A DNA stretch of 64,000 bases from Isurus oxyrinchus. Taxonomy: Eukaryota. The stretch's first letter is position 1. Every line of letters begins with the position of its first letter. Below are positions 1 to 64,000 of the stretch, piece by piece. The notes below the pieces were generated by a model that was not told the DNA's origin, did not search any database, and saw only the letters and a program-made list of their open reading frames with translations. The DNA lies in assembly GCA_026770705.1 (NCBI GenBank), contig JANJGN010000042.1, positions 620,001 to 684,000 of the forward strand, read 5' to 3'. Position numbers and translations under genes: made by a program.

Positions 1-1205
1 TGTTTCAAACATGGACAAAAGAGCTGAACTCCCGAGGGGAGATGAGAGTGGCTGCCCTTGACATCAAGGCAGCATTTGGCAGAGTGTAGCATCAAGGGGC
101 CCTAGCAAACCGCGAGTCAATGGGAATCAGAGGGGAAATATCTGCTGCTTCTAACCATACCTAGCACAATGGGAGATGGTTGTGGTTGTCGGAGGTCTGT
201 CATCTCAGCTCTAGCAATTCACTGCAGGTTTTCTTTAGGGTAGTGTTCTCGGTCCAACATGTTCAGCTGCTTCATCAATGACCTTCCTTCCATCATATGG
301 TCAGAAGTGGCATGTTCGCTGATGATTGCACAATGTTAAGTAGCATTAACGACTGCTCAGGTACTGAAGCAGCCCATGTCCAAATGCAACAAGACCTGGA
401 CAATACATAGGCTTGCACGGACAAGTGGGAAGTAATTTGTGCACCGCTTAATTGTCGGGCAATGTCCATCTCCAACAAGGGAGAACCCAATCATCGCCCT
501 TTGTCATTCAATGGCATTCCCATCAATGAATCCCCAGTATCAAACCCTGGGGTTTGCCATTGACCAGAAACGGAATTGAACGAGCCATATAAATACTATG
601 GCTACAAGAGCAGGTCAGAGGCTAGGAATAGGGCGATGCGTAACTCACCTCCTGATTTTCCACAGCCTGTCCACCATCTGCAAGGCACAAGTCAGGAGTG
701 TGGTGGAATGCTCCTCGCTTGATTGAATGGGTGCAGCATCCAAAGCACTCAAGAAGCTTGACACCATTCAGAGCAATCGTTGGATTGGCAGCACACCCAA
801 AAACATTCACTCCCTCCACCACCATCGCACAGTAGCAGCAGTGTGTACCATCTACAAGATGAACTGCAGGAAATCACCAAGGCTCCTTCGGCTGCACATT
901 TCAAACCCTGACCACTGCCATCTAGAAAGACACAATCAGCAGACAGATGTGAACACCGCCAGATGGATGTTCCCCTCCAAATCACTCGCCTTCCTGACTT
1001 GGAATTATATCGCCATTCCTTCACTGTCGCTGGGCCAAAATCCTGGAAATCCTTTCCGAACAGCACTTTGGGTGCAGATACACCACATGGACTGTAGCAG
1101 TTCAAGAAGGCAGATCACCACCGCCTTTTTGAGGGCAACTAGTGATATGTAATAAATGTTGGCCCAGCCAACGAAGCCCATTTCACATGATTGGATAATA
1201 ATAAA
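1..1205 (+). mobile_element. Non-LTR retrotransposon (CR1/L2-group LINE), degenerate RT 3' portion with 3' tail
   Basis: Reads RVAALDIKAAF(G)RV*HQG near 45-100, GSVLGPT-FSCFINDL near 240-285 and MFADDC near 312-330, with stops and frameshifts. Ends in an aataaatg..gcccagcc..gccca tail also seen reversed at 22352 and 55595. Confidence 0.9.
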
Positions 1206-1529
1206 ATATATTGCATGTTAGCTTTCTCTAGTTTGTGTAACTGAGCACCCAAGTTATGAAAATTTACAATTATTTACCGGTGTCTCACCTGTTGAAACGC
1301 TGGATGATGATAGAATGCAACTCGACTGTGTTACTATCCCAGGGAAACTAAAGATTATTGTGCAATATTAACAAAGGACAGTGATGTGTGTGTAAATTAA
1401 CACGAAAGATAATTCATAAAATTAATGGTCCTGGCCTCCCATTTGGTGGTGATACTCGGATGATCAGCACTGATTGTAAATATAATTAAAGCCCTATTTT
1501 TTTCCACCCTTGCAGCATGTTTTTCTTGC

Positions 1530-1990
1530 CCACGTAGTGGGGTGGGGGAGATGAGGTGTGCATGAGGTGCGAGGATGTCGGGGTAGTTAGTAGTTGTTTT
1601 GGGGATGGGCGAGTAGTTAACGTGCTTTGCAGTCGGTTGGGGGCGAATGGATGGGCGATGGCTAGTGAGAGGTGTGCATTTGGGTCGAGGGGAAGGCAAT
1701 CGGGTCAGATTGCGCTTTCTGGGGTCAGTAGTTGGGGGGTGATGTGGTTTTTGTCGTGTGGGCTGAATGTGGGAGGTCTGTGCATGGGGTTTGGGCGTGC
1801 ATGGGCAGCGCCCCACAGTTATTCACTGACACATGCTAGAAATTAACACCGGGAAAATTCTAGGGCAAGCATGTGTTACACAGCAGGCACAAGAGTCCAA
1901 AACTGAAGTCAGTTTTGGGGTCATTTTCAGAGGGGCCCGGGTAGTACAGCTATGCCCATCAGAAGTTTAAAGTTCGCAGATAATTACCAT
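1530..1990 (+). repeat. Unclassified repeat: G-rich low-complexity arm plus conserved core
   Basis: G-rich tract followed by the core catcagaagttt(a/g)aagttc, shared with about 17690 and 24015. Confidence 0.45.
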
Positions 1991-2969
1991 GTTTGCTCCT
2001 GGATCAAGATTTCTGATTGGTCCTGATGTGCAGAGCGGCAGACATTTCAATATTTACCACTGTTGGCATCGGGCGATCCAGGTTAATGATGCAATCAGAA
2101 TCAAATTCACCGCAATGGACTCCAGACACCAGCTTCAGATAGAGGGAAATTACACAAGAGGGAAATGGAGACCAGGTCAAAGAAGGCTGGCGAAGGAGGA
2201 ATAACAAAAAAGAACACATGTTAAGAATTATCTTAAAGGATGATAAGTTTGTAGCGAGGACAACAGATTTAGGAGGTAATTCAGAACATGAAAGTCTTAA
2301 TATTTCACTGTACTCTTTCAAGCACTGATATACACAGTGAACACATTGCCGAGATATAGGCATAGAAGAGTCTCCAGTGATTCAATTTAACCATACACTG
2401 GCTGACATTAAGTACAGTCACTTAACAAACAAGATGCCTTAACCCTTTCATTCCATCAATTTCTATGGAAAAATATAATAAAAACAACATGGCATTCCTG
2501 TCAAGGTAATTCATTCAAAGCAAGCACATGACGTCAGCCACTTTTGTGAGAAACAGATTATGGAAGCTTGCAGGCTTGCAGCACACCTTGAGAAATAAAT
2601 AGATTCAAATGCAGAGTTCTGATTGTTTTGGTGATAAAAATTCTGCCCAGCAATTTCACGTTATCAATTCATTTCTCAGGCGATGAACATAACACAAGAT
2701 CCCGGGGGATGGTCAGAAGCAGTAACAGTCCTAAAGGATGTATGGTTGATGATCATCCCGTGATCAGAAAGTAAAAAGTGAACTGATAATTTGAAACTTA
2801 TGTCTGGTCTAACACTAAACGTATACGTGATACCTCCGAGTGAAACTTATTATGGAAATGATAAAACAGTTTAACTTGAAAACTGGCCTTGCAAATGATA
2901 CCCCGGTGTAACAAAAACCATGTAACTGAAATCCATGGAATATTAGTGCCCATGTAGAAAACGGACAAT

Positions 2970-3450
2970 CTAAATTGACCTTGTGCCTGACACCACTGAC
3001 TTACAGTGATCACGTAACTGATACCTGGTCGCACAGTGCTCATTTAAATGTTACCGAAGTCCAGCAGTGGGTGTTTTACAGATTCTGTCATCAAACGGTT
3101 ACCATGGGATTGAAACCTGATGTTCTGCTGGCCTTGTATCCGACACGCCGATCTAACAGTGACCTTGTAACCAATGTCCCGATCCACAGTTTACCTTGTA
3201 CCAGCAGTCTGTTCTAATTGCCACTTTGTAACTGATAATCCAGCCTAACAGTGGCCTTGTAACTGTTATCATGATCTAACATTGGCCATGTACTTGATAG
3301 TTCAGTCCAGCAGTGACATTTTAACTGATAATTGAATCTAACAGTGACTTTGTACCGGATGTCCCAATTTAACCCTGATCATTTATTTGAGGCTCTGGCT
3401 GTCAATGACTTTGTGACTGATATCCCAGTTTAATAGTGACTTTTTACCCG
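2970..3450. repeat. Degenerate ~31-bp minisatellite
   Basis: Units such as ctaacagtgaccttgtaaccaatgtcccgat and ctaacagtggccttgtaactgttatcatgat recur every 30-31 bp. Confidence 0.8.
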
Positions 3451-3999
3451 ATCCTACGGCGTGAAATTGACCTCTTGTTACGTTAGTGTCATTGTTCAGA
3501 TGTGTTTTTTTTCAATGTAATCTTTAGTTTTGGAAATTAGAGATTTAACTGATGGCAGTGGGTACATCTGGTGACGAAACTGGCAAATGCAGCCCTAAAT
3601 TTAATGCAATGGAATCAGCCTTGGTGTTTATTATTCTTAGAAGGCTGGAGCCATGTTGACTTAAGATTTAACAGCCAGGAAGTTAAGGCCTTCATACTGC
3701 AGGTGGTCTTAATTAGCTGCGGAACAGGAACAGGACTTCTATAGTTATTCCAATCAATTAAAAGCTATTTACGTGGTTTACCAGAATTGAGGAAAGTTTT
3801 GGAATTAACGGATAATTATTTTGCCATTCTACACGGTAACAGACCATGTGTGTCACGTTTATGTGAAGATATCTGGAGCTCAGTTGAGAGTTTAGAAAAA
3901 GATGGAGTGCAAAAATATATTTGTGATCAAAATTTGGTTCAAGTTCGCGGTGTTTACTTCAAGAATTAAAACTTTTGTCAACTGTAGGGATTTCATACT

Positions 4000-4540
4000 C
4001 TCTCAACACATGGCCTCACAGTCACACAAATGCAAATGTGTGTGTGCACACACATACACACACACACATACATATACACAACAGATACAAATGCAGATAT
4101 ACACAACCCCATAAGCAGACTCATGCAGGATATGTAAACATATACATGAATATGTTCATTACTATGCTTCAACGAACACAAAAATATAGATCTAAAGACA
4201 CACTATCATGCACAGTAATGCAAATACATATGCATTTCCATACACACATTAACAAATTGACACACGGGCACTTAGATGAACAGGCAATAGCATTTTCACA
4301 AACACCGAACAAGAAACGAAGATGAATATATTCACACACCCACAATAACACAAACACATAGAAACACACAGTTTAGTACACATGGACAACTAAACAGACA
4401 TAAACACATAGTTATAAACATCCATCAACACATAAAGGCACGCCGTAACATATTCACACGCTCATGCAGGCAAAATTATTAACATAGCAAACAGAGAACC
4501 TAAAAAGTCATAATATCAGATACATTAACAAGCAAGGACG
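4000..4540. repeat. Degenerate CA-rich simple repeat, resuming at 5710-5950 after a Penelope insertion
   Basis: acacac/acaaac-rich sequence on both sides of the 4542-5708 element. Confidence 0.75.
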
Positions 4541-4541
4541 G

Positions 4542-5708
4542 AATAAAACGCAAAAATAGCTGGAAAACTCCACAGGTCTGACAGCATCTGCGGAGAAGAT
4601 CACAGTTAACGTTTCGAGTCCGCATGAATCTTCATCAGAATTAAGGAAAAATAGAAATGAGGTGAAATATAAACTGGTTGAAGGGGTTCGGACAGGTAGA
4701 GCTGGATAGAGAGCCAGTGATAGGTGGAGGCAAAGAAGAGATTGCCAAAGATGTCATAGGCAAAAGGACAAATGAATGTTAACGGTGGTGATGTTAGCAA
4801 AGGAACATGCTAATGGTGACATCAACGGTGGAAAGCAGGACGAGCAAGTGACAGATAGCCTCCGTGGGACTGTGGTGGGGGAAAGGGATCGAAATAGGCT
4901 AAAAGGTGGAGGTAAAACAATGAGTGGATATTAAATTAAAAATATTAGAAATAGGTGGAAAAAGAAAAGCATATTAATTTTTTTTTTAAATTATAAAGTA
5001 TTGCAAATATTGGACTATACGCAGACACCGGTCTGTCTGCCAGCATGACTCAGACCTCCTGGTCACTTGCCATTTCAACACACCACCCTGCTATCATGCC
5101 CACGTGTCCGTCCTTGGCCTGCTGCAATGTTCTGGGAAGGTCAACGCAAACTGGAGGAACAGCACCTCATCTTCTGATTAGGCACATTACCGACTTCCAG
5201 ACTTAACATTGATTTCAACAACTTCAGATCATCAATTTTCTCCTCCATCCACACCCCCTTTCCGATCCCCTATTTCCAAAAATTTATAATTTTTAAAATA
5301 TGATTTTTTAAATATATTTTCCTTTTCCCACCTATTTCAATTATTTTTAAATTGATTTCCATTCATTTTTTCTTCACCTTTTAGCCTATTTCGGTCTCTT
5401 CCCCCCACCGCAACCCCATCACATTTCCACCATCAACACCCCTTTATCCTTTACTCGTTGACATCATTGGAAATCTCTTCTTTGCCACCACCTATCACGG
5501 GCCCTCTATCCAGCTCTACCTATCCCACCCCCCTCAACCAGCTTATATTTCACCTCATTTCTATTTTTCCTCAGTTCTGATGAAGAGTCATCCGGACTCG
5601 TAACATTAACTCTATTCCCCTCCGCAGATGATGTCAGACCTGCTAAGTTTTTGCAGCTATTCTTGTTTTTGTTTCAGATTTACAACATCCACAGTATTTT
5701 GCTTTTAT
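4542..5708 (+). mobile_element. Penelope-like retroelement, 5'-truncated, with inverted 3' terminal repeat
   Basis: 5020-5230 encodes a GIY-YIG C-terminus (..LVTCHFN..HAHVSVLGLLQC..QRKLEEQHLIF*LGTL...LNIDFNNFR). About 4545-5000 is the reverse complement of about 5280-5670. Each arm has a hammerhead core. Confidence 0.85.
4604..4642 (-). ncRNA. Minimal type I hammerhead ribozyme motif in a Penelope terminal repeat
   Basis: Minus strand reads aatt-CTGATGA-agattc-atgcg-gactc-GAAA-cgtt-aact: both core boxes intact, stem II with one mismatch, palindromic ACGT stem III. The plus-strand copy at 5573-5611 has GAAA mutated to GTAA. Confidence 0.65.
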
Positions 5709-6541
5709 GGACGTAAACAAAATCTTTGACACAGGCATTAATAAGTGAACATAAACATCAACGCATAAACAGGCACACTGATACACAAACATTTACAAAT
5801 GAACAAACAAACATACACAGGTGCGCCACACATAATTAAGCATATCAACATTCATTCCACATCAACACACACATCAGCATTCATACAACATGGCACACAA
5901 ACACAGTTAAATGCAGAGCACGAGACACCCCTGCACGCTATACGCAAATATATATTTAAAAAAAAAACAAATGCCAGATGGAACTCTATTTCAAGTGTCC
6001 TTTTTTAGCCGGCACATCTTCCAAAAATTTCTGGGAGCACATAAAAACCCAGGAAACACACTGAAGCAATGTTCTGAATAATAAACTGATTTAAGTTAAC
6101 TATGTGCCAAACATTACTACCACAAATAAACAAACAAGTTGAAAATTTACAGAGTTCAGAATCTCAGAATTAATAGAGATCAGTACCTACCATTAAAATA
6201 ATTGTTATCAATTATTAAACGTCCTGCAATTTACTGCATTATCTAATCCAATGATAGGCCGCACGAAATTGATCCAAAATGAACTGGTACCGAAGGGGGA
6301 AAAGACACTTTTTTCCAATACAGGCAGGATGAGGAAAGTAAAATGAGAACAGCTGTGGGGTTAGTGACAGGCAGAGATTGCTGAGAGTCGCCAATTTATT
6401 ACCAGATATGCACTGAAAATTTAATGAGAAGACAAATCAATAGTTTGAGGGAAATACAATAGATTTAATATATATTTTAAAAAGTAAGATGCCCTCGGAT
6501 TCTAACAATGTAATTAAATTTCCTCGGTTATATTCCTATAG

Positions 6542-6669
6542 ATTCCACAGAACGCATGTGGATTGAAGGCAATGAGGACGATAACGGGAACGTCTGCACA
6601 ACAGCTTCCACATCCATTGCCCTGTTCGTCCTGAGCATTTTCTACAGAACTGCCGTCACTCTGGTGAAT
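6542..6669 (+). CDS. Immunoglobulin heavy-chain membrane exon TM1 (IgM-like), copy 1, partly degenerate
   Basis: Acceptor ttatattcctatAG, phase 1, then (D)STERMWIEGNEDDNGNVCTTASTSIALFVLSIFYRTAVTLVN, donor GTGAGA at 6670. Matches the IgH TM pattern: acidic spacer + [W]TTASTFIVLFxLSxFYxxxVTLxK. Confidence 0.85.
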
Positions 6670-6809
6670 GTGAGAAAATTGAATTTACTAACACGACAAG
6701 CTGACAGAAGCGGTTTGAAAACTTTCTTAATGTTTCAACGATTAAGATCTATAACATAAATGCACCAAATCATAAACATCTGCTTCAGTATATTTTCCCT
6801 CTTTTACAG

Positions 6810-6818
6810 ATCAAGTGA
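6810..6818 (+). CDS. IgH membrane exon TM2 (IK*), copy 1, followed by 3'UTR
   Basis: Strong acceptor ttttccctcttttacAG then ATC AAG TGA, after a 140-nt intron. Equivalent to the VK* of IgM TM2. The poly(A) signal position reads AATGAA (7239-7244) where the other copies have AATAAA. Confidence 0.8.
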   Translation: MK

Positions 6819-8276
6819 TCGGTTGAATTTCGGACCCCGTAGCTTTTCCTTTAATTCCAATTTAAAATGTGCTCTCTTGGTCACTGTAAAAGTGAAATGT
6901 TCTCACTTTGTAATTCCCGATCTGTAACCGACCTGCCACAGAATTTCCGTTTTTCTGTTTGTAATGTGCGAGGTGTTAATGGTCGTAATGAAATTGGAGC
7001 ATCTAATTTCCATGGACTTAGAATTCCATTTGTCTTTAATTAACTTTTCTCGTTCCATTTTCACTATTGTTCCCTTCCCTTTCCGTTGAGCTGCTGTTTT
7101 CTCTTTCTGATCTATGTTTCCGTGGTACATACGATTTACCAACTCAGAGTGCATGTTCCCAATGTGACGCTCAGGCATTATATTCACGTCTGTTAACCAT
7201 TACATAAACTTTCATGTAAAATATTCTTTGAAATTGCTAATGAATGTGGAATGTAAAGTGAACTAACTATGGCTTTGCTGAATTCCTTTTTCTGCGGTCC
7301 ATCGACACTGCTCCATTTTCCCTATTACACATTTCTCCCTATTTCACCAGTCCTGTCTGGGATCTATTTGCCCAGAAGGCCCCAATGGGCCACGCATCGC
7401 CCCTTCCGTGCAAAGGGACCTTTACCTCTGCCTGTTTCTGGCGATTGCCTGAGGCGGAATGATTGAACAGGGAGGGCCACCTCGGTGATTTGACTCATAC
7501 TCTGGGCGGTCACAGTCACATGTCAGGTAATTTTATACAGTAGCGTTCGACTTCATCAGAGGCTGACGCATGACAGGATGTTGGATCAGAAATCTTCCTT
7601 TACACTGCCCTAGCCAACACTCCCACGGTTGGTACAGCCAGGGTCATAACAGGGTTAAGATCCCTCTGCATTGTCCAATTAAACACTTTGAAGGCAGGGA
7701 TGCCGCTGGCTAGATATATAACACAGGCATAATTGGGAGCATTAATCAAGGGGCGATTCCAGAGACTCGAACGTGTCTGGCACTGATATATGATCGAGTG
7801 AAAATCCTGTAAATTATTACAGAGCTTTAGGTCTATTGCACATACCAGGGGGACAAAACCGCGAAAATGCGAAAAGACGGGGTTCCACGTGATGCAGCAA
7901 GTAAACATAAACATGGGGCTTGTTCCTTGATCCTGGGGCCTATCGAATACTGAGACACTGGTTTCGAAGTATTTCTTAAATACATAAACAGGCATTACTC
8001 GCACCCCACCAAACCAACGCCTTTCTGTTAAGAACATATACGGTCCACATTCCGGTAAATACACACTGACTGTCCACTTCCAACTTTTCTTTTAAATCGA
8101 TTAGCCCTGTCATTCTCCCTTTTCCTTCGATTGTGAACTGTTTCCCTTATCTGCTCATTCCCCCTGATACCATCTCCTTGTTCTCACTGAGCATAACCCC
8201 AGGGATCCTCTCTCCCTGCTCCAATCCTTCTGATACAATCTCCCTGAACTAAATGAACATCACCCCAAGGTTTCGT

Positions 8277-8460
8277 AAACACAGAAAATGCTGCTAAACC
8301 TCAGCAGGCGGACAGCACCTGTGGAAGAAGGAATAGAGTTGACGTTTCGAGTCCGTCTGATGAAACGTTATAGCTTTGTTTCTGTCTCCACAGATGCTGT
8401 CAGACCTGCAGAGTTTTCTGTGTTTCTGTCAGATTTCCAGCATCTGCAGTTTTATTCTTT
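8277..8460. mobile_element. Short palindromic Penelope terminal-repeat insertion
   Basis: Inverted arms (cagaaaatgctg..cagcacctgtgga / tccacagatgctg..cagcatctgcag), flanked by the probable target duplication atcacccc.agg / atcaccctcggg. Confidence 0.7.
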
Positions 8461-8764
8461 TATCACCCTCGGGGTTTTGTTCCATCTGCTTCATTGTTTT
8501 TTCAGTGGTTCCTTCAGCGCCTCCCAATCATGGGAATATCAGGAGAAGTTCTCTCCACGACATTTCAACATTTTCTCTAATATCCCAGAGTTCACGGGCG
8601 AGGTTCCTTGTTGTTGAAAGTAGGAAGAGTGAGGCAGGGAAAAATTACCGACGCGTCTTAAAGACTCGGAATGCTGTTTGTTAATCGGTGAAGTTACTGT
8701 TAAAGCCTTTATCTCTCCCAATCTGACTCCCATCCTCTTCCACAGCCATTTCAGGACATTTCAA

Positions 8765-9005
8765 ACAACAACAGAAAAGGCAATAAAAGCTCAGCAGGTC
8801 TGACAGCATCTGCGAAGGAAAAGACAGAGTTAATATTTCGAGTCCGTATGACTCTTCTTCAGAGTCTTCTTCTCTGAAGAAAAGTCATACGGATTTGAAA
8901 CGTTAATTCTGCCTTTCTGTCCACAGATGCTGTTAGACGTGCTGCGTTTTTCCAGCATTTTCTGTCTGTGTTCCAGATTTCCTGCATCCGCAGTATTTTT
9001 CTTTT
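8765..9005. mobile_element. Short palindromic Penelope terminal-repeat insertion
   Basis: Inverted arms around ctcttcttcagagtcttcttctctgaaga. Flanking direct repeat ttcaggacat at 8750 and 9010. Confidence 0.75.
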
Positions 9006-9509
9006 ACCGTTCAGGACATCTCTCCACTGTTAGCTGCATTTATTTTTAGCCACCACCGTTGTGCTCCTGTGTTTCTCTGTCCTTTCCCAGTCTCAGAAAC
9101 ACTCAATGGACGCACGGCCCCAATAAGATGCCAAGAACTCACTCCCACGGGCCCACAGTCCTCAGTCAGGAGTCACAGGTGGAACAAACTTTCCCGCTGA
9201 GTGGGGGCTGTGGACGGCTCGCTGCTGAATCAGTGCGGGAAATTATCAATTACGGTCGATATATGTTACGGTTCAATGAGTGTTGAAATTGAGTGGCTAT
9301 TTTAATGAGAACGGAAGTCATCTTTTCATTCAATTAAAACACTTTTTAATAAACAGCAGGCACGAGCAGGGTATGACTTCACAATAACATGGCCTTCGTC
9401 GATTGGTCCTGCAGCGAATGATGTCACAATTTTTCCAACATGTCACTGCACCGTGATTGGTTCTTGTTCCATTAAAGTTGGCTTACTCTGGATATTCCAA
9501 TATGCTTTT

Positions 9510-10050
9510 CGACCGTCACTCTGCACCTTATGAGACAATGATCGCTGTCTCCTTGATATTCCCCGCAGACACTTGATCTACCTGTCTAACCTCATTTGCA
9601 AGAGCCAGGTCTAGCAGTGCCTCCTTTCTTGTTGTACCGGATACATACTGCTATACAACATTCTCCTGAACACAATCGAGGAGCTCTTGCCCTTCTCTGT
9701 CCTTTATACTGTGAGTATCCCAGTCTATATTCCGGTAATTAAAGTGCCCTATTATTAGTATTCTTTCATCATTGCACCTCTGTGTTTACCCTGCAGAATT
9801 GTTCCATTACATCCTTCCTACTGGCAGACGGACGGCAGACAACACCTAGCACTTAATGGCACATTTTTCCCCCGTAGATCTCGCCAAATTGATTCTGTCC
9901 TTCAACCTTCTGGGACATCCTCTTTCTGCAGCACTGCCATGGTCTCCTTAAACAATACCGTCACCCCCGTCCTTTTCTTCCTGCACAATCTTTACTGCAT
10001 ACCTTTTACAGAGAAATATTTAGCATCCAGTCCTGCACTTCCTTGATCCT
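9510..10050 (-). mobile_element. CR1 LINE ORF2 endonuclease fragment, degenerate
   Basis: Reverse strand gives ..RKKRTGVTVLFKETMAVLQKEDVPEG.., an APE-like segment, with many stops. Confidence 0.6.
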
Positions 10051-10784
10051 GTTGAAAACGGAAGTCTATGAAACGAAAAGCCAGAGGCAGCGTGGCCGAA
10101 TTTATGAGAGAATTGCAGTAAGGTGATGCAGTGCATAATTTCCAAAGCAGTAAGTGTACAATTATCTTGAGGCTGCTTTAAAAACTCGCGTTGTAACTTA
10201 TAACATTAGACAAGCATGTGAACATCGAATATCACATGACAATCCTGCAGCCTGTGTTACATTTCCTGTCCTGTTTGAAAATTCTTGCATCGGGGCATTT
10301 TCTACCACAGCGTGCATTCACTTGTGCAGCACTCACTTAGTGTTTAAAGGGCTTTTCAAGTATATGAAAGTGTTAGAAAAATTTGAACATTTTTAAAGTC
10401 CGTAGAAGTGTTTTAGATCAGAACAAAACACCCATCTGCCTTTGGCCTGAAAAGGGACCGCAGGGAACTTGTATCAGGCTCGTGACTTCAGGAGGGGCGG
10501 CCGTCGTCAGAAGTCACCCCGATGCTACATTTCACAGATCATTTTGTCCATGGGCCATGCATCAGCCAAAGGCTTAAATTCTGGCGGCAGCCAGTGAACA
10601 AGTCAAATTGGGATTCTCCAGAGCAATCAGGGCCAAAGGCCTCTCATTCACCCCTGACCACAAAATCCAGGTCGGTATCTTTTTATGAGAAAATAAATTG
10701 TGATCATGCTGCAATCTCTGGGTGTCAACTCCATTGAAAAAAAAAACTTTTTATTCTCCCAAAACATAAACGTCAGTCCTGAAG

Positions 10785-10880
10785 CAGCTGGGCTGAACTG
10801 TTTTTATTTAAAATTAATGTATTTAATACAAGAGATCAAACCACCTAATTAACTCCCTGGCGCTTCACATCAGTTATAAA
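10785..10880 (+). promoter_or_regulatory. GPCR gene 1 proximal promoter module
   Basis: CAGCTG 10785, TAATTA 10846, TCCCTGGCG 10854 and TATAAA 10875 (57 nt before the ATG). Positions are conserved in the paralogous promoters. Confidence 0.6.
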
Positions 10881-11099
10881 TGTGACAATCTTTCAGTGCA
10901 GTGCAGAAGGCGTTCAGAACATTTGTTGAAAATGCATGGATCACCAAAAGACCTTCTGTCTGCCATTTATTATCCAGTCCTTGCAGCTCTCGGGGTTCCA
11001 GGTAAAGTATTGTAATTAGTATTTTGATACGGAAATTGGTTATCTGCAGGAATTCTACCTTTTAAAAGCATTGTATATCCATAACGTTATACCCATGCT

Positions 11100-11560
11100 C
11101 CCAGTTCGCCCTTTATCTGTACAATTCTTCCCATTAATGGAGCAATTTCCCTCTTTTAACAAGTATATTTTATCCCTCTAAAAGAACATTTTCCCCACTT
11201 TATAGGTATAATGTCTCAATTTTGACAATATAATTTGTTCCCTTTGCCTAAAAGTCTCACCGCTAATGGCTTAATAATATGCTATTAAAGGTGCAATTCC
11301 TCGCTGTTAGTGGCATAATATAACATTGTTAAAAGCAAAATTTCACAATTTAAGTGCTATCATATCACCCTGCAAAGTGTGCAATTTCTCGCTGTTAATG
11401 GAAAAATATTACCCTGTTCAGGGTGAAATTTCTCGTTGTTAGCGGTATAATATCCCCCTTATAAGGGTGTAATTTTTCGTTGTAAGTGGTATTATATTAC
11501 CGTCTTCAACGGTGTTTTGCACCATTTAGTACTCGTGTATTTTCACACTGTTATCGCAGT
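11100..11560. repeat. Degenerate 22/44-bp tandem repeat in intron 1 of GPCR gene 1
   Basis: g(g/t)gtg.aattt.tcg.tgt unit at 11377, 11421 and 11465 (period 44). Confidence 0.7.
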
Positions 11561-11589
11561 GCAATTGCCTTTCCATTCTGTTACTGGCA

Positions 11590-11960
11590 TTGTTGCTGAA
11601 GGAGAATTATCACATTGTAATCACGGTGCAAGTGTAATTGTCTTCTGTTACTGCAGGTGTATTTTAACAGTGACATTACAGTCTAAATGTTTTTCCATTG
11701 TGTTTCCAGTATCGTTACTGAAGGTGAATTATCACATTGCAATCACGGTGTGAATGTGATCACCTTCTGTTACTGACAGTCTAACTGTGGTTGAGTGATC
11801 ACACTTTAATCACAGTATGAATATGTTCGTGTTCTGTTACTGACAGTCGAACTGTGGTTATGTTATCATACTTTAAACGCACTGTGAAATGGATCATCTT
11901 CTGTTACTGACAGTCGAACTGTGGATGAGCTATCACACTGTTTTCACAGTGCAAATGCAA
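11590..11960. repeat. 67-bp minisatellite
   Basis: ttctgttactgacagtc at 11765, 11832 and 11899. Confidence 0.8.
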
Positions 11961-12399
11961 ATCTGTTGTGTTGTTCACATTGACAATGATCGAACAATTC
12001 CCACGAATGTTTCATTGATAGAGAGCAATGTAACATTCAATATTCCCCCAATGAATTTGATGGAAGGACATCATGAGCACCCAGTTTTTGACAGATGTAT
12101 GAACAATGTAATAATAGACTTTTGATGAATATTCTATATTAGCACCACGATCACACAGGTGTGTTTCTGCTCTCAGTCTCCAACACTAATTTGTTCATGA
12201 GCTGCTGCTGACGCTTTGACTTGACCACTGTTGACGCCGGAATTTCCTTCTGCTGATATCACCGGGCAATGTCCCATATTTTCCCGTCTCCGCTGTTTAT
12301 CCATATTGAGTGAGGCTGCCTACTTGGCTGCATCTTTCACATCTCAGGCGCAATGCTTTGATTTGAAATATCCATTACAGGACAACGTTGATAGTTGAT

Positions 12400-12660
12400 C
12401 CCGACAGTGCAGTGCAGTACGGAGTCAGTGCTGCATTGCAAGAGGGACCTCACTCGGAAGGAGACTTCGGCTTCTGCCATTTCCAAAGGTTCAGATCGAC
12501 ACTGATCTTCCAGTTGACTATATGTGAGGAGCTAGGATGTATCTTCACATGCAGGCAAACGCCCTGTCTGGAAGATCAGAAATCATTCATTGCCCCTTTA
12601 CTCCTCGCTGTATGTCGATATTTTTGAGCAGGTTTAATTCCCAAAGTTCACAACAATGAA
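12400..12660 (+). mobile_element. Old SINE remnant, Deu-domain (SacSINE1/AmnSINE-like)
   Basis: cagtgcagtac.gag..agtgctgcattg..gagg resembles the DeuSINE central domain from memory; heavily diverged. Confidence 0.4.
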
Positions 12661-14824
12661 TAATTTTCAATAATTATTGCCAATTATTATATAGGAAAGG
12701 AACTATATTGATCTTCAGTGAGATATAATCCGCGCCCTTGTTAGTTTCCACACTTCTTGTTGCTTGTTTTGTTACTTACCTTCGTCATTATTTCCTGCAA
12801 TGCCTTGCAGATGCTTACACTTTCTTCTTGCTTATACAAAAATTCTAGGTTGGTTTCTCAGTTTTAACGATGTCTTTTGTTCTCCATTAGTTTTTACTAA
12901 AATATTTGACATTCATATAACTTTGACCTGACCTATATTGAATTAAGATTTCAATTTACAAAGCTGAATCACTTGCCCATTGCAATTGCGCAACTGGGGA
13001 ACACATCTGAAAGGTACAAATTCATGCAGAATCCTATACAATTGTTGATTTGTTTATAGTTTGAGCAGTAACCTTCCTGTATTCGTTCTCTCCCAAACTC
13101 ACACGCACGCAAACTCAGTCTCTTTCCACCTTCTCTCTTTCTCTCTCTCTCTCTTTATTGCAGCTAACCTGGCGGTGATTGTGATCCTTTCTCGAGTGAA
13201 ATGCGGCCTCTCCACCTGTATAACCTATTATTTACAATCCCTGGCGGTGTCAGATCCCCTGCTCATTATAACCGCTGTGATATTGAACCGGATTGCTGGT
13301 ATTTATTTCCCACTCAGTTTCCTGTCAATCACACCAGTATGCAGTCTCCGTGAAGCCTTAACATATTCAGCCATAGACAGCTCTGCCTGGTTAACTACAG
13401 CTTTCACCTTTGATCGATTTGTGGCCATTTGTTGCCAGAAGCTGAAAGTAAAATGTTGTTCCAAAAAAACGGCGGCACGGGTTATAGGGACAATCTGCGC
13501 AATCAGCTGTGTCAAAAACACCTTCCAGTATTTTATATACGAATCTTTGTACATAATTGACAATGTGCCCTGGTTCTGCGATGTAAAAGTGATATTTTAT
13601 ACCTCACTTGCATGGATCGCCTATGACTGCATTCATCACATTTTAACCCCTTGTCTCCCATTCATTCTGATTTTACTGCTCAATGTACTGACAGTCAGAC
13701 ACATTCTCGCAGCCAGTAGAGCTCGCAGGAGACTCCAGACCCGGAGAAATGGAGACAATCAGCGTGACCCTGAGATGGAGAAGCGGAAAAAGTCCATGAT
13801 TTTACTCTTCTGTTAATCGGGAAATTTCATCCTGTTATACTTGTTAATTTTTATAACTTTCCTCTATGTGCAAATTGGAAATGTTAAATACTTATCAAGC
13901 TCGGAAATCAATCTTTCAACATTCATTCTTGAGGAAAAAACATATATGCTTCAGTTTTTGAGTTCCTGCGCAAACCTGTTTATTTATGCAGGGACCCAGA
14001 GTAAATTCAGAGAGGTGTTAAAGAATGGGGTGAAATATCCACTACTTGAAATTGTTAAATCGTTTGGACGATAAGGACAGCAAAATCCAACTTCAGCTGT
14101 ACACAAGATTCCATCCTTGCCCCTTCTTGTCGATGCCACGCATTGTTTTCCATTCTAGTTCACAGTCACTCAGTTTGAAAATAAGACTGTTAAAGGCGCA
14201 ATACATCCGAGCACGATTAAGTGTCAGTATCTGTTCTCTGGTAGTTAAATGTTCTCTTCCCCATATTTTCTGTGGTCTGTCTTATTCCCATCAGAATCCA
14301 GGGTCCTTGTAGTATCTCTACGTTCATGTGGACGGCTAAGTGTCGTATCTCTGATTTCTTACACCCATCCAACATGAAATGTGGATAAAGCAACCACAAT
14401 CTCCCTGCGTCCCGCCCCAGTAATGATTCTAATCTTGATGGTTGGATACGCTTCGAAATGGATGCACATACTATCCTCAGGAATTGTTCTCCACTGACCA
14501 AGCACCGCTTTACAGCAAACACCTGAGCCCCTAAATATACAAACAGCAGACTGGGGGATTGCGATGGCAAAACACCATCAATTCATCTTCTGCACTTTCC
14601 GTTGGCCAATTGGGAAGAGTCCCATCTCTAAAGGGGCCCCAAAAATGACCAACAAAATCATTTTTCAAAAAGTTAGAAAACTGCATAAGGACATGATCTT
14701 CATTTATCATTTCTAAATCTTCAGCCGATTTCGTTTCCTGCTGTCCTGTTAGCCACGTTGATAAAGGTAGAAGGGATTTTTTTATTCGTTCAATCGCTAA
14801 ATGCTCTTGTTCTGAGAGCATTTA

Positions 14825-15064
14825 AGAGTCACTTAGAGGCCAGACAGCAGATGCTCTTTCCTGCAGGAAATAATTAAACCAAATGGGCTTTTACAGCAAT
14901 TAGCAATGGTTTCATGATCATCATCAGACGCTTAATTAAAGATTTTTATTAAATTCAAATTGCCCAACCTTCCACGGTGGGATGTGAACTTAGGTCCCCA
15001 GAGAATTAGATTGGGCCTTATGCAATGTTAACCTGGTCATAATGCTGCTACACCACCACCTCCC
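14825..15064 (-). mobile_element. tRNA-derived SINE
   Basis: Reversed tRNA-like head (gtgggatgtgaac..ggtccccagagaatta..caccaccacctccc) and a body shared with 25850, 42880 and 54350. Confidence 0.7.
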
Positions 15065-15649
15065 ATCAGTAGTTAGCTGGTCCTACCAATTTATCTTAAC
15101 AGTTATTCGACAACAGGCCCAGACGTGATCAACTATAATGTCAGTGGATAGCTTCAATATTCGGGGCGCGAAATTAGTTGTAGCAGTGGTACCGAGGTTT
15201 AGCTGTGGTTTGCTGAGGCACCCTCTACCATGACCCAGAATTCCATTTGTGAAAGAGGCCTGTGGGAGTATGCCCCGTATTTGCCTGAAAGAGATGAATC
15301 GATGTTACACTGAAGTCACACATCCTGACGACTGAGGTGATGGCAGTATACCGAATGTGGACTAGAAAACGCATTAATACATCATTCGGCAAACAGAAGC
15401 TCCAGTTCTGCAAAACTGACACTCCACCAGTGTTTCACAATGGGCTTGGTACCTTAATATCATGGAATTTAATTTGGAGGAGTTCTCCTGTCACAAACTA
15501 TTTGGTGTTATTAAGGCTTGTTTTTGGAGGCCTTGTGGTTGGTTTCTGGATTTCCCAGATGACTGTTCTGCAGCCTGTAAGGAGAGGCAGCAGATCTGAT
15601 GATGTGTCCACGGGGCCAACGATGCCTCTGGACCAGCAACGTTACAGCT

Positions 15650-16050
15650 GAAATGCAGTGTCGGCTATGAAGAGACGATGCTCTGGCAAATGCAATCTGT
15701 TCAAATGGAGCCAGACTCTTTAATGCTCCTTGACAGCGGCAGGAGTTGCCATTGCATTGTATGAACCAATATTAAGAATCTCACTCTATCTACTGACAAT
15801 ACTCAATAGAACCATTTATCAATGATCTGGTGGGCAGGATTTTGGGGTGTGCATAGCGTGAAATGCAAGCGAGTTTAGTTGACACTTAATGGATTCCAGA
15901 GAATAACAGGATGTTGGTGCTGCAGTGTTGCTTTGTAATGCAGTAGGGGCCAACAACTCGGCAATTTGGGCTGACTGGCGAGACGTTCCATTCGTTTTCA
16001 TTTTGGGCGGATGCTGGATGACACTGACACTGCTCAGGAGCACATTCGTC
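15650..16050 (-). mobile_element. Possible ancient LINE (RTE-like) RT remnant
   Basis: Reverse strand gives LFIADTAF (FADD-like) and a QG..APT-like segment; very degenerate. Confidence 0.3.
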
Positions 16051-17049
16051 TTTCGAAAGGCAGGTTCAGAAAGAATTTGACGAATTTATTAGTCGGGTTG
16101 TCTCGTTATTTCCGTTGCATCAATTAATCCATTGTAATTCCCAATAAGATCAGTCGTTATTTTTTTCATGTTCTCCTTTACAAACTAGATTTTTTAAAAA
16201 CTTATTCAGCAGGAAACATTACCCCCATGATATCTTACAATATCTTTAAAAGTTGCACTTTTCTCACGTTATGATGTTGAATGTTAATGAAGCATGTTGA
16301 CATTGAATGTCACATGACAATCTAGAAGCCCCCATGCAAATTCACCACAGAGACATTTCCTATCCTGTGTGAAAATCATTGCTGCATTACAATCAGTCAG
16401 CCTAACATTGCCGCCAGGTGAACGTCCAGTGAGCAGAATCGGGGCAATTTTAATGGTGAATTTGAAGATTTTCGGTTAATAACCGACAGCTAACATGGAT
16501 TTGTAATAAGGCAAAATAGACAAACTTGACGGAACTTTTCTCTGAAGTAATAGACGGGATGGTATTCGTGGGTCCCAATGGTTTTGCATCGTGAAGCAAG
16601 TTAACACAGTGTCCCACAAGTATCGGTGTCAATTGTCATTTGTGATATCTGTTAGTCATATGGACACGGGAACAAAGGGTAAAAATTTAAGCTTTGCCGA
16701 TAGCACAAGACATGGATCTGGAGAAAACTGTGTGCAGGCTAGTTGACATAATTCAGGAAAGACAGCTGGAATGCCAGGCGCATGAGATATGGAATTTACT
16801 GCACAAAATATGATTTGGAATGCTTTAATTGGAAATAAATCGAGTTGGGAAGCAACATAACCCAACAGGCTAGAAACTTCGGTGATGCCAGTACAGTGGT
16901 GTATATTCTGGAAGGAGGGCCTTGGGAGTTCTCAACATCTGCTGTGGAATCCATCAAGTCTCATGACATCAGAGAACATTAAATCAAACATGGATAAGGA
17001 AAACTACTGCTATTAGATATCAGACATCCAGAATCCAATTTTCCAGGAT

Positions 17050-18560
17050 TGGGGATGGAGGTGATTGGCCGCTGGGGGAGAGGGTGGGGGGCAGTGTTCG
17101 AATCATCGGGTGTGTCCAGGGTTGTTACATTTGGATACCAGGAGAGAATTCGGCGTGGTTGGGATGGTTGTCGAGGTGTTCGAGTGATACCCTGGGCTGT
17201 ACAGGGGGCTGGAAGGCTTATGAGGTAATGAGGGGTCTGCAGGGTGTTTGGGGAATCGGGGGAGATTGTTGATGTCATGCTTGGCGAGTACTCGATGTAG
17301 GGTGGGAGGGTGTTTGGCAGGTTATCAGGAGTATTTGCGAGGTTGGTTGGGTCCTAACTGGGTGAGGGTGCAGTCGGGTGCTTGTGGATCGTCGATCATT
17401 GGGAAGACAGCCTGGGGGCGGGAGGGTCGTCAGGGGTTGGGGAAGGAAATGGGGCGTAGTCAGGTGCGGTTTGAGAGGATAGGCAGAGGAGCTTCGGCAG
17501 TCGGGGAGGTGGGAGATATATTTGAGGTTTCCAGTGGGGGGGTCGGGGTTCTCATTTCTATCGTGACCCAGGAGTTAGAAGCGATTTTCGTTCTTCTCAC
17601 TCCTCCTGGGAAACTATTCTTCCGGGACAGGCATAACGAACTGAAGTTTCCCATTTAAATCCACGTGTCGGACGGTTCCTGATGTTCTTCAGAAGTTTGA
17701 ATTTTCCGGTCAATACCCATACAGCCCTCATATGGGGGCTTCCGGACCGGGGGCGGATGGTGGAGGTTGTGCTTCTCCCAGAGCATCTTTGGGGTGCCTC
17801 ATGGCTGTGGCCCTACGGAGATCAGAATGTATTTTCAACATGTCCCAGATCTGACCAGTGGATGGCCTGACCCCGAGGTACCAGAGAGATGCAATGTTCG
17901 ATCCCTTGTAAGTCCCCACTTCAGGACTGCCCGGCAACTTCCCCCGGATTTTCCACATCCTTTGGGCAATTAGTACTGCATCTGGAACATTCCAGAACCC
18001 TGGGTTAGATTTGGAGGAGTTGGATTGTTCTGGCATACTTAGCAGAATAGGTACCCAGGAAACGTGAGAAGGATTAATACCTGTTCCAGCTCCTGAGTAA
18101 CCAGAATTCAGATCTCCAACTCTGAAATGGACACCCCAATTACTGTCCAGACAGGCCGAGTGTGCCCCAGGACCCCGACTACCATCCAAAATCCAATTAC
18201 CCATACCCTGACTAATACATTGAAACTTCAACTGCCGCCGAGACCAGGGGGACAACACCCATCCCCAAACTAATCCCCTACATTCCCATTGCACCCAACC
18301 CCCGACTACCCTCCCGAACACCCGAATCTCCCCCTACCCCAGACAACCCTCCAGATAACCCAAACGCTACCCACACTCCCACCCCACACTGCCTACTCAG
18401 CACCTGAACACCCACCCACTAACCACCCCCCCGTCCAATTGTCTAGCCCCCTTCCCCGACTAAATGTCGACAACCTCGAACTCCCTGATATCCCTCGAAC
18501 TACCCTATTCCCTCACCCCTTTACTTGCCACCCGACTACCTGACCCTGCTGTCTGGCACA
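17050..18560. repeat. Large imperfect inverted repeat of the G-rich/core family
   Basis: G-rich 17050-17550 plus core 17560-17760, then reversed core about 17860-18100 (cttagcagaataggtacccaggaaa matches the reverse complement of 23917-23940) plus C-rich 18250-18560. Confidence 0.6.
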
Positions 18561-19084
18561 CTGACCTTCTGTCTGCGCTGTGCCAATCTGGTTTTGGAAT
18601 CATTAAAGCTACTGCTAAGCGGTAGCTAGAGCTACAGAAATGCTCTGGCTCAGCTTTCCCCGACATTCCTGTACGAGGAAGGAGGACTTTACACCTCACT
18701 GTTCCCTTGAAACCTGTTCTGAAGTGCAGGTGAGAAATGTGGAGCTGCGGGGCAGGGAACGGTGAAAATGGCGGAATGGCCATCCAAAGCTGATTACCAC
18801 TTCCGGGCCATCGTGTTTCATATTCCGCAGCTGATGAAAGCTTCCTTTATAAATCTTCAAACCATCAACATGAATATCGATAGTTTATGGTGAGACGGGA
18901 TTCCCCTGTCAGATCCATCCTGTCTGCCCAGAATCTAACATTCACACATTCTGTCCTTGAAAGAGCTGCAGTCAGAGAAATCATTGTCTACCTCTTTCTG
19001 GAATGTGCTTTTGGGAGAAGGTCTGGAAAATGATGGTCCAGCTTCATCCCGATCAGCTCCATAAAACAGGATTTTGTTCTCTCC

Positions 19085-20830
19085 GGGCCGAGATTATAAT
19101 CCTTTGTTTGTACTTAACAGTTGTACCCTCCAATAATACTTCCAATAACATGCACGCCCTGCAAATACATTGAAACAACGCTCTCACTTAGAAACTGAGT
19201 TAAGTGAATGATTTTCCAAGCATTTCCATCACATATTATGAAAGAAGATGAGATTCCCCAACTGATCACATAAGTGATAACACCCAGAGCCTGCAATTAC
19301 TAGCCATAAGTACCTATCGTTAAAATAACCGTTTTGAACTAGTAATTTTCCTGCGTTATCCAGTAATAGGTCATATGAAATTGATCCAAAACACACTGGC
19401 ACTGAATCTTTAAAAATACAATGTACTGATACGGACAGCATGTGGAATGTAAAGCAAGAACGGCTGTGGTGTTAGTAACCTCTTTTACAGTTTAAGTGAT
19501 CGGTTGATTTTCGGACCTCCTTGGCTGTTCCTCAGTTGTTTATTGAGATCTCTGTATTATGACTTTAAAATATGTTCTCCTGGTGATGCTAACAGTGAAA
19601 TGTCTTCATTTTATGATTCTGAATCTGTAATTAAGACATTCGTGGACAGTATTTCCGCCTTTCTGTCTGAAATGCGCGAGATAATTATTATTTTAAAATA
19701 ACTGTAGCTTATAATTTCACGATAGCTTGAATTGCATTTGTAAATATGTCTTTTCTTTCGCTGTTATCCCCTTCCCTTTATGCCAAATTTCTGTTTTCTC
19801 TTTCTGGCCTATGTTACACTTCTACTTACAGTTGGCAGCTCAGAGCATATGGGGTTGTCTCAATGTGACCCTCAAACGATAAATTCACTTTTGTGACCTT
19901 TAAATGAACTATTTCTACAAAACATGCTCTGAAATTGTTAATAAATCTTAAATGATAAGTGCACCAAGTATGACTTTGCTGAATTCATTTCTCCTCGCTT
20001 CATCGACATGGCTGCATTTTCCCTATTTCACGTTTTCCTCCTTTCCCGACTGGTATTTATCACGATTCCTGTCTGCAAAGTGTTTGAACTCGAGGCCCTT
20101 CAGTCAAAGAGCGATTCTCCACACAACGCCCCACCTGTGTAAAGAAATGTTTACCCCTTCCCTTTTATGGTAAAAACCAGAAGCAGAATGATGGAATGGC
20201 GAAGAGCAACTCAATGACTTCTCTGATCTGTCACAGTCAGCGTCGGGTCGTTCTAAATAATAAAGGCACTCTTCCTCAGAGGTTAATGCAGCACAATGTT
20301 TGAGGAAGAATACGTTCTTTACATATCACACAAAATATTCCCAGGCCTCTACAGCTCTGGTTAGGCGTGGAGTAAACTGCCCCCACCCACGCCACCACCG
20401 CCCCCCCCCCCACCCCCACCCCCACCCCCACCCCCCTCCGCACTGTCCGGCTAAACACTTACAAAGCAGAGAAGTTGCAGAGCCGATATATAACACTGAT
20501 ATTGCCGTTGGCACAACCATAGGCTAATTCCTAGAGGCCAGGAGATATATGGCACATAAACACCATCGAGACAAAATCTTGTCGGCCTTCTTATGCTGAA
20601 CCGGGCAAAAAACATGAGAACGATTCCGAGAGATTGGGACCAATGCAGATCTGATATAGACATACTATTGAACAGAAACTCTACAAGCTTTCGCTAGAAT
20701 TTGTATTCCCTCAGGCTTGAGAGGGAGCAGAACCCGTGGGACATTGGGGCCTCGATGACACAAAAAGGAAATCAGCCTAAACAAAGTGATGTGGTGCAAA
20801 ACCTGGGGCCTCTCTAATACACAAACCCTA
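19085..20830 (+). pseudogene. IgH membrane 3' end, copy 3: TM1 deleted, TM2 (FK*, 19491-19499) and 3'UTR retained
   Basis: Aligns to about 5980-6370, then jumps directly to cttttacAG TTT AAG TGA. AATAAA at 19940-19945. Similarity continues to cctggggcct.tc.aatac at about 20800. Confidence 0.75.
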
Positions 20831-21719
20831 ATGCCTTCTCTGGCACTTGTAGTTTCTTTGATCTGGAAGCTGCATGACTACTTGAACCCCTTATGAAGAC
20901 AACTGCAGATAGTACGTCCACACCATGAAAAGCTGCCTATTCTTTAAGGATTTCACACTGGCAGATCTGGCCTCTTTATGCAGGCATGGACTATCCAGTG
21001 AATTGTAATTATTGTTTACCCACGACACAAATCCATGCTTCCCCACATCAACTATTATTACTGAAACTAAAAGAAAACACGAGTTACCAGATTGGCTAGT
21101 CATAACACTTGATATCATGCGAATTGTCAAAACTAGCATGAATTACGTCTTGACTGAAAGAATGAAACGAGGGCTGAGAGTTAAAATTTCGCATCAGGTT
21201 TTGGAAAATTCACGTGTCCAATGGTCGAGAACAGCTATAGAGGCAGAGATTAGAAGTGAAGGAAAGGGGTGAGATGGGCTGTGCTAATGCACAATGCACA
21301 AAAAGTTAACTGACTAAAGATGGTGGTGTAAGGCTGAATATGGGTTGCAATGGGAGAGATGTTTCTGCTTGCTGTTTACACAGATACACACATTACTCCT
21401 GATCAACCGATCACAACTGACCTTTGAAAGGAGCACTCCAGGCCGGAGTTGTTTCTTCGCTGCAACAAATGGCGCAACTCCGCCAGGTTTACAACTCGTT
21501 TTGTGTTGCAATGTGGAGAGTGCCTAATTTCAAAATGAGAATACAAATATTACAACTTTGATTTTAAACATTGAATCATAGTACAGATACTGAGTATAGT
21601 TGTTTGAATTTTCATGGTATTACTAATGATTGAGAAAAAGTAATTATACATTTGGATATTTGCTGGACATAGATTCTAACATCCTGAAATTCATTACAAG
21701 CTGAGGCACCAGGCGGAAA

Positions 21720-21940
21720 ACAACAGTTGTCCTCCTGTAATAACTGGCATGGCGCCTGAGTCTAAATATTAAAACCTTCCAAGCATTCTGGTAGATCAGT
21801 GCCGGCCTGCTTCTAGACCAATGTTTATCATTTCTAATGTTCCGTTCCCAGAACTTTACAAGTAATCCAGCATGTAATCTAACCAGGGATTTGTACAGCT
21901 GTAGCAAAGCTTTTCTCCTTTTCTGTTAAAGCCTCAGTTC
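21720..21940 (-). mobile_element. CR1 LINE RT C-terminal fragment
   Basis: Reverse ORF LLQLYKSLVRLH..V.FW, typical of the CR1 ORF2 C-terminus. Confidence 0.6.
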
Positions 21941-22351
21941 ATGGTACAGTAAATGGACTTACACTGTGCACATCCATTCAGAGTAATGAAAACCCTCTTG
22001 ATCAGAAAAAAACGACTTTTGGCTCTTTGGTATGAATTCAATTGCACGAGTAAACACTGCATATGTCGAAAACTGCATAAGAATCACAAGCCCAACTCTT
22101 CGTGTCTTTCCATCAGGAAAGTTTGTTTATTCAGGCAATCTGTGCGAGCACACCGCAGAAAATCCTTCAAAAGGGAATTGGCCAATTACTTGCAAGAGGA
22201 TATGGAGCCCAACACATGTGGTCATTCAACATAATTGACCAAAGCATCATTTACTCCGTCAATGTTAGAGTTGGATATCAATACTTCATGACAATTAGGC
22301 ACAATATCGGTTAAAATTCAAAGGGTAAAGTGATGCTTCTGTAACAGTATT

Positions 22352-22992
22352 TTTATTCATTCATGGATGTGGGCGTCCCAGGTCCAGTCAGCATTTAATG
22401 CCCACCCGTAATTGCCCTTGAGAACATGGTGTTAATGAGCTGCCTTCTTGAACTGCTGTGGTCCATGTAGTGTAGGTACACCTATGTTCTGTTAGGGAGG
22501 GAGTTCCAGGATATTGACCCAGGGACATATAAGGAACAACGACATATTTACAAGTCAGTATGATGAGTGACTTGAAGGGGAAATTCCAGTTGTTGGAGTT
22601 CCCATATATCTGCTGCCCTTGTCATTCAAGAAGGTAGTGGCCGTAAGTTTGGAAGGTGCTGTCTAAGGTGAATTCCTGCAGTGCATCTTGTAGATGGCAA
22701 ATAGTGCTGCCACTGTGTACCAGTGGTGGAGTGATGAATATTTGTGGATTGAGGGTCAATCCCGCGGGCTGCTTTGTCCTGGATGGTGCCAAGCTTCCTG
22801 AGCGTTGTTGGAGCAGCACTCATCCAGGCAAGTGGGAAGTATTTAATTACACTTTTGACTTGCACCTAGTAGGTGGTGGGCAGGCTTTGGGGAATCAGGA
22901 GGTGAGTTAATTGACGCAGGATACCCAGCCTCTTCCCTGCTCTTGTAGCCACAGTGTTCAGATGGCTATCCCAGTACAGTTTCTAGTCAACG
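22352..22992 (-). mobile_element. LINE 3' fragment, same family as 1-1205
   Basis: Reverse complement of about 560-1200 (YFPLAWMSAAPTTLRKLGTIQDKAAR), including the 3' tail. Confidence 0.85.
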
Positions 22993-22994
22993 GA

Positions 22995-24165
22995 TGTGTC
23001 AGGGGAAGAGTAGATCAGGATTAGAAAAGCCAGCGTGAGGCAGGATGCTTTGAACTGACAGAATGTGTAAGGTGTTGTGAACAGTTGACGTAGTGTAACT
23101 TGTGTCAGGAGTAGATTTCGTTGGCAGTTGAGGAATGGTCGGGCTTGTAGTCCAGTTCAAGTGGGGCAGGATATCTCGGGGCAGAAATGGTCGGGCGGGT
23201 TGGCTGGTTCAGGCTGTCTGCTGGGTCGGAGAGGTAGAGTGGGTAGTATAGTTCCAGTGGGTTAGAATAGTCCAGACTGTAGGATAGTCCTTGGAGGCAG
23301 GATGGGTTGAGGTGGGTAGGTTGGGCTAGGAGAATTGGATGATTCAGGGTATGATACTTGGAGTGCTGTATGATGGGCTGGAGGTTGGACGGGGCGAGTT
23401 GGGTTGGGTGTGCCATTCGGGATGGATGGATCAGGGGTAGAATGGTGGAGCGTGGTAGGATGTTTCAGTGATGTAATCTGTGGCTGGCTGGTTGGATGAG
23501 TTGAGTGGGGCAGTATGGGTCAGGGGCATAGGATAGTCCCGGGTTTAGGGTAGGTGGAATGGGATAGGAAGGATCGGGTGGTAGCATCGTTCAGGGGAAT
23601 AGGATACGTTGGGATTAGGATAGGTGGAGTGGGTAGGATAGGTCGGAGGGTGTAGAATTAGTCCAGGGGTATTTTGTGTCTGCGGGTGTCTAATGGTCAG
23701 TCGAGGCGTGGGTGAGGCTATTTGCGGAGGGAGGAATAATCGGGTGGTGTTTTTGTAGCCGGGTTATTCAGGGGGATGGGGTTGTAGTCCGGGGTAGGAA
23801 GGTAGTCAGGCTGTCAGGAGGATAATCAGGGCAACCGAGTGAGGAACGGTGGAGGGGAATATTGTGGGTCAAGTCTGGAATCGGGAAGTAGGAAATTATT
23901 TCAAATCCCCTAACTTTTCCTGGATACCTATTCTGCTAAGAGTGGTGGAGCTACGTATGCTCTGCAATTTAAATTTGATTTCCAGATGATTCCAAGGCAT
24001 CCAGGATAATTTTCCATCAGAAGTTTGAAGTTCCTGTGCAATATCTGTGTAATGTTTACATGAGTAATTCCTGCGGGGGCCCGGGTGCATCTTCTGGGGT
24101 ACTTACTGCGCACAACCCCTCCAAATCCACGTACCGAATTCGGAAGTTTGGTGCGAATGACAATG
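22995..24165 (+). repeat. G-rich low-complexity arm plus conserved core (same family as 1530 and 17050)
   Basis: About 900 bp of gggtagga/gtcggg-like units, then ttttcctggatacctattctgctaag and catcagaagtttgaagttcc. Confidence 0.6.
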
Positions 24166-24430
24166 GTTCCCTGAATATAGTCTGCTCTGACGCTAAATAC
24201 AATGCTCTCTGCCCTGTAACTGGAATGATCTCTGTCCCCTAATACAATTTTCAATGTCCCCTAAAACAATGACCACTTTCCCATAACCATAATGATCACT
24301 AGCTGCTAAATACAATCTTTAAATGTCCCCTAACTACAATGATCATCTTCTCCTAAATTCAATCATTAATGTCCCCTGAATGCAATATTCATTGTCCCCT
24401 AAAAATAATGTTGATTCCCCCGTAAATGGA
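24165..24430. repeat. ~23-bp minisatellite
   Basis: tgtcccctaa.tacaat unit repeated every 22-24 bp. Confidence 0.75.
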
Positions 24431-25849
24431 ACAATGCTCTCTCTGCAGGGAACATTTGTCAGAGCTCCGCAAGCGATTATTTAGAAGTTTACTAGAAAAG
24501 CATCATATTACCGCTGCTTTAAATGTTATTTATGGATAATTATTTTAAAATAGACTCGGCACAGTCACAGGGCCCTGTGTATTGTACCCAGTTCGGTGAG
24601 TCTGCTTTTATCAGGGAGCTGCTGATGCTGTTGATAACTTCCAATGTTTTTTCTTTTTGTTTCTTTATGAGATTTTCAGATTTATTTCCATGTTACATAG
24701 TTGCCTTTGAATTACTTTCATCTTTTTCAGCTTGTGATTACTGGCTGTAATGGCTTAATTACAGTATGACATTTTACAACTATGCTTTGTTCAAATACAT
24801 TAAGTGTAAAAATTAAAGTAATCAGGGATTCAAGCACATCATTAAACCGAGATGAGATACGGACCAAGGTGTGGCCTAAAACAGAGCAATTCTATTTCAT
24901 TGATTTATTAACCTGTGTTTGCTTTTCTACATATAATTTCCAATCCCTGTTTTGTAGATTCCAGCCGATCATAGAAAACACACTAATTTAAATCATGAAG
25001 TCTTCTTAATTTCACAAAGCTCAAATGAACATGTAATTAAGAAAATACTTTGAAATGGAAGTCGATCTGTAAGTTTACTAAGCTAGATATCGGGCATTGT
25101 TGTTTACGTGTCGTCTCAGAGGTGAAACACAATTGTTACCTGTAACTGCTAACCAGACCTCCACTTTAATAGCAATTTCTCAAAATGCACAAATCAAACC
25201 AAGAGGATAATTACTTTTTATTTTAAGTTTCAGCTTCTTGTTCCGTTGCCAGAACTCTCCTTTTTAAAAAATTCTTATATATTTGTAACAAAGTGTGACA
25301 CATGTTTTGCGATGGGACAAAATAAATGCATTGGCTCCAAGACTAACTGCAAACATGCAAACGTAAATGATAGGTTGTTTGATAGTGGCAGAGAAACTAA
25401 CCAATCAATAGAGACATTCATTTTGAGTGGAAAGGTTCGGCTCTTTTAAAGATAACAAGTTTACTTAATGTCAGGAGACCTAATTGTTCTAAATAAACAT
25501 CAAAGAGGTATTTGAACTTAATCATTATTTAATTGTCATTGGGCCAGTTTGGTGCAGGACACTTTCTAGTTGTGGACAAAAACGCCCAACACTTTAAGAT
25601 ATTTTTTTCGCGGTATGGCCGAACCTAACTCTGAATGGTGATAGAAACCTGGAATATTGGCGGAACGGTACGATTCGAAATATGATTATGTCAGCCTGTT
25701 GCCTGACTGCTCTCTGGGGCAGATCTCATGCATCCACATGTGTGTGAAGAAGACTTTACAGGATCGACAGAGCTGACTGTCATTTTGTTGTTTCTGGTGC
25801 TTAGCTCGATGCCGGGTGTTCCATCGCTTCTATTTTCAAACATTTGCTC

Positions 25850-26180
25850 CCACTTGCAAGGCCAGTTAAGGGGGCAGTTGTCACTCCACTGCACCTCCCT
25901 GGGCGTAGCGTCACATAGAGGCCAAACTTGGGAAAGACAACTGAATTCCCTCACGAAAGTATATGAATGAAACGGATTGTGCTAATTCATGAGAATGCTG
26001 TAGTTTCATGGTCATCATTCATGATTGCTCTTTTTTTAATTTTCAGCTTACTTTCGTGAACTGAACTTATGTTCATCAATTGACGTGGTGGGATGTACAT
26101 TTTCGTCCCTGAATCACTAACCTTGCCTTCAGATTTACTAGTCCATGAACATGACCTCTATTCCAACATACACCAAGGCA
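25850..26180 (-). mobile_element. tRNA-derived SINE
   Basis: Same body (ggcagtt..gtcacatagaggcca..gtttcatggtcatcatt..gtggtgggatgt) as 14825 and 54350. Confidence 0.6.
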
Positions 26181-28113
26181 ATTGTCTACCAACGAGATAT
26201 AGAGACTAGGGTTCAATTGAAAATATCAAAACTGAGATTCATAGGATTGGGTACCAACGGCTTTAAACTAAGGTGTCCAAATGGAGACATTCTGCATATT
26301 ATCAATGCACTAATTGAAGGACAGGGAAGATTCCAGGACCAGAATATCCTTCTCCATTTGCTATGGATCAACAACTTCGGGATAGGATCCAAAATTGCAC
26401 TGGTAAATGCATAACTGAAACCAGAAACCAGCTATAGTCAGCAATTTCTGCAAAGCAGCGAGAAGGGAACAAGGAGGCATAGAAGAGCACCAAGCAGATT
26501 GGAAAAATGGTCGCCAGTATAGTAAGTATGACTATATTTCAATAGTCAGTGTGACAGCAAAAAGAATGTGATGCACACTGGACAGAGAGTGCTCCAATGT
26601 AATGGATGTAGACAACGTTTTAGCTGGTTAGCACAGCATGAATAAATAAAGGCATCGCACCATACACAGTGGGGAGAGGTCTTGCACGTTTTCAATGACT
26701 GGACGAAGTTTCAACAAATCATCCAACCTCAGTAGCACAAGGATGCGGTATACTGCGAAACATTGCAAATGAGGACACTGTAGGACGGGACTTGCTTCCT
26801 CAGCCCGACTGCAAATTTATCAATATATTCCCACTGAGAAGAAGTCGTTCACATGCTGCATGGATTAGGGAAGATGTTAACAGTTGTTTCTTCTTCTCGC
26901 AGTCCGTTATGTTCAAGAGGTAGACGTAGGAAAAACCTTTCAAATGATATGTAGTTGGCGAGTGACTCAGTCGTGCATTTCAATTGCTGACAGATGAGTG
27001 AAATTTCAAGTAGCAGCAGAATTTCAATTATGTTCTTACTAATGATGTTAATCACATCTGGGGTTATTTAATAATCTGGACAAAGGGCATATAAAGCGAA
27101 GGCTAATGGATCAGTTTCGGCCTGACATTGAAAGACCTATCGAGGTATAACAAGTAATTACTTCCTTACTCACGATCTTCCGCTGGCAACAGTGACAAAT
27201 ATTGAGACCTGTGCCGCATTTTGCATTTGGGGAGCAGGAGAACTGCCATACCCCAAGCGCATGTGCAGTACTCACCCGAGATTGGGATAATGATTTGTTG
27301 CAATGAGTACCCCATAATATCTCTGGCGTGACATTTTGTGGCTATCAGGATGGCAAGAAATGTGTTTGTGCATGGTCAGTGGGGAGCGGCAGTGCTGTAA
27401 AATGTGGCGAGTCATTCAAAAGCTCATTGGCATTTGCAGAACCAAAAAATCTCGCCGCCGAGAGGGGCCATTAAATTCTGAATTTGCCATTACATTTGAT
27501 GAGTTATTTTTAATAATTCTGTTGGTCATGATTGATGCCCATTGACATTAAGACACTGTTGTTAGACTCGATTTATGCTGTTTGATAACACTGGAAATGT
27601 CATCATAATTGTCCGATTGAAAGTGTAGAAGGCGAATTACTGTTGTTCATTTTTTCCTGCCCCTTATTCCTATGTTCAATGACAAGGGATAGCGAGTGTG
27701 AAGCGGTGACTAGTGAGTTGAGAACAATGCATGGGAGCAGCATTTGTTACCATTTCAGAACGCCTTTTACCTCCAAGGTATAAACTACACAAAGCAATAA
27801 CATTGAGGTTCCTACCTTAAATTGTTAAATTTTGGTATCCAATATCAGATCTAAGTCGGACTCTCTGTCTCCCACATGGATTTACAAGGCCCTGGGGGCT
27901 GGTAGGGATGTACCAGGCCCCTGCTAGCACGAGGAAGACAACTAAAAATTAACGGGGAGCAGACAACGTTCTTTATACATTGTTAAATTCACACAGAGGA
28001 AAAGGGACTCAAAGCAAATGACGCTGCTTCCGGGAGACTAGACTAAGTGTGAGATAAACAAAAGCAGCAATGGATGGAACACAAATTATGACTCATGTTG
28101 GATTTTATTGATA

Positions 28114-30354
28114 TCATCTTTTAAATAATTTAACAAGCAGATTCAGTGGGAGTTTCACACCATTCTTTAACTCTTCTCTGAATTTACTCTGGGTCCCTGC
28201 ATAAATAAACGGATTGACGCAGGAACTCAGGAGCTGAAGCATACGTGCGATTTCCTCCATAAGAAAATTTGATTCATTGAAATTGGTAGAGTCTGCATAG
28301 CTGAGATTCGCAATTCGGACATAGAGGAAGTTTATAAATCTTAACAAATATAACAGGATGAAACTGCCCGAGATACAGAAGAGCAAAACCATGGACTTCC
28401 TTCTTTTCTGCATCTCTGGGTCACTTTGATTCTCTCCATTGCTCTGGATCCGGAGTCTCCTGCGGGCTCGACTGGCCGCTACAATGTGTCTGATGGTCAG
28501 AGCATTGAGTAGTAAAATAAGGACGAATGAGAGGCAGAGGGTTAACACGGTGATTATGCTTTCATAAGCGACCCATGCAGGTGACGTATAAAATATTGAT
28601 TTTGCGTTGCATTGCCAGGGTATATTGTCAATGATAAAGGCAGGCTCACACATAAAATACAAGGGGATGCTTTTAACACAGTTGAGTACACAGACAGTTC
28701 CTATCACCGCAGCCGCCATTTTCTCAGTGCAATATTTAGTTTTCAGCTTCTGGCAGCAAATGGCTACAAATCGGTCAAAGGTGAAAGCCACTGTTACACA
28801 GACAGAAGAATCGATGACACAATAAATTAGCACAAGTCTGAGGCTGAAGACCGGAGTGATGGACAAGAGACTGAATGGGAAATAAATACCTATAACCCGG
28901 TTTAATAACACAACTGTGATCCCGACAAGGAGATCCGTCACGGCCATGGACATCAGGTAGTAAGTGATACATTTTGAGAGACCGCATCTTCCTCGAGGCA
29001 GTATCAGAATCACTGCCAGATTAGCTGTGACAGCGAAACGCAGCCAGTGAATATCAGATGTTGAGAAAGAAATTTATAACATAAAATGTTGGAAATTCTC
29101 ATTCAAGCAGCAGTTGAAAAGAGAGGAACAAGTTAGCATGTCAGAGAAATGATCTAGAGGAAAATAACCTAAAACACAGCAATCTGTTCTGTACTGTCAG
29201 CAACACTAAGGGCTCACCCAAGGTGAACATTGAACGTCCTGGATTGTGACTCTGAAATACAATCAATGTTGTTCTCATCTAATGTTTAGCGACGGGAAAA
29301 TATAAGAATACTCTGAAACACTGGAAAATCGAAGGTTAACAAATACTTTACAGAGCTTGAAAAAAGTTCAGCAAAAAAAAAGCTAGTACTTAACTGAAAA
29401 AAAGATGAAGGAGATCTGATGCATCTTAGCTGCAACAATTCGAAGTTAAAGGAACAAGGCTTCACAGCCACGAGTAAAGCAGATCATGCTTACTATGGAT
29501 CAGGTGTGGCTCAATTTGTAGCAATCTCACTTTTGATTCAAAAGGTTTAGCATTCAAGTCCAAATGATGGACTTCAGCAACGTTGCACTGCCCGATATGC
29601 TATATTTCAGCTAAAACAAAAGACTGAGGAACGGTCCAATAACTGGTGAATACAAAATCTAACTTAAGAAATAGCTGTTATTCACATTCCAGTGCAAGGA
29701 GCAATATATGCACATGGCAAAGTGAGGTAATTCAATAGCTGTGAAAATAACACAATAGAGCTACATTTACAGCGTAATAAATCATCCATGGTGACAGTGC
29801 CAATAATACAATTGACCTACATTGCACTGTGATATTAGTGTGCTAAATACTTCGCCCACATTAATAATGACAATAACAACATCTAATTTCACTTAGACTG
29901 AGAGACCGCACTGCTAAGTGGGAGAACATTTTTAATTAAAGAGATGAAAAGGCATTGGTGAAGCAAACATAGTAATCCCTGAAATGGAAGTAAGTATACT
30001 GGCAATGGGAAGAAACTGTTCTCGTGAAGGGGAGAAATGATACCCTTAAAGTGGAGAAAAGAGACCAGTAATGAGCAGTAATATTGCGAGGAAAGGGAAG
30101 GTTTAATATCATTTAAAAGAAGAATGCACTAAACGTAGAGATAAGGATACTGCAAAAAAGGGAAAACATTATAAATAACAAATTATCCTGTTAATAGGGT
30201 GAACCATAGAGAAGCAGTACAGCTAAATTAAAGAAGTGATAGAAAAATGATTCTGGTAACTGGTAACTAACCCTAATACTTTACCTGGAATACCAATAGC
30301 TGCAAGAACGGGATAGTAAATGGCGAACACCAGACCTTCTGGTATCCCATGCAT
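28114..30354 (-). CDS. Intact GPR139/142-like class A GPCR gene 2, 326 aa, two exons (30354-30285, 29024-28114)
   Basis: Exon 1 MHGIPEGLVFAIYYPVLAAIGIP + G|GTAAAG; acceptor ctgtcacAG; open exon 2 with TM1 Asn, TM2 Asp (MAVTDLL), DRF, ECL2 Cys and NPFIY. 981 nt including the stop. Confidence 0.92.
29490..29700 (+). mobile_element. Old tRNA-headed SINE remnant in the intron of gene 2
   Basis: gtggctcaatttgtagca..ttcaagtcc shows A-box/B-box-like spacing. Confidence 0.45.
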
Positions 30355-30405
30355 TTCTCTCAAAAGCTCCGAGTGTGCTCTGTGCTACACCGAAAGACTG
30401 TTACA

Positions 30406-30499
30406 TTTATACATGATGTCGGCCTCTAGGGAGACAAAGGGAAGGTTTGGCCTTTTACATTAATTACACTAACTGAAAAAAAACATTTTAGTGCAGCTG
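30406..30499 (-). promoter_or_regulatory. GPCR gene 2 proximal promoter module
   Basis: Minus strand: CAGCTG 30499-30494, TCCCTAGAG 30432-30424, TATAAA 30411-30406 (57 nt before the ATG). Confidence 0.6.
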
Positions 30500-30959
30500 C
30501 TGCCGCGCTCGCATTTATGTTTTTGATGGAATAGAATCTGTTTTCAAGCACACTGGCGCGGCTCCAAATTGAAATAATCTGATAGGAGAGTACGGTCCAA
30601 GTTGCATTTTTTCCTAAAATTTAAATAACAAGCCAAACAAGCCATTGTAATTGTGAAAGTGAGCACTGTGCACGAGCATCCATGGCTTTAAACTCCGCAG
30701 GAAAACATTACAATGTTCTCACTCTTGATCATTTTTCAGGCCGTGTGAACACGGATCACGTGTAATGTGGCTCCCTTTCCCTTCTGGAATGAGGAACCAA
30801 TCAGTAGCCATCCACCCTCAGCCTCTCTGCCTGCTTGGACGTCAACTCACGACGAAAAGCTTCTCAATTAACTCTGTAAATGAAACTCCAATGCTATGGG
30901 TGTTGGCATGTGTCCTATTTCTGTTTGGCTTTTAGATGGATTTGCAGCAGAATCATTGT

Positions 30960-31900
30960 TCCAGGCCCACTCAGGCACCTCCATCACACTTCTTCCTGGT
31001 ATATTCATGACCAGATCAGTGTTGATCTCGTTCAACCCCTGAACTGGAAAATGAGGTTACGTTTGCTTTGGAATGTAACCCTCCCCATGCCCTTATTTGT
31101 TCCATGTTTGAAATTTATATTTCCTTCTGCAGCTTTGATGTGGACACATCGGGGAATTGGCTATGGCCCAATATTCAACAGAAGCTCACCAACACCCAGT
31201 TATCTTGAATACACATCCATGCACATCTCTTACTGGAAAGGAACTTTTCTGTTCTCTCAGAATCTCAGTTTCTGCTGAATATGTTCGATTATCCCTTCTA
31301 GCTTTCTCCAATAGAGCTTCCAATTACTTCAGCCGAGTATTTCCAGCGCACCGTGGTTGACAGAACACAGCGCCGTGCATGTATCATGTCTCACACTTCT
31401 GCTTTCACACCTTCTCCCCCTCCAAGATCCACAATAGGCTTCTCCTTGCCCTTGCCTACCATTCAACACACCTCCAGTATCATTTGGTCCACCTCTGCAT
31501 TTTCAAACACATCCAGCATGTTGTCACTGCCCAATATGTCCAAATCACCTCTACACCTTAATATTGAGAATGGGTCATTTGCTCCACTCCGCACTTGTCT
31601 CCTCCTCAAGCAATCCAACCCTTCCTTTTCTGAAGAACGTTCCCATGCACGCAATGAACATGCAACGCCAGCCCCTGTCTCCCTGCCCTTCTCTCTGTCC
31701 TACGTCCCAAACAATGCTTCCAAATGGAAAATCGAATTGTTTGAACTTCTGTCCATTGAGTATACCCTGTTCACTGCTCAATATGCAGCCTGCTCTACAT
31801 TCTGGAGGTGAAGTGTAGATTGGTGATCATTTCTCAGATACATCCGTTCAGTCCACAAGTGTGATCTTCTGGTCACTTGTCACCCTAATTATCTGTTCTG
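30960..31900 (+). mobile_element. Degenerate Penelope-like element (RT C-terminus and GIY-YIG)
   Basis: HP..S..FSQ.L..C-like segment near 31210-31290; Y..HCS.C.LLYI and ..SV.K.DLLVTCH near 31760-31885. Terminal-repeat remnant at 32280-32340. Confidence 0.6.
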
Positions 31901-32349
31901 CTCTCACTTTAACATGAAGCATATGCTCCAGGAGTAAAATTTCATAGTTCCTTAAGGCACTTTCTAGGCTTTTGTATTTTCCATAAATTTCAACAATCGT
32001 GATCACAACCACTGCATTCTTCTTCCTTCTTTGCTCTTTGTTGTTCCGTTGGGAAAACATTTGTTGATTTCGATTCTGTTATAGACAGTTTGCCGTCTTT
32101 TAGACATTCTGCTTCTGCTTTTCCTTGTTCCACTTTGACCTCCACCATCACTGCTTTTGTCATTTGAATTCTGCTGTTTTCCCCTTTGCCAGAAGCATCT
32201 CCTTTTGATCTTGCTTCCCCACATTCGTTTTTTGCCTCTATACTTGCATGAAAACTGTTCCGTCTGTTACTTTTGCCTGCTCTGATAAAAGGTCACATGC
32301 TGCCGGATATCTTGAGTATTTCCATCGTTTCCTGTTTAATTCCATTTAG

Positions 32350-33300
32350 GGTATTTATATTCAGTGTAGAAATGTGCAGCTCGGCATGGTTATATTCACA
32401 GTGTGCACACCTAGTTTGGCATGGTTACTTCCATTTGGAGTAGTTCAATTCAGTTAGTGTAGCCATGTCAATCCCGGCAATAACGAATGTGCACAGGTGT
32501 GTGAATGTACATTTTGTGTGGCAACATCCTGTTCAGGACGTGTGTGCTTCGTGCTTTCAGGCTAAGCTCAGTGCACTCACATTCAGAGAAGATAACCTCC
32601 TGTTGAGCACGATTAAATTAATGGTGGAGCACTCCAGATTGACATGGTTATGTGCCATGTAAAGAGTCCCGTCCATCCCGCTTGCAATCACTGTTTAGTG
32701 GAAAACCAGTTTAGGGGTAAATCACGCTATTGTGACTGTCCAGTTCAGTAAATTGCATTAACTGAATTCAGGTTAATTTGCGCACAGCTGCACTCAGTAC
32801 GAACAGGCCAATTTCTATCTTGTTACACTGAATGTACATAGATAACTATTAGCCCTGTTATTGTCAAGTTTGTCCGGTGGAACACAACAATGTACGATGT
32901 GCACAGCCCCGGCTGTGAACAGTTTCTTTCTTGCTGTGGAAAATTTCACTTCAGCATGATTACTTTCCATGTAGAATACTCAATTTCATTACTGCTGTAT
33001 TCGATAGAGAGAGGACCGGCTGGGCATGGTTATGTTTTGTGTAGACGTATTGAAGTCTGCTTGGTGCTAATGAATGTGTACATGGACATTTGCATTCAGA
33101 ATGGATTGGTTTAGTTCTGCATTCTTACTTTTAATATGAGCTTCTGTGGTGGACAGTCCCAACTGGTCACTGTTACTGTCAGCGTGAACATTTTAACTTC
33201 CTAGTGGCTATGCTTCGTGTGCAGATGGCTTGATCAATGAGCTTACATTCAATTTGCACAATTACAGTTCTGCAGCATGATTTTCAGTGCAGACTGATCT
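32350..33300. repeat. Highly degenerate satellite-like region upstream of gene 2, homologous (inverted) to 46080-46620 and probably 43290-43690
   Basis: Recurrent ggcatggttat/gtgtgcac motifs. 32600-32660 matches the reverse complement of 46321-46385. Confidence 0.6.
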
Positions 33301-33669
33301 GGGCCGGAGAGATTTTATTTATTGTGATTTTCCATGACAAAATCCAGGTCTATTTTTAATGATAAAGGAAGGCTCTTAGGCAAAGTACTAGGGGATGAGG
33401 AGGTTCTGGAGACTTTGGAATTGTCTTCTCCAGAAAACAAGACACGGCAGGGGCACTAAATATATTTAAGGCATAGTTATACAAATTATTGATCGACAAG
33501 AGATCCAATGGTTACTCAGTCTGGCAGGAAAACGGAGTTAAGGCCAGGATCACATCAGTCATGAACTTACTGTATGTTGGAGCTGGATTGTTGGGTCGAA
33601 ACGCTTACAACGACTTTCATCTCTTTTGATCTCAATGACTTCAAATAAATATCCAGCCATTGTCACTGT

Positions 33670-34563
33670 TTATGCCATTTGGCAATAGATTGAAAGAGTA
33701 TTTAAACGCCCTTTTCAGCTCCGCTTTGTATTTAGTCTGGGTCCCTGCATATATAAATGTATTCTTACAGGATCTAAGGAGTTAAAAACACTGTCGGATT
33801 TGCTGCAGAATAAATTTTGTGTCAATGGAAATGGAACTGATAGATCAGCTATTTCCCATACTTTGTGCAAACAGGAAACGTACAATATGCGTCAAGGCCA
33901 GCTGGAGGAAACTGCCTGAAATGGAGAAGAGTACAAAAATAGACTTGCTGTGGCTCTTCATCTCTGAGTCACTCTGATTCTCTCCATTCCTGTGGGATCA
34001 GAGTCTGCTGCAGGATTTACTTACCAGTAGAATATTTCAGGATGTCTCAATATCGAGCAGCAAAGTCAGGAGAAAGGAGAGACAAGGGGTTAGAATACAG
34101 TCCAGCCAGTCAAACATTCTCCATGGAAATAAAATATAAAATGCATCATCTATGATAGAGTTACGTTGTTAACGATATAAATAAGTTCATACATGAAATA
34201 AAAAGGGGTGTTTATCAAAGAGGACTGCACACAGATCATTCTTAAATTTCCAGCTGCTGTTTTCTAACTGCAGTATTTCATTTTCAGCTCCTGGTGACAA
34301 ATGGCTAGGGAACAGTAAAAGGTGAACTTGAGGGTTGACCAGAGAGTACAACCTTTCGAACCAGAGTTTAAAGCAACAAGGACGACATAGAGGAATGGTG
34401 GACAGAAAACTGACTGGAAAATAAACAGCCGGAAATGGGCTTAATGTCACGGTAATGCTAATGACAAGGAGATCTGTCACCACCATGGATACCAGATACT
34501 GCGTGATACATCAGGAGAAACCACAAATTGCTCGGGAGAAGATCACAATCATTAGAAAGTTAG
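33670..34563 (-). pseudogene. Divergent GPR139/142-like GPCR pseudogene (exon 2 only found)
   Basis: Acceptor (ct)n gccttacAG then ANFLMIVIFSRAICGFS*CITQYLVSMVVTDLLV. Later GENQSDSEMK, SISGSFLQL and FIYAGTQTK segments, with multiple frameshifts. Confidence 0.85.
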
Positions 34564-36470
34564 CTGTAAGGCAGAGAGAGAGAGAGAGAAAGAGGAGAGA
34601 GAGAGGAACAGAATTAGTGCCGAAACTCTCAGCTACACCTGCAGTTTGGTGGGAGAGGGTATGGAATTTATATCATGAATACTTGATTCAACGCTGGAAC
34701 TGATTAATTTAGTAACGTAGTGTGTTTTTTTTTATTAATATTGTCCCAAATACATTGGAAATTGGAACATGAAATAACACAAAACACTTATTTTCTGATT
34801 TCTGTAAAGTTTATGCAATCTAGAAGTAGCAGGAATTGAACAGGATTAACGTATTAAATAGACAAAAGGACAGCCTGAAGATGGCATAACGGACAGATAA
34901 TAAATCAATACATTTAGTCGTTTAAATTCCGGTAAATAATAACGTTATGAAATGTTAAACCGCTATAATACTTAGAGCAATCGAATGACAGGAAATAAGA
35001 TATGGGTAATAACTTATTCCTAAGAAATAAATGAGGGAACCACGGGACGATGGAAAATAAAGTTGAACGAACGCCATTGATTCAATTCGGGTTTAGTTCC
35101 TGTGGAAACAGGTCAAACAGCATCAGCGGGTTTTTTTGCAGCTCAATGATTGCTGTAGTGGGAGATTAGGTCTCGTATTTTAGTGAAGATTTGTAATTGA
35201 AGAAGCAGAAAGTCCTCCGTTTAGAGTCTCATCAAACGAGCGACAGAGCAGGTAGTGCTGTCCTTCCTCAGGAGTATGCAGCTAGGTTAGGGACTCGAGA
35301 TCTGGAGTAGGGCTCAAACCCAGGGCTTGAACACTGATATTTCAAAATGTAGATCCCCGAAATAAAGTGGCTGTGAGCATAATACATACTGGTTCCGATG
35401 AGTATCACACAGCCTTGACAACAAAATGCATCTTAGGAGAATTGAATGGGGCAGTTAACATTAGCAACAGAGTTAAAAAAAAAGTCTTCGTAACTGTTCA
35501 TCGATTGCAACTATTTGATAAATTTATGAATAAACATGTGGAGGGTAAACAAAAATATGGAAAAATACATACCACTATCATTTATAGTTTCACGCCAATT
35601 AGAACATATGCTGATCTGTAATGGTTAAGCTCAAAACGCCACAAAAAAAAATCCCTCCCACAAATTATATTCCTTCTTCCACAGTTTGCTCATTCAGTTA
35701 TACAACAACAACCCTTCGCAATGTCCTCTTCTTATCTAAAATATTTACTGTGCCACATGGCTTATTTTCGGCAGCAATTTGGATACGAAACTTACCATTG
35801 CTTCATTTCGAACCTTTAAATGCGGTGAAAAGCTGAGACCCAAATACAAATCTTGCGAATCAGCTGTTACACCCTGTCAATTGAAATGAATTCACTTTAT
35901 CCATCAACAAATTAAATGAGCTTTGTACACACCACAGCCATCGCTATTTAAATTTATGTCGATATCAATATAAATTAACATCTAGGCATGTAAAATAAAC
36001 GACCTGTTAGACTAAAAAATTCAGGTGTTAATGACATTATTGAAGTAACAATTAAACTACATTTTGCAGCATTTGTATCATTGCCAAAAAGTCCTTGAAT
36101 ACAAGACACAGAAATCGCGGGAACACATAAAGCAACCTTGAATTATTTGCTGTTGGAGGACAGCCAAACATCCGGAGAAGCTAAACAGTAGACATTTGAC
36201 CCTCAAGGCTTCACAGTTAAAAAAAAGATGGAAAAGATTTAATTCCGGAAAAATTACGTAGAATACAATGAATTCAGATTCAGAATGTTTCTGTTTCGTA
36301 TTTTGAGTGATTCAGAAAACTGACTGTAAAATAAACAGCCGTAAACCGGCTTAATACCAGTGTAATGAAAATACAAAGGAAATCTATCACCGCCATGGAC
36401 ACTGCGTATCAAGAAAGACGACATCTTCCTCGGGAACGTTTCACGATAGTCAGAAAGTTAGCTCTAAGCT

Positions 36471-36505
<35 letters not shown>

Positions 36506-38200
36506 TAGGGAAGAATTAGTGCTGAATTTCCCAGCTACAACATCCGTTTTGCGGAAGAATGATATGGCATCTGGACCATCAATACTTTATTCAACCCTGG
36601 AACTGATTAGTTTACCAATGTATAAATGCTGGTCCATTTTTTATTTATATTGTCCCAGATAAAGTGGAAGTCGGAATATAAAATGACACAAAGCACTTAC
36701 TTTCCGATTCCTGTAAATTTTATGTAATCTAGAAGTAGAAGGAATTGATCTTCACTAACGTATTAGATTGACAAAAGGACAACCTGAAAATGGCATAAAA
36801 TACATATAAAATCTCAATACATTTATTCATTTAAAAATAAGTAAATAATAACGTTATGAAACTTTAAACCACTATAATAATGAAACCAATCTAACGACAG
36901 GAAATAAGGTATGGGTAATAACGAATTCCTAATAAGTATCAGAAGGAACCAAGGTACGATGAAAAAAAAAAATGAGCGAACACCTTTGATTAAATTTGGG
37001 TTTTGCCCCCGTGGAAACAAGTCAAAGCGCATCAAGGTCTTTTTTTTCAGTTCAGTGACTGCTGTAGTGGGAGATGAGGTCTCGCAGCTGTAGTGAGGAT
37101 TTTCAACTGATAAAGCAGAAAGACCTCGGTTTACAGCCTCGTCAGAAGGACGACAGAGTAGAAAGTGCTGGACTATCTCAGCGGCATGGAGCTGGGCTAC
37201 AGACACGCGATCGGAAGTAGGGAACAAACCCAGGGCTTTCCGAACGAACACTGAAATTTCAAAATTTAGCTCAGTTAAATAAAATGGCTACGAGTATAAT
37301 GAATTCCGGCTCCGAAGCGTATCACACAGGCTGGACAACGAAGTGCACTACTAAGGAGAATTGAATGCAGCTGTTAACCGCAGCAACGGAGTTAAAAATG
37401 ATCATCACAGTTCAGCGACTGCAATGATTGATGTTAAATTTACGCATTGTTAGTCAAACACCAATAAACATGTGGCGGGTAAACAAAAACATGGAAAATA
37501 CTTACCACTATCATTTATAGTTTCACGCTAATTAGAAAATATGGTGACGTGCAATGGTTAAGCTTAAAGCGCCAGAGAAAAACAGCCTTCCCCAAATGGT
37601 ATTCCTTCTCCTACAGTTTGCTCATTCAGTTATCCAACGACAGCCCTTCGCAATGTTCTGTTCTTCTCTAAACTATTTAGTGTACCACATGGCTTATTTT
37701 CGGCAGCAATTTGGATACGAAACTTACTGCTGCTTCATTTTGAACCTTCTAAATGCGATGAAAAACAGGCCCACTTACAAATCCTGTGAATCAGCTGGCA
37801 CCGCCTGTCAATTGCACTGTATTCACATTATCCATCAATAAATTAGATGAGCTTTGTACACACCGCAGGCATCGTGACTTAAATTTACATCGATATCAAT
37901 GTAAATTAACATCTATGCATGTAAAATAAATGACCCGTTTAATGAAACAATTGAGGTGTAAATTACAATATTGAAGTACAAATTAAACTATATTATACAT
38001 CATCTGTATCATTGTCAAAATTCCTGTCAACACAAGAAACAGCGCGCCTTGGAACATATAAATCAATCTTGAATGTCTTGCCCTTGGAGCGCAGCCAAAA
38101 ACCGGTAGAAGCTAATAGTAAACATCTGACCCTCAAGGATTCACAGTTAAGCAAATGTTGATAAGAACTAGTTTTGGAAAAAAATATAGAATACAATGAA
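34403..38200. repeat. Tandem duplication of ~1.9 kb (34403-36272 and 36313-38200)
   Basis: Colinear copies, e.g. cacatggcttattttcggcagcaatttggatacgaaacttac in both. Each contains the GA microsatellite, the GPCR acceptor and a SINE remnant. Confidence 0.9.
36313..36462 (-). pseudogene. GPCR exon 2 5' fragment (TM1-TM2) within the tandem duplicate
   Basis: Reverse strand ANFLTIVKRSRGRCRLS*..SMAVIDFLC..RLFI; truncated. Confidence 0.7.
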
Positions 38201-38779
38201 CAATGCCAGATAGTACAGTAAGCTACAGAGACAAGACGCATGTCCCTGTAAAAGCCATTACCCAGACACATAACTACAGAGACATAGCTCAGCCATCTTT
38301 AGGATACAAAGGATTGAGTTATGAGAGAATTCCGTTGAAAAGGTAAGACAAATGTACACTCTACGATTAAGAAATTATACTGGATTTTAAGAATAACTTC
38401 TTCAAATCAATATTTGTTTGACTATCCAGATTGTTGAATAAAGTGGATTTATAATCTTATGCTTTCTTGCATAGCATTGCTAGGTTATATTCGGTGATAT
38501 AGTAGTGATATACATATGAGTTGTAGCCTCATACTGAAAACCTCACGAACCCACATATAAGTAACAATATCGTAGAAATCGTAAGTTTGCTTTCTAAGTG
38601 CGGATAGTGGTAAACTGTTAAAGAGTTTTTTCTTACTGTAGTATACCTGTAGTAATATTCTACCCTGGCAGAATTTTGCTGGTTCGACAACTCCGAGTAG
38701 CTGTCTGAGTTGTTTTGAATTCGTACAGAGCAGTTGTTGGGGGCGGGGAGTGGCGGTGGGGGAGTAAAGCAGTCGGATC

Positions 38780-39370
38780 AATGTTACATTTCGAAAAGGC
38801 CATAGGGAGTAATAATTGATTAGGATCGATACATGGATTTAATGAGAGAGCAGGGTCATGGGAATATTTTTGAATGAATACTGTGCTGCAATGCGAATGA
38901 CGGGCAGTGCCAATTATTTTGGATTGATATTAGCCTATAGTAAGAAGAAAGAAAATGGTGAACTATTTTGGATTGGTACAGTCTTATTGTGAGGAAAAAA
39001 AAAGATCAGTGTGAGATATTTCGGATTGCCGGAGGCTTACACTTAGAAAAAAGGGTAGAGTGAATTGTTCCAGGTTCGTACCATGTTGAAGCGAATTGCT
39101 AGGCAATGTGAAATGTTTTGATCTGAGACAGGCATGTAATTAGAGAGCTGAGCTGTATGAATGCCCGTTGGATTTATACAGGGCTGGAGTGAAAAGGCAG
39201 CAATGTGTGAATTTCAAGGATTCTTTTACCATAGGGACATGGACGAAACAGTGAATGATTTTCGATGCATTCAGGCCTGTAGTGAGAGGGCAGGGCCGAC
39301 AAAATTGTTTTGGGATGATACAGGGCCACGGTGATAGAGTAACGCACTGTGAACAATTTGGCTATCTGCA
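38780..39370. repeat. Degenerate ~50-bp minisatellite
   Basis: tattt(t/c)ggattg at 38915, 38964 and 39017, with weaker copies beyond. Confidence 0.7.
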
Positions 39371-39419
39371 TTCGTATGTTCACATTGGGTAATCATATCA
39401 TAACGTTACCAAGACATTT

Positions 39420-40220
39420 GGAGACAGAAGGAATTCATTCAATCCTTCACAAACATTCAGGATCTCTGAAGCACAATTCAGTCAGTCTCCTCCTCCCCAT
39501 TTTATCTCAGTGGCCCTTCACGTTTATTTCCGTTAAGTAGCTATCACATTACCATTTGAAATCACGAGTCATCTCCGTTTCCACCACAATTGTAGGCAGC
39601 ACTTTGAGGTCGTGACCACTCGCTGCATAAACACTTTTGTTCATCACGTGCTGCCAGCACATTTTTCACTGTCCTTAAAACGTTGCACCCAAGCAACTTT
39701 ACGATCGGTAACTGGGAACATATTTTCTGCTATCTACCTTATCTCAACCCGTTTAATCTAGGAAGTTTCTACCAAACAGCTCGTCAATTCCCTTTCCTCC
39801 GATGAAAACAACCCAAGCTCCACTCACTGAACATTGCTGCCAAGGCGCCGCATCCCTGTTAACATTCGAGTAAATCTCCTCTACACTGCATAAAGTACAC
39901 ACACATTTTATCTGGTGCATGGTGACCAGAAACGGACACAGCAATTTAATTGTGGTCTAACCAGAGTGTAAATTGTTTCAGCACAGCTTCCTCGTATTTA
40001 TGCTCAATTTCTCGATTTATGTACTCGAAAATTCCAAAGCCTGTTGTAACAATACTTTCAACATGTCAGGGCACCTTCGAATATCAATTCACATGGACCG
40101 TCAGGTCCCTCTGTCCTTGCGCACTGTTTAGAACCTTAACATTAAATGGATATTGTTCCTCACTGGCCATTTTACTAAATCTAGCATTTCCTGGGTTAGG
40201 TCCCATCTGCCACTTTGATT
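39420..40220 (-). mobile_element. Old CR1 LINE 3' fragment
   Basis: Reverse strand resembles the CR1 C-terminus (LV.PQL..C..FW.P) and 3' region; degenerate. Confidence 0.6.
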
Positions 40221-40559
40221 CAGCTGCTGTAGACTTTTGAAATTGGAACTCCTCTTCCTACCTCTTTCCAACATTCTGGTATGTCAGTGTCCTCGTAGCA
40301 TTGCCTATGAAATAGGTTAAATGTTGCGTTTCTAGTTTGATCTAAAACTAGCATTGCCTTCTTCATGTTGTTTCTCGCTTTTATTCCAGTAATTGGGTGA
40401 ACACAGGCTTGGCCAATTTAGTTTAAATTATTCGCAACTACACTAGCTGTGCAACAATACTGGTCACAGCTCTGTTGTTTTGCATATCGTCCCTACTGAA
40501 CAAGTGCCTAAAACTGATTCGCCCCCCCCCCCCCCCCACCCCACATGACCACCCGCTCC

Positions 40560-41720
40560 GCTTTCCACACTTCTCTGATGAATCTGTACTGCTCCATGTT
40601 GAGCGCCACTTGTAAGAAAGACTAAGAGTTGCAAGGTCCCAGATTGAACTCAGGGGGCTTCAGTGTCCATCACCAAGTGTTTCTCCGAAGCAGCAATATA
40701 TATTGACCTGGCTGCATGCCCAAGGGAACACCTACCAGATTTTGCCTGTAGTAGGTGGTGAGGGAGCCAAAAATAGGGAAGAACACATGTTACCTGATCA
40801 TAAGTAAACTACCTGTAGCAGATGCACCTGTCCACCATAGTATTGGGAGAAGCCTCCAGTACACATCTGTATAAACATGAAAACCATCACATTGTCGTGC
40901 TGTGTGGCGCTACCATTGTGCTAAATCAAATCAAGAAAATCAAAGCCAGATTTCCGTTAGGTGCAGTGAGCCATCAGCAGCAGTAGCATTGTATCAATTC
41001 TTAGTTTGTAAACTCATGGCCCGTTATATCCCTCACTTTGACATTACCAACAGATGAAGGGATCAATTCTGACAAAGTGAAGGGTGTAGAACAGCATGCC
41101 AGGGGCACAAGGGACATAAAAACGAGGTGTCGACCTGGTGAAGTAAAAAAAAAACCAGAAACCTTGGCATGCCAAGCAACTGAAAAAGCATGTGATTGAC
41201 AGCACTAAAATATCCCACCAACAATTGGTCAAACCAAAGATCTGCAATCCTTCCACATCCAATCATGAATAGCGGTGGGCAATAGAAGAATAAAGAGAAA
41301 CAGGATATTCCACAAATATCCCTAACCCTAAAGATGGGTGAGTCCAGCATATCGGGGCAGAAAGAGATGGCTGAAGGACTTTAATTAACTTTCAGCCAGA
41401 ACTCCCGAGTGGAAGATCCATCTCAGACTCCACCTGAGGTCTCCATCGTCCTCACCGAATTCGATTGATTCCAATTAATATTACTGGCAATTGAGTACAA
41501 CAAATGCCACAAAGGCAATGGGCCCGATAAAGGAGCCGGCTGTAGAATTGAAGATTAGTGCTTCAGAACAAGCCGACTCAATTTCCGACTTCAGTACATC
41601 TTAGAAAGCTGGCAATGACTCAAATAATTGGAAGCTGCCCAAATATGACCTGTCCAGAGAAGGAAGGAAAAATCCAGTCCGGTCAACTATCGCCACATTA
41701 GTCTACATTGCATTACAAGA
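40560..41720 (+). mobile_element. LINE ORF2 internal fragment (CR1/L2-group)
   Basis: KAMGPD and KSSPVNYRHISLHCITRKVME near 41510-41735. Confidence 0.7.
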
Positions 41721-42539
41721 AAAGTGATGGAAAGTCTCGCCATTTTTGTTAATGGTTGGTCGAAAGTCATTCATGTGAAAGGCGCTGTGCTTCAAGAAGC
41801 GCTTCGTGGTATCTTTGTAACGTTTTCCCTGTCCTTCCCTGAAACGTTGGCTACTTAAGTGGTGGAAAATTTAGAGAATGTGGTGTGGGGTCGATTTCCT
41901 TGAGGCATGAGCATAAATTTGAAATGAATAATAGTTCATTGCAGTATTAATGGAGAGATGCGCTGATTGAAGTTCAGCCAGTCGGGTGGCATCTAAAACT
42001 TAAGCAATTTTCACGATCCCAGGTGGATGCAACAAACATCATGTGGAGCAATTTGGCTTGGAGGCGCTTTATATAAATTAAAAATATTCTATTTTTGCCC
42101 ATAGCTTCGGTCGCATTGAGCAAAACCATGTTGCCATGGACTGTGCATTGACCAAGTAATCTATTAATACTGAAACATACACAAAAGTATCGGAGTGCAT
42201 GTGTGTAAAAGTACAAAGATTGGTCAGAGGGGAATATGATATTCTAACGATAATAGAAATCTACCACAATATGTGGCGTGACTGACAGTTTCATATTCCT
42301 GTTTGCAATGCATTTTGAATCATTCTTTTTAACTCTTTGCAAAGTAAACTCCTCTCACCTTCCCACTGTTCTGCGAGTGATGGAACATCCCAGGTAGTGT
42401 GGCAGCTCAAGTATGATTTATCAGCTCCCAGCAGTTGGGTTATGTGTTTGTTATGAGGAGGAAATTCTTACTAGGACTGAAATATTGTCTCCACTCAATA
42501 CTGATACCACCATTTTTTATTTATCCCTGCGATATAGCC

Positions 42540-43145
42540 CTGGGTGGCAAGGTCAATCTTTATTGCGAATTGCTCATTTTCTTTAGAATTTCGTGGTGAG
42601 CTGCCTTCTTGAGCCCCTTCAGTCCATGTGCGCTATCTTCATCCATAATGCTAGAAGGCAGGAATTTTCACAGTTTGACCAATTGATGAAAACTATTTCA
42701 AGTTTCGAGCGTGAGTGAGATGCAGCTGCTGGTGTTTCCACGTGCCTGTTACCTTTGTTTCCCAAGACAGTAAAACCCGAAGTTTCGAAGGTGTAGTTAC
42801 AGAATACCTGATAAGTTGATTCTTTTTTTCTTGGAATGTGGGCATCGTGCAGAAGGCCACATTTGTTGTCAATTTGAGCACAGTAAAGAGGCAGACATTT
42901 TACTGTGGGTCTGCAGCCACATATAGGTCAGATCGGGTAAGGACGGCACATTGTCTTCCCTACAGGACATTAGTGAAGCCAATAGGTGTTCGCAACAATC
43001 GAAGACCGTTTTCGTGGGCACAGTTACCGAGACGAGCTTGATACTCCAATCGCATTATTTTAATTAGCTGCCATGTTATGATTTAAAACAATGTCACAAA
43101 GGTATGTGCCTCGGCCTCAGGATCACCCTATCACACTGCCCCTAA
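42540..43145 (-). mobile_element. LINE 3' tail fragment followed by a tRNA-derived SINE
   Basis: 42540-42810 resembles 22352-22660; 42880-43145 resembles the SINE body at 54440-54710. Confidence 0.6.
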
Positions 43146-43689
43146 TGTTGATGTAGGGTGTTCGACTATCGCAATTACATTAAATTCCAAGGGGAAGATG
43201 TTTGACGTCCTCATCCTGGAATTGGTAAAATTCTGCTGTATCCTTCCTGAATACATTCTGCACACCTGGATCCCTTGTTACAGGTTAGAATCACAAAATA
43301 CTGTTCATTGTCGCTATAAACATATAATACTGCTGAAAAAGACCAGTCCAGAGTGGTAGATATTGCGCACAACTGGACCTGCACACACTGAATGTAACCG
43401 TACTGAAGTAGCAATGTGCACTCTAAACCTAACTACGATGATTTTAAGGTGGTCTCATTGCTTGCAATACTGATGAATTGGGATTGTTAACATTGAATCT
43501 AATGAGTTTGAACTGGAGTAGCCCACGCCGGCAGTAACTGTGTATAACTGAACCAGTCCCCTTTGAAAATCGGTGTCGAGAAATGACATTTGCACATTGA
43601 GAATTACTGTGCAGACCTGAGTCATTTCACACTCATTATAGACCAGCAGGCCCCGTCTTTGTGGAAAACAATCATACATAAATTGAGCA

Positions 43690-46035
43690 TTTCACACTTG
43701 AAGGAAACCATGTCGATGAAATCAGTGCGAGAGTGAGAGAGGGATATTGGCTCAGAAAATCTAGATGTAGATGCAACCTGGGTGGAGCTAAGAAGCAACA
43801 ATGAGTGGAAAAGATCACTTATCTTTAGACATCCAGACAGCAGTGTCGACATAGGGGACGGCATAAAACAGGAACTTGGACTTGCATGTAACAAGGGTGC
43901 TACAGAAATCATGAGTGACTTTTAACTACATATAGAGTGTGCAAACCAAATTAGCAATAATAAAATTGCGAATGGATTCCTGTAGTGTGTACGAAATGTT
44001 TTTTTCCGGACTCGTATGTCGAGGAACGGACTGGGGATCAGGCTAACCTAGATTTGGTATAGTGAAATGAGATGCATTAAATTAATAATCTTGTTGTGTG
44101 GGGTCTTTTGGGGAACATTGACCATAACATGATAGAATTCTTCATTGGAATGGAAAGTGAAGTAGTCTGGTCTGAAACGAGGGTGCTAAATCTTACAAAG
44201 GAATCGACAAATTTAGGAGATTTGAGTTGGCTAAGATCGATTGGAGTACCTTATTAAAAGGAAAGATGGTGTGTAGACAAAGTCCAATGATTAAGGAACG
44301 AGTACATACATTTCAAATGTTATACTTTCTTTTCTGGCCCAAAAGAGCAAGACAGTAAAAGCGGCCCAACCATGGGTAAAAAAATAAATTAAGGATAGCT
44401 TTAGATCCAAAGAGGAGTCGTATGAAGTTGCTAGAAAATTTAACAAGCCTAACGATTGGGAACAGTTTAGAACTCAGCAAAGGACGACCAAGAATTCGAA
44501 TAAGGGGGGAAAATATTGGATGAGGATAAATTTGCAAATAACATAAAAACGGTCATTAACAGCATCTATAAATATTTTTAAAAAAACCTTACAGTCTGAA
44601 ACGGGAGACTTTATAACAGAACAATTACTTTTGCTCGGTCTTCACGTAGGGAGACATAAATAGCTTCACAGAAATACGATGGAATCTCGGGTCCATTGAG
44701 AAGCAAGAATTCAACGAAATTAATGTTACTAACACAATTGTGCTGGAGAAATTAATCGGACTGGAAGCCAATCAATCCGCATGCCTGATAATATACGTCT
44801 TGGGGTACTAAAGGAGGTGGCCATGTAAATAGTGAGTGTAGTGGTTGTCATCTTCCAAAATTATGTAGATTCTGCAACAGTCCCGGCAGATTGCAGGGTG
44901 TTAAATATAACCCCGCTATTTTGAAAAGGAGTGAGGGAGAAAACAACGAATTGCAGACCTGTTAGCCGAACTTCAATAGTAGGGAAAATGCTAGAGTCTA
45001 TTGTAGAGTATGTGATAACAGGACTCTTTAAACTTATCAATGGGTTGAGACAAAGCTAACATGTATCTATCAAAGGAAATCATGTTTAACAAACCTACTG
45101 GAGTTTTAAAGGACGTAATCTGCAAAAAGGATAAGGGAGAACCAATGGCTGTGCTGTAGTTGGATTATCAGAAAGCCTTTGACAAAGACCCAAAGTTAGC
45201 GTGTAAAATTAAAGACAGGAAAGAAAGCAGGAATAATTCGGTCTTCTTTGGAGGGGCAGGCAGTGACGAGTGGACTAACAGGGATCAATGCNNNNNNNNN
45301 NNNNNNNNNNNNNNNNNNNNNNNNNNNNNNNNNNNNNNNNNNNNNNNNNNNNNNNNNNNNNNNNNNNNNNNNNNNNNNNNNNNNNNNNNNNNNNNNNNNN
45401 NNNNNNNNNNNNNNNNNNNCGAGAGGATTTGAGTGCAGGAGCAACGATGTCTTACTGCAGCTGTGCATGGTCATTGTGAGATCACACCTGGAGTAGTGTT
45501 TGCAGTTCTGGTCCCCTTACCTAAGAAAGGATATACCTACCGTAGAGGGAGTTCAGCCAAGGTTCATCAGGCTGTTTTCTGGCCTGGCAGAATTATAGTA
45601 TGAGGAGAGCTTGGGCCGGCTAGGCCTTTATTCATTGGAGAACAGAAGAATGAGAGGCGATCGCATTGAAACATATGAAACTCTGACAGGAATGTACAGA
45701 CTGGATGCGGGGATGATAATTCCTCTGGCTCGGGCGTCTAGAACAAGGGGTCACAGACTCAGGATACGGGTTAGACCATTTAGGACTGAGATGAGGAGAA
45801 ACGTCTTCAATCAGAAGGTGGCGAGCATTTGGAATTCTCTAGCACAGAAGGCTTTGGAGGTCAAGTCACTGGATATATTTAAGAAGTAAATAAGTAGACC
45901 ACTAGCCTTCAAACGCATCAAGGGGTGTGGGGAGAGAGCCGGTCTAAGGCGTTCAGATAGAGGATCAGCCATCATCAAACTGAATGGCGGAGCAAGCTCG
46001 AAGGGCTCGAACAAGTAATCATACTCCTATTTTCA
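43690..46035 (+). mobile_element. CR1 LINE ORF2 (endonuclease to 3' tail), degenerate, containing an assembly gap
   Basis: REDIGSENLDVDATWVEL.., NCRPVS.TSIVGKMLES, DYQKAFDK and LGRLGLYSLE.RRMRGD.IETY. 3' tail gaatggcggagcaagctcgaaggg. Confidence 0.92.
45292..45419. other. Assembly gap (128 N)
   Basis: Run of n characters. Confidence 1.
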
Positions 46036-46954
46036 ATATTTTGGTGGACATTTTTTTCCAGACACTGAAAGTAAGCATGAGGAATTAACTACCTGCACAA
46101 GGTTTGTAACACTGCTTCACATGTGCACATTGAAGATAGCAGTTAAAATGGGGCCTGTCCATATTCAATGCAAGATGACTGAACTGGGCCTTTGCAGACT
46201 TAGTGCAGCCGTGCATAATCTCGCCTGGCGCCACGGAAAGCAATTTACGGGAAATGGATGTGCACACTTACCCTTCCTTATCCGTCATGAATGAATGTAA
46301 CGTGGCAGAAATGGAGCCTCGACACATCACATAACCATTCCGAACTGGAGCGGTCCACATTAACTAGAATCGTGCTCAACTGGACCTCCGTTTACGGAGT
46401 TTAAGCGTACTCTCTATAATTATGCATAATTAACGCATAAGCGCTTGATTGCATCTGACCAAATAAAACGTAGCCGTTCACAGCTACACAGCTATGCGCA
46501 CTCACTAGAGTTGGATTTGACATGTCTGCAATGAACCTAACTGAAGTGGAATAATCCACACTGCAAGAAGCCGTACAGAAGAGGATTTGAGTACTTTAAA
46601 GCTAAAGGTGATGAGTTGAACATTTCCACACCAAATGCAAACAAGCTTATGTGAATGAGACAGAAAATGCTGGAAATACGCAATAGACTATTCAGCATCT
46701 GTGGAGAGAAAACGGTAAAAGTTCAGATCCATGACTTTACATCGAAGTTGGGGAATAGGGAGCAATGGAAGAATTCTTGTTTTCACTATAGCGGCGGGAA
46801 ACGGTTGTGATAAAGGGCAGATGATAAAGAAACATCAATGTAGGTTTGTGTTAATGTGGAAGACAGAAGGGCACTTTGTGAGGATGTTCCGTCAGAACAA
46901 TGTCAGTGACGTTGAAGAGCTTTCTACTCTGTCAAAATAAAAACAATTTCCTGA

Positions 46955-47047
46955 CAGCTGCAGCACGAGCATCTTTGTTTCAATTTCAATTATTGCAAAA
47001 GATCAAAGCGTCTAATTGTCTCCCTGGAGGCTGGCCTGACATATATA
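46955..47047 (+). promoter_or_regulatory. GPCR gene 4 proximal promoter module
   Basis: CAGCTG 46955, TAATTG 47013, TCCCTGGAG 47021 and TATATA 47042 (57 nt before the ATG). Confidence 0.6.
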
Positions 47048-47098
47048 TGTGACTGTCTTTAGTTGTGGTGCAGAACACACTCGCAGCTGGTGACAGAA

Positions 47099-49457
47099 AT
47101 GCATGGATTGCCAAAATGTCTGATTTTCATCATATACTATCCTGTCCTTGCAGCGATCAGGATTCCAGGTTAAGGATTTTGGTTTGCTATGTTATTGAAA
47201 TCATTGTTTAATCACTTTTCTTTGGTTTGCTTTCATTTTAGTGAATCGTTGTTCGTATTTAGCAGCTTTGCTTCTGCATGGTACGATATTCTTTCTCCCA
47301 TTAAACAGAACAATCTATCAACATTACGCGACATCTTTCCACTTTAACAGCTCGACAATGTCACTTTTTTCCACTTCAAGGGAAATGTTTAATTTAATTC
47401 TCCATTTTAGCAACAAAATTGTTTTCTTTTACTGACATGATTAGTCGTCATCACATGTCGAGTCGCTCAAGTTTTTCCGTGTCATTTCTTCCCTTGTACA
47501 TAATTTCTCCCCAACGCCAGAATAATAGTTCAGCAGTAACAATGCACTATCTTCCCTGAGCTAGTAATATTTAGTCAGTTTAATTGGACACTTTCATCTG
47601 TTTACCTCCACCGTTCGAGGTTTCAGATGTTATTTTATTTTATGCTTGGTGTTTTTAAAAAAGGTTATGTATAACGCTGTTACCACTGAGGAAATGTTTT
47701 TCTGTTGTGTCAATGGCATTCTCATCGTGTGTGAATTATTACAGAGGAACTGTATCTGTATTATCTCATGCATTTCCCTTTCACCTATCGCTCCGATATG
47801 AACAGTATTTATCTGATAAATTTGTGCAGAATATTAAATGACTGGCCGAGAGTTTATTGTCTTAGCGGAAACCTGGCACCCTGGGCGGTGAAGACTTCTC
47901 AGGGAGCTGAAGTTGGTCTTGAATCCAGGATCTTTTGACTCCAAAGCTAGACGACTTTCAACTTAGCAGCAATTGAACCTTTAACTGTGTGTGGATTTCC
48001 TCACTGCTGTGAAGGACAGTTGTGTTCGCTGCAGGTCATCATAACTCAGGAGTTGTAGTTACCCTTTATTTCCATCCAAAGGAGTTTTTTTTCCCATTTT
48101 AGCTGTTTTCATTTGCTGGATTATGCCCACAGCAGCATCACTTTGTATTTAATTCCATTCGAAGCCATCTACTGAGTTTCTATCAAATTATTAGGTCGAT
48201 TTAACATTGTGTCCCTTCTGTTTTCCAATGTTCTATCCTGTTCTTATCTAAACAGCAAGCAAGAGGATACTTGATCGTTTTTCAATGAACTGAGTAAAAA
48301 TTCTGCAATTTGAATATTCACTATAGGGCCGAGCCCGCATTCTTCCTGTAAATCAGCACAGTATTGACGATTTGCTGTATTTTGGAATGAGTCTTTCTTT
48401 CTCCACTGGAGCATATAAGTCATAGGACTGAAATGGGAACATTGCTCTCTTTTCATGACCGATGCTGTATTTGTGAGTTTCTCAATATTTTCTGTTCTAT
48501 ATTCATTTGTCCCCACCGCAAATTTACTGGTTATATTCCTCTGTCACAGCTAATTTGGCAGTAATTGTGATCCTGTCTCGAGGAAGATGCGGTCTCACTG
48601 GATGTATCACATACTATCTGATGTCGTTGGCCGTGACGGATCTCCTGATCATGATCCTTGCTGTGATGTTAAACCGGATTGTAGGTACATATTTCCCATT
48701 TAGTTTCCTTTCCATCACTCTGGCCTTTGCTCTCAGTCTTTTGTTCATATATGGCGTCAAGGATTCTTCTGTCTGGGTGACAGTTGCTTTCACCTTTGAT
48801 TGATTTGTAGCCATTTGTTGCCAGAAGCTGAAAACCAAATATTGCACCAAGAAATCGGCAGCTGTGGTCATAGGAACTGTCTGCGTTGTGCATTGTGCTA
48901 AAAAAATACCCTTTTACTTTGCTTGTGAACCTTCTGTTATCACAGACAATACACCCTAGTACTGCAAACTAAAGCCAATATATTATTCATCACCCGGATG
49001 GGTGGTACATGACAGCATAAATGCCGTTTTAACCCCTTGTCTCCCATTCGTTCTTATTTTGCTGCTCAATGTTCTGACGGTCAGGCACATTGTTGTGGCC
49101 AGTCGAGCCCGCAGAAGACTCCGAGCGCACAGCAAGAGTGAGAACCAAAGTGACCCAGAGATGGAGAAGAGGAGAAAGTCCATCGTTTTACTCTTTGCCA
49201 TCTCGGGAAGTTTCATCCTGTTATATTTCCTCGCTCTTATAACTTTCCTTTATGCACGAATTGCCAGCGTTAGTTATTTCGATGGCTCGAATTTCAATCA
49301 ATCAAATGTTATACTGGAGGAATGCAGACTTATGCTGCAGCTTTTAAGTTCCTGCATCAACCTGTTTATTTGTGCAGGTACCCAGAGTAAATTCAGAGAG
49401 GAGTTAAAGAATGGCTTGAAATATCCATTGAGTCTGATTGTTAATTTATTTAAATGA
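47099..49457 (+). pseudogene. GPR139/142-like GPCR gene 4, two exons (47099-47168, 48550-49457), two in-frame stops
   Basis: Exon 1 MHGLPKCLIFIIYYPVLAAIRIP + G|GTTAAG; acceptor ctgtcacAG. TGA at 48801 replaces the Arg of DRF (CGA>TGA) and TAG at 48957 replaces the ECL2 Trp. No frameshift. Confidence 0.92.
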
Positions 49458-50439
49458 TGAAAGCAGTGAAATCCAACATGAATTCTACACAATACCGAAC
49501 AATTGTTGTTGTTTGTACATGTTCCATATGGCTTCCAGCCGCAGAAAAAGAGTTACCTCCTGCCTGACGTGTGAATTCAGAATAATATAACTAACTCTGC
49601 ATTTTTCCAGTTAGTTTTTATTTTTTGTCCCCTTTCCAGAACGGGCCTGGTACATTCCCAACTGCCTCTAAGGTCTCGGGGTGTCTCGATTTTCATGCAG
49701 GAGACAAAGTGTCCGACAAAAATGTGTAACTTGGCAACAAAGTTTCACTATTAAATGTAGGAACCTCGCTATCCCTCCTTCCTATGTTTTGGATCTTGAT
49801 GGTAGATGGCGCCCTGAAATGGAAAGGAACACTGTCCCCATCCATTGTTCTACATTGAGCAGGCTCCGCTTCACACTTGAACTCGTTTTCCCATAAACAT
49901 AGGAACAGGGAACTGAAGTGTTACAGACACAGATAAAGTAAACATTTTGTTCACCACTTCCATTTGGCAATGGAGGCGAAATCCGCAGGGTCATCATACA
50001 GTACAAGTCACATTGGCAACAATCTCCCCTTTTAAATGATTACTAATCGCAACTGGCCAGAACAAATAAAAAATGCCAAATTTAATGGAAACATTATCTT
50101 CACCATCCACAATGCACTATAAGAGTCTATTGCCATCCTGATACAGAAACAGTAATTAGAATGAAATTGTGGGTTATGCTTCGCAATGACCCCATATCCC
50201 AATCGTGGGTAAATACTACACACTTACTATTATTTGAACTTTCCCGTGTCGTGACTTACAACCGCACAGAAAGTCTTAAGATTGAGCATTGCTCTCAGCA
50301 GAAAACCCAATCCAAGGCATTCATGCTGTGTACATATTATCACTCGTTATGTCTTCCAGTGATAGTTGAAACAGACCGATTGCCCTACACTTTATAAGAG
50401 CTTTGCATAAAGAATTATGTAGCCGAAAAATTCACATGT

Positions 50440-50825
50440 TGTAGAAACTTATGGTCTAGCACTCATCAGGACAATTTGCAAGAGTTGTGCCTATTTCAAC
50501 TGATCAAAAGACGGGAGAACCAGTCTCTGGCTCATGCCCTCATGAAATGTCTTGACCAATCAGAGTCAACATACTTGATTTGAATGTAAACAATGGTTGA
50601 CAGTTAACTTCCATTCATCAAGTCACTATCGCATTCTCTATTGCAATGCCACAAGTGATCCGTTTTCACTCGCCAATCAATCATCACACTCTTCTCATGA
50701 CGTTAAAAGTGTTGTTCCATTTGACTTTTTTCTTACTCTTGCGAATTGTCCTGATGAGTCCAAGATGAAAAGCTTCAAAAGCATGTGTATTTGATCAGCA
50801 CTCTCACATTCTGTTCTACCAAACA
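50440..50825. mobile_element. Inverted terminal-repeat remnant of a second Penelope family, with a hammerhead-like motif
   Basis: actcatcaggacaatttgcaagag (50461) is inverted relative to ctcttgcgaattgtcCTGATGAgtccaagatGAAAagct (50736-50775). Confidence 0.6.
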
Positions 50826-50827
50826 AC

Positions 50828-52230
50828 GAGTGAGTCTCACGTCAGTGGTCGGGAAACTATTGGAGAAAATTCTGAAGGAAAGAATCTATCTTAACTTGGA
50901 GAGAGAAGGTTTGATACGAAATATTCAGCATGGATTTTTCAGAGGTAGGTCATGCCAAAAAAATTTTACTGAGTTTTTGAGGAGATGACCAGGTGTGTAG
51001 ATGATGGTAGTGCAGTTGATGTAGTTTATATGGATTTCAGAAAAGCCTTTGACAAGGTCCCAAATGGCAGCCTTATAAATAAGGCAAATGTGCATGGGAT
51101 ACAGTGTAATTTGATCAAATGGATTATAAATTGGCTTAGTTGTAGGAGACAGAGTGTGATGACAGAAGGCTGCTTTAGTGACTGAAAACTCGAGACCAGT
51201 GGTTTACCATAGGGATCTGTGCTGGGTCCCCTATTGTTCGTTATTTATATAAATGACATAGATGACTATGTGAGGAGTATGATTAGTAAGTTTGCGGATG
51301 ACACAAAGATTGGTTGGTTGGTTTACAGTGAGGTTGAGAGTCTTGGGCTGGAGGAAGATATTGGCGTGGTGGTCAAATGGGCAGATAAGTGGCAGATGGA
51401 ATTTAACCCTGGAAAGCGTGAGGTTATACACTTTGGAAGGAGTAATTAGACAAGGAAGTATTCAATGAACAGCATGGCATCAGGAAGATCTGACGAACAA
51501 AGGGACCTTAGTGCCTGTGTCCATAAGTCTCTGAAGGCAGAGCGGCGTGTTAATGGGGTGGTGAAGAAGGCATTTGGGACACTTGCTTTTATCAGTCGAG
51601 GCACATATTGCAAAAGTAGAGGGGCCATGTTGGAGTTGTACAGAACCTTGGTGAGACCACAGTGGGAGTGCTGTGTGCAGTTTTGATCGCCAAATGATAG
51701 GAAAGATGTGATTGCGCTAGAAGTGGTGTAGAGGAGGTACACCTGGATGCTGCCTGGGCTGAAACATTTAAGTTATAAAGAGAGGTTGCATAGACTTGGG
51801 TTATTTTCAGCATAGCAGAGAAGACTGAGGGGCGACCAGTTCAAGGTGTACAAGACTGTGAGGCGTATGGACGGGGTGGATAGGGAGCAGCTGTTCCCCT
51901 TAGATGAAGGCTCAGTCACGATGGAACACAAGTTCAAGGTGAGGGGCAGGAGGTTTCGGGAGGATGTGAGGGAAAACCTTTTTTACCCAGGTGTTGGTGA
52001 CTGTCTGGAATACACTGCCTGAGAGGGTAATGGAGGCTGGTTGCCTCACATCCTTTATAAAGTGCCTGGATGAATACTTGGCACGTCCTTACATTCATGG
52101 TTGTGGACCAAGTGCTGGTCAATGGAATTAGTTAGGTAGGTCAGATGTTTCTCACGTGTCAGTGCAGACTCGATGAGCAGAGGGGCCTCTTCTGCACTGT
52201 GCGAACCTGTGATTCTCTAATTCTGTGACT
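50828..52230 (+). mobile_element. CR1 LINE, 5'-truncated RT with 3' tail
   Basis: VSLTSVVGKLLE, VDVVYMDFRKAFDKVP, LGPLLFVIYIND and KFADDTK; tail ending ctgtgattctctaattctgtga. Confidence 0.95.
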
Positions 52231-53114
52231 ACATATTCAACTCTCCATGAAGTGATTGTCATGATTATAAACAGCAGAATCAAATCTCTAAATTCGCTGA
52301 CCTATCAACAATTAAAGTGAATGAGCAATTCTCTTCTCACCCAAACATTGTTTTAATCATTTGCTTATATGGGTGAATGTACTTGAATTTGAAAGAATGG
52401 GACAACTGGCAATATGCTTCCTCGCCAATGGTGCAACTGAACGATTTCTTACCTGTGGAAACATTTCAATAAATCTCCAGCTGGGGTGGGCAAACGAATC
52501 CCTTTCTATGGTCCACGTATTTCCAAGGTTTGCTTCTGTAGAGTATGTCCTGTCTCTGCCCAGGTTGGGTAATCCGTTGAAACCTAGTCCACAGACAGAA
52601 GTGTTGCAGGGTCTCTCCCCATTGCAAATGCTGCAACTTCAATTGTAATTCTGTGTAAGTGATTACAGATCATTGGATAGCCATTGCATTGGAGCACTCT
52701 CAGTTGGGTGCGTGTTTTATTGTGCTTCAAGCAACACCGGCCTTTGAAATAAAATTCCACTGATTGTATTGGCAAACATTGATCCTTTTTTTGTTTTACT
52801 TTCTGTTCTCCATTCCCGGGATCCACTCTCGCTGTTGTCTGAAAGAATTGCTTTTGGATGGTTTTAGTTTTGCATTTACCCAGTAGCCTTTGAGTTCCCC
52901 TCCTGAAGATATTGACTCAGAGGAAAAGCAAGATACATACAGCTGCTCTAATATTTCCTACAATTCAATTAGCTCATGGGTAATCTATATATAATTTGCA
53001 TCTACCCACCTTAGTTTTATTCTCTTTCAATGGTTTTCCTGAAAGTAGTCAATCTAATTTTCGCATGTTCGATTGACTCCGATTGTCTTTGAACCTTTAG
53101 GAGAAAATGGTCAA

Positions 53115-53470
53115 GGGGCATGGTAACATAGTAATTATTTTAATGGAATAAAACACGAAATCTATTTTATTGATTCGGGACATAATTTAAGATCCCACAG
53201 CGATGGCTAAAATAGTTGAGTTAAGTTCTCTAAATACAGCTGAAATTAAGAAGGCAAAGAAAAAAGAAAAATGACACATCACGAATAATCACCATGAAAG
53301 TATATTCTTATCAAGAAGGAAGAAAATGCGTTCTGTTTCATTAATGCATCTTAGTGGAAGGATTGTGCTTTAGGTCCCCTGCTTAGTGTACATGTGATTC
53401 CTGACACAAAGAGATGTACTTAAGTGTTAACTGTGGTCTGAAATGGTCGAACAAGCCACTATGAAACAAA
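53115..53470 (+). mobile_element. tRNA-derived SINE, degenerate
   Basis: Forward-orientation relative of 54350-54710 (..tgttaactg..ctgaaatggtcgaacaagccact). Confidence 0.5.
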
Positions 53471-54349
53471 AAAAAAAGTAACAGTGTGAGGAACACTCGT
53501 GATTTTCCTAGGTGCTGGAAGTTACAAAGGTAAAGCCAGCCCAATCGATCCTGCAAAGCCCTCCTCATTCACATATTGGGACATGACAGCTGATCCACAA
53601 ACTAGCCAATGGAAAGTCTGACATTGTCGGACTCGCCGAATCAAACCATTGAGAAAATGTTCCAAACTCTTCCATCACCAGCTCTGATTATGTGTTGTCA
53701 CAATGGCATAATAACAAAAAGTATAGTAAAATGTGGCACGCTATTTGGCCACAACAGGATGGAACATTTGTCCTCAAAATCCAAAAGGGCAAAATGACAA
53801 TTAAATTTAAACTATGTTCAGATATCTCTTTGAGATTTGCGAACAGCAATTAGATCTCCTGGCCTTGAAGGAAAAAGCTTTGTAATCCTGAATACAACAA
53901 TATCATTGCAGTAAAAATACTACAATGTGCATTCGTTGGCTAGTAATTATAAAAACGTCTATCTTTCAAATTTGTGCCTACAGTTTTGGAGCCAATGTAG
54001 TTTTTAACCGCCAGGCATCAGAAAGGATAAGAAGTAAAGCACACAATTTCAGTTATTGACCTGTTACAGCCATCTTCTTAATTGGGATGATCCATATAGA
54101 AAAGTCGTTTTCAAAGTGGACATCATATCAGTAGTTGAATGTTGCAATTGTGATCCATCGTTGAAAGTAATAATACCAGGCATCCAGTGTAGTTATACTA
54201 CAGATAGAATCCCATGTGAAAGTGTTTTCATAATTATATGCCAATTTGAATTTTGTCTAGTTAGCAAATCTCATGTGAATTTTGATTGCTTCCTATACTA
54301 GGCTGTGCTATTAAAAGCAGGGATTTGAATTGTTTATTTCTTCTTGATG

Positions 54350-54710
54350 CTTTCACATGTCCTGGATGTCACTAAGCAGGCCATCATTTGTTGCCCATCC
54401 CTAATGACCTTTGTCCTGAGTGGTTTACTTGGCCATTTCAGAGGGCAGTTAAGAGTCAATCACATTGTTGTGCGACTGGAGTCACAAGTAGACCAGGCTA
54501 GTTAAGTGAACCAGATGGGATTTTACAGCATACTGTGATAGTTCCATGGTCACTATTGCTGGGGCTAGTTTCATAATTTATGATTCATTCAACGAGTTGA
54601 AACTCTATCTGCTGCCTTGGTTTGATTTGATCCTCTGTCTCTAAAGTATTAGCCTTGACACCTGGATTATTAGCTTTATGACAGTGCGATGGCGCCACCA
54701 TCATCCCAAT
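54350..54710 (-). mobile_element. tRNA-derived SINE carrying a LINE-type 3' tail
   Basis: Body gagggcagttaagagtcaatcacattg..; its 3' end (catttgttgcccatccctaat) matches the tail of the LINE at 22352. Confidence 0.75.
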
Positions 54711-54949
54711 GAAATGGAGAGAAAAAACATACCGAGAAACAGAGAATTTAAGAAATCACACATACAATTGCGATGCTTTCGGTTACACTGGGGATACGTA
54801 TCTCCCTTCAGTTTACGATTGTACTTCAACCAACATATTGGTTTAATTTGTCCAATCCAGATATTTGAAGAAAGTTTATTTCAGTTTTAAACTATTGTTT
54901 CTCAATTAACCAATTATAAGGAACAATAATTCATCGAAATAGATTAAAT

Positions 54950-55560
54950 TATTTGAAAAGCAAGTATACAAAAATATATCTGCAGTCTCTTTGTCCGCAG
55001 TGCTTTAGGCAAACTCGCAAAATGGCCACAGCCTTCCCTTTCGGGCTTGAAAATACCTGGGTATATCTCAAGTTATCCTGGAAGACTCAAGTAGCTCAAA
55101 ATTGGAACTCCAGGTTAACAAAAAAAATGTTGTCATGATGCAACAGTGACACGAGTGGTACTGTTCACGAATCAGTTGAAGAGAATAGAACAAACCAAGT
55201 TTCTACTCATCAGGCAATTGAGTAACGCCGTGTATGAATTCCAGCACCAGGCAAGTGAGTCAGAGGTCCCAGCGATTGGTTGGTCGAATCAAACAAAATG
55301 TCCCTCCACCCGGTTCATAATATACAGAACAAAGATCCAACTGAAGCAGCCCGCGCTTGTAAAACTCGAATCAAAACTCCAACAATTAGAGACGATTCCA
55401 CGATTGGTCAGCAGTCGTTGAGCAGTCTTGAGTGCGCTAATTCCGGCACACTAGCAAGAACTTCAAGGTGATCCGTCAAGTTGGTCACGTGGCTCATTAA
55501 AACTTGTCAGGGGCAACATGCATTCATAAACAAGGACTGGATCTCTGCAAGCTAAATTAA
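54950..55560 (+). mobile_element. Penelope-like element fragment (second family), GIY-YIG region
   Basis: SNAVYEFQ..SQRL..RIK..P and DSTIGQQSLSSLECA, resembling the DSAIGQHLLNNPEC motif. Confidence 0.65.
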
Positions 55561-55594
55561 TTTTCCAAGGTCTTTCAAAATTTGTGTGCAGAAT

Positions 55595-56000
55595 TAGGCT
55601 TCGCTGGCTAGGTTAACATTTATTGCCAATCACTAATTGTCCTTCGGAAGTTGATGGTGAGCCGCGTTCTTGAACCGCTGCAGTCCATGTAGTGTACATT
55701 CAGGTACAGTGCATTTAGGGAGGAAGTTCAAAGATTTAACCTCCATGACAGTGAAGGAACGATGATCTGATTCAAAGTCTGGATGGTGTGTGGCTTGGAA
55801 GAGAACTTGAAGCCGATGGTGTTCTTATTCATTTCCTGTGCTTGATCTTCCAGGCAGTAGAGATCGTAGGTTGGTAAGATGATGTCTAAGAAGCCTTGGT
55901 AAGATCCTGAAATGCATTATGTAGGTTGTTCACAACTGCTGCCGCTTTGCATCGGTGCTGCAGGGACTGAATGTTTGTCGATGGGGTGGTAATAGACAGG
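55595..56000 (-). mobile_element. LINE 3' fragment (family of 1-1205), interrupted by a CR1 and resuming at 57187-57230
   Basis: Colinear with 22375-22760. The continuation tgctttgtcctggat is found after the inserted CR1. Confidence 0.75.
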
Positions 56001-56004
56001 TGAT

Positions 56005-57186
56005 AATAAGAAATTGCAACATCAGTAAGCCATTCGGCCGTTCAACCCTCCCCCCCCCCCATTCAATAACACCATGGCTGATCTGCCCCAGGCCTCAACT
56101 CCTATGTACTGCCAGCTCTCCATGAAGATCAACTCACGATATTTCAATAATCTATCCATCTCTTTTTTAAATACCTTCAGAGATCAAGCCTCCACAACTC
56201 TCTGGGGTAGAGAATTCCAGTCATTCAATACTCTCAGAGAGAAGATATTCCTTCGCAACTCAGTTTTGTATGAGTGGCCCCTTATTATGTAACTATGTCC
56301 CCTAGCTCGAGATTCCGCCACTAGATCGAACATTTTCTCAATATCCACCTGCCAACAACCCCTCCCCTCAGGATTCTGTTCATCTCAATAAGATAATTCC
56401 TCATTCCTCTAAACGCTAATAAATAAAGTCCTAGTCTGTTCAGCCATTCCTGATAAGTCAACTCCTTCATCCCAGGAATCAGCCTAACGAATCCGCTTTG
56501 AACTGCATCTGATGCCAATATATCATTTCTTAAATACGGGGACCGAAACTGTACATAGCACTCCAGGTGTGGCCCCACCGAAGCCAGCACATTTGTAAAA
56601 AGACCTCCCTATTTTTAAAACTGTAACCCCCTAGCAACACAGGCCAAAATGCCATTTGCCTTCTTAATTACTTGTTACATTTGCATGTTGACGTTTTGTG
56701 TTTCGTACACAAGAACAATCAGATCCTGCATGTTTTTGGGGTCTCTCTCCATTTTAATAATAGTCTGCCTTTTGATTCTTCCTACAAAAGTGAATGACCT
56801 CACACTTTCTTGCATTAATCTCCATCTGCCAAGTGTTTTTTTTTTCCCACTCACTCAACCTATCTACAACCTCTTTTATATTCCTTATGTCCTTTCACAA
56901 CATGGCTTCTCACCTATTGTTGTATCTTCAGCAAATTTGGATACATCACACTCTGTCCGCTCCTCCAAGTCATTGCAATAGATAATAAATAGTTGAGGCG
57001 CCAAGACTGATACTTCTGGCACTCCATTTGTTGCGTCTTTCCAATGCGTCTGAAAAGGACCCATTAATCCAGACTCTCTGTATCCTGTGTGTTATCTAAT
57101 CCTCAATCCATACTAATACATTTCTCCCAATACCGTGAGCTCTTATCTTGTGCAATGATCTTTTACGTAGCACCGTATCGAATGCG
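56005..57186 (-). mobile_element. CR1 LINE RT 3' fragment
   Basis: Reverse VGPHLECYVQFRSPYLRNDI..RLIPGMKELTYQEWLNRLGLY, and KFAEDT near 56920-56940. Confidence 0.9.
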
Positions 57187-57949
57187 CCAGTCAAGCGCAT
57201 TGCTTTGTCCTGGATAGTGCTGAGGTTCTAGACGGTAGGTCATCTTTTGAGTTGCCTAAAATCAGAGAGCTAACGGCTCTCCATTGCATTCTCCATGGCT
57301 GCGCTCGGCCAATCAGCTTCGAGTTCCTGTGATCATTTGCAATTCGGGATTCATGATGAGTGCAAGACAATAAGCTTCCATAACTTATCCCTCATTTTCA
57401 GCAATACACGTAATTCTGTACTACCAAGTGACAACTTGTGACAGATGTTCCTCATCCCTGTCATCATTTCAAAAGCTATAAAATCCTTGCAAAATGTTCT
57501 TCCCAGAACTGGCCTCAAATGCTCCAGCTGAGCCAAACCGTTCTTGTGTTTTTATCATAGATTGCTACTTATATAATCAATCTTCCTGTTTGCCAATTTA
57601 TAAACATATGGAACATGTATTTAGCTCCTGCAATCCCATTACAATCATATCCTTTATTCGAGTTTTCTTATCCTTATTCTTCATTCGAAGGTGATTCACT
57701 TGACAGATAGCTACGTTAAAGTTAAGCTGCCAACTTGTATGCCCATGTTATAAATCTGTCCATGGTTTTTGGAAGTTCAGCACCCCCGTCACATTAGTTT
57801 GCAATATTTCCAAGTTTTGTCACATCTGTAAGCTTTGAAATTATGTCACGTACAGTCAAGTCAAAGCAATTATATATATCCAGAAAAAAGGTGCTGACAC
57901 CAACTCCTGGCGAAATCTTCCTCCAATTTGAAACATTTTTTGACTCGTC

Positions 57950-58450
57950 AGGTCACTTTTTAAGAATACCGATATAAGGGGAAAACAACAATTTATACTG
58001 CATGTGAAGAGAGTGCTGATTGCTTGGCAAGTGGACTCCGGCAGAGGAATTATCATGGAGAATGCATGAATTATGGCGACTGAAAGTTAACTCCTAAGCT
58101 TTGTTTGAAATTTTAGCTAGGCAGCTTGGCCTTGATTAGTCAATGCATTGCCTTGAGGAATGAGTCAGCGAATGGCTGTCACTTATTGTGTTTCGCTGAA
58201 CCAGGTACAATGTGTGTACATGTCACTTTTGCTTACAAAGAACAGGGTCCTGTGTAATAAAATATGCAGCGTCCATTACATGCAAATGCACCACTCTGCA
58301 AGCCCAACTGATAATCTGAGTTGGTTGTCAGCGTTATTCCTAGAGCAATTAATTTTATTTAGCAAATGTTCTCGAGTTCCGAATCGCATCCAATGTTGAA
58401 CACTGTAATTTGAGCTTTACCAGCACTGTCTCGTTGGATATGTTCTGTAT
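57950..58450 (-). mobile_element. Penelope-like element 3' fragment (second family)
   Basis: Reverse CDS..HLLN..C..N.ADNQL.IIS.A..V.HL.V..A.Y..TQ.PVLCKQK. Confidence 0.7.
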
Positions 58451-58499
58451 TTTGCCCGTTTCGAGGTTCAGCCAGCATCAACATTTGCATGATTTACGT

Positions 58500-58950
58500 C
58501 ATTTAGAAACATTGTGTTTCACTTTCTTACCGCTAAATTGCACAACTTCACATTTCTGCACTTTGTACTCCGATAGAAATTCCACTCCCTTAACCTTTCG
58601 ACATCAATTTTCAGCCTCCTTGCGATCTCCTCACAGCTTGCACCCGCACCAAGCCTTGAATCGTCAGCAACTCTGTTATTTTCCAGGTCTTTTCCTAAGT
58701 GATTAAAGCAAATTGTAGCAGAGGCCATCATTGAAAGTTGTGGCACTCCACTAGTGACAGCCTGCCAGCCTGCCACCCTGAAAATGCCCGGTAAACCATA
58801 TTATTTGCTTCCTCGACATTGACCGATCTTCTACCCATGCTAATGTATTCGCTTCAAACCCATGAGTCATCATCTTGTGAACTAACCTTTGTGTGGAATC
58901 TTAAGGGATTTATGTTCGAAATCCAAGTGTACAGCATCAACTGGTGTCAA
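58500..58950 (-). mobile_element. CR1 LINE RT fragment
   Basis: WQAVTSGVPQ and VADDSRLG on the reverse strand. Confidence 0.75.
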
Positions 58951-61394
58951 AATGTATCAAAAACGATGTCACTAGCATAACCCATGAAGATTTCCTCCAA
59001 TCATAGCATAAATATCTTAATGAATTGTTCAGAATTCTAAACAATCGATTCCCACAGTTCCTAGCGACCAAAGAAAGGCTCATTGCAATTCTGGTCTACA
59101 TGTGGCATTTATTTTTTACCATTCCTATCTGTTGAAGTGCAAATACTGTCTGTCTCTCCTATTCGAAACATCTTCCTGGAGCTAATCTTTATCAGGTTTT
59201 GCAGTCGACCATCTTCAACAGCTTTGTTACCTCCACAAATTCAGCCATTGTTGTTGTGTCTTTGAGCTTCGGGTCATTATCAACTGCATTAAAAAAATAG
59301 GTTCAAATAAGGAGACTCTAGGATATCCACTTTAGGCCAATTCATCTCTGTATCCATGCCATATAGGCACTATTCATCAACATGCTAGTAACACCTTGTG
59401 AAATATATCCACCGATTCTAGCAACTGATTCCTAGATGAACTACGTGCAAGGACTGAAAAAGCCAATTGTATCGCATCCATTAAATGGATCCTACCTGGT
59501 GAAGTTGAATGGCACAGACTCCCTTTCATGGACATATATCCACTACATATTGAGATTACTTTGCATCCATCTGTTCCGTGGCTTTACTTGCAGCAACGGT
59601 TGCTCAGGAGTACACACTCTGAACATCAACTCAATACTTTGTACTTTCCTGGATCAAATTGGCATCTGCTTTCCTGGAGCACCAGCCACTCTTTAATGGT
59701 CAGGACTTCCTCTTTAATTTGTGTGCGGCACCCTGCAATGTGCTTACGTATTTGCATAAGGAAGCTCGATTAAAGTTAACTGGCCACGTAGGTCGACGAA
59801 TCAGAATTGAATATTGGACAGCTGTTCATTAACCATGTTGATCGCAATGTGACCTGAGTCACAACGATTCTCTGACACACTCTAAAAAAAGTCATTTTTT
59901 TATCCATTAAATGCGTGGAGGTGTTTTAAATATCTGCAAGAAATTCGCCTATTTCCATGTCTCTACTATCTATAAAAGTATGTATTTCTGAGTCCCAATT
60001 ATTGATCATTGAAAATTTGTCTGTCTCAATATCCCACTCCAATAACATGAAAAAAAATACAATATTAATTTATTGTGCTCTCTTCGGAGACTGTTTATAT
60101 ATGCAAGAGAAAATGCTGGACACATTTCGTTGACTGGATAACATCTCTGGATTGAGAACAAAAAAACAGGTAACCGTTTCAGGTTGATGAGCTATCAACG
60201 GAACTGCAAAAGTGTTAGGGGAGTTTTATGGACGTGCTGATTGGATGTTCAGTCAACATGCGTGGACTCTTCAGTGGACATATTCGTGAAAAATTCTTCT
60301 TGAACAGTTAATCACTTGAAATTTCCCAATCATCTGCAAATGTTGCGGCATTTATCTCAATGGGCATTCCTTGATTTATGAAGCATTACCATTCTGGATG
60401 ACCCCGAGTCTTAATCTCATTTAAGATCATAATTTCCAACCAATAGTTTGCCTCGGCTTAATCTTCAATCTTGGTCAGAATTAAATTACTTTGCCATTTA
60501 TCCTCATGTGTTTCTGATATTCTTGTATTTGGTCACATTCATCCTTAGCATTAGCAAAACCTCAGCCCTTCCTAAGTTAGCGTGGTACGCAATTTTTTTA
60601 TACTATACTTCCCAGCACTGAGATCATCTCATTCAAGTCCACGGTCGAAAATGGTGGCTAAAGTTGCTATCCCCATGGATTATTACTGCTACTTGGCACC
60701 CGTAGTACTAACTATATTCAATTCCTGTTCTCTGTATTTCTTTTCTGTTTGTTTTACTTTGGTAGTAGAGGTTAAAAAACCAATGGGAATATCTGGACAT
60801 TTTAAATAAGTTATTCATGGTGACCTGTGTATGCACAAGCTGAACACGTGGTAGAAGCAGACTGGATAATATTTCTTCCAAAAATGAATCACTATTCAGA
60901 AAGGAAAATAAATTACTATGAGAAAGAGCATTGGAACCGGACAAATGGAATAGCACTTTCAGGAAAAGGAATAATGGGTGTACTGGCCTCCATCTGTGCA
61001 GTGCAATGCTAAGCTTTGTTATCCATTCAGCTACCGCAAAACTGAAATAAAATATTAATAATTTTATCCTCAAATAAAGAAACGGCAATAAAATGGTAGG
61101 CAAACGTGCACAAGTCAAAAAAGCAATGGCGTAAACATAACAAAAGACACTGGATGGTGAAGACCTGAATGTTCTGATGAAATGGCGTCGACGTGACACC
61201 TTGGCTTTCCATCTTTCTCCTCGTGAGTGTTATCTGTTTCTATCTAATAGCAGATACTTTCATATGGATAAATTCCAGCTTCATTCCGACATCGCATGAT
61301 TTTAAATGTATTAAATGATTTGTTGTTGTTATTTTTTTTTTGCTGAGATTAATTGAGGTTCCCATTGGCCAACCTCTCGGTAATATCCGCGTAG

Positions 61395-61522
61395 ATTCAA
61401 TAGACCGCATCTGGATTGAAGGTTATGAGGACGATAACGGCAACATCTGGACAATAGCCCCAACATTCATTGTCCTGTTCTTCCTGAGCATTTTCGACAG
61501 CGCTGCCGTCACTCTGGTAAAG
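61395..61522 (+). CDS. Immunoglobulin heavy-chain membrane exon TM1 (IgM-like), copy 2, probably an orphan
   Basis: Acceptor atccgcgtAG, then (D)SIDRIWIEGYEDDNGNIWTIAPTFIVLFFLSIFDSAAVTLVK, donor AAG|GTGAGA. 128 nt, the same as copy 1. Confidence 0.9.
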
Positions 61523-61669
61523 GTGAGAATATTCAATCCTAGTGGATTGAACACTACAATCTGACAGAAGCGGTTTGAAAACTTTCTAAATATTTCAACA
61601 ATTAAAAACTATAATATGAATGCACCAGATCATAAACATCTGCTTCATTATTTTCTGCCTCTTTTACAG

Positions 61670-61678
61670 ATCAAATGA
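61670..61678 (+). CDS. IgH membrane exon TM2 (IK*), copy 2
   Basis: ttttctgcctcttttacAG ATC AAA TGA gives a KIK cytoplasmic tail (IgM has KVK). AATAAA at 62133-62138. Confidence 0.85.
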   Translation: MK

Positions 61679-63079
61679 TCTTTTCAAATGAAAAGGTTTG
61701 GACCCTGTAGCTTTTCCTCAGCTGTTTATTCAGATCTCTGTATTCTAATATAAAATATGTTCTCTTGGTGATTCTAAAGGTGAAATGTCTTCAATTTGTG
61801 ATCCCAAATCTGTAACCGAACCTGTAGCAGTATTTCCTTTTTCATGTATGAAATGTGCGAGATGATAATGGTTGTAATGTAATTGTAGCATCTAATTTCC
61901 CTAGAGGTAGGATTTCAATTGTAATTAAGTAACGTTTTCATTCGTTATTCATTATTGCCCTTTTCCCTTTCCTTTGAGCCACGGTTTTCTCTTTCTGATC
62001 TATGTTCCAGTGGTACATACAATTTACCAACTCAGCGTGCATGTGTTCTGTTCCCAACGTGACCTCAGGCATTATATTCACTTCTGTTAACTTTAAAATA
62101 AACTTTCTTGTGAAATATTCTCTGATATTACTAATAAAATGGAATGAAAAGTGGACTAACTGTGACTTTGCTGGATTCCTTTCTCCAAGGCCCATTCACA
62201 CCGCTCCATTTTCCCTATTACACATTTCTCCCAGTTTTACCAGTCTTGTCTGGGATCTGTTTGCACCGAAGACCTCATTGGGCCACCCATCGTCCCAGCC
62301 GTGTAAGGAGACTTTTACCTCTGCCTGTTTCTGGCAATTGACCGAGGTGGAATGATTGAACAGGGAAGGTCACCTCGGTGATTTCACTCTGGGCGGTCAC
62401 AGTCACATGTCTGGTAATTCTAAACTATAGTGTTCGGCTTCATTGGAGGCTGATATAGGACAGGAAATTGGAGCAGAAAACTTCCTTTAAAATACCCCAT
62501 CAAACACTCCCACCGTTGGTGCAATCAGGGTCAGAAAAACGGTAAAGATCCCTCTGCATTGTCCGATTAAACACTTTGAAGTGGGGATGCCACAAGCTAG
62601 ATATATAACACAGGCAGAATATGGAGCACAAACCAAGGGATGTTTCCAGGGACTGGCACTGATATATTATTAAGTACAAATCCTGCAAATTATTACAGAG
62701 CTTTAGGTCTATTCGACATACGGGGGGTCAAAACTGTGAAAATATTCAAAGGTGGGGTCTAACTTTATGCTGTAAGTGACCATAAACATGGGGCTTGTTC
62801 ACAGATCCTGGTGCCGATCGGATACTGAGACACTGGCTTTGCATTTTCTCTTAAATAAACAAACAGACGTAGCCCGCACCTCGCCCTGGCCCACCCCTTT
62901 CCGTTTAGCATATACATGGTCCTTATTCGAGTAAACACAGGCCAGCTCTCCACTTCCACCTTTTCTGTTAAATCCATTAGCGCTGTCATTCACCCTTCTG
63001 CTGTGATAATGAACTGTATTCCTGATCAGCTCATTCCTACTAATACCATCTCCCTGAACTCGCTGAACATCACCCCAGG

Positions 63080-63295
63080 GGTAAACACAGAAAACGCTGA
63101 AATTATCAGCAGGTCTGATAGAATCTGTGGAGACAAAAATAGAGTGGTCTTCTCGAGTCGTTATGACCCTTCTTCAGATGGACTCGAAACATCAACTCTG
63201 TTTCTCTCTCCTCAGATGCTGTTAGGCCTGATGAGTTTTTCCAGCAATTTTTGTTTTTGTTTCAGATTTCCAGCATCCGTGGTATTTTGCATTTA
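63080..63295. mobile_element. Short palindromic Penelope insertion, orthologous to 8277-8460
   Basis: Inverted arms, flanked by atcaccccaggg / atcaccacaggg. Confidence 0.7.
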
Positions 63296-63631
63296 TCACC
63301 ACAGGGATTTCGTTCTACCTGCTTCATCGTTTCGTCAGACGATACTTCAGAGCCTCCCGATCACGGGAATAACAGCAGAAGTTTCTCTTCATATCCCACT
63401 ATCTTCCAATGTTTTCCTTCTGAAACTGAGCCACTTTTATCTAATGCCCCAGAGTTCAGGCACGAGGTTCCTTGTTGTTGAATATAGGAGGGGTTCGGCA
63501 GAGAAAAATTACCTACACATCTTCAAGACTCAGAATGATATTCATGAATGAGTGGAGTTAATGCTTAAACCCTTTCTCTCTCCCAATCTCTCTCCCTTCC
63601 TCTACTGCAATGGCATTCAGGACATCTGAAT

Positions 63632-63875
63632 CAACAACAGAAAAGGTTCTAAAAACTCAAAAGTTCTTAAAGCATCTGTGGAGAAAAATATAGAGTTAAC
63701 GTTTTGAGCCTGCATGATTCTACTTCAGAGTCTTCTTATCTTAATAAAAGTCGGACAGACTCGAAACGTTAATCCCATCTTTCTCTCCAAAGGTGCTGTT
63801 GGACTTGCTTTGTTTTTCCAGCATTTTCTGTTTAATTTTAGATTTCCAGAAACTGCAGCAATATTTTGCTTTTTC
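63632..63875. mobile_element. Short palindromic Penelope insertion, orthologous to 8765-9005
   Basis: Inverted arms, flanked by the cattcaggac direct repeat. Confidence 0.7.
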
Positions 63876-64000
63876 CATTCAGGACTTCCCTCATCTGGTG
63901 GCTGCATTTTTCTTTCACCGCTGCCATTGCACATGGGATTGGGGATGGTGTATTGAGATGGATAGAAAACTGGTTGCCAGACAGGAAATAAAGAATAGGA

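Follow-up and report, generated by a model that had tools for sequence, protein, structure and literature searches.

Orphan IgM membrane-exon tails and GPR139-related receptor genes in a multi-copy duplicon of a shark antigen-receptor region

Clusters of olfactory receptors, a large tandem family of class A G-protein coupled receptors (GPCRs), adjoin the mammalian TCR alpha/delta locus, and we know of no functional link between these receptors and the antigen-receptor V genes with which they share a domain. In sharks, an antigen-receptor complex (AgRC) has been described by Flajnik et al. 2025 (PMC12227049), where Table S1 includes IgM clusters labelled 'pseudo?' or 'missing V' and gives Ig/TCR intervals for white shark (chr27), catshark (chr17, 103-133.5 Mb), and stingray (chr26); nurse shark RNA-seq from 20 tissues is also named there. 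Neither the text nor the two supplements of that paper mention GPCRs or GPR139, and the sections of it that we consulted contain no mention of orphan TM tails or of a duplicon. Our literature search likewise found no study of the shark receptor family described here or of its position.

The window, by which we mean the whole 64,000-nt stretch of the Isurus oxyrinchus genome analyzed here, lies on contig C42 in a region that resembles the AgRC, with IgM and IgNAR miniclusters on the same contigs and TCR alpha/delta-type V exons between them. IgM, IgNAR, and TCR alpha/delta-type V genes occur together on C38, C42, C26, C100, and C126, where the alpha/delta type was assigned from the pattern of the sequence and from a 23-spacer RSS identified by visual inspection; the PDB matches of the TCR-type V are mixed Ig/TCR. 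The locus differs from the olfactory-receptor/TCR case in that it contains a different receptor family, has IgH clusters, some whole and some decayed, among the receptors, and is carried by a young duplicon. In our judgment, the window is quite probably one copy of a duplicon in an antigen-receptor region, holding three dead IgM tails together with GPR139-related receptors, some of which would be under selection.

The three tails all lie on the + strand and are 69-79% mutually alike. Copy a consists of a TM1 exon (6542..6669) and a TM2 exon (6810-6818) with its 3′ flank (6810..8320), copy b of TM2 (19491-19499) and 3′ flank without TM1 (19479..20257), and copy c of TM1 (61395..61522) and TM2 (61670-61678) with a 3′ flank (61670..63080) that is 82-85% like intact IgM clusters. 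Thus, the three same-strand TM1/TM2/3′ blocks reported in an earlier note on this DNA stand at 6.5 and 61.4 kb, as does their orientation, but at 19.5 kb TM1 is gone via a 427-bp deletion at 19479 relative to the C38 paralog, while it is still present in paralogous units. Tails a and c share the TM1/TM2 exon pair, the short intron, and the 3′ flank with an intact IgM minicluster at 79-85% DNA identity. For tail a this homology covers 5710-8320 (79%), and for copy c it begins just 17 nt before the exon. Retroposition of tail c is unsupported, as the TM1-TM2 intron is retained and there is no A-tail at the 3′ end. The sharp 5′ start of tail c could also come from a small capture event.

The tails derive from IgM, and the expectation of the earlier note that the TM peptides match Ig heavy chains was borne out. 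The six top PDB matches of the copy c peptide are all membrane IgM (best E 5e-5), and the horn-shark IgM membrane tail used as a query gave 49.7 bits with copy a and 46.6 bits with copy c, whereas none of 30 shuffled windows scored above 19.6 bits; Pfam gave no match for the TM peptide of either copy. In a tree, each of the three tails falls into a supported clade of its own, i.e., they represent three IgM lineages, which excludes a repeated TM+GPCR unit within the window, and they cluster with TM exons of Cmu4-bearing clusters, which excludes an IgW or IgNAR origin.

The elasmobranch IgM minicluster (horn shark P23088; intact cluster at C42:119-139 kb) has V, D, J, and CH, whereas the tails have none of these. 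We found no Ig C or V exon in the 64-kb window and no CH exon within ~100 kb upstream of copy a, and IgM queries across C42:520001-904000 returned TM1 exons plus one TCR-type V (828 kb) and nothing else; as a positive control, the same search applied to the intact cluster recovers its V, Cmu1-4, and TM exons. The layout of a functional minicluster (Cmu4 3-6 kb upstream, Cmu1-3, V-D-J) is absent near the tails, and our searches turned up no parent IgM cluster of tail b or tail c. Besides the deleted TM1 of copy b, the tails differ from the intact minicluster in conserved TM residues. The conserved TM Trp and Tyr-Ser residues have a role in receptor assembly, and among 14 Cmu4-bearing TM1 exons compared, Trp is retained in 14/14 and Tyr-Ser in 13/14. 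In tail a the Trp is changed to Cys and the last codon encodes Asn instead of Lys, and in tail c the Tyr of the Tyr-Ser pair is changed to Asp in 4/4 copies examined, one of which also has a stop. From the lack of a nearby CH or VH exon and the altered TM residues, we conclude that the tails are orphan IgM remnants.

We give hardly any credence to the alternative that the orphan TM exons remain in use, whether spliced in trans or over long distances to serve as alternative membrane anchors, or acting as regulatory 3′ ends. The TM1 exons of copies a and c are 128 nt each with AG/GT ends and open frames, and many paralogs also have open frames, but a 43-codon frame would be expected to stay open in young copies anyway, some paralogs carry stops, donor changes, or a TM1 deletion, and the missing CH exons and the loss of the conserved Trp or Tyr also speak against continued use. 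The TM tails are likely dead passengers of the duplicon.

The duplicon copy in the window (1..64000, no strand assigned) is partial and extends past both window ends. The whole window is 97-99% collinear with C38:12.52-12.58 Mb of the same assembly, and collinearity with this paralog continues at 96-99% across at least 96 kb. A second copy, inverted and 160 kb away on the window's own contig (C42:844-881 kb), is 99% like window positions 27248-64000. The assembly contains ~30-38 copies, which occur in either orientation and are 88-99% identical; their number may be inflated since some small contigs are possibly uncollapsed haplotypes. In these copies the block from tail a onward is joined to a stretch that bears gene 4, tail c, a TCR V orphon, and a receptor of a second clade. 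It is a segmental duplication, i.e., a non-repeat block of >1 kb at ≥90% identity in several loci.

It is very unlikely that the copy number and the repeated adjacency are largely assembly redundancy, in the form of uncollapsed haplotypes or misjoins. The assembly is 4.98 Gb in 5,558 contigs, the closest copies are 99% alike, and several copies are on contigs of 1-2.5 Mb, all of which would fit redundancy. Against this, copies of the gene 2 exon are 93-99.5% identical in DNA and have distinct deletions, the inverted copy is on the same contig, and of the 38 gene 2 paralogs, 14 are on C38 and a further 9 on C42. In addition, DNA contigs from two public runs, one maybe from the source sample, cover 30/30 bins of 18800-30600, although none spans it.

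A more diverged relative of the window lies on C26, where 5921146-5955373 is collinear with window positions 4127-38697 at 80-88%. In this locus (C26:5.90-5.96 Mb) we found an IgM cluster that lacks V and has stops in Cmu1 and Cmu4, followed in the same order as in the window by tail a, gene 1, tail b, gene 2, and gene 3; tail a is collinear with C26:5923751, where Cmu1-4 persist upstream. The C26 locus is progenitor-like and retains a decayed IgM cluster. Together with the orphan tails carried in a multi-copy duplicon, it supports two proposals of the earlier note, namely that Ig 3′ ends and receptors were amplified together and that the locus is a graveyard of Ig clusters.

The sequence of events we propose begins with IgM miniclusters and receptor genes that would have been interspersed and subject to birth-and-death turnover. 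IgM clusters between the receptors would then have decayed, leaving tails of three IgM lineages. The block from tail a onward, joined to the gene 4/tail c segment, is now present in the many copies described above. The duplicon may have spread through unequal or ectopic recombination. Erosion is ongoing, as shown by the 427-bp TM1 loss in copy b and a 21-kb loss in a sister copy. Selection would act on those receptors that are still intact, gene 2 among them, with the Ig tails carried passively.

The elements in the window are ordered TM-g1-TM-g2-g3-fragment-g4-TM, so that tails and GPR139-like genes are interleaved as first described but alternate only loosely. Gene 1 (10932..14074, +; exons 10932-11001 and 13164-14074) is a pseudogene with an in-frame stop at codon 241, and it begins at 10932, 4.26 kb after TM1 of copy a, in agreement with the previous estimate of about 4 kb. 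Gene 2 (28114..30354, −; exons 30354-30285 and 29024-28114) encodes an intact 326-aa class A receptor and is the only intact one among the window's four GPR139-like genes. Gene 3 (33683..34564, −) is a decayed exon 2 with 7 stops and frameshifts, for which no exon 1 match was found, and an exon-2 fragment (36310..36462, −) lies within an old tandem duplication (34403-36272 vs 36313-38200, 78%). Gene 4 (47099..49457, +; exons 47099-47168 and 48550-49457) is a pseudogene with stops at codons 108 and 160. That these are real class A genes is confirmed by Pfam 7tm_1 (E 3e-22, 79.9 bits vs a cut-off of 30.5).

Gene 2 has 38 paralogs at ≥88%, of which 35 are stop-free. In 22 copies, dN is 0.031, dS 0.079, and intron divergence 0.058, with 95 nonsynonymous vs 69 synonymous variants (p 4e-7); dN/dS is 0.39, a value biased low because the 20 retrieved copies were chosen among stop-free ones. 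On these substitution patterns, the gene 2 copies show apparent purifying selection. The class A motifs Asn1.50, Asp2.50, Asp-Arg 3.49-3.50, and NPxxY are kept in 22-23 of 23 gene 2 copies. The disulfide between Cys3.25 and ECL2 is common, though not obligatory, in class A; gene 2 lacks this pair, with Phe at 3.25 in 23/23 copies, compared with Cys in 98% of 120 relatives. Because Cys3.25 and also Trp5.43, both near-fixed among relatives, are missing from all 23 copies, gene 2 may be atypical or impaired. Among the 120 relatives, variation is greater at positions facing the pocket than at intracellular positions (entropy 1.36 vs 0.45), but its excess over the remaining outer TM positions is modest (1.36 vs 1.03, p 0.035). 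The receptors would be putative small-molecule or peptide sensors with diversified pockets, and some of these GPR139-related receptors are likely still functional and maintained by selection. In six presumed-RNA runs (tissue not given), contigs on exon 2 are short pieces of diverged relatives, with no long near-identical gene 2 piece.

The receptors resemble the aromatic amino-acid receptors GPR139/GPR142 in their class A motifs and in that GPR139 is the best solved-structure (PDB) match (E 2e-6), but at ~25% identity (71/284, counted by eye) we do not consider them orthologues. In GPR139/142, Arg6.51 and acidic TM3 residues bind Trp/Phe. Gene 2 shares with GPR139/142 Arg6.51, which has been called specific to that pair (PMC8807744), but this residue is rare family-wide (Phe 40%, Leu 22%, and Tyr 15% in 120 relatives), and unlike in GPR139/142, Glu3.32 is absent and positions 3.29 and 3.32 are non-acidic. 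Moreover, GPR139 is described as highly conserved (PMC12208981), and whereas GPR139/142 are each one conserved gene, the shark family has hundreds of copies. One 29-nt family motif has 328 exact matches in the I. oxyrinchus genome, and a database search gave 2,230 related proteins at E≤0.001, the best 120 of which are 55-74% identical and all from sharks. RefSeq shark models named 'probable G-protein coupled receptor 139' belong to the same family and carry an automatic label. ESM Atlas gave leads only, to chordate 'GPR139' clusters and invertebrate FMRFamide-receptor-like clusters.

To examine adjacency genome-wide, we scored 150 TM hits (of 220 candidates), calling orphan those with no Cmu4 within 12 kb. 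Such Cmu4-less exons account for 42/150, so that counting TM exons overstates IgM loci. A receptor of the gene 2-containing group, clade A, lies within 50 kb of 37/42 orphan TM exons vs 1/108 TM exons with Cmu4, and 36/38 gene 2 paralogs have a TM exon within 40 kb, mostly at 31-37 kb. The adjacency thus recurs genome-wide, but as one duplicon counted many times, and working IgM clusters do not lie beside these receptors. Among the 21 intact clusters on C38 and C42, none has a clade-A receptor within 50 kb vs 4.5 expected, and none of 58 short-intron IgM clusters has a clade-A match within 1 Mb; distances for intact clusters may be overestimated because the receptor list used, the best 130 of ~8,000 first-look candidates, is biased toward the duplicon. 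Tight linkage of the receptors to working IgM genes does not hold, and clade-A receptors co-reside with IgM, IgNAR, and TCR-V genes at megabase scale.

These data bear on the possibility that clade A is a functionally Ig-linked family, with shared Ig/TCR regulation or lymphocyte action, of which the tails mark dead neighbors. Among the best 130 clade-A matches, 127 are on contigs bearing IgM matches, and 11 such contigs of known length account for 3.4% of the assembly. At a distance of 61-93 kb, a clade-A receptor accompanies 10/10 IgNAR-type clusters (3.3 expected), but here too a single repeated unit underlies the spacing. One chromosome of Scyliorhinus torazame carries both a clade-A receptor (XP_072357602) and, only four accessions on, an IgM V-C model (XP_072357606), although a second receptor on that chromosome is ~6,200 accessions from the IgM model. 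Three clade-A receptors of S. canicula are on a 133,841,611-bp sequence, which fits the catshark Ig/TCR chromosome, as Ig/TCR genes there reach 133.54 Mb (PMC12227049). The two catsharks thus give indirect support for megabase-scale co-residence. Against functional linkage stand the absence of clade A around the short-intron and intact IgM clusters, the horn-shark members on at least 5 sequences (location only), and the spread of the wider family across many contigs without IgM matches, so that of the suggested Ig-linked receptor family only the co-residence of one clade survives. Furthermore, a common duplication-prone domain requires no common function, and we regard a functional link as unlikely. 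The broader idea of a private shark repertoire of GPR139-related receptors with hypervariable pockets within the antigen-receptor complex, linked to Ig/TCR across shark orders, expressed in leukocytes for innate peptide or metabolite sensing, and amplified by a young duplicon that takes dead IgM tails and TCR V orphons with it, is equally speculative and in our opinion doubtful.

The locus illustrates the death of shark Ig miniclusters and the renewed amplification of what they leave behind. To the AgRC as described so far, it adds a resident gene family of large size. The automatic GPR139 label has concealed a large shark family, whose size (328 motif matches, 2,230 relatives) fits poorly with the GPCR paucity stated for cartilaginous fishes (PMC8455134). 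Should leukocytes express the linked clade, the oldest Ig/TCR locus would have a new innate receptor system next to it; if they do not, the region would be a shark parallel to receptor clusters that passively share antigen-receptor domains.

The assembly searched comprises 4.98 Gb in 5,558 contigs, and the window covers C42:620001-684000; sharks supply the nearest matches to its proteins. The earlier note had described three IgH TM1/TM2/3′UTR blocks in the window, and this description stands for copies 1 and 3 (tails a and c), each of which matches IgM and has a 128-nt TM1 exon with AG/GT ends (6542-6669 and 61395-61522) and a short TM2 exon. It does not stand for copy 2 (tail b, at 19.5 kb), which consists of TM2 and 3′ flank only and lacks 427 bp including TM1 relative to a 97-98% paralog on contig C38, and 434 bp relative to contig C26. 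The TM peptides do match Ig heavy chains: membrane IgM provides the six best PDB matches to copy 3, both of its database matches are shark Ig heavy chains (84%), and the horn-shark IgM tail scores 47-50 bits against copies 1 and 3, compared with at most 19.6 for shuffles (n = 30). The conserved Trp is gone from copy a, and the conserved Tyr is gone from all four c-type copies examined, one of which has a stop as well. In C42:520001-904000, IgM queries matched neither CH nor VH exons near the tails, and the sole V there is TCR-type and lies at 828 kb; as a positive control, the same queries recover V, Cmu1-4, and TM of an intact cluster at C42:119-139 kb. The three tails fall into distinct clades, each with support, in a tree of 25 TM regions, which is midpoint-rooted so that the order of events is not readable from it. 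Tails a and c group with the long-intron IgM of C38, C42, and C49, and b falls on the side of the short-intron C26 group.

The window receptors are class A GPCRs, and their nearest solved structure is GPR139, at ∼25% identity counted by eye. Genes 1, 2, and 4 share a two-exon structure, in which a first exon of 70 nt precedes a long one. Gene 2 (28114..30354, minus strand; 326 aa) is the only one in the window that is intact. There is one stop in gene 1 (10932..14074, plus strand) and there are two in gene 4; gene 3 is decayed, and at 36.4 kb lies a receptor fragment. The shark family containing them numbers at least 2,230 database proteins, labeled "probable GPR139." Arg6.51 is special to GPR139/142 according to PMC8807744; gene 2 has it, but few of 120 relatives do, and thus the window receptors are relatives rather than orthologues. 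Grouping by similarity only, we refer to the group with genes 1, 2, and 4 as clade A and to neighbors ∼50% identical as clade B. Small contigs without IgM matches hold very many clade-B receptors, and the ∼7,900 first-look clade-B candidates in the genome are not a copy number. One whale-shark gene model joins a receptor of this shark family to C2H2 zinc fingers, which suggests either zinc-finger genes as neighbors or a modeling error.

The genome holds 38 gene-2 paralogs at 88% or above, of which 36 have a TM within 40 kb. Among the best 150 of 220 candidate TM matches, 42 are orphans, i.e., without Cmu4 nearby (the Cmu4 set being 116 loci among the matches listed, or 150 rows less 32 non-IgM and 2 split fragments). 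A receptor lies within 50 kb of 37 of the 42 orphans and of 1 of the 108 Cmu4-bearing TM exons. Of the 27 orphans on C38 and C42, 26 have a receptor within 50 kb, where random placement expects 5.8; of the 21 intact clusters there, none does (4.5 expected, P ∼0.008). Because TM-receptor spacing is fixed, the copies belong to one duplicon, a multicopy segmental duplication that includes the whole window, and the adjacency counts are not independent events. The proposal that Ig 3′ ends and GPCRs were amplified together is thereby borne out. The duplicon is collinear with C38:12.49-12.58 Mb at 96-99% over at least 96 kb, its left end lying beyond reach of the comparison, and adding the inverted sister copy (C42:844-881 kb) extends the match to 12.63 Mb. 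It also bears a clade-B receptor and a TCR alpha/delta-type V exon (C42:827748-828050, minus strand) with a degenerate heptamer, a 23-nt spacer, and a near-consensus nonamer. This V has 30 genome matches at 89% or above, mostly in the duplicon, the six most diverged being outside the core unit; its next relatives, at 38-49%, are mostly among the IgM clusters of C26 23-40 Mb. In the sister copy (C42:880909-886889), window position 5983 is joined to 27248, a 21-kb loss of tail a, gene 1, and tail b. High-copy interspersed repeat fragments occupy window 1-1210, 22345-22993, and 55591-55988, and 45292-45419 is a 128-base N stretch.

Only one Cmu4-bearing TM lies close to a receptor; it is on C26 and belongs to an IgM cluster without a V region and with stops in Cmu1 and Cmu4. 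After this cluster come tail a, gene 1, tail b complete with its TM1, gene 2, and gene 3, and the locus is collinear with window 4127-38697 at 80-88%. Within the same 200 kb are roughly a dozen receptor genes or gene fragments and two further Cmu3-Cmu4 remnants, pseudogenes at C26:5.873 and 6.043 Mb that form an inverted pair; an intact receptor exon lies ∼9 kb from each. Decayed IgM clusters thus stand among receptors here, as the idea of an Ig-cluster graveyard had anticipated. We infer that a C26-type arrangement, broken within the Cmu4-TM intron, would have given rise to the duplicon; no parent cluster was found for tail b or tail c.

The suggested Ig-GPCR linkage holds for clade A at the scale of contigs, but not as tight linkage. 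Contigs with IgM matches carry 127 of the best 130 clade-A matches (131 rows less one split half), and all 93 matches to a clade-A motif fall on the same 14 contigs, of which C33 and C180 are without an IgM match. By Cmu4-TM spacing, 58 IgM clusters are below 4.5 kb and 50 are at 4.6-6.2 kb, and only the latter group shares a domain with clade-A receptors (C26 23-40 Mb compared with C38, C42, and C49). Against tight linkage, none of the 58 short-intron clusters has a clade-A match within 1 Mb, none of the 21 intact clusters has a receptor within 50 kb, and clade-B matches at 61-64% occur on dozens of other contigs. A motif common to the family has 328 matches, the 100 listed including C18, C27, C29, C35, C39, C44, and C47, and an exon-1 motif is also on C21, C35, C40, C53, C55, and C64. 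For all ten IgNAR-type clusters (e.g., C38:13.278-13.304 Mb), the distance to a clade-A gene is 61-93 kb; two of the ten were inspected in sequence, which confirmed one V as VNAR. These clusters with their receptor are a second repeated Ig and GPCR unit in the same domain. IgM, IgNAR, and TCR V occur together here as they do in the antigen-receptor complex described in PMC12227049, whose account, in the sections covered, makes no mention of GPCRs.

One 330.8-Mb chromosome of Scyliorhinus torazame carries both a clade-A receptor and an IgM V-C model, four RefSeq accessions apart, a closeness that assumes accession order to be positional order; a second receptor on that chromosome is ∼6,200 accessions from the IgM model. 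Three S. canicula receptors are on one sequence of 133,841,611 bp. This length would fit chromosome 17, where the listed Ig/TCR genes extend to 133.54 Mb (PMC12227049 Table S1).

No stop is present in 35 of the 38 gene-2 paralogs. In a set of 22 copies selected as stop-free, comprising those of the window and the sister plus 20 others, dN is 0.031, dS 0.079, and intron divergence 0.058, and the exon has zero indels. Counting against a selected function, Cys3.25 and Trp5.43, conserved at 98% and 92% in relatives, are absent in 23 of 23 copies including C26. All 23 have also lost the TM5 proline and carry Arg at 6.51 and 7.39 (window 28114-29024), and the pocket is possibly repurposed to bind acids. 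In the set of 120 relatives, most of them from horn shark, variability at pocket-facing positions (1.36 bits) exceeds that at intracellular ones (0.45 bits) and is slightly above that at the remaining outer positions (1.03 bits, p 0.035), which would fit a sensor repertoire without pointing to a particular ligand.

Literature searches brought up no paper on this receptor family in sharks or its place among Ig genes, most subscription papers being outside the search. Passages of three papers give counts of IgM and IgNAR clusters (PMC8692893), describe GPR139 as conserved and related to invertebrate peptide receptors with sharks unmentioned (PMC12208981), and report relatively few GPCRs in cartilaginous fishes (PMC8455134); their supplements could list the family. 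The association of Ig membrane exons with GPCRs in the window is real. Its Ig part reflects an ordinary process, clearly seen here, in which IgM miniclusters arise and die; a young duplicon has then multiplied the outcome. The point of interest is the receptor family, which is large and mislabeled and has one group resident in the antigen-receptor complex. It is probably under selection in at least one lineage, and an immune role for these receptors is no more than possible.
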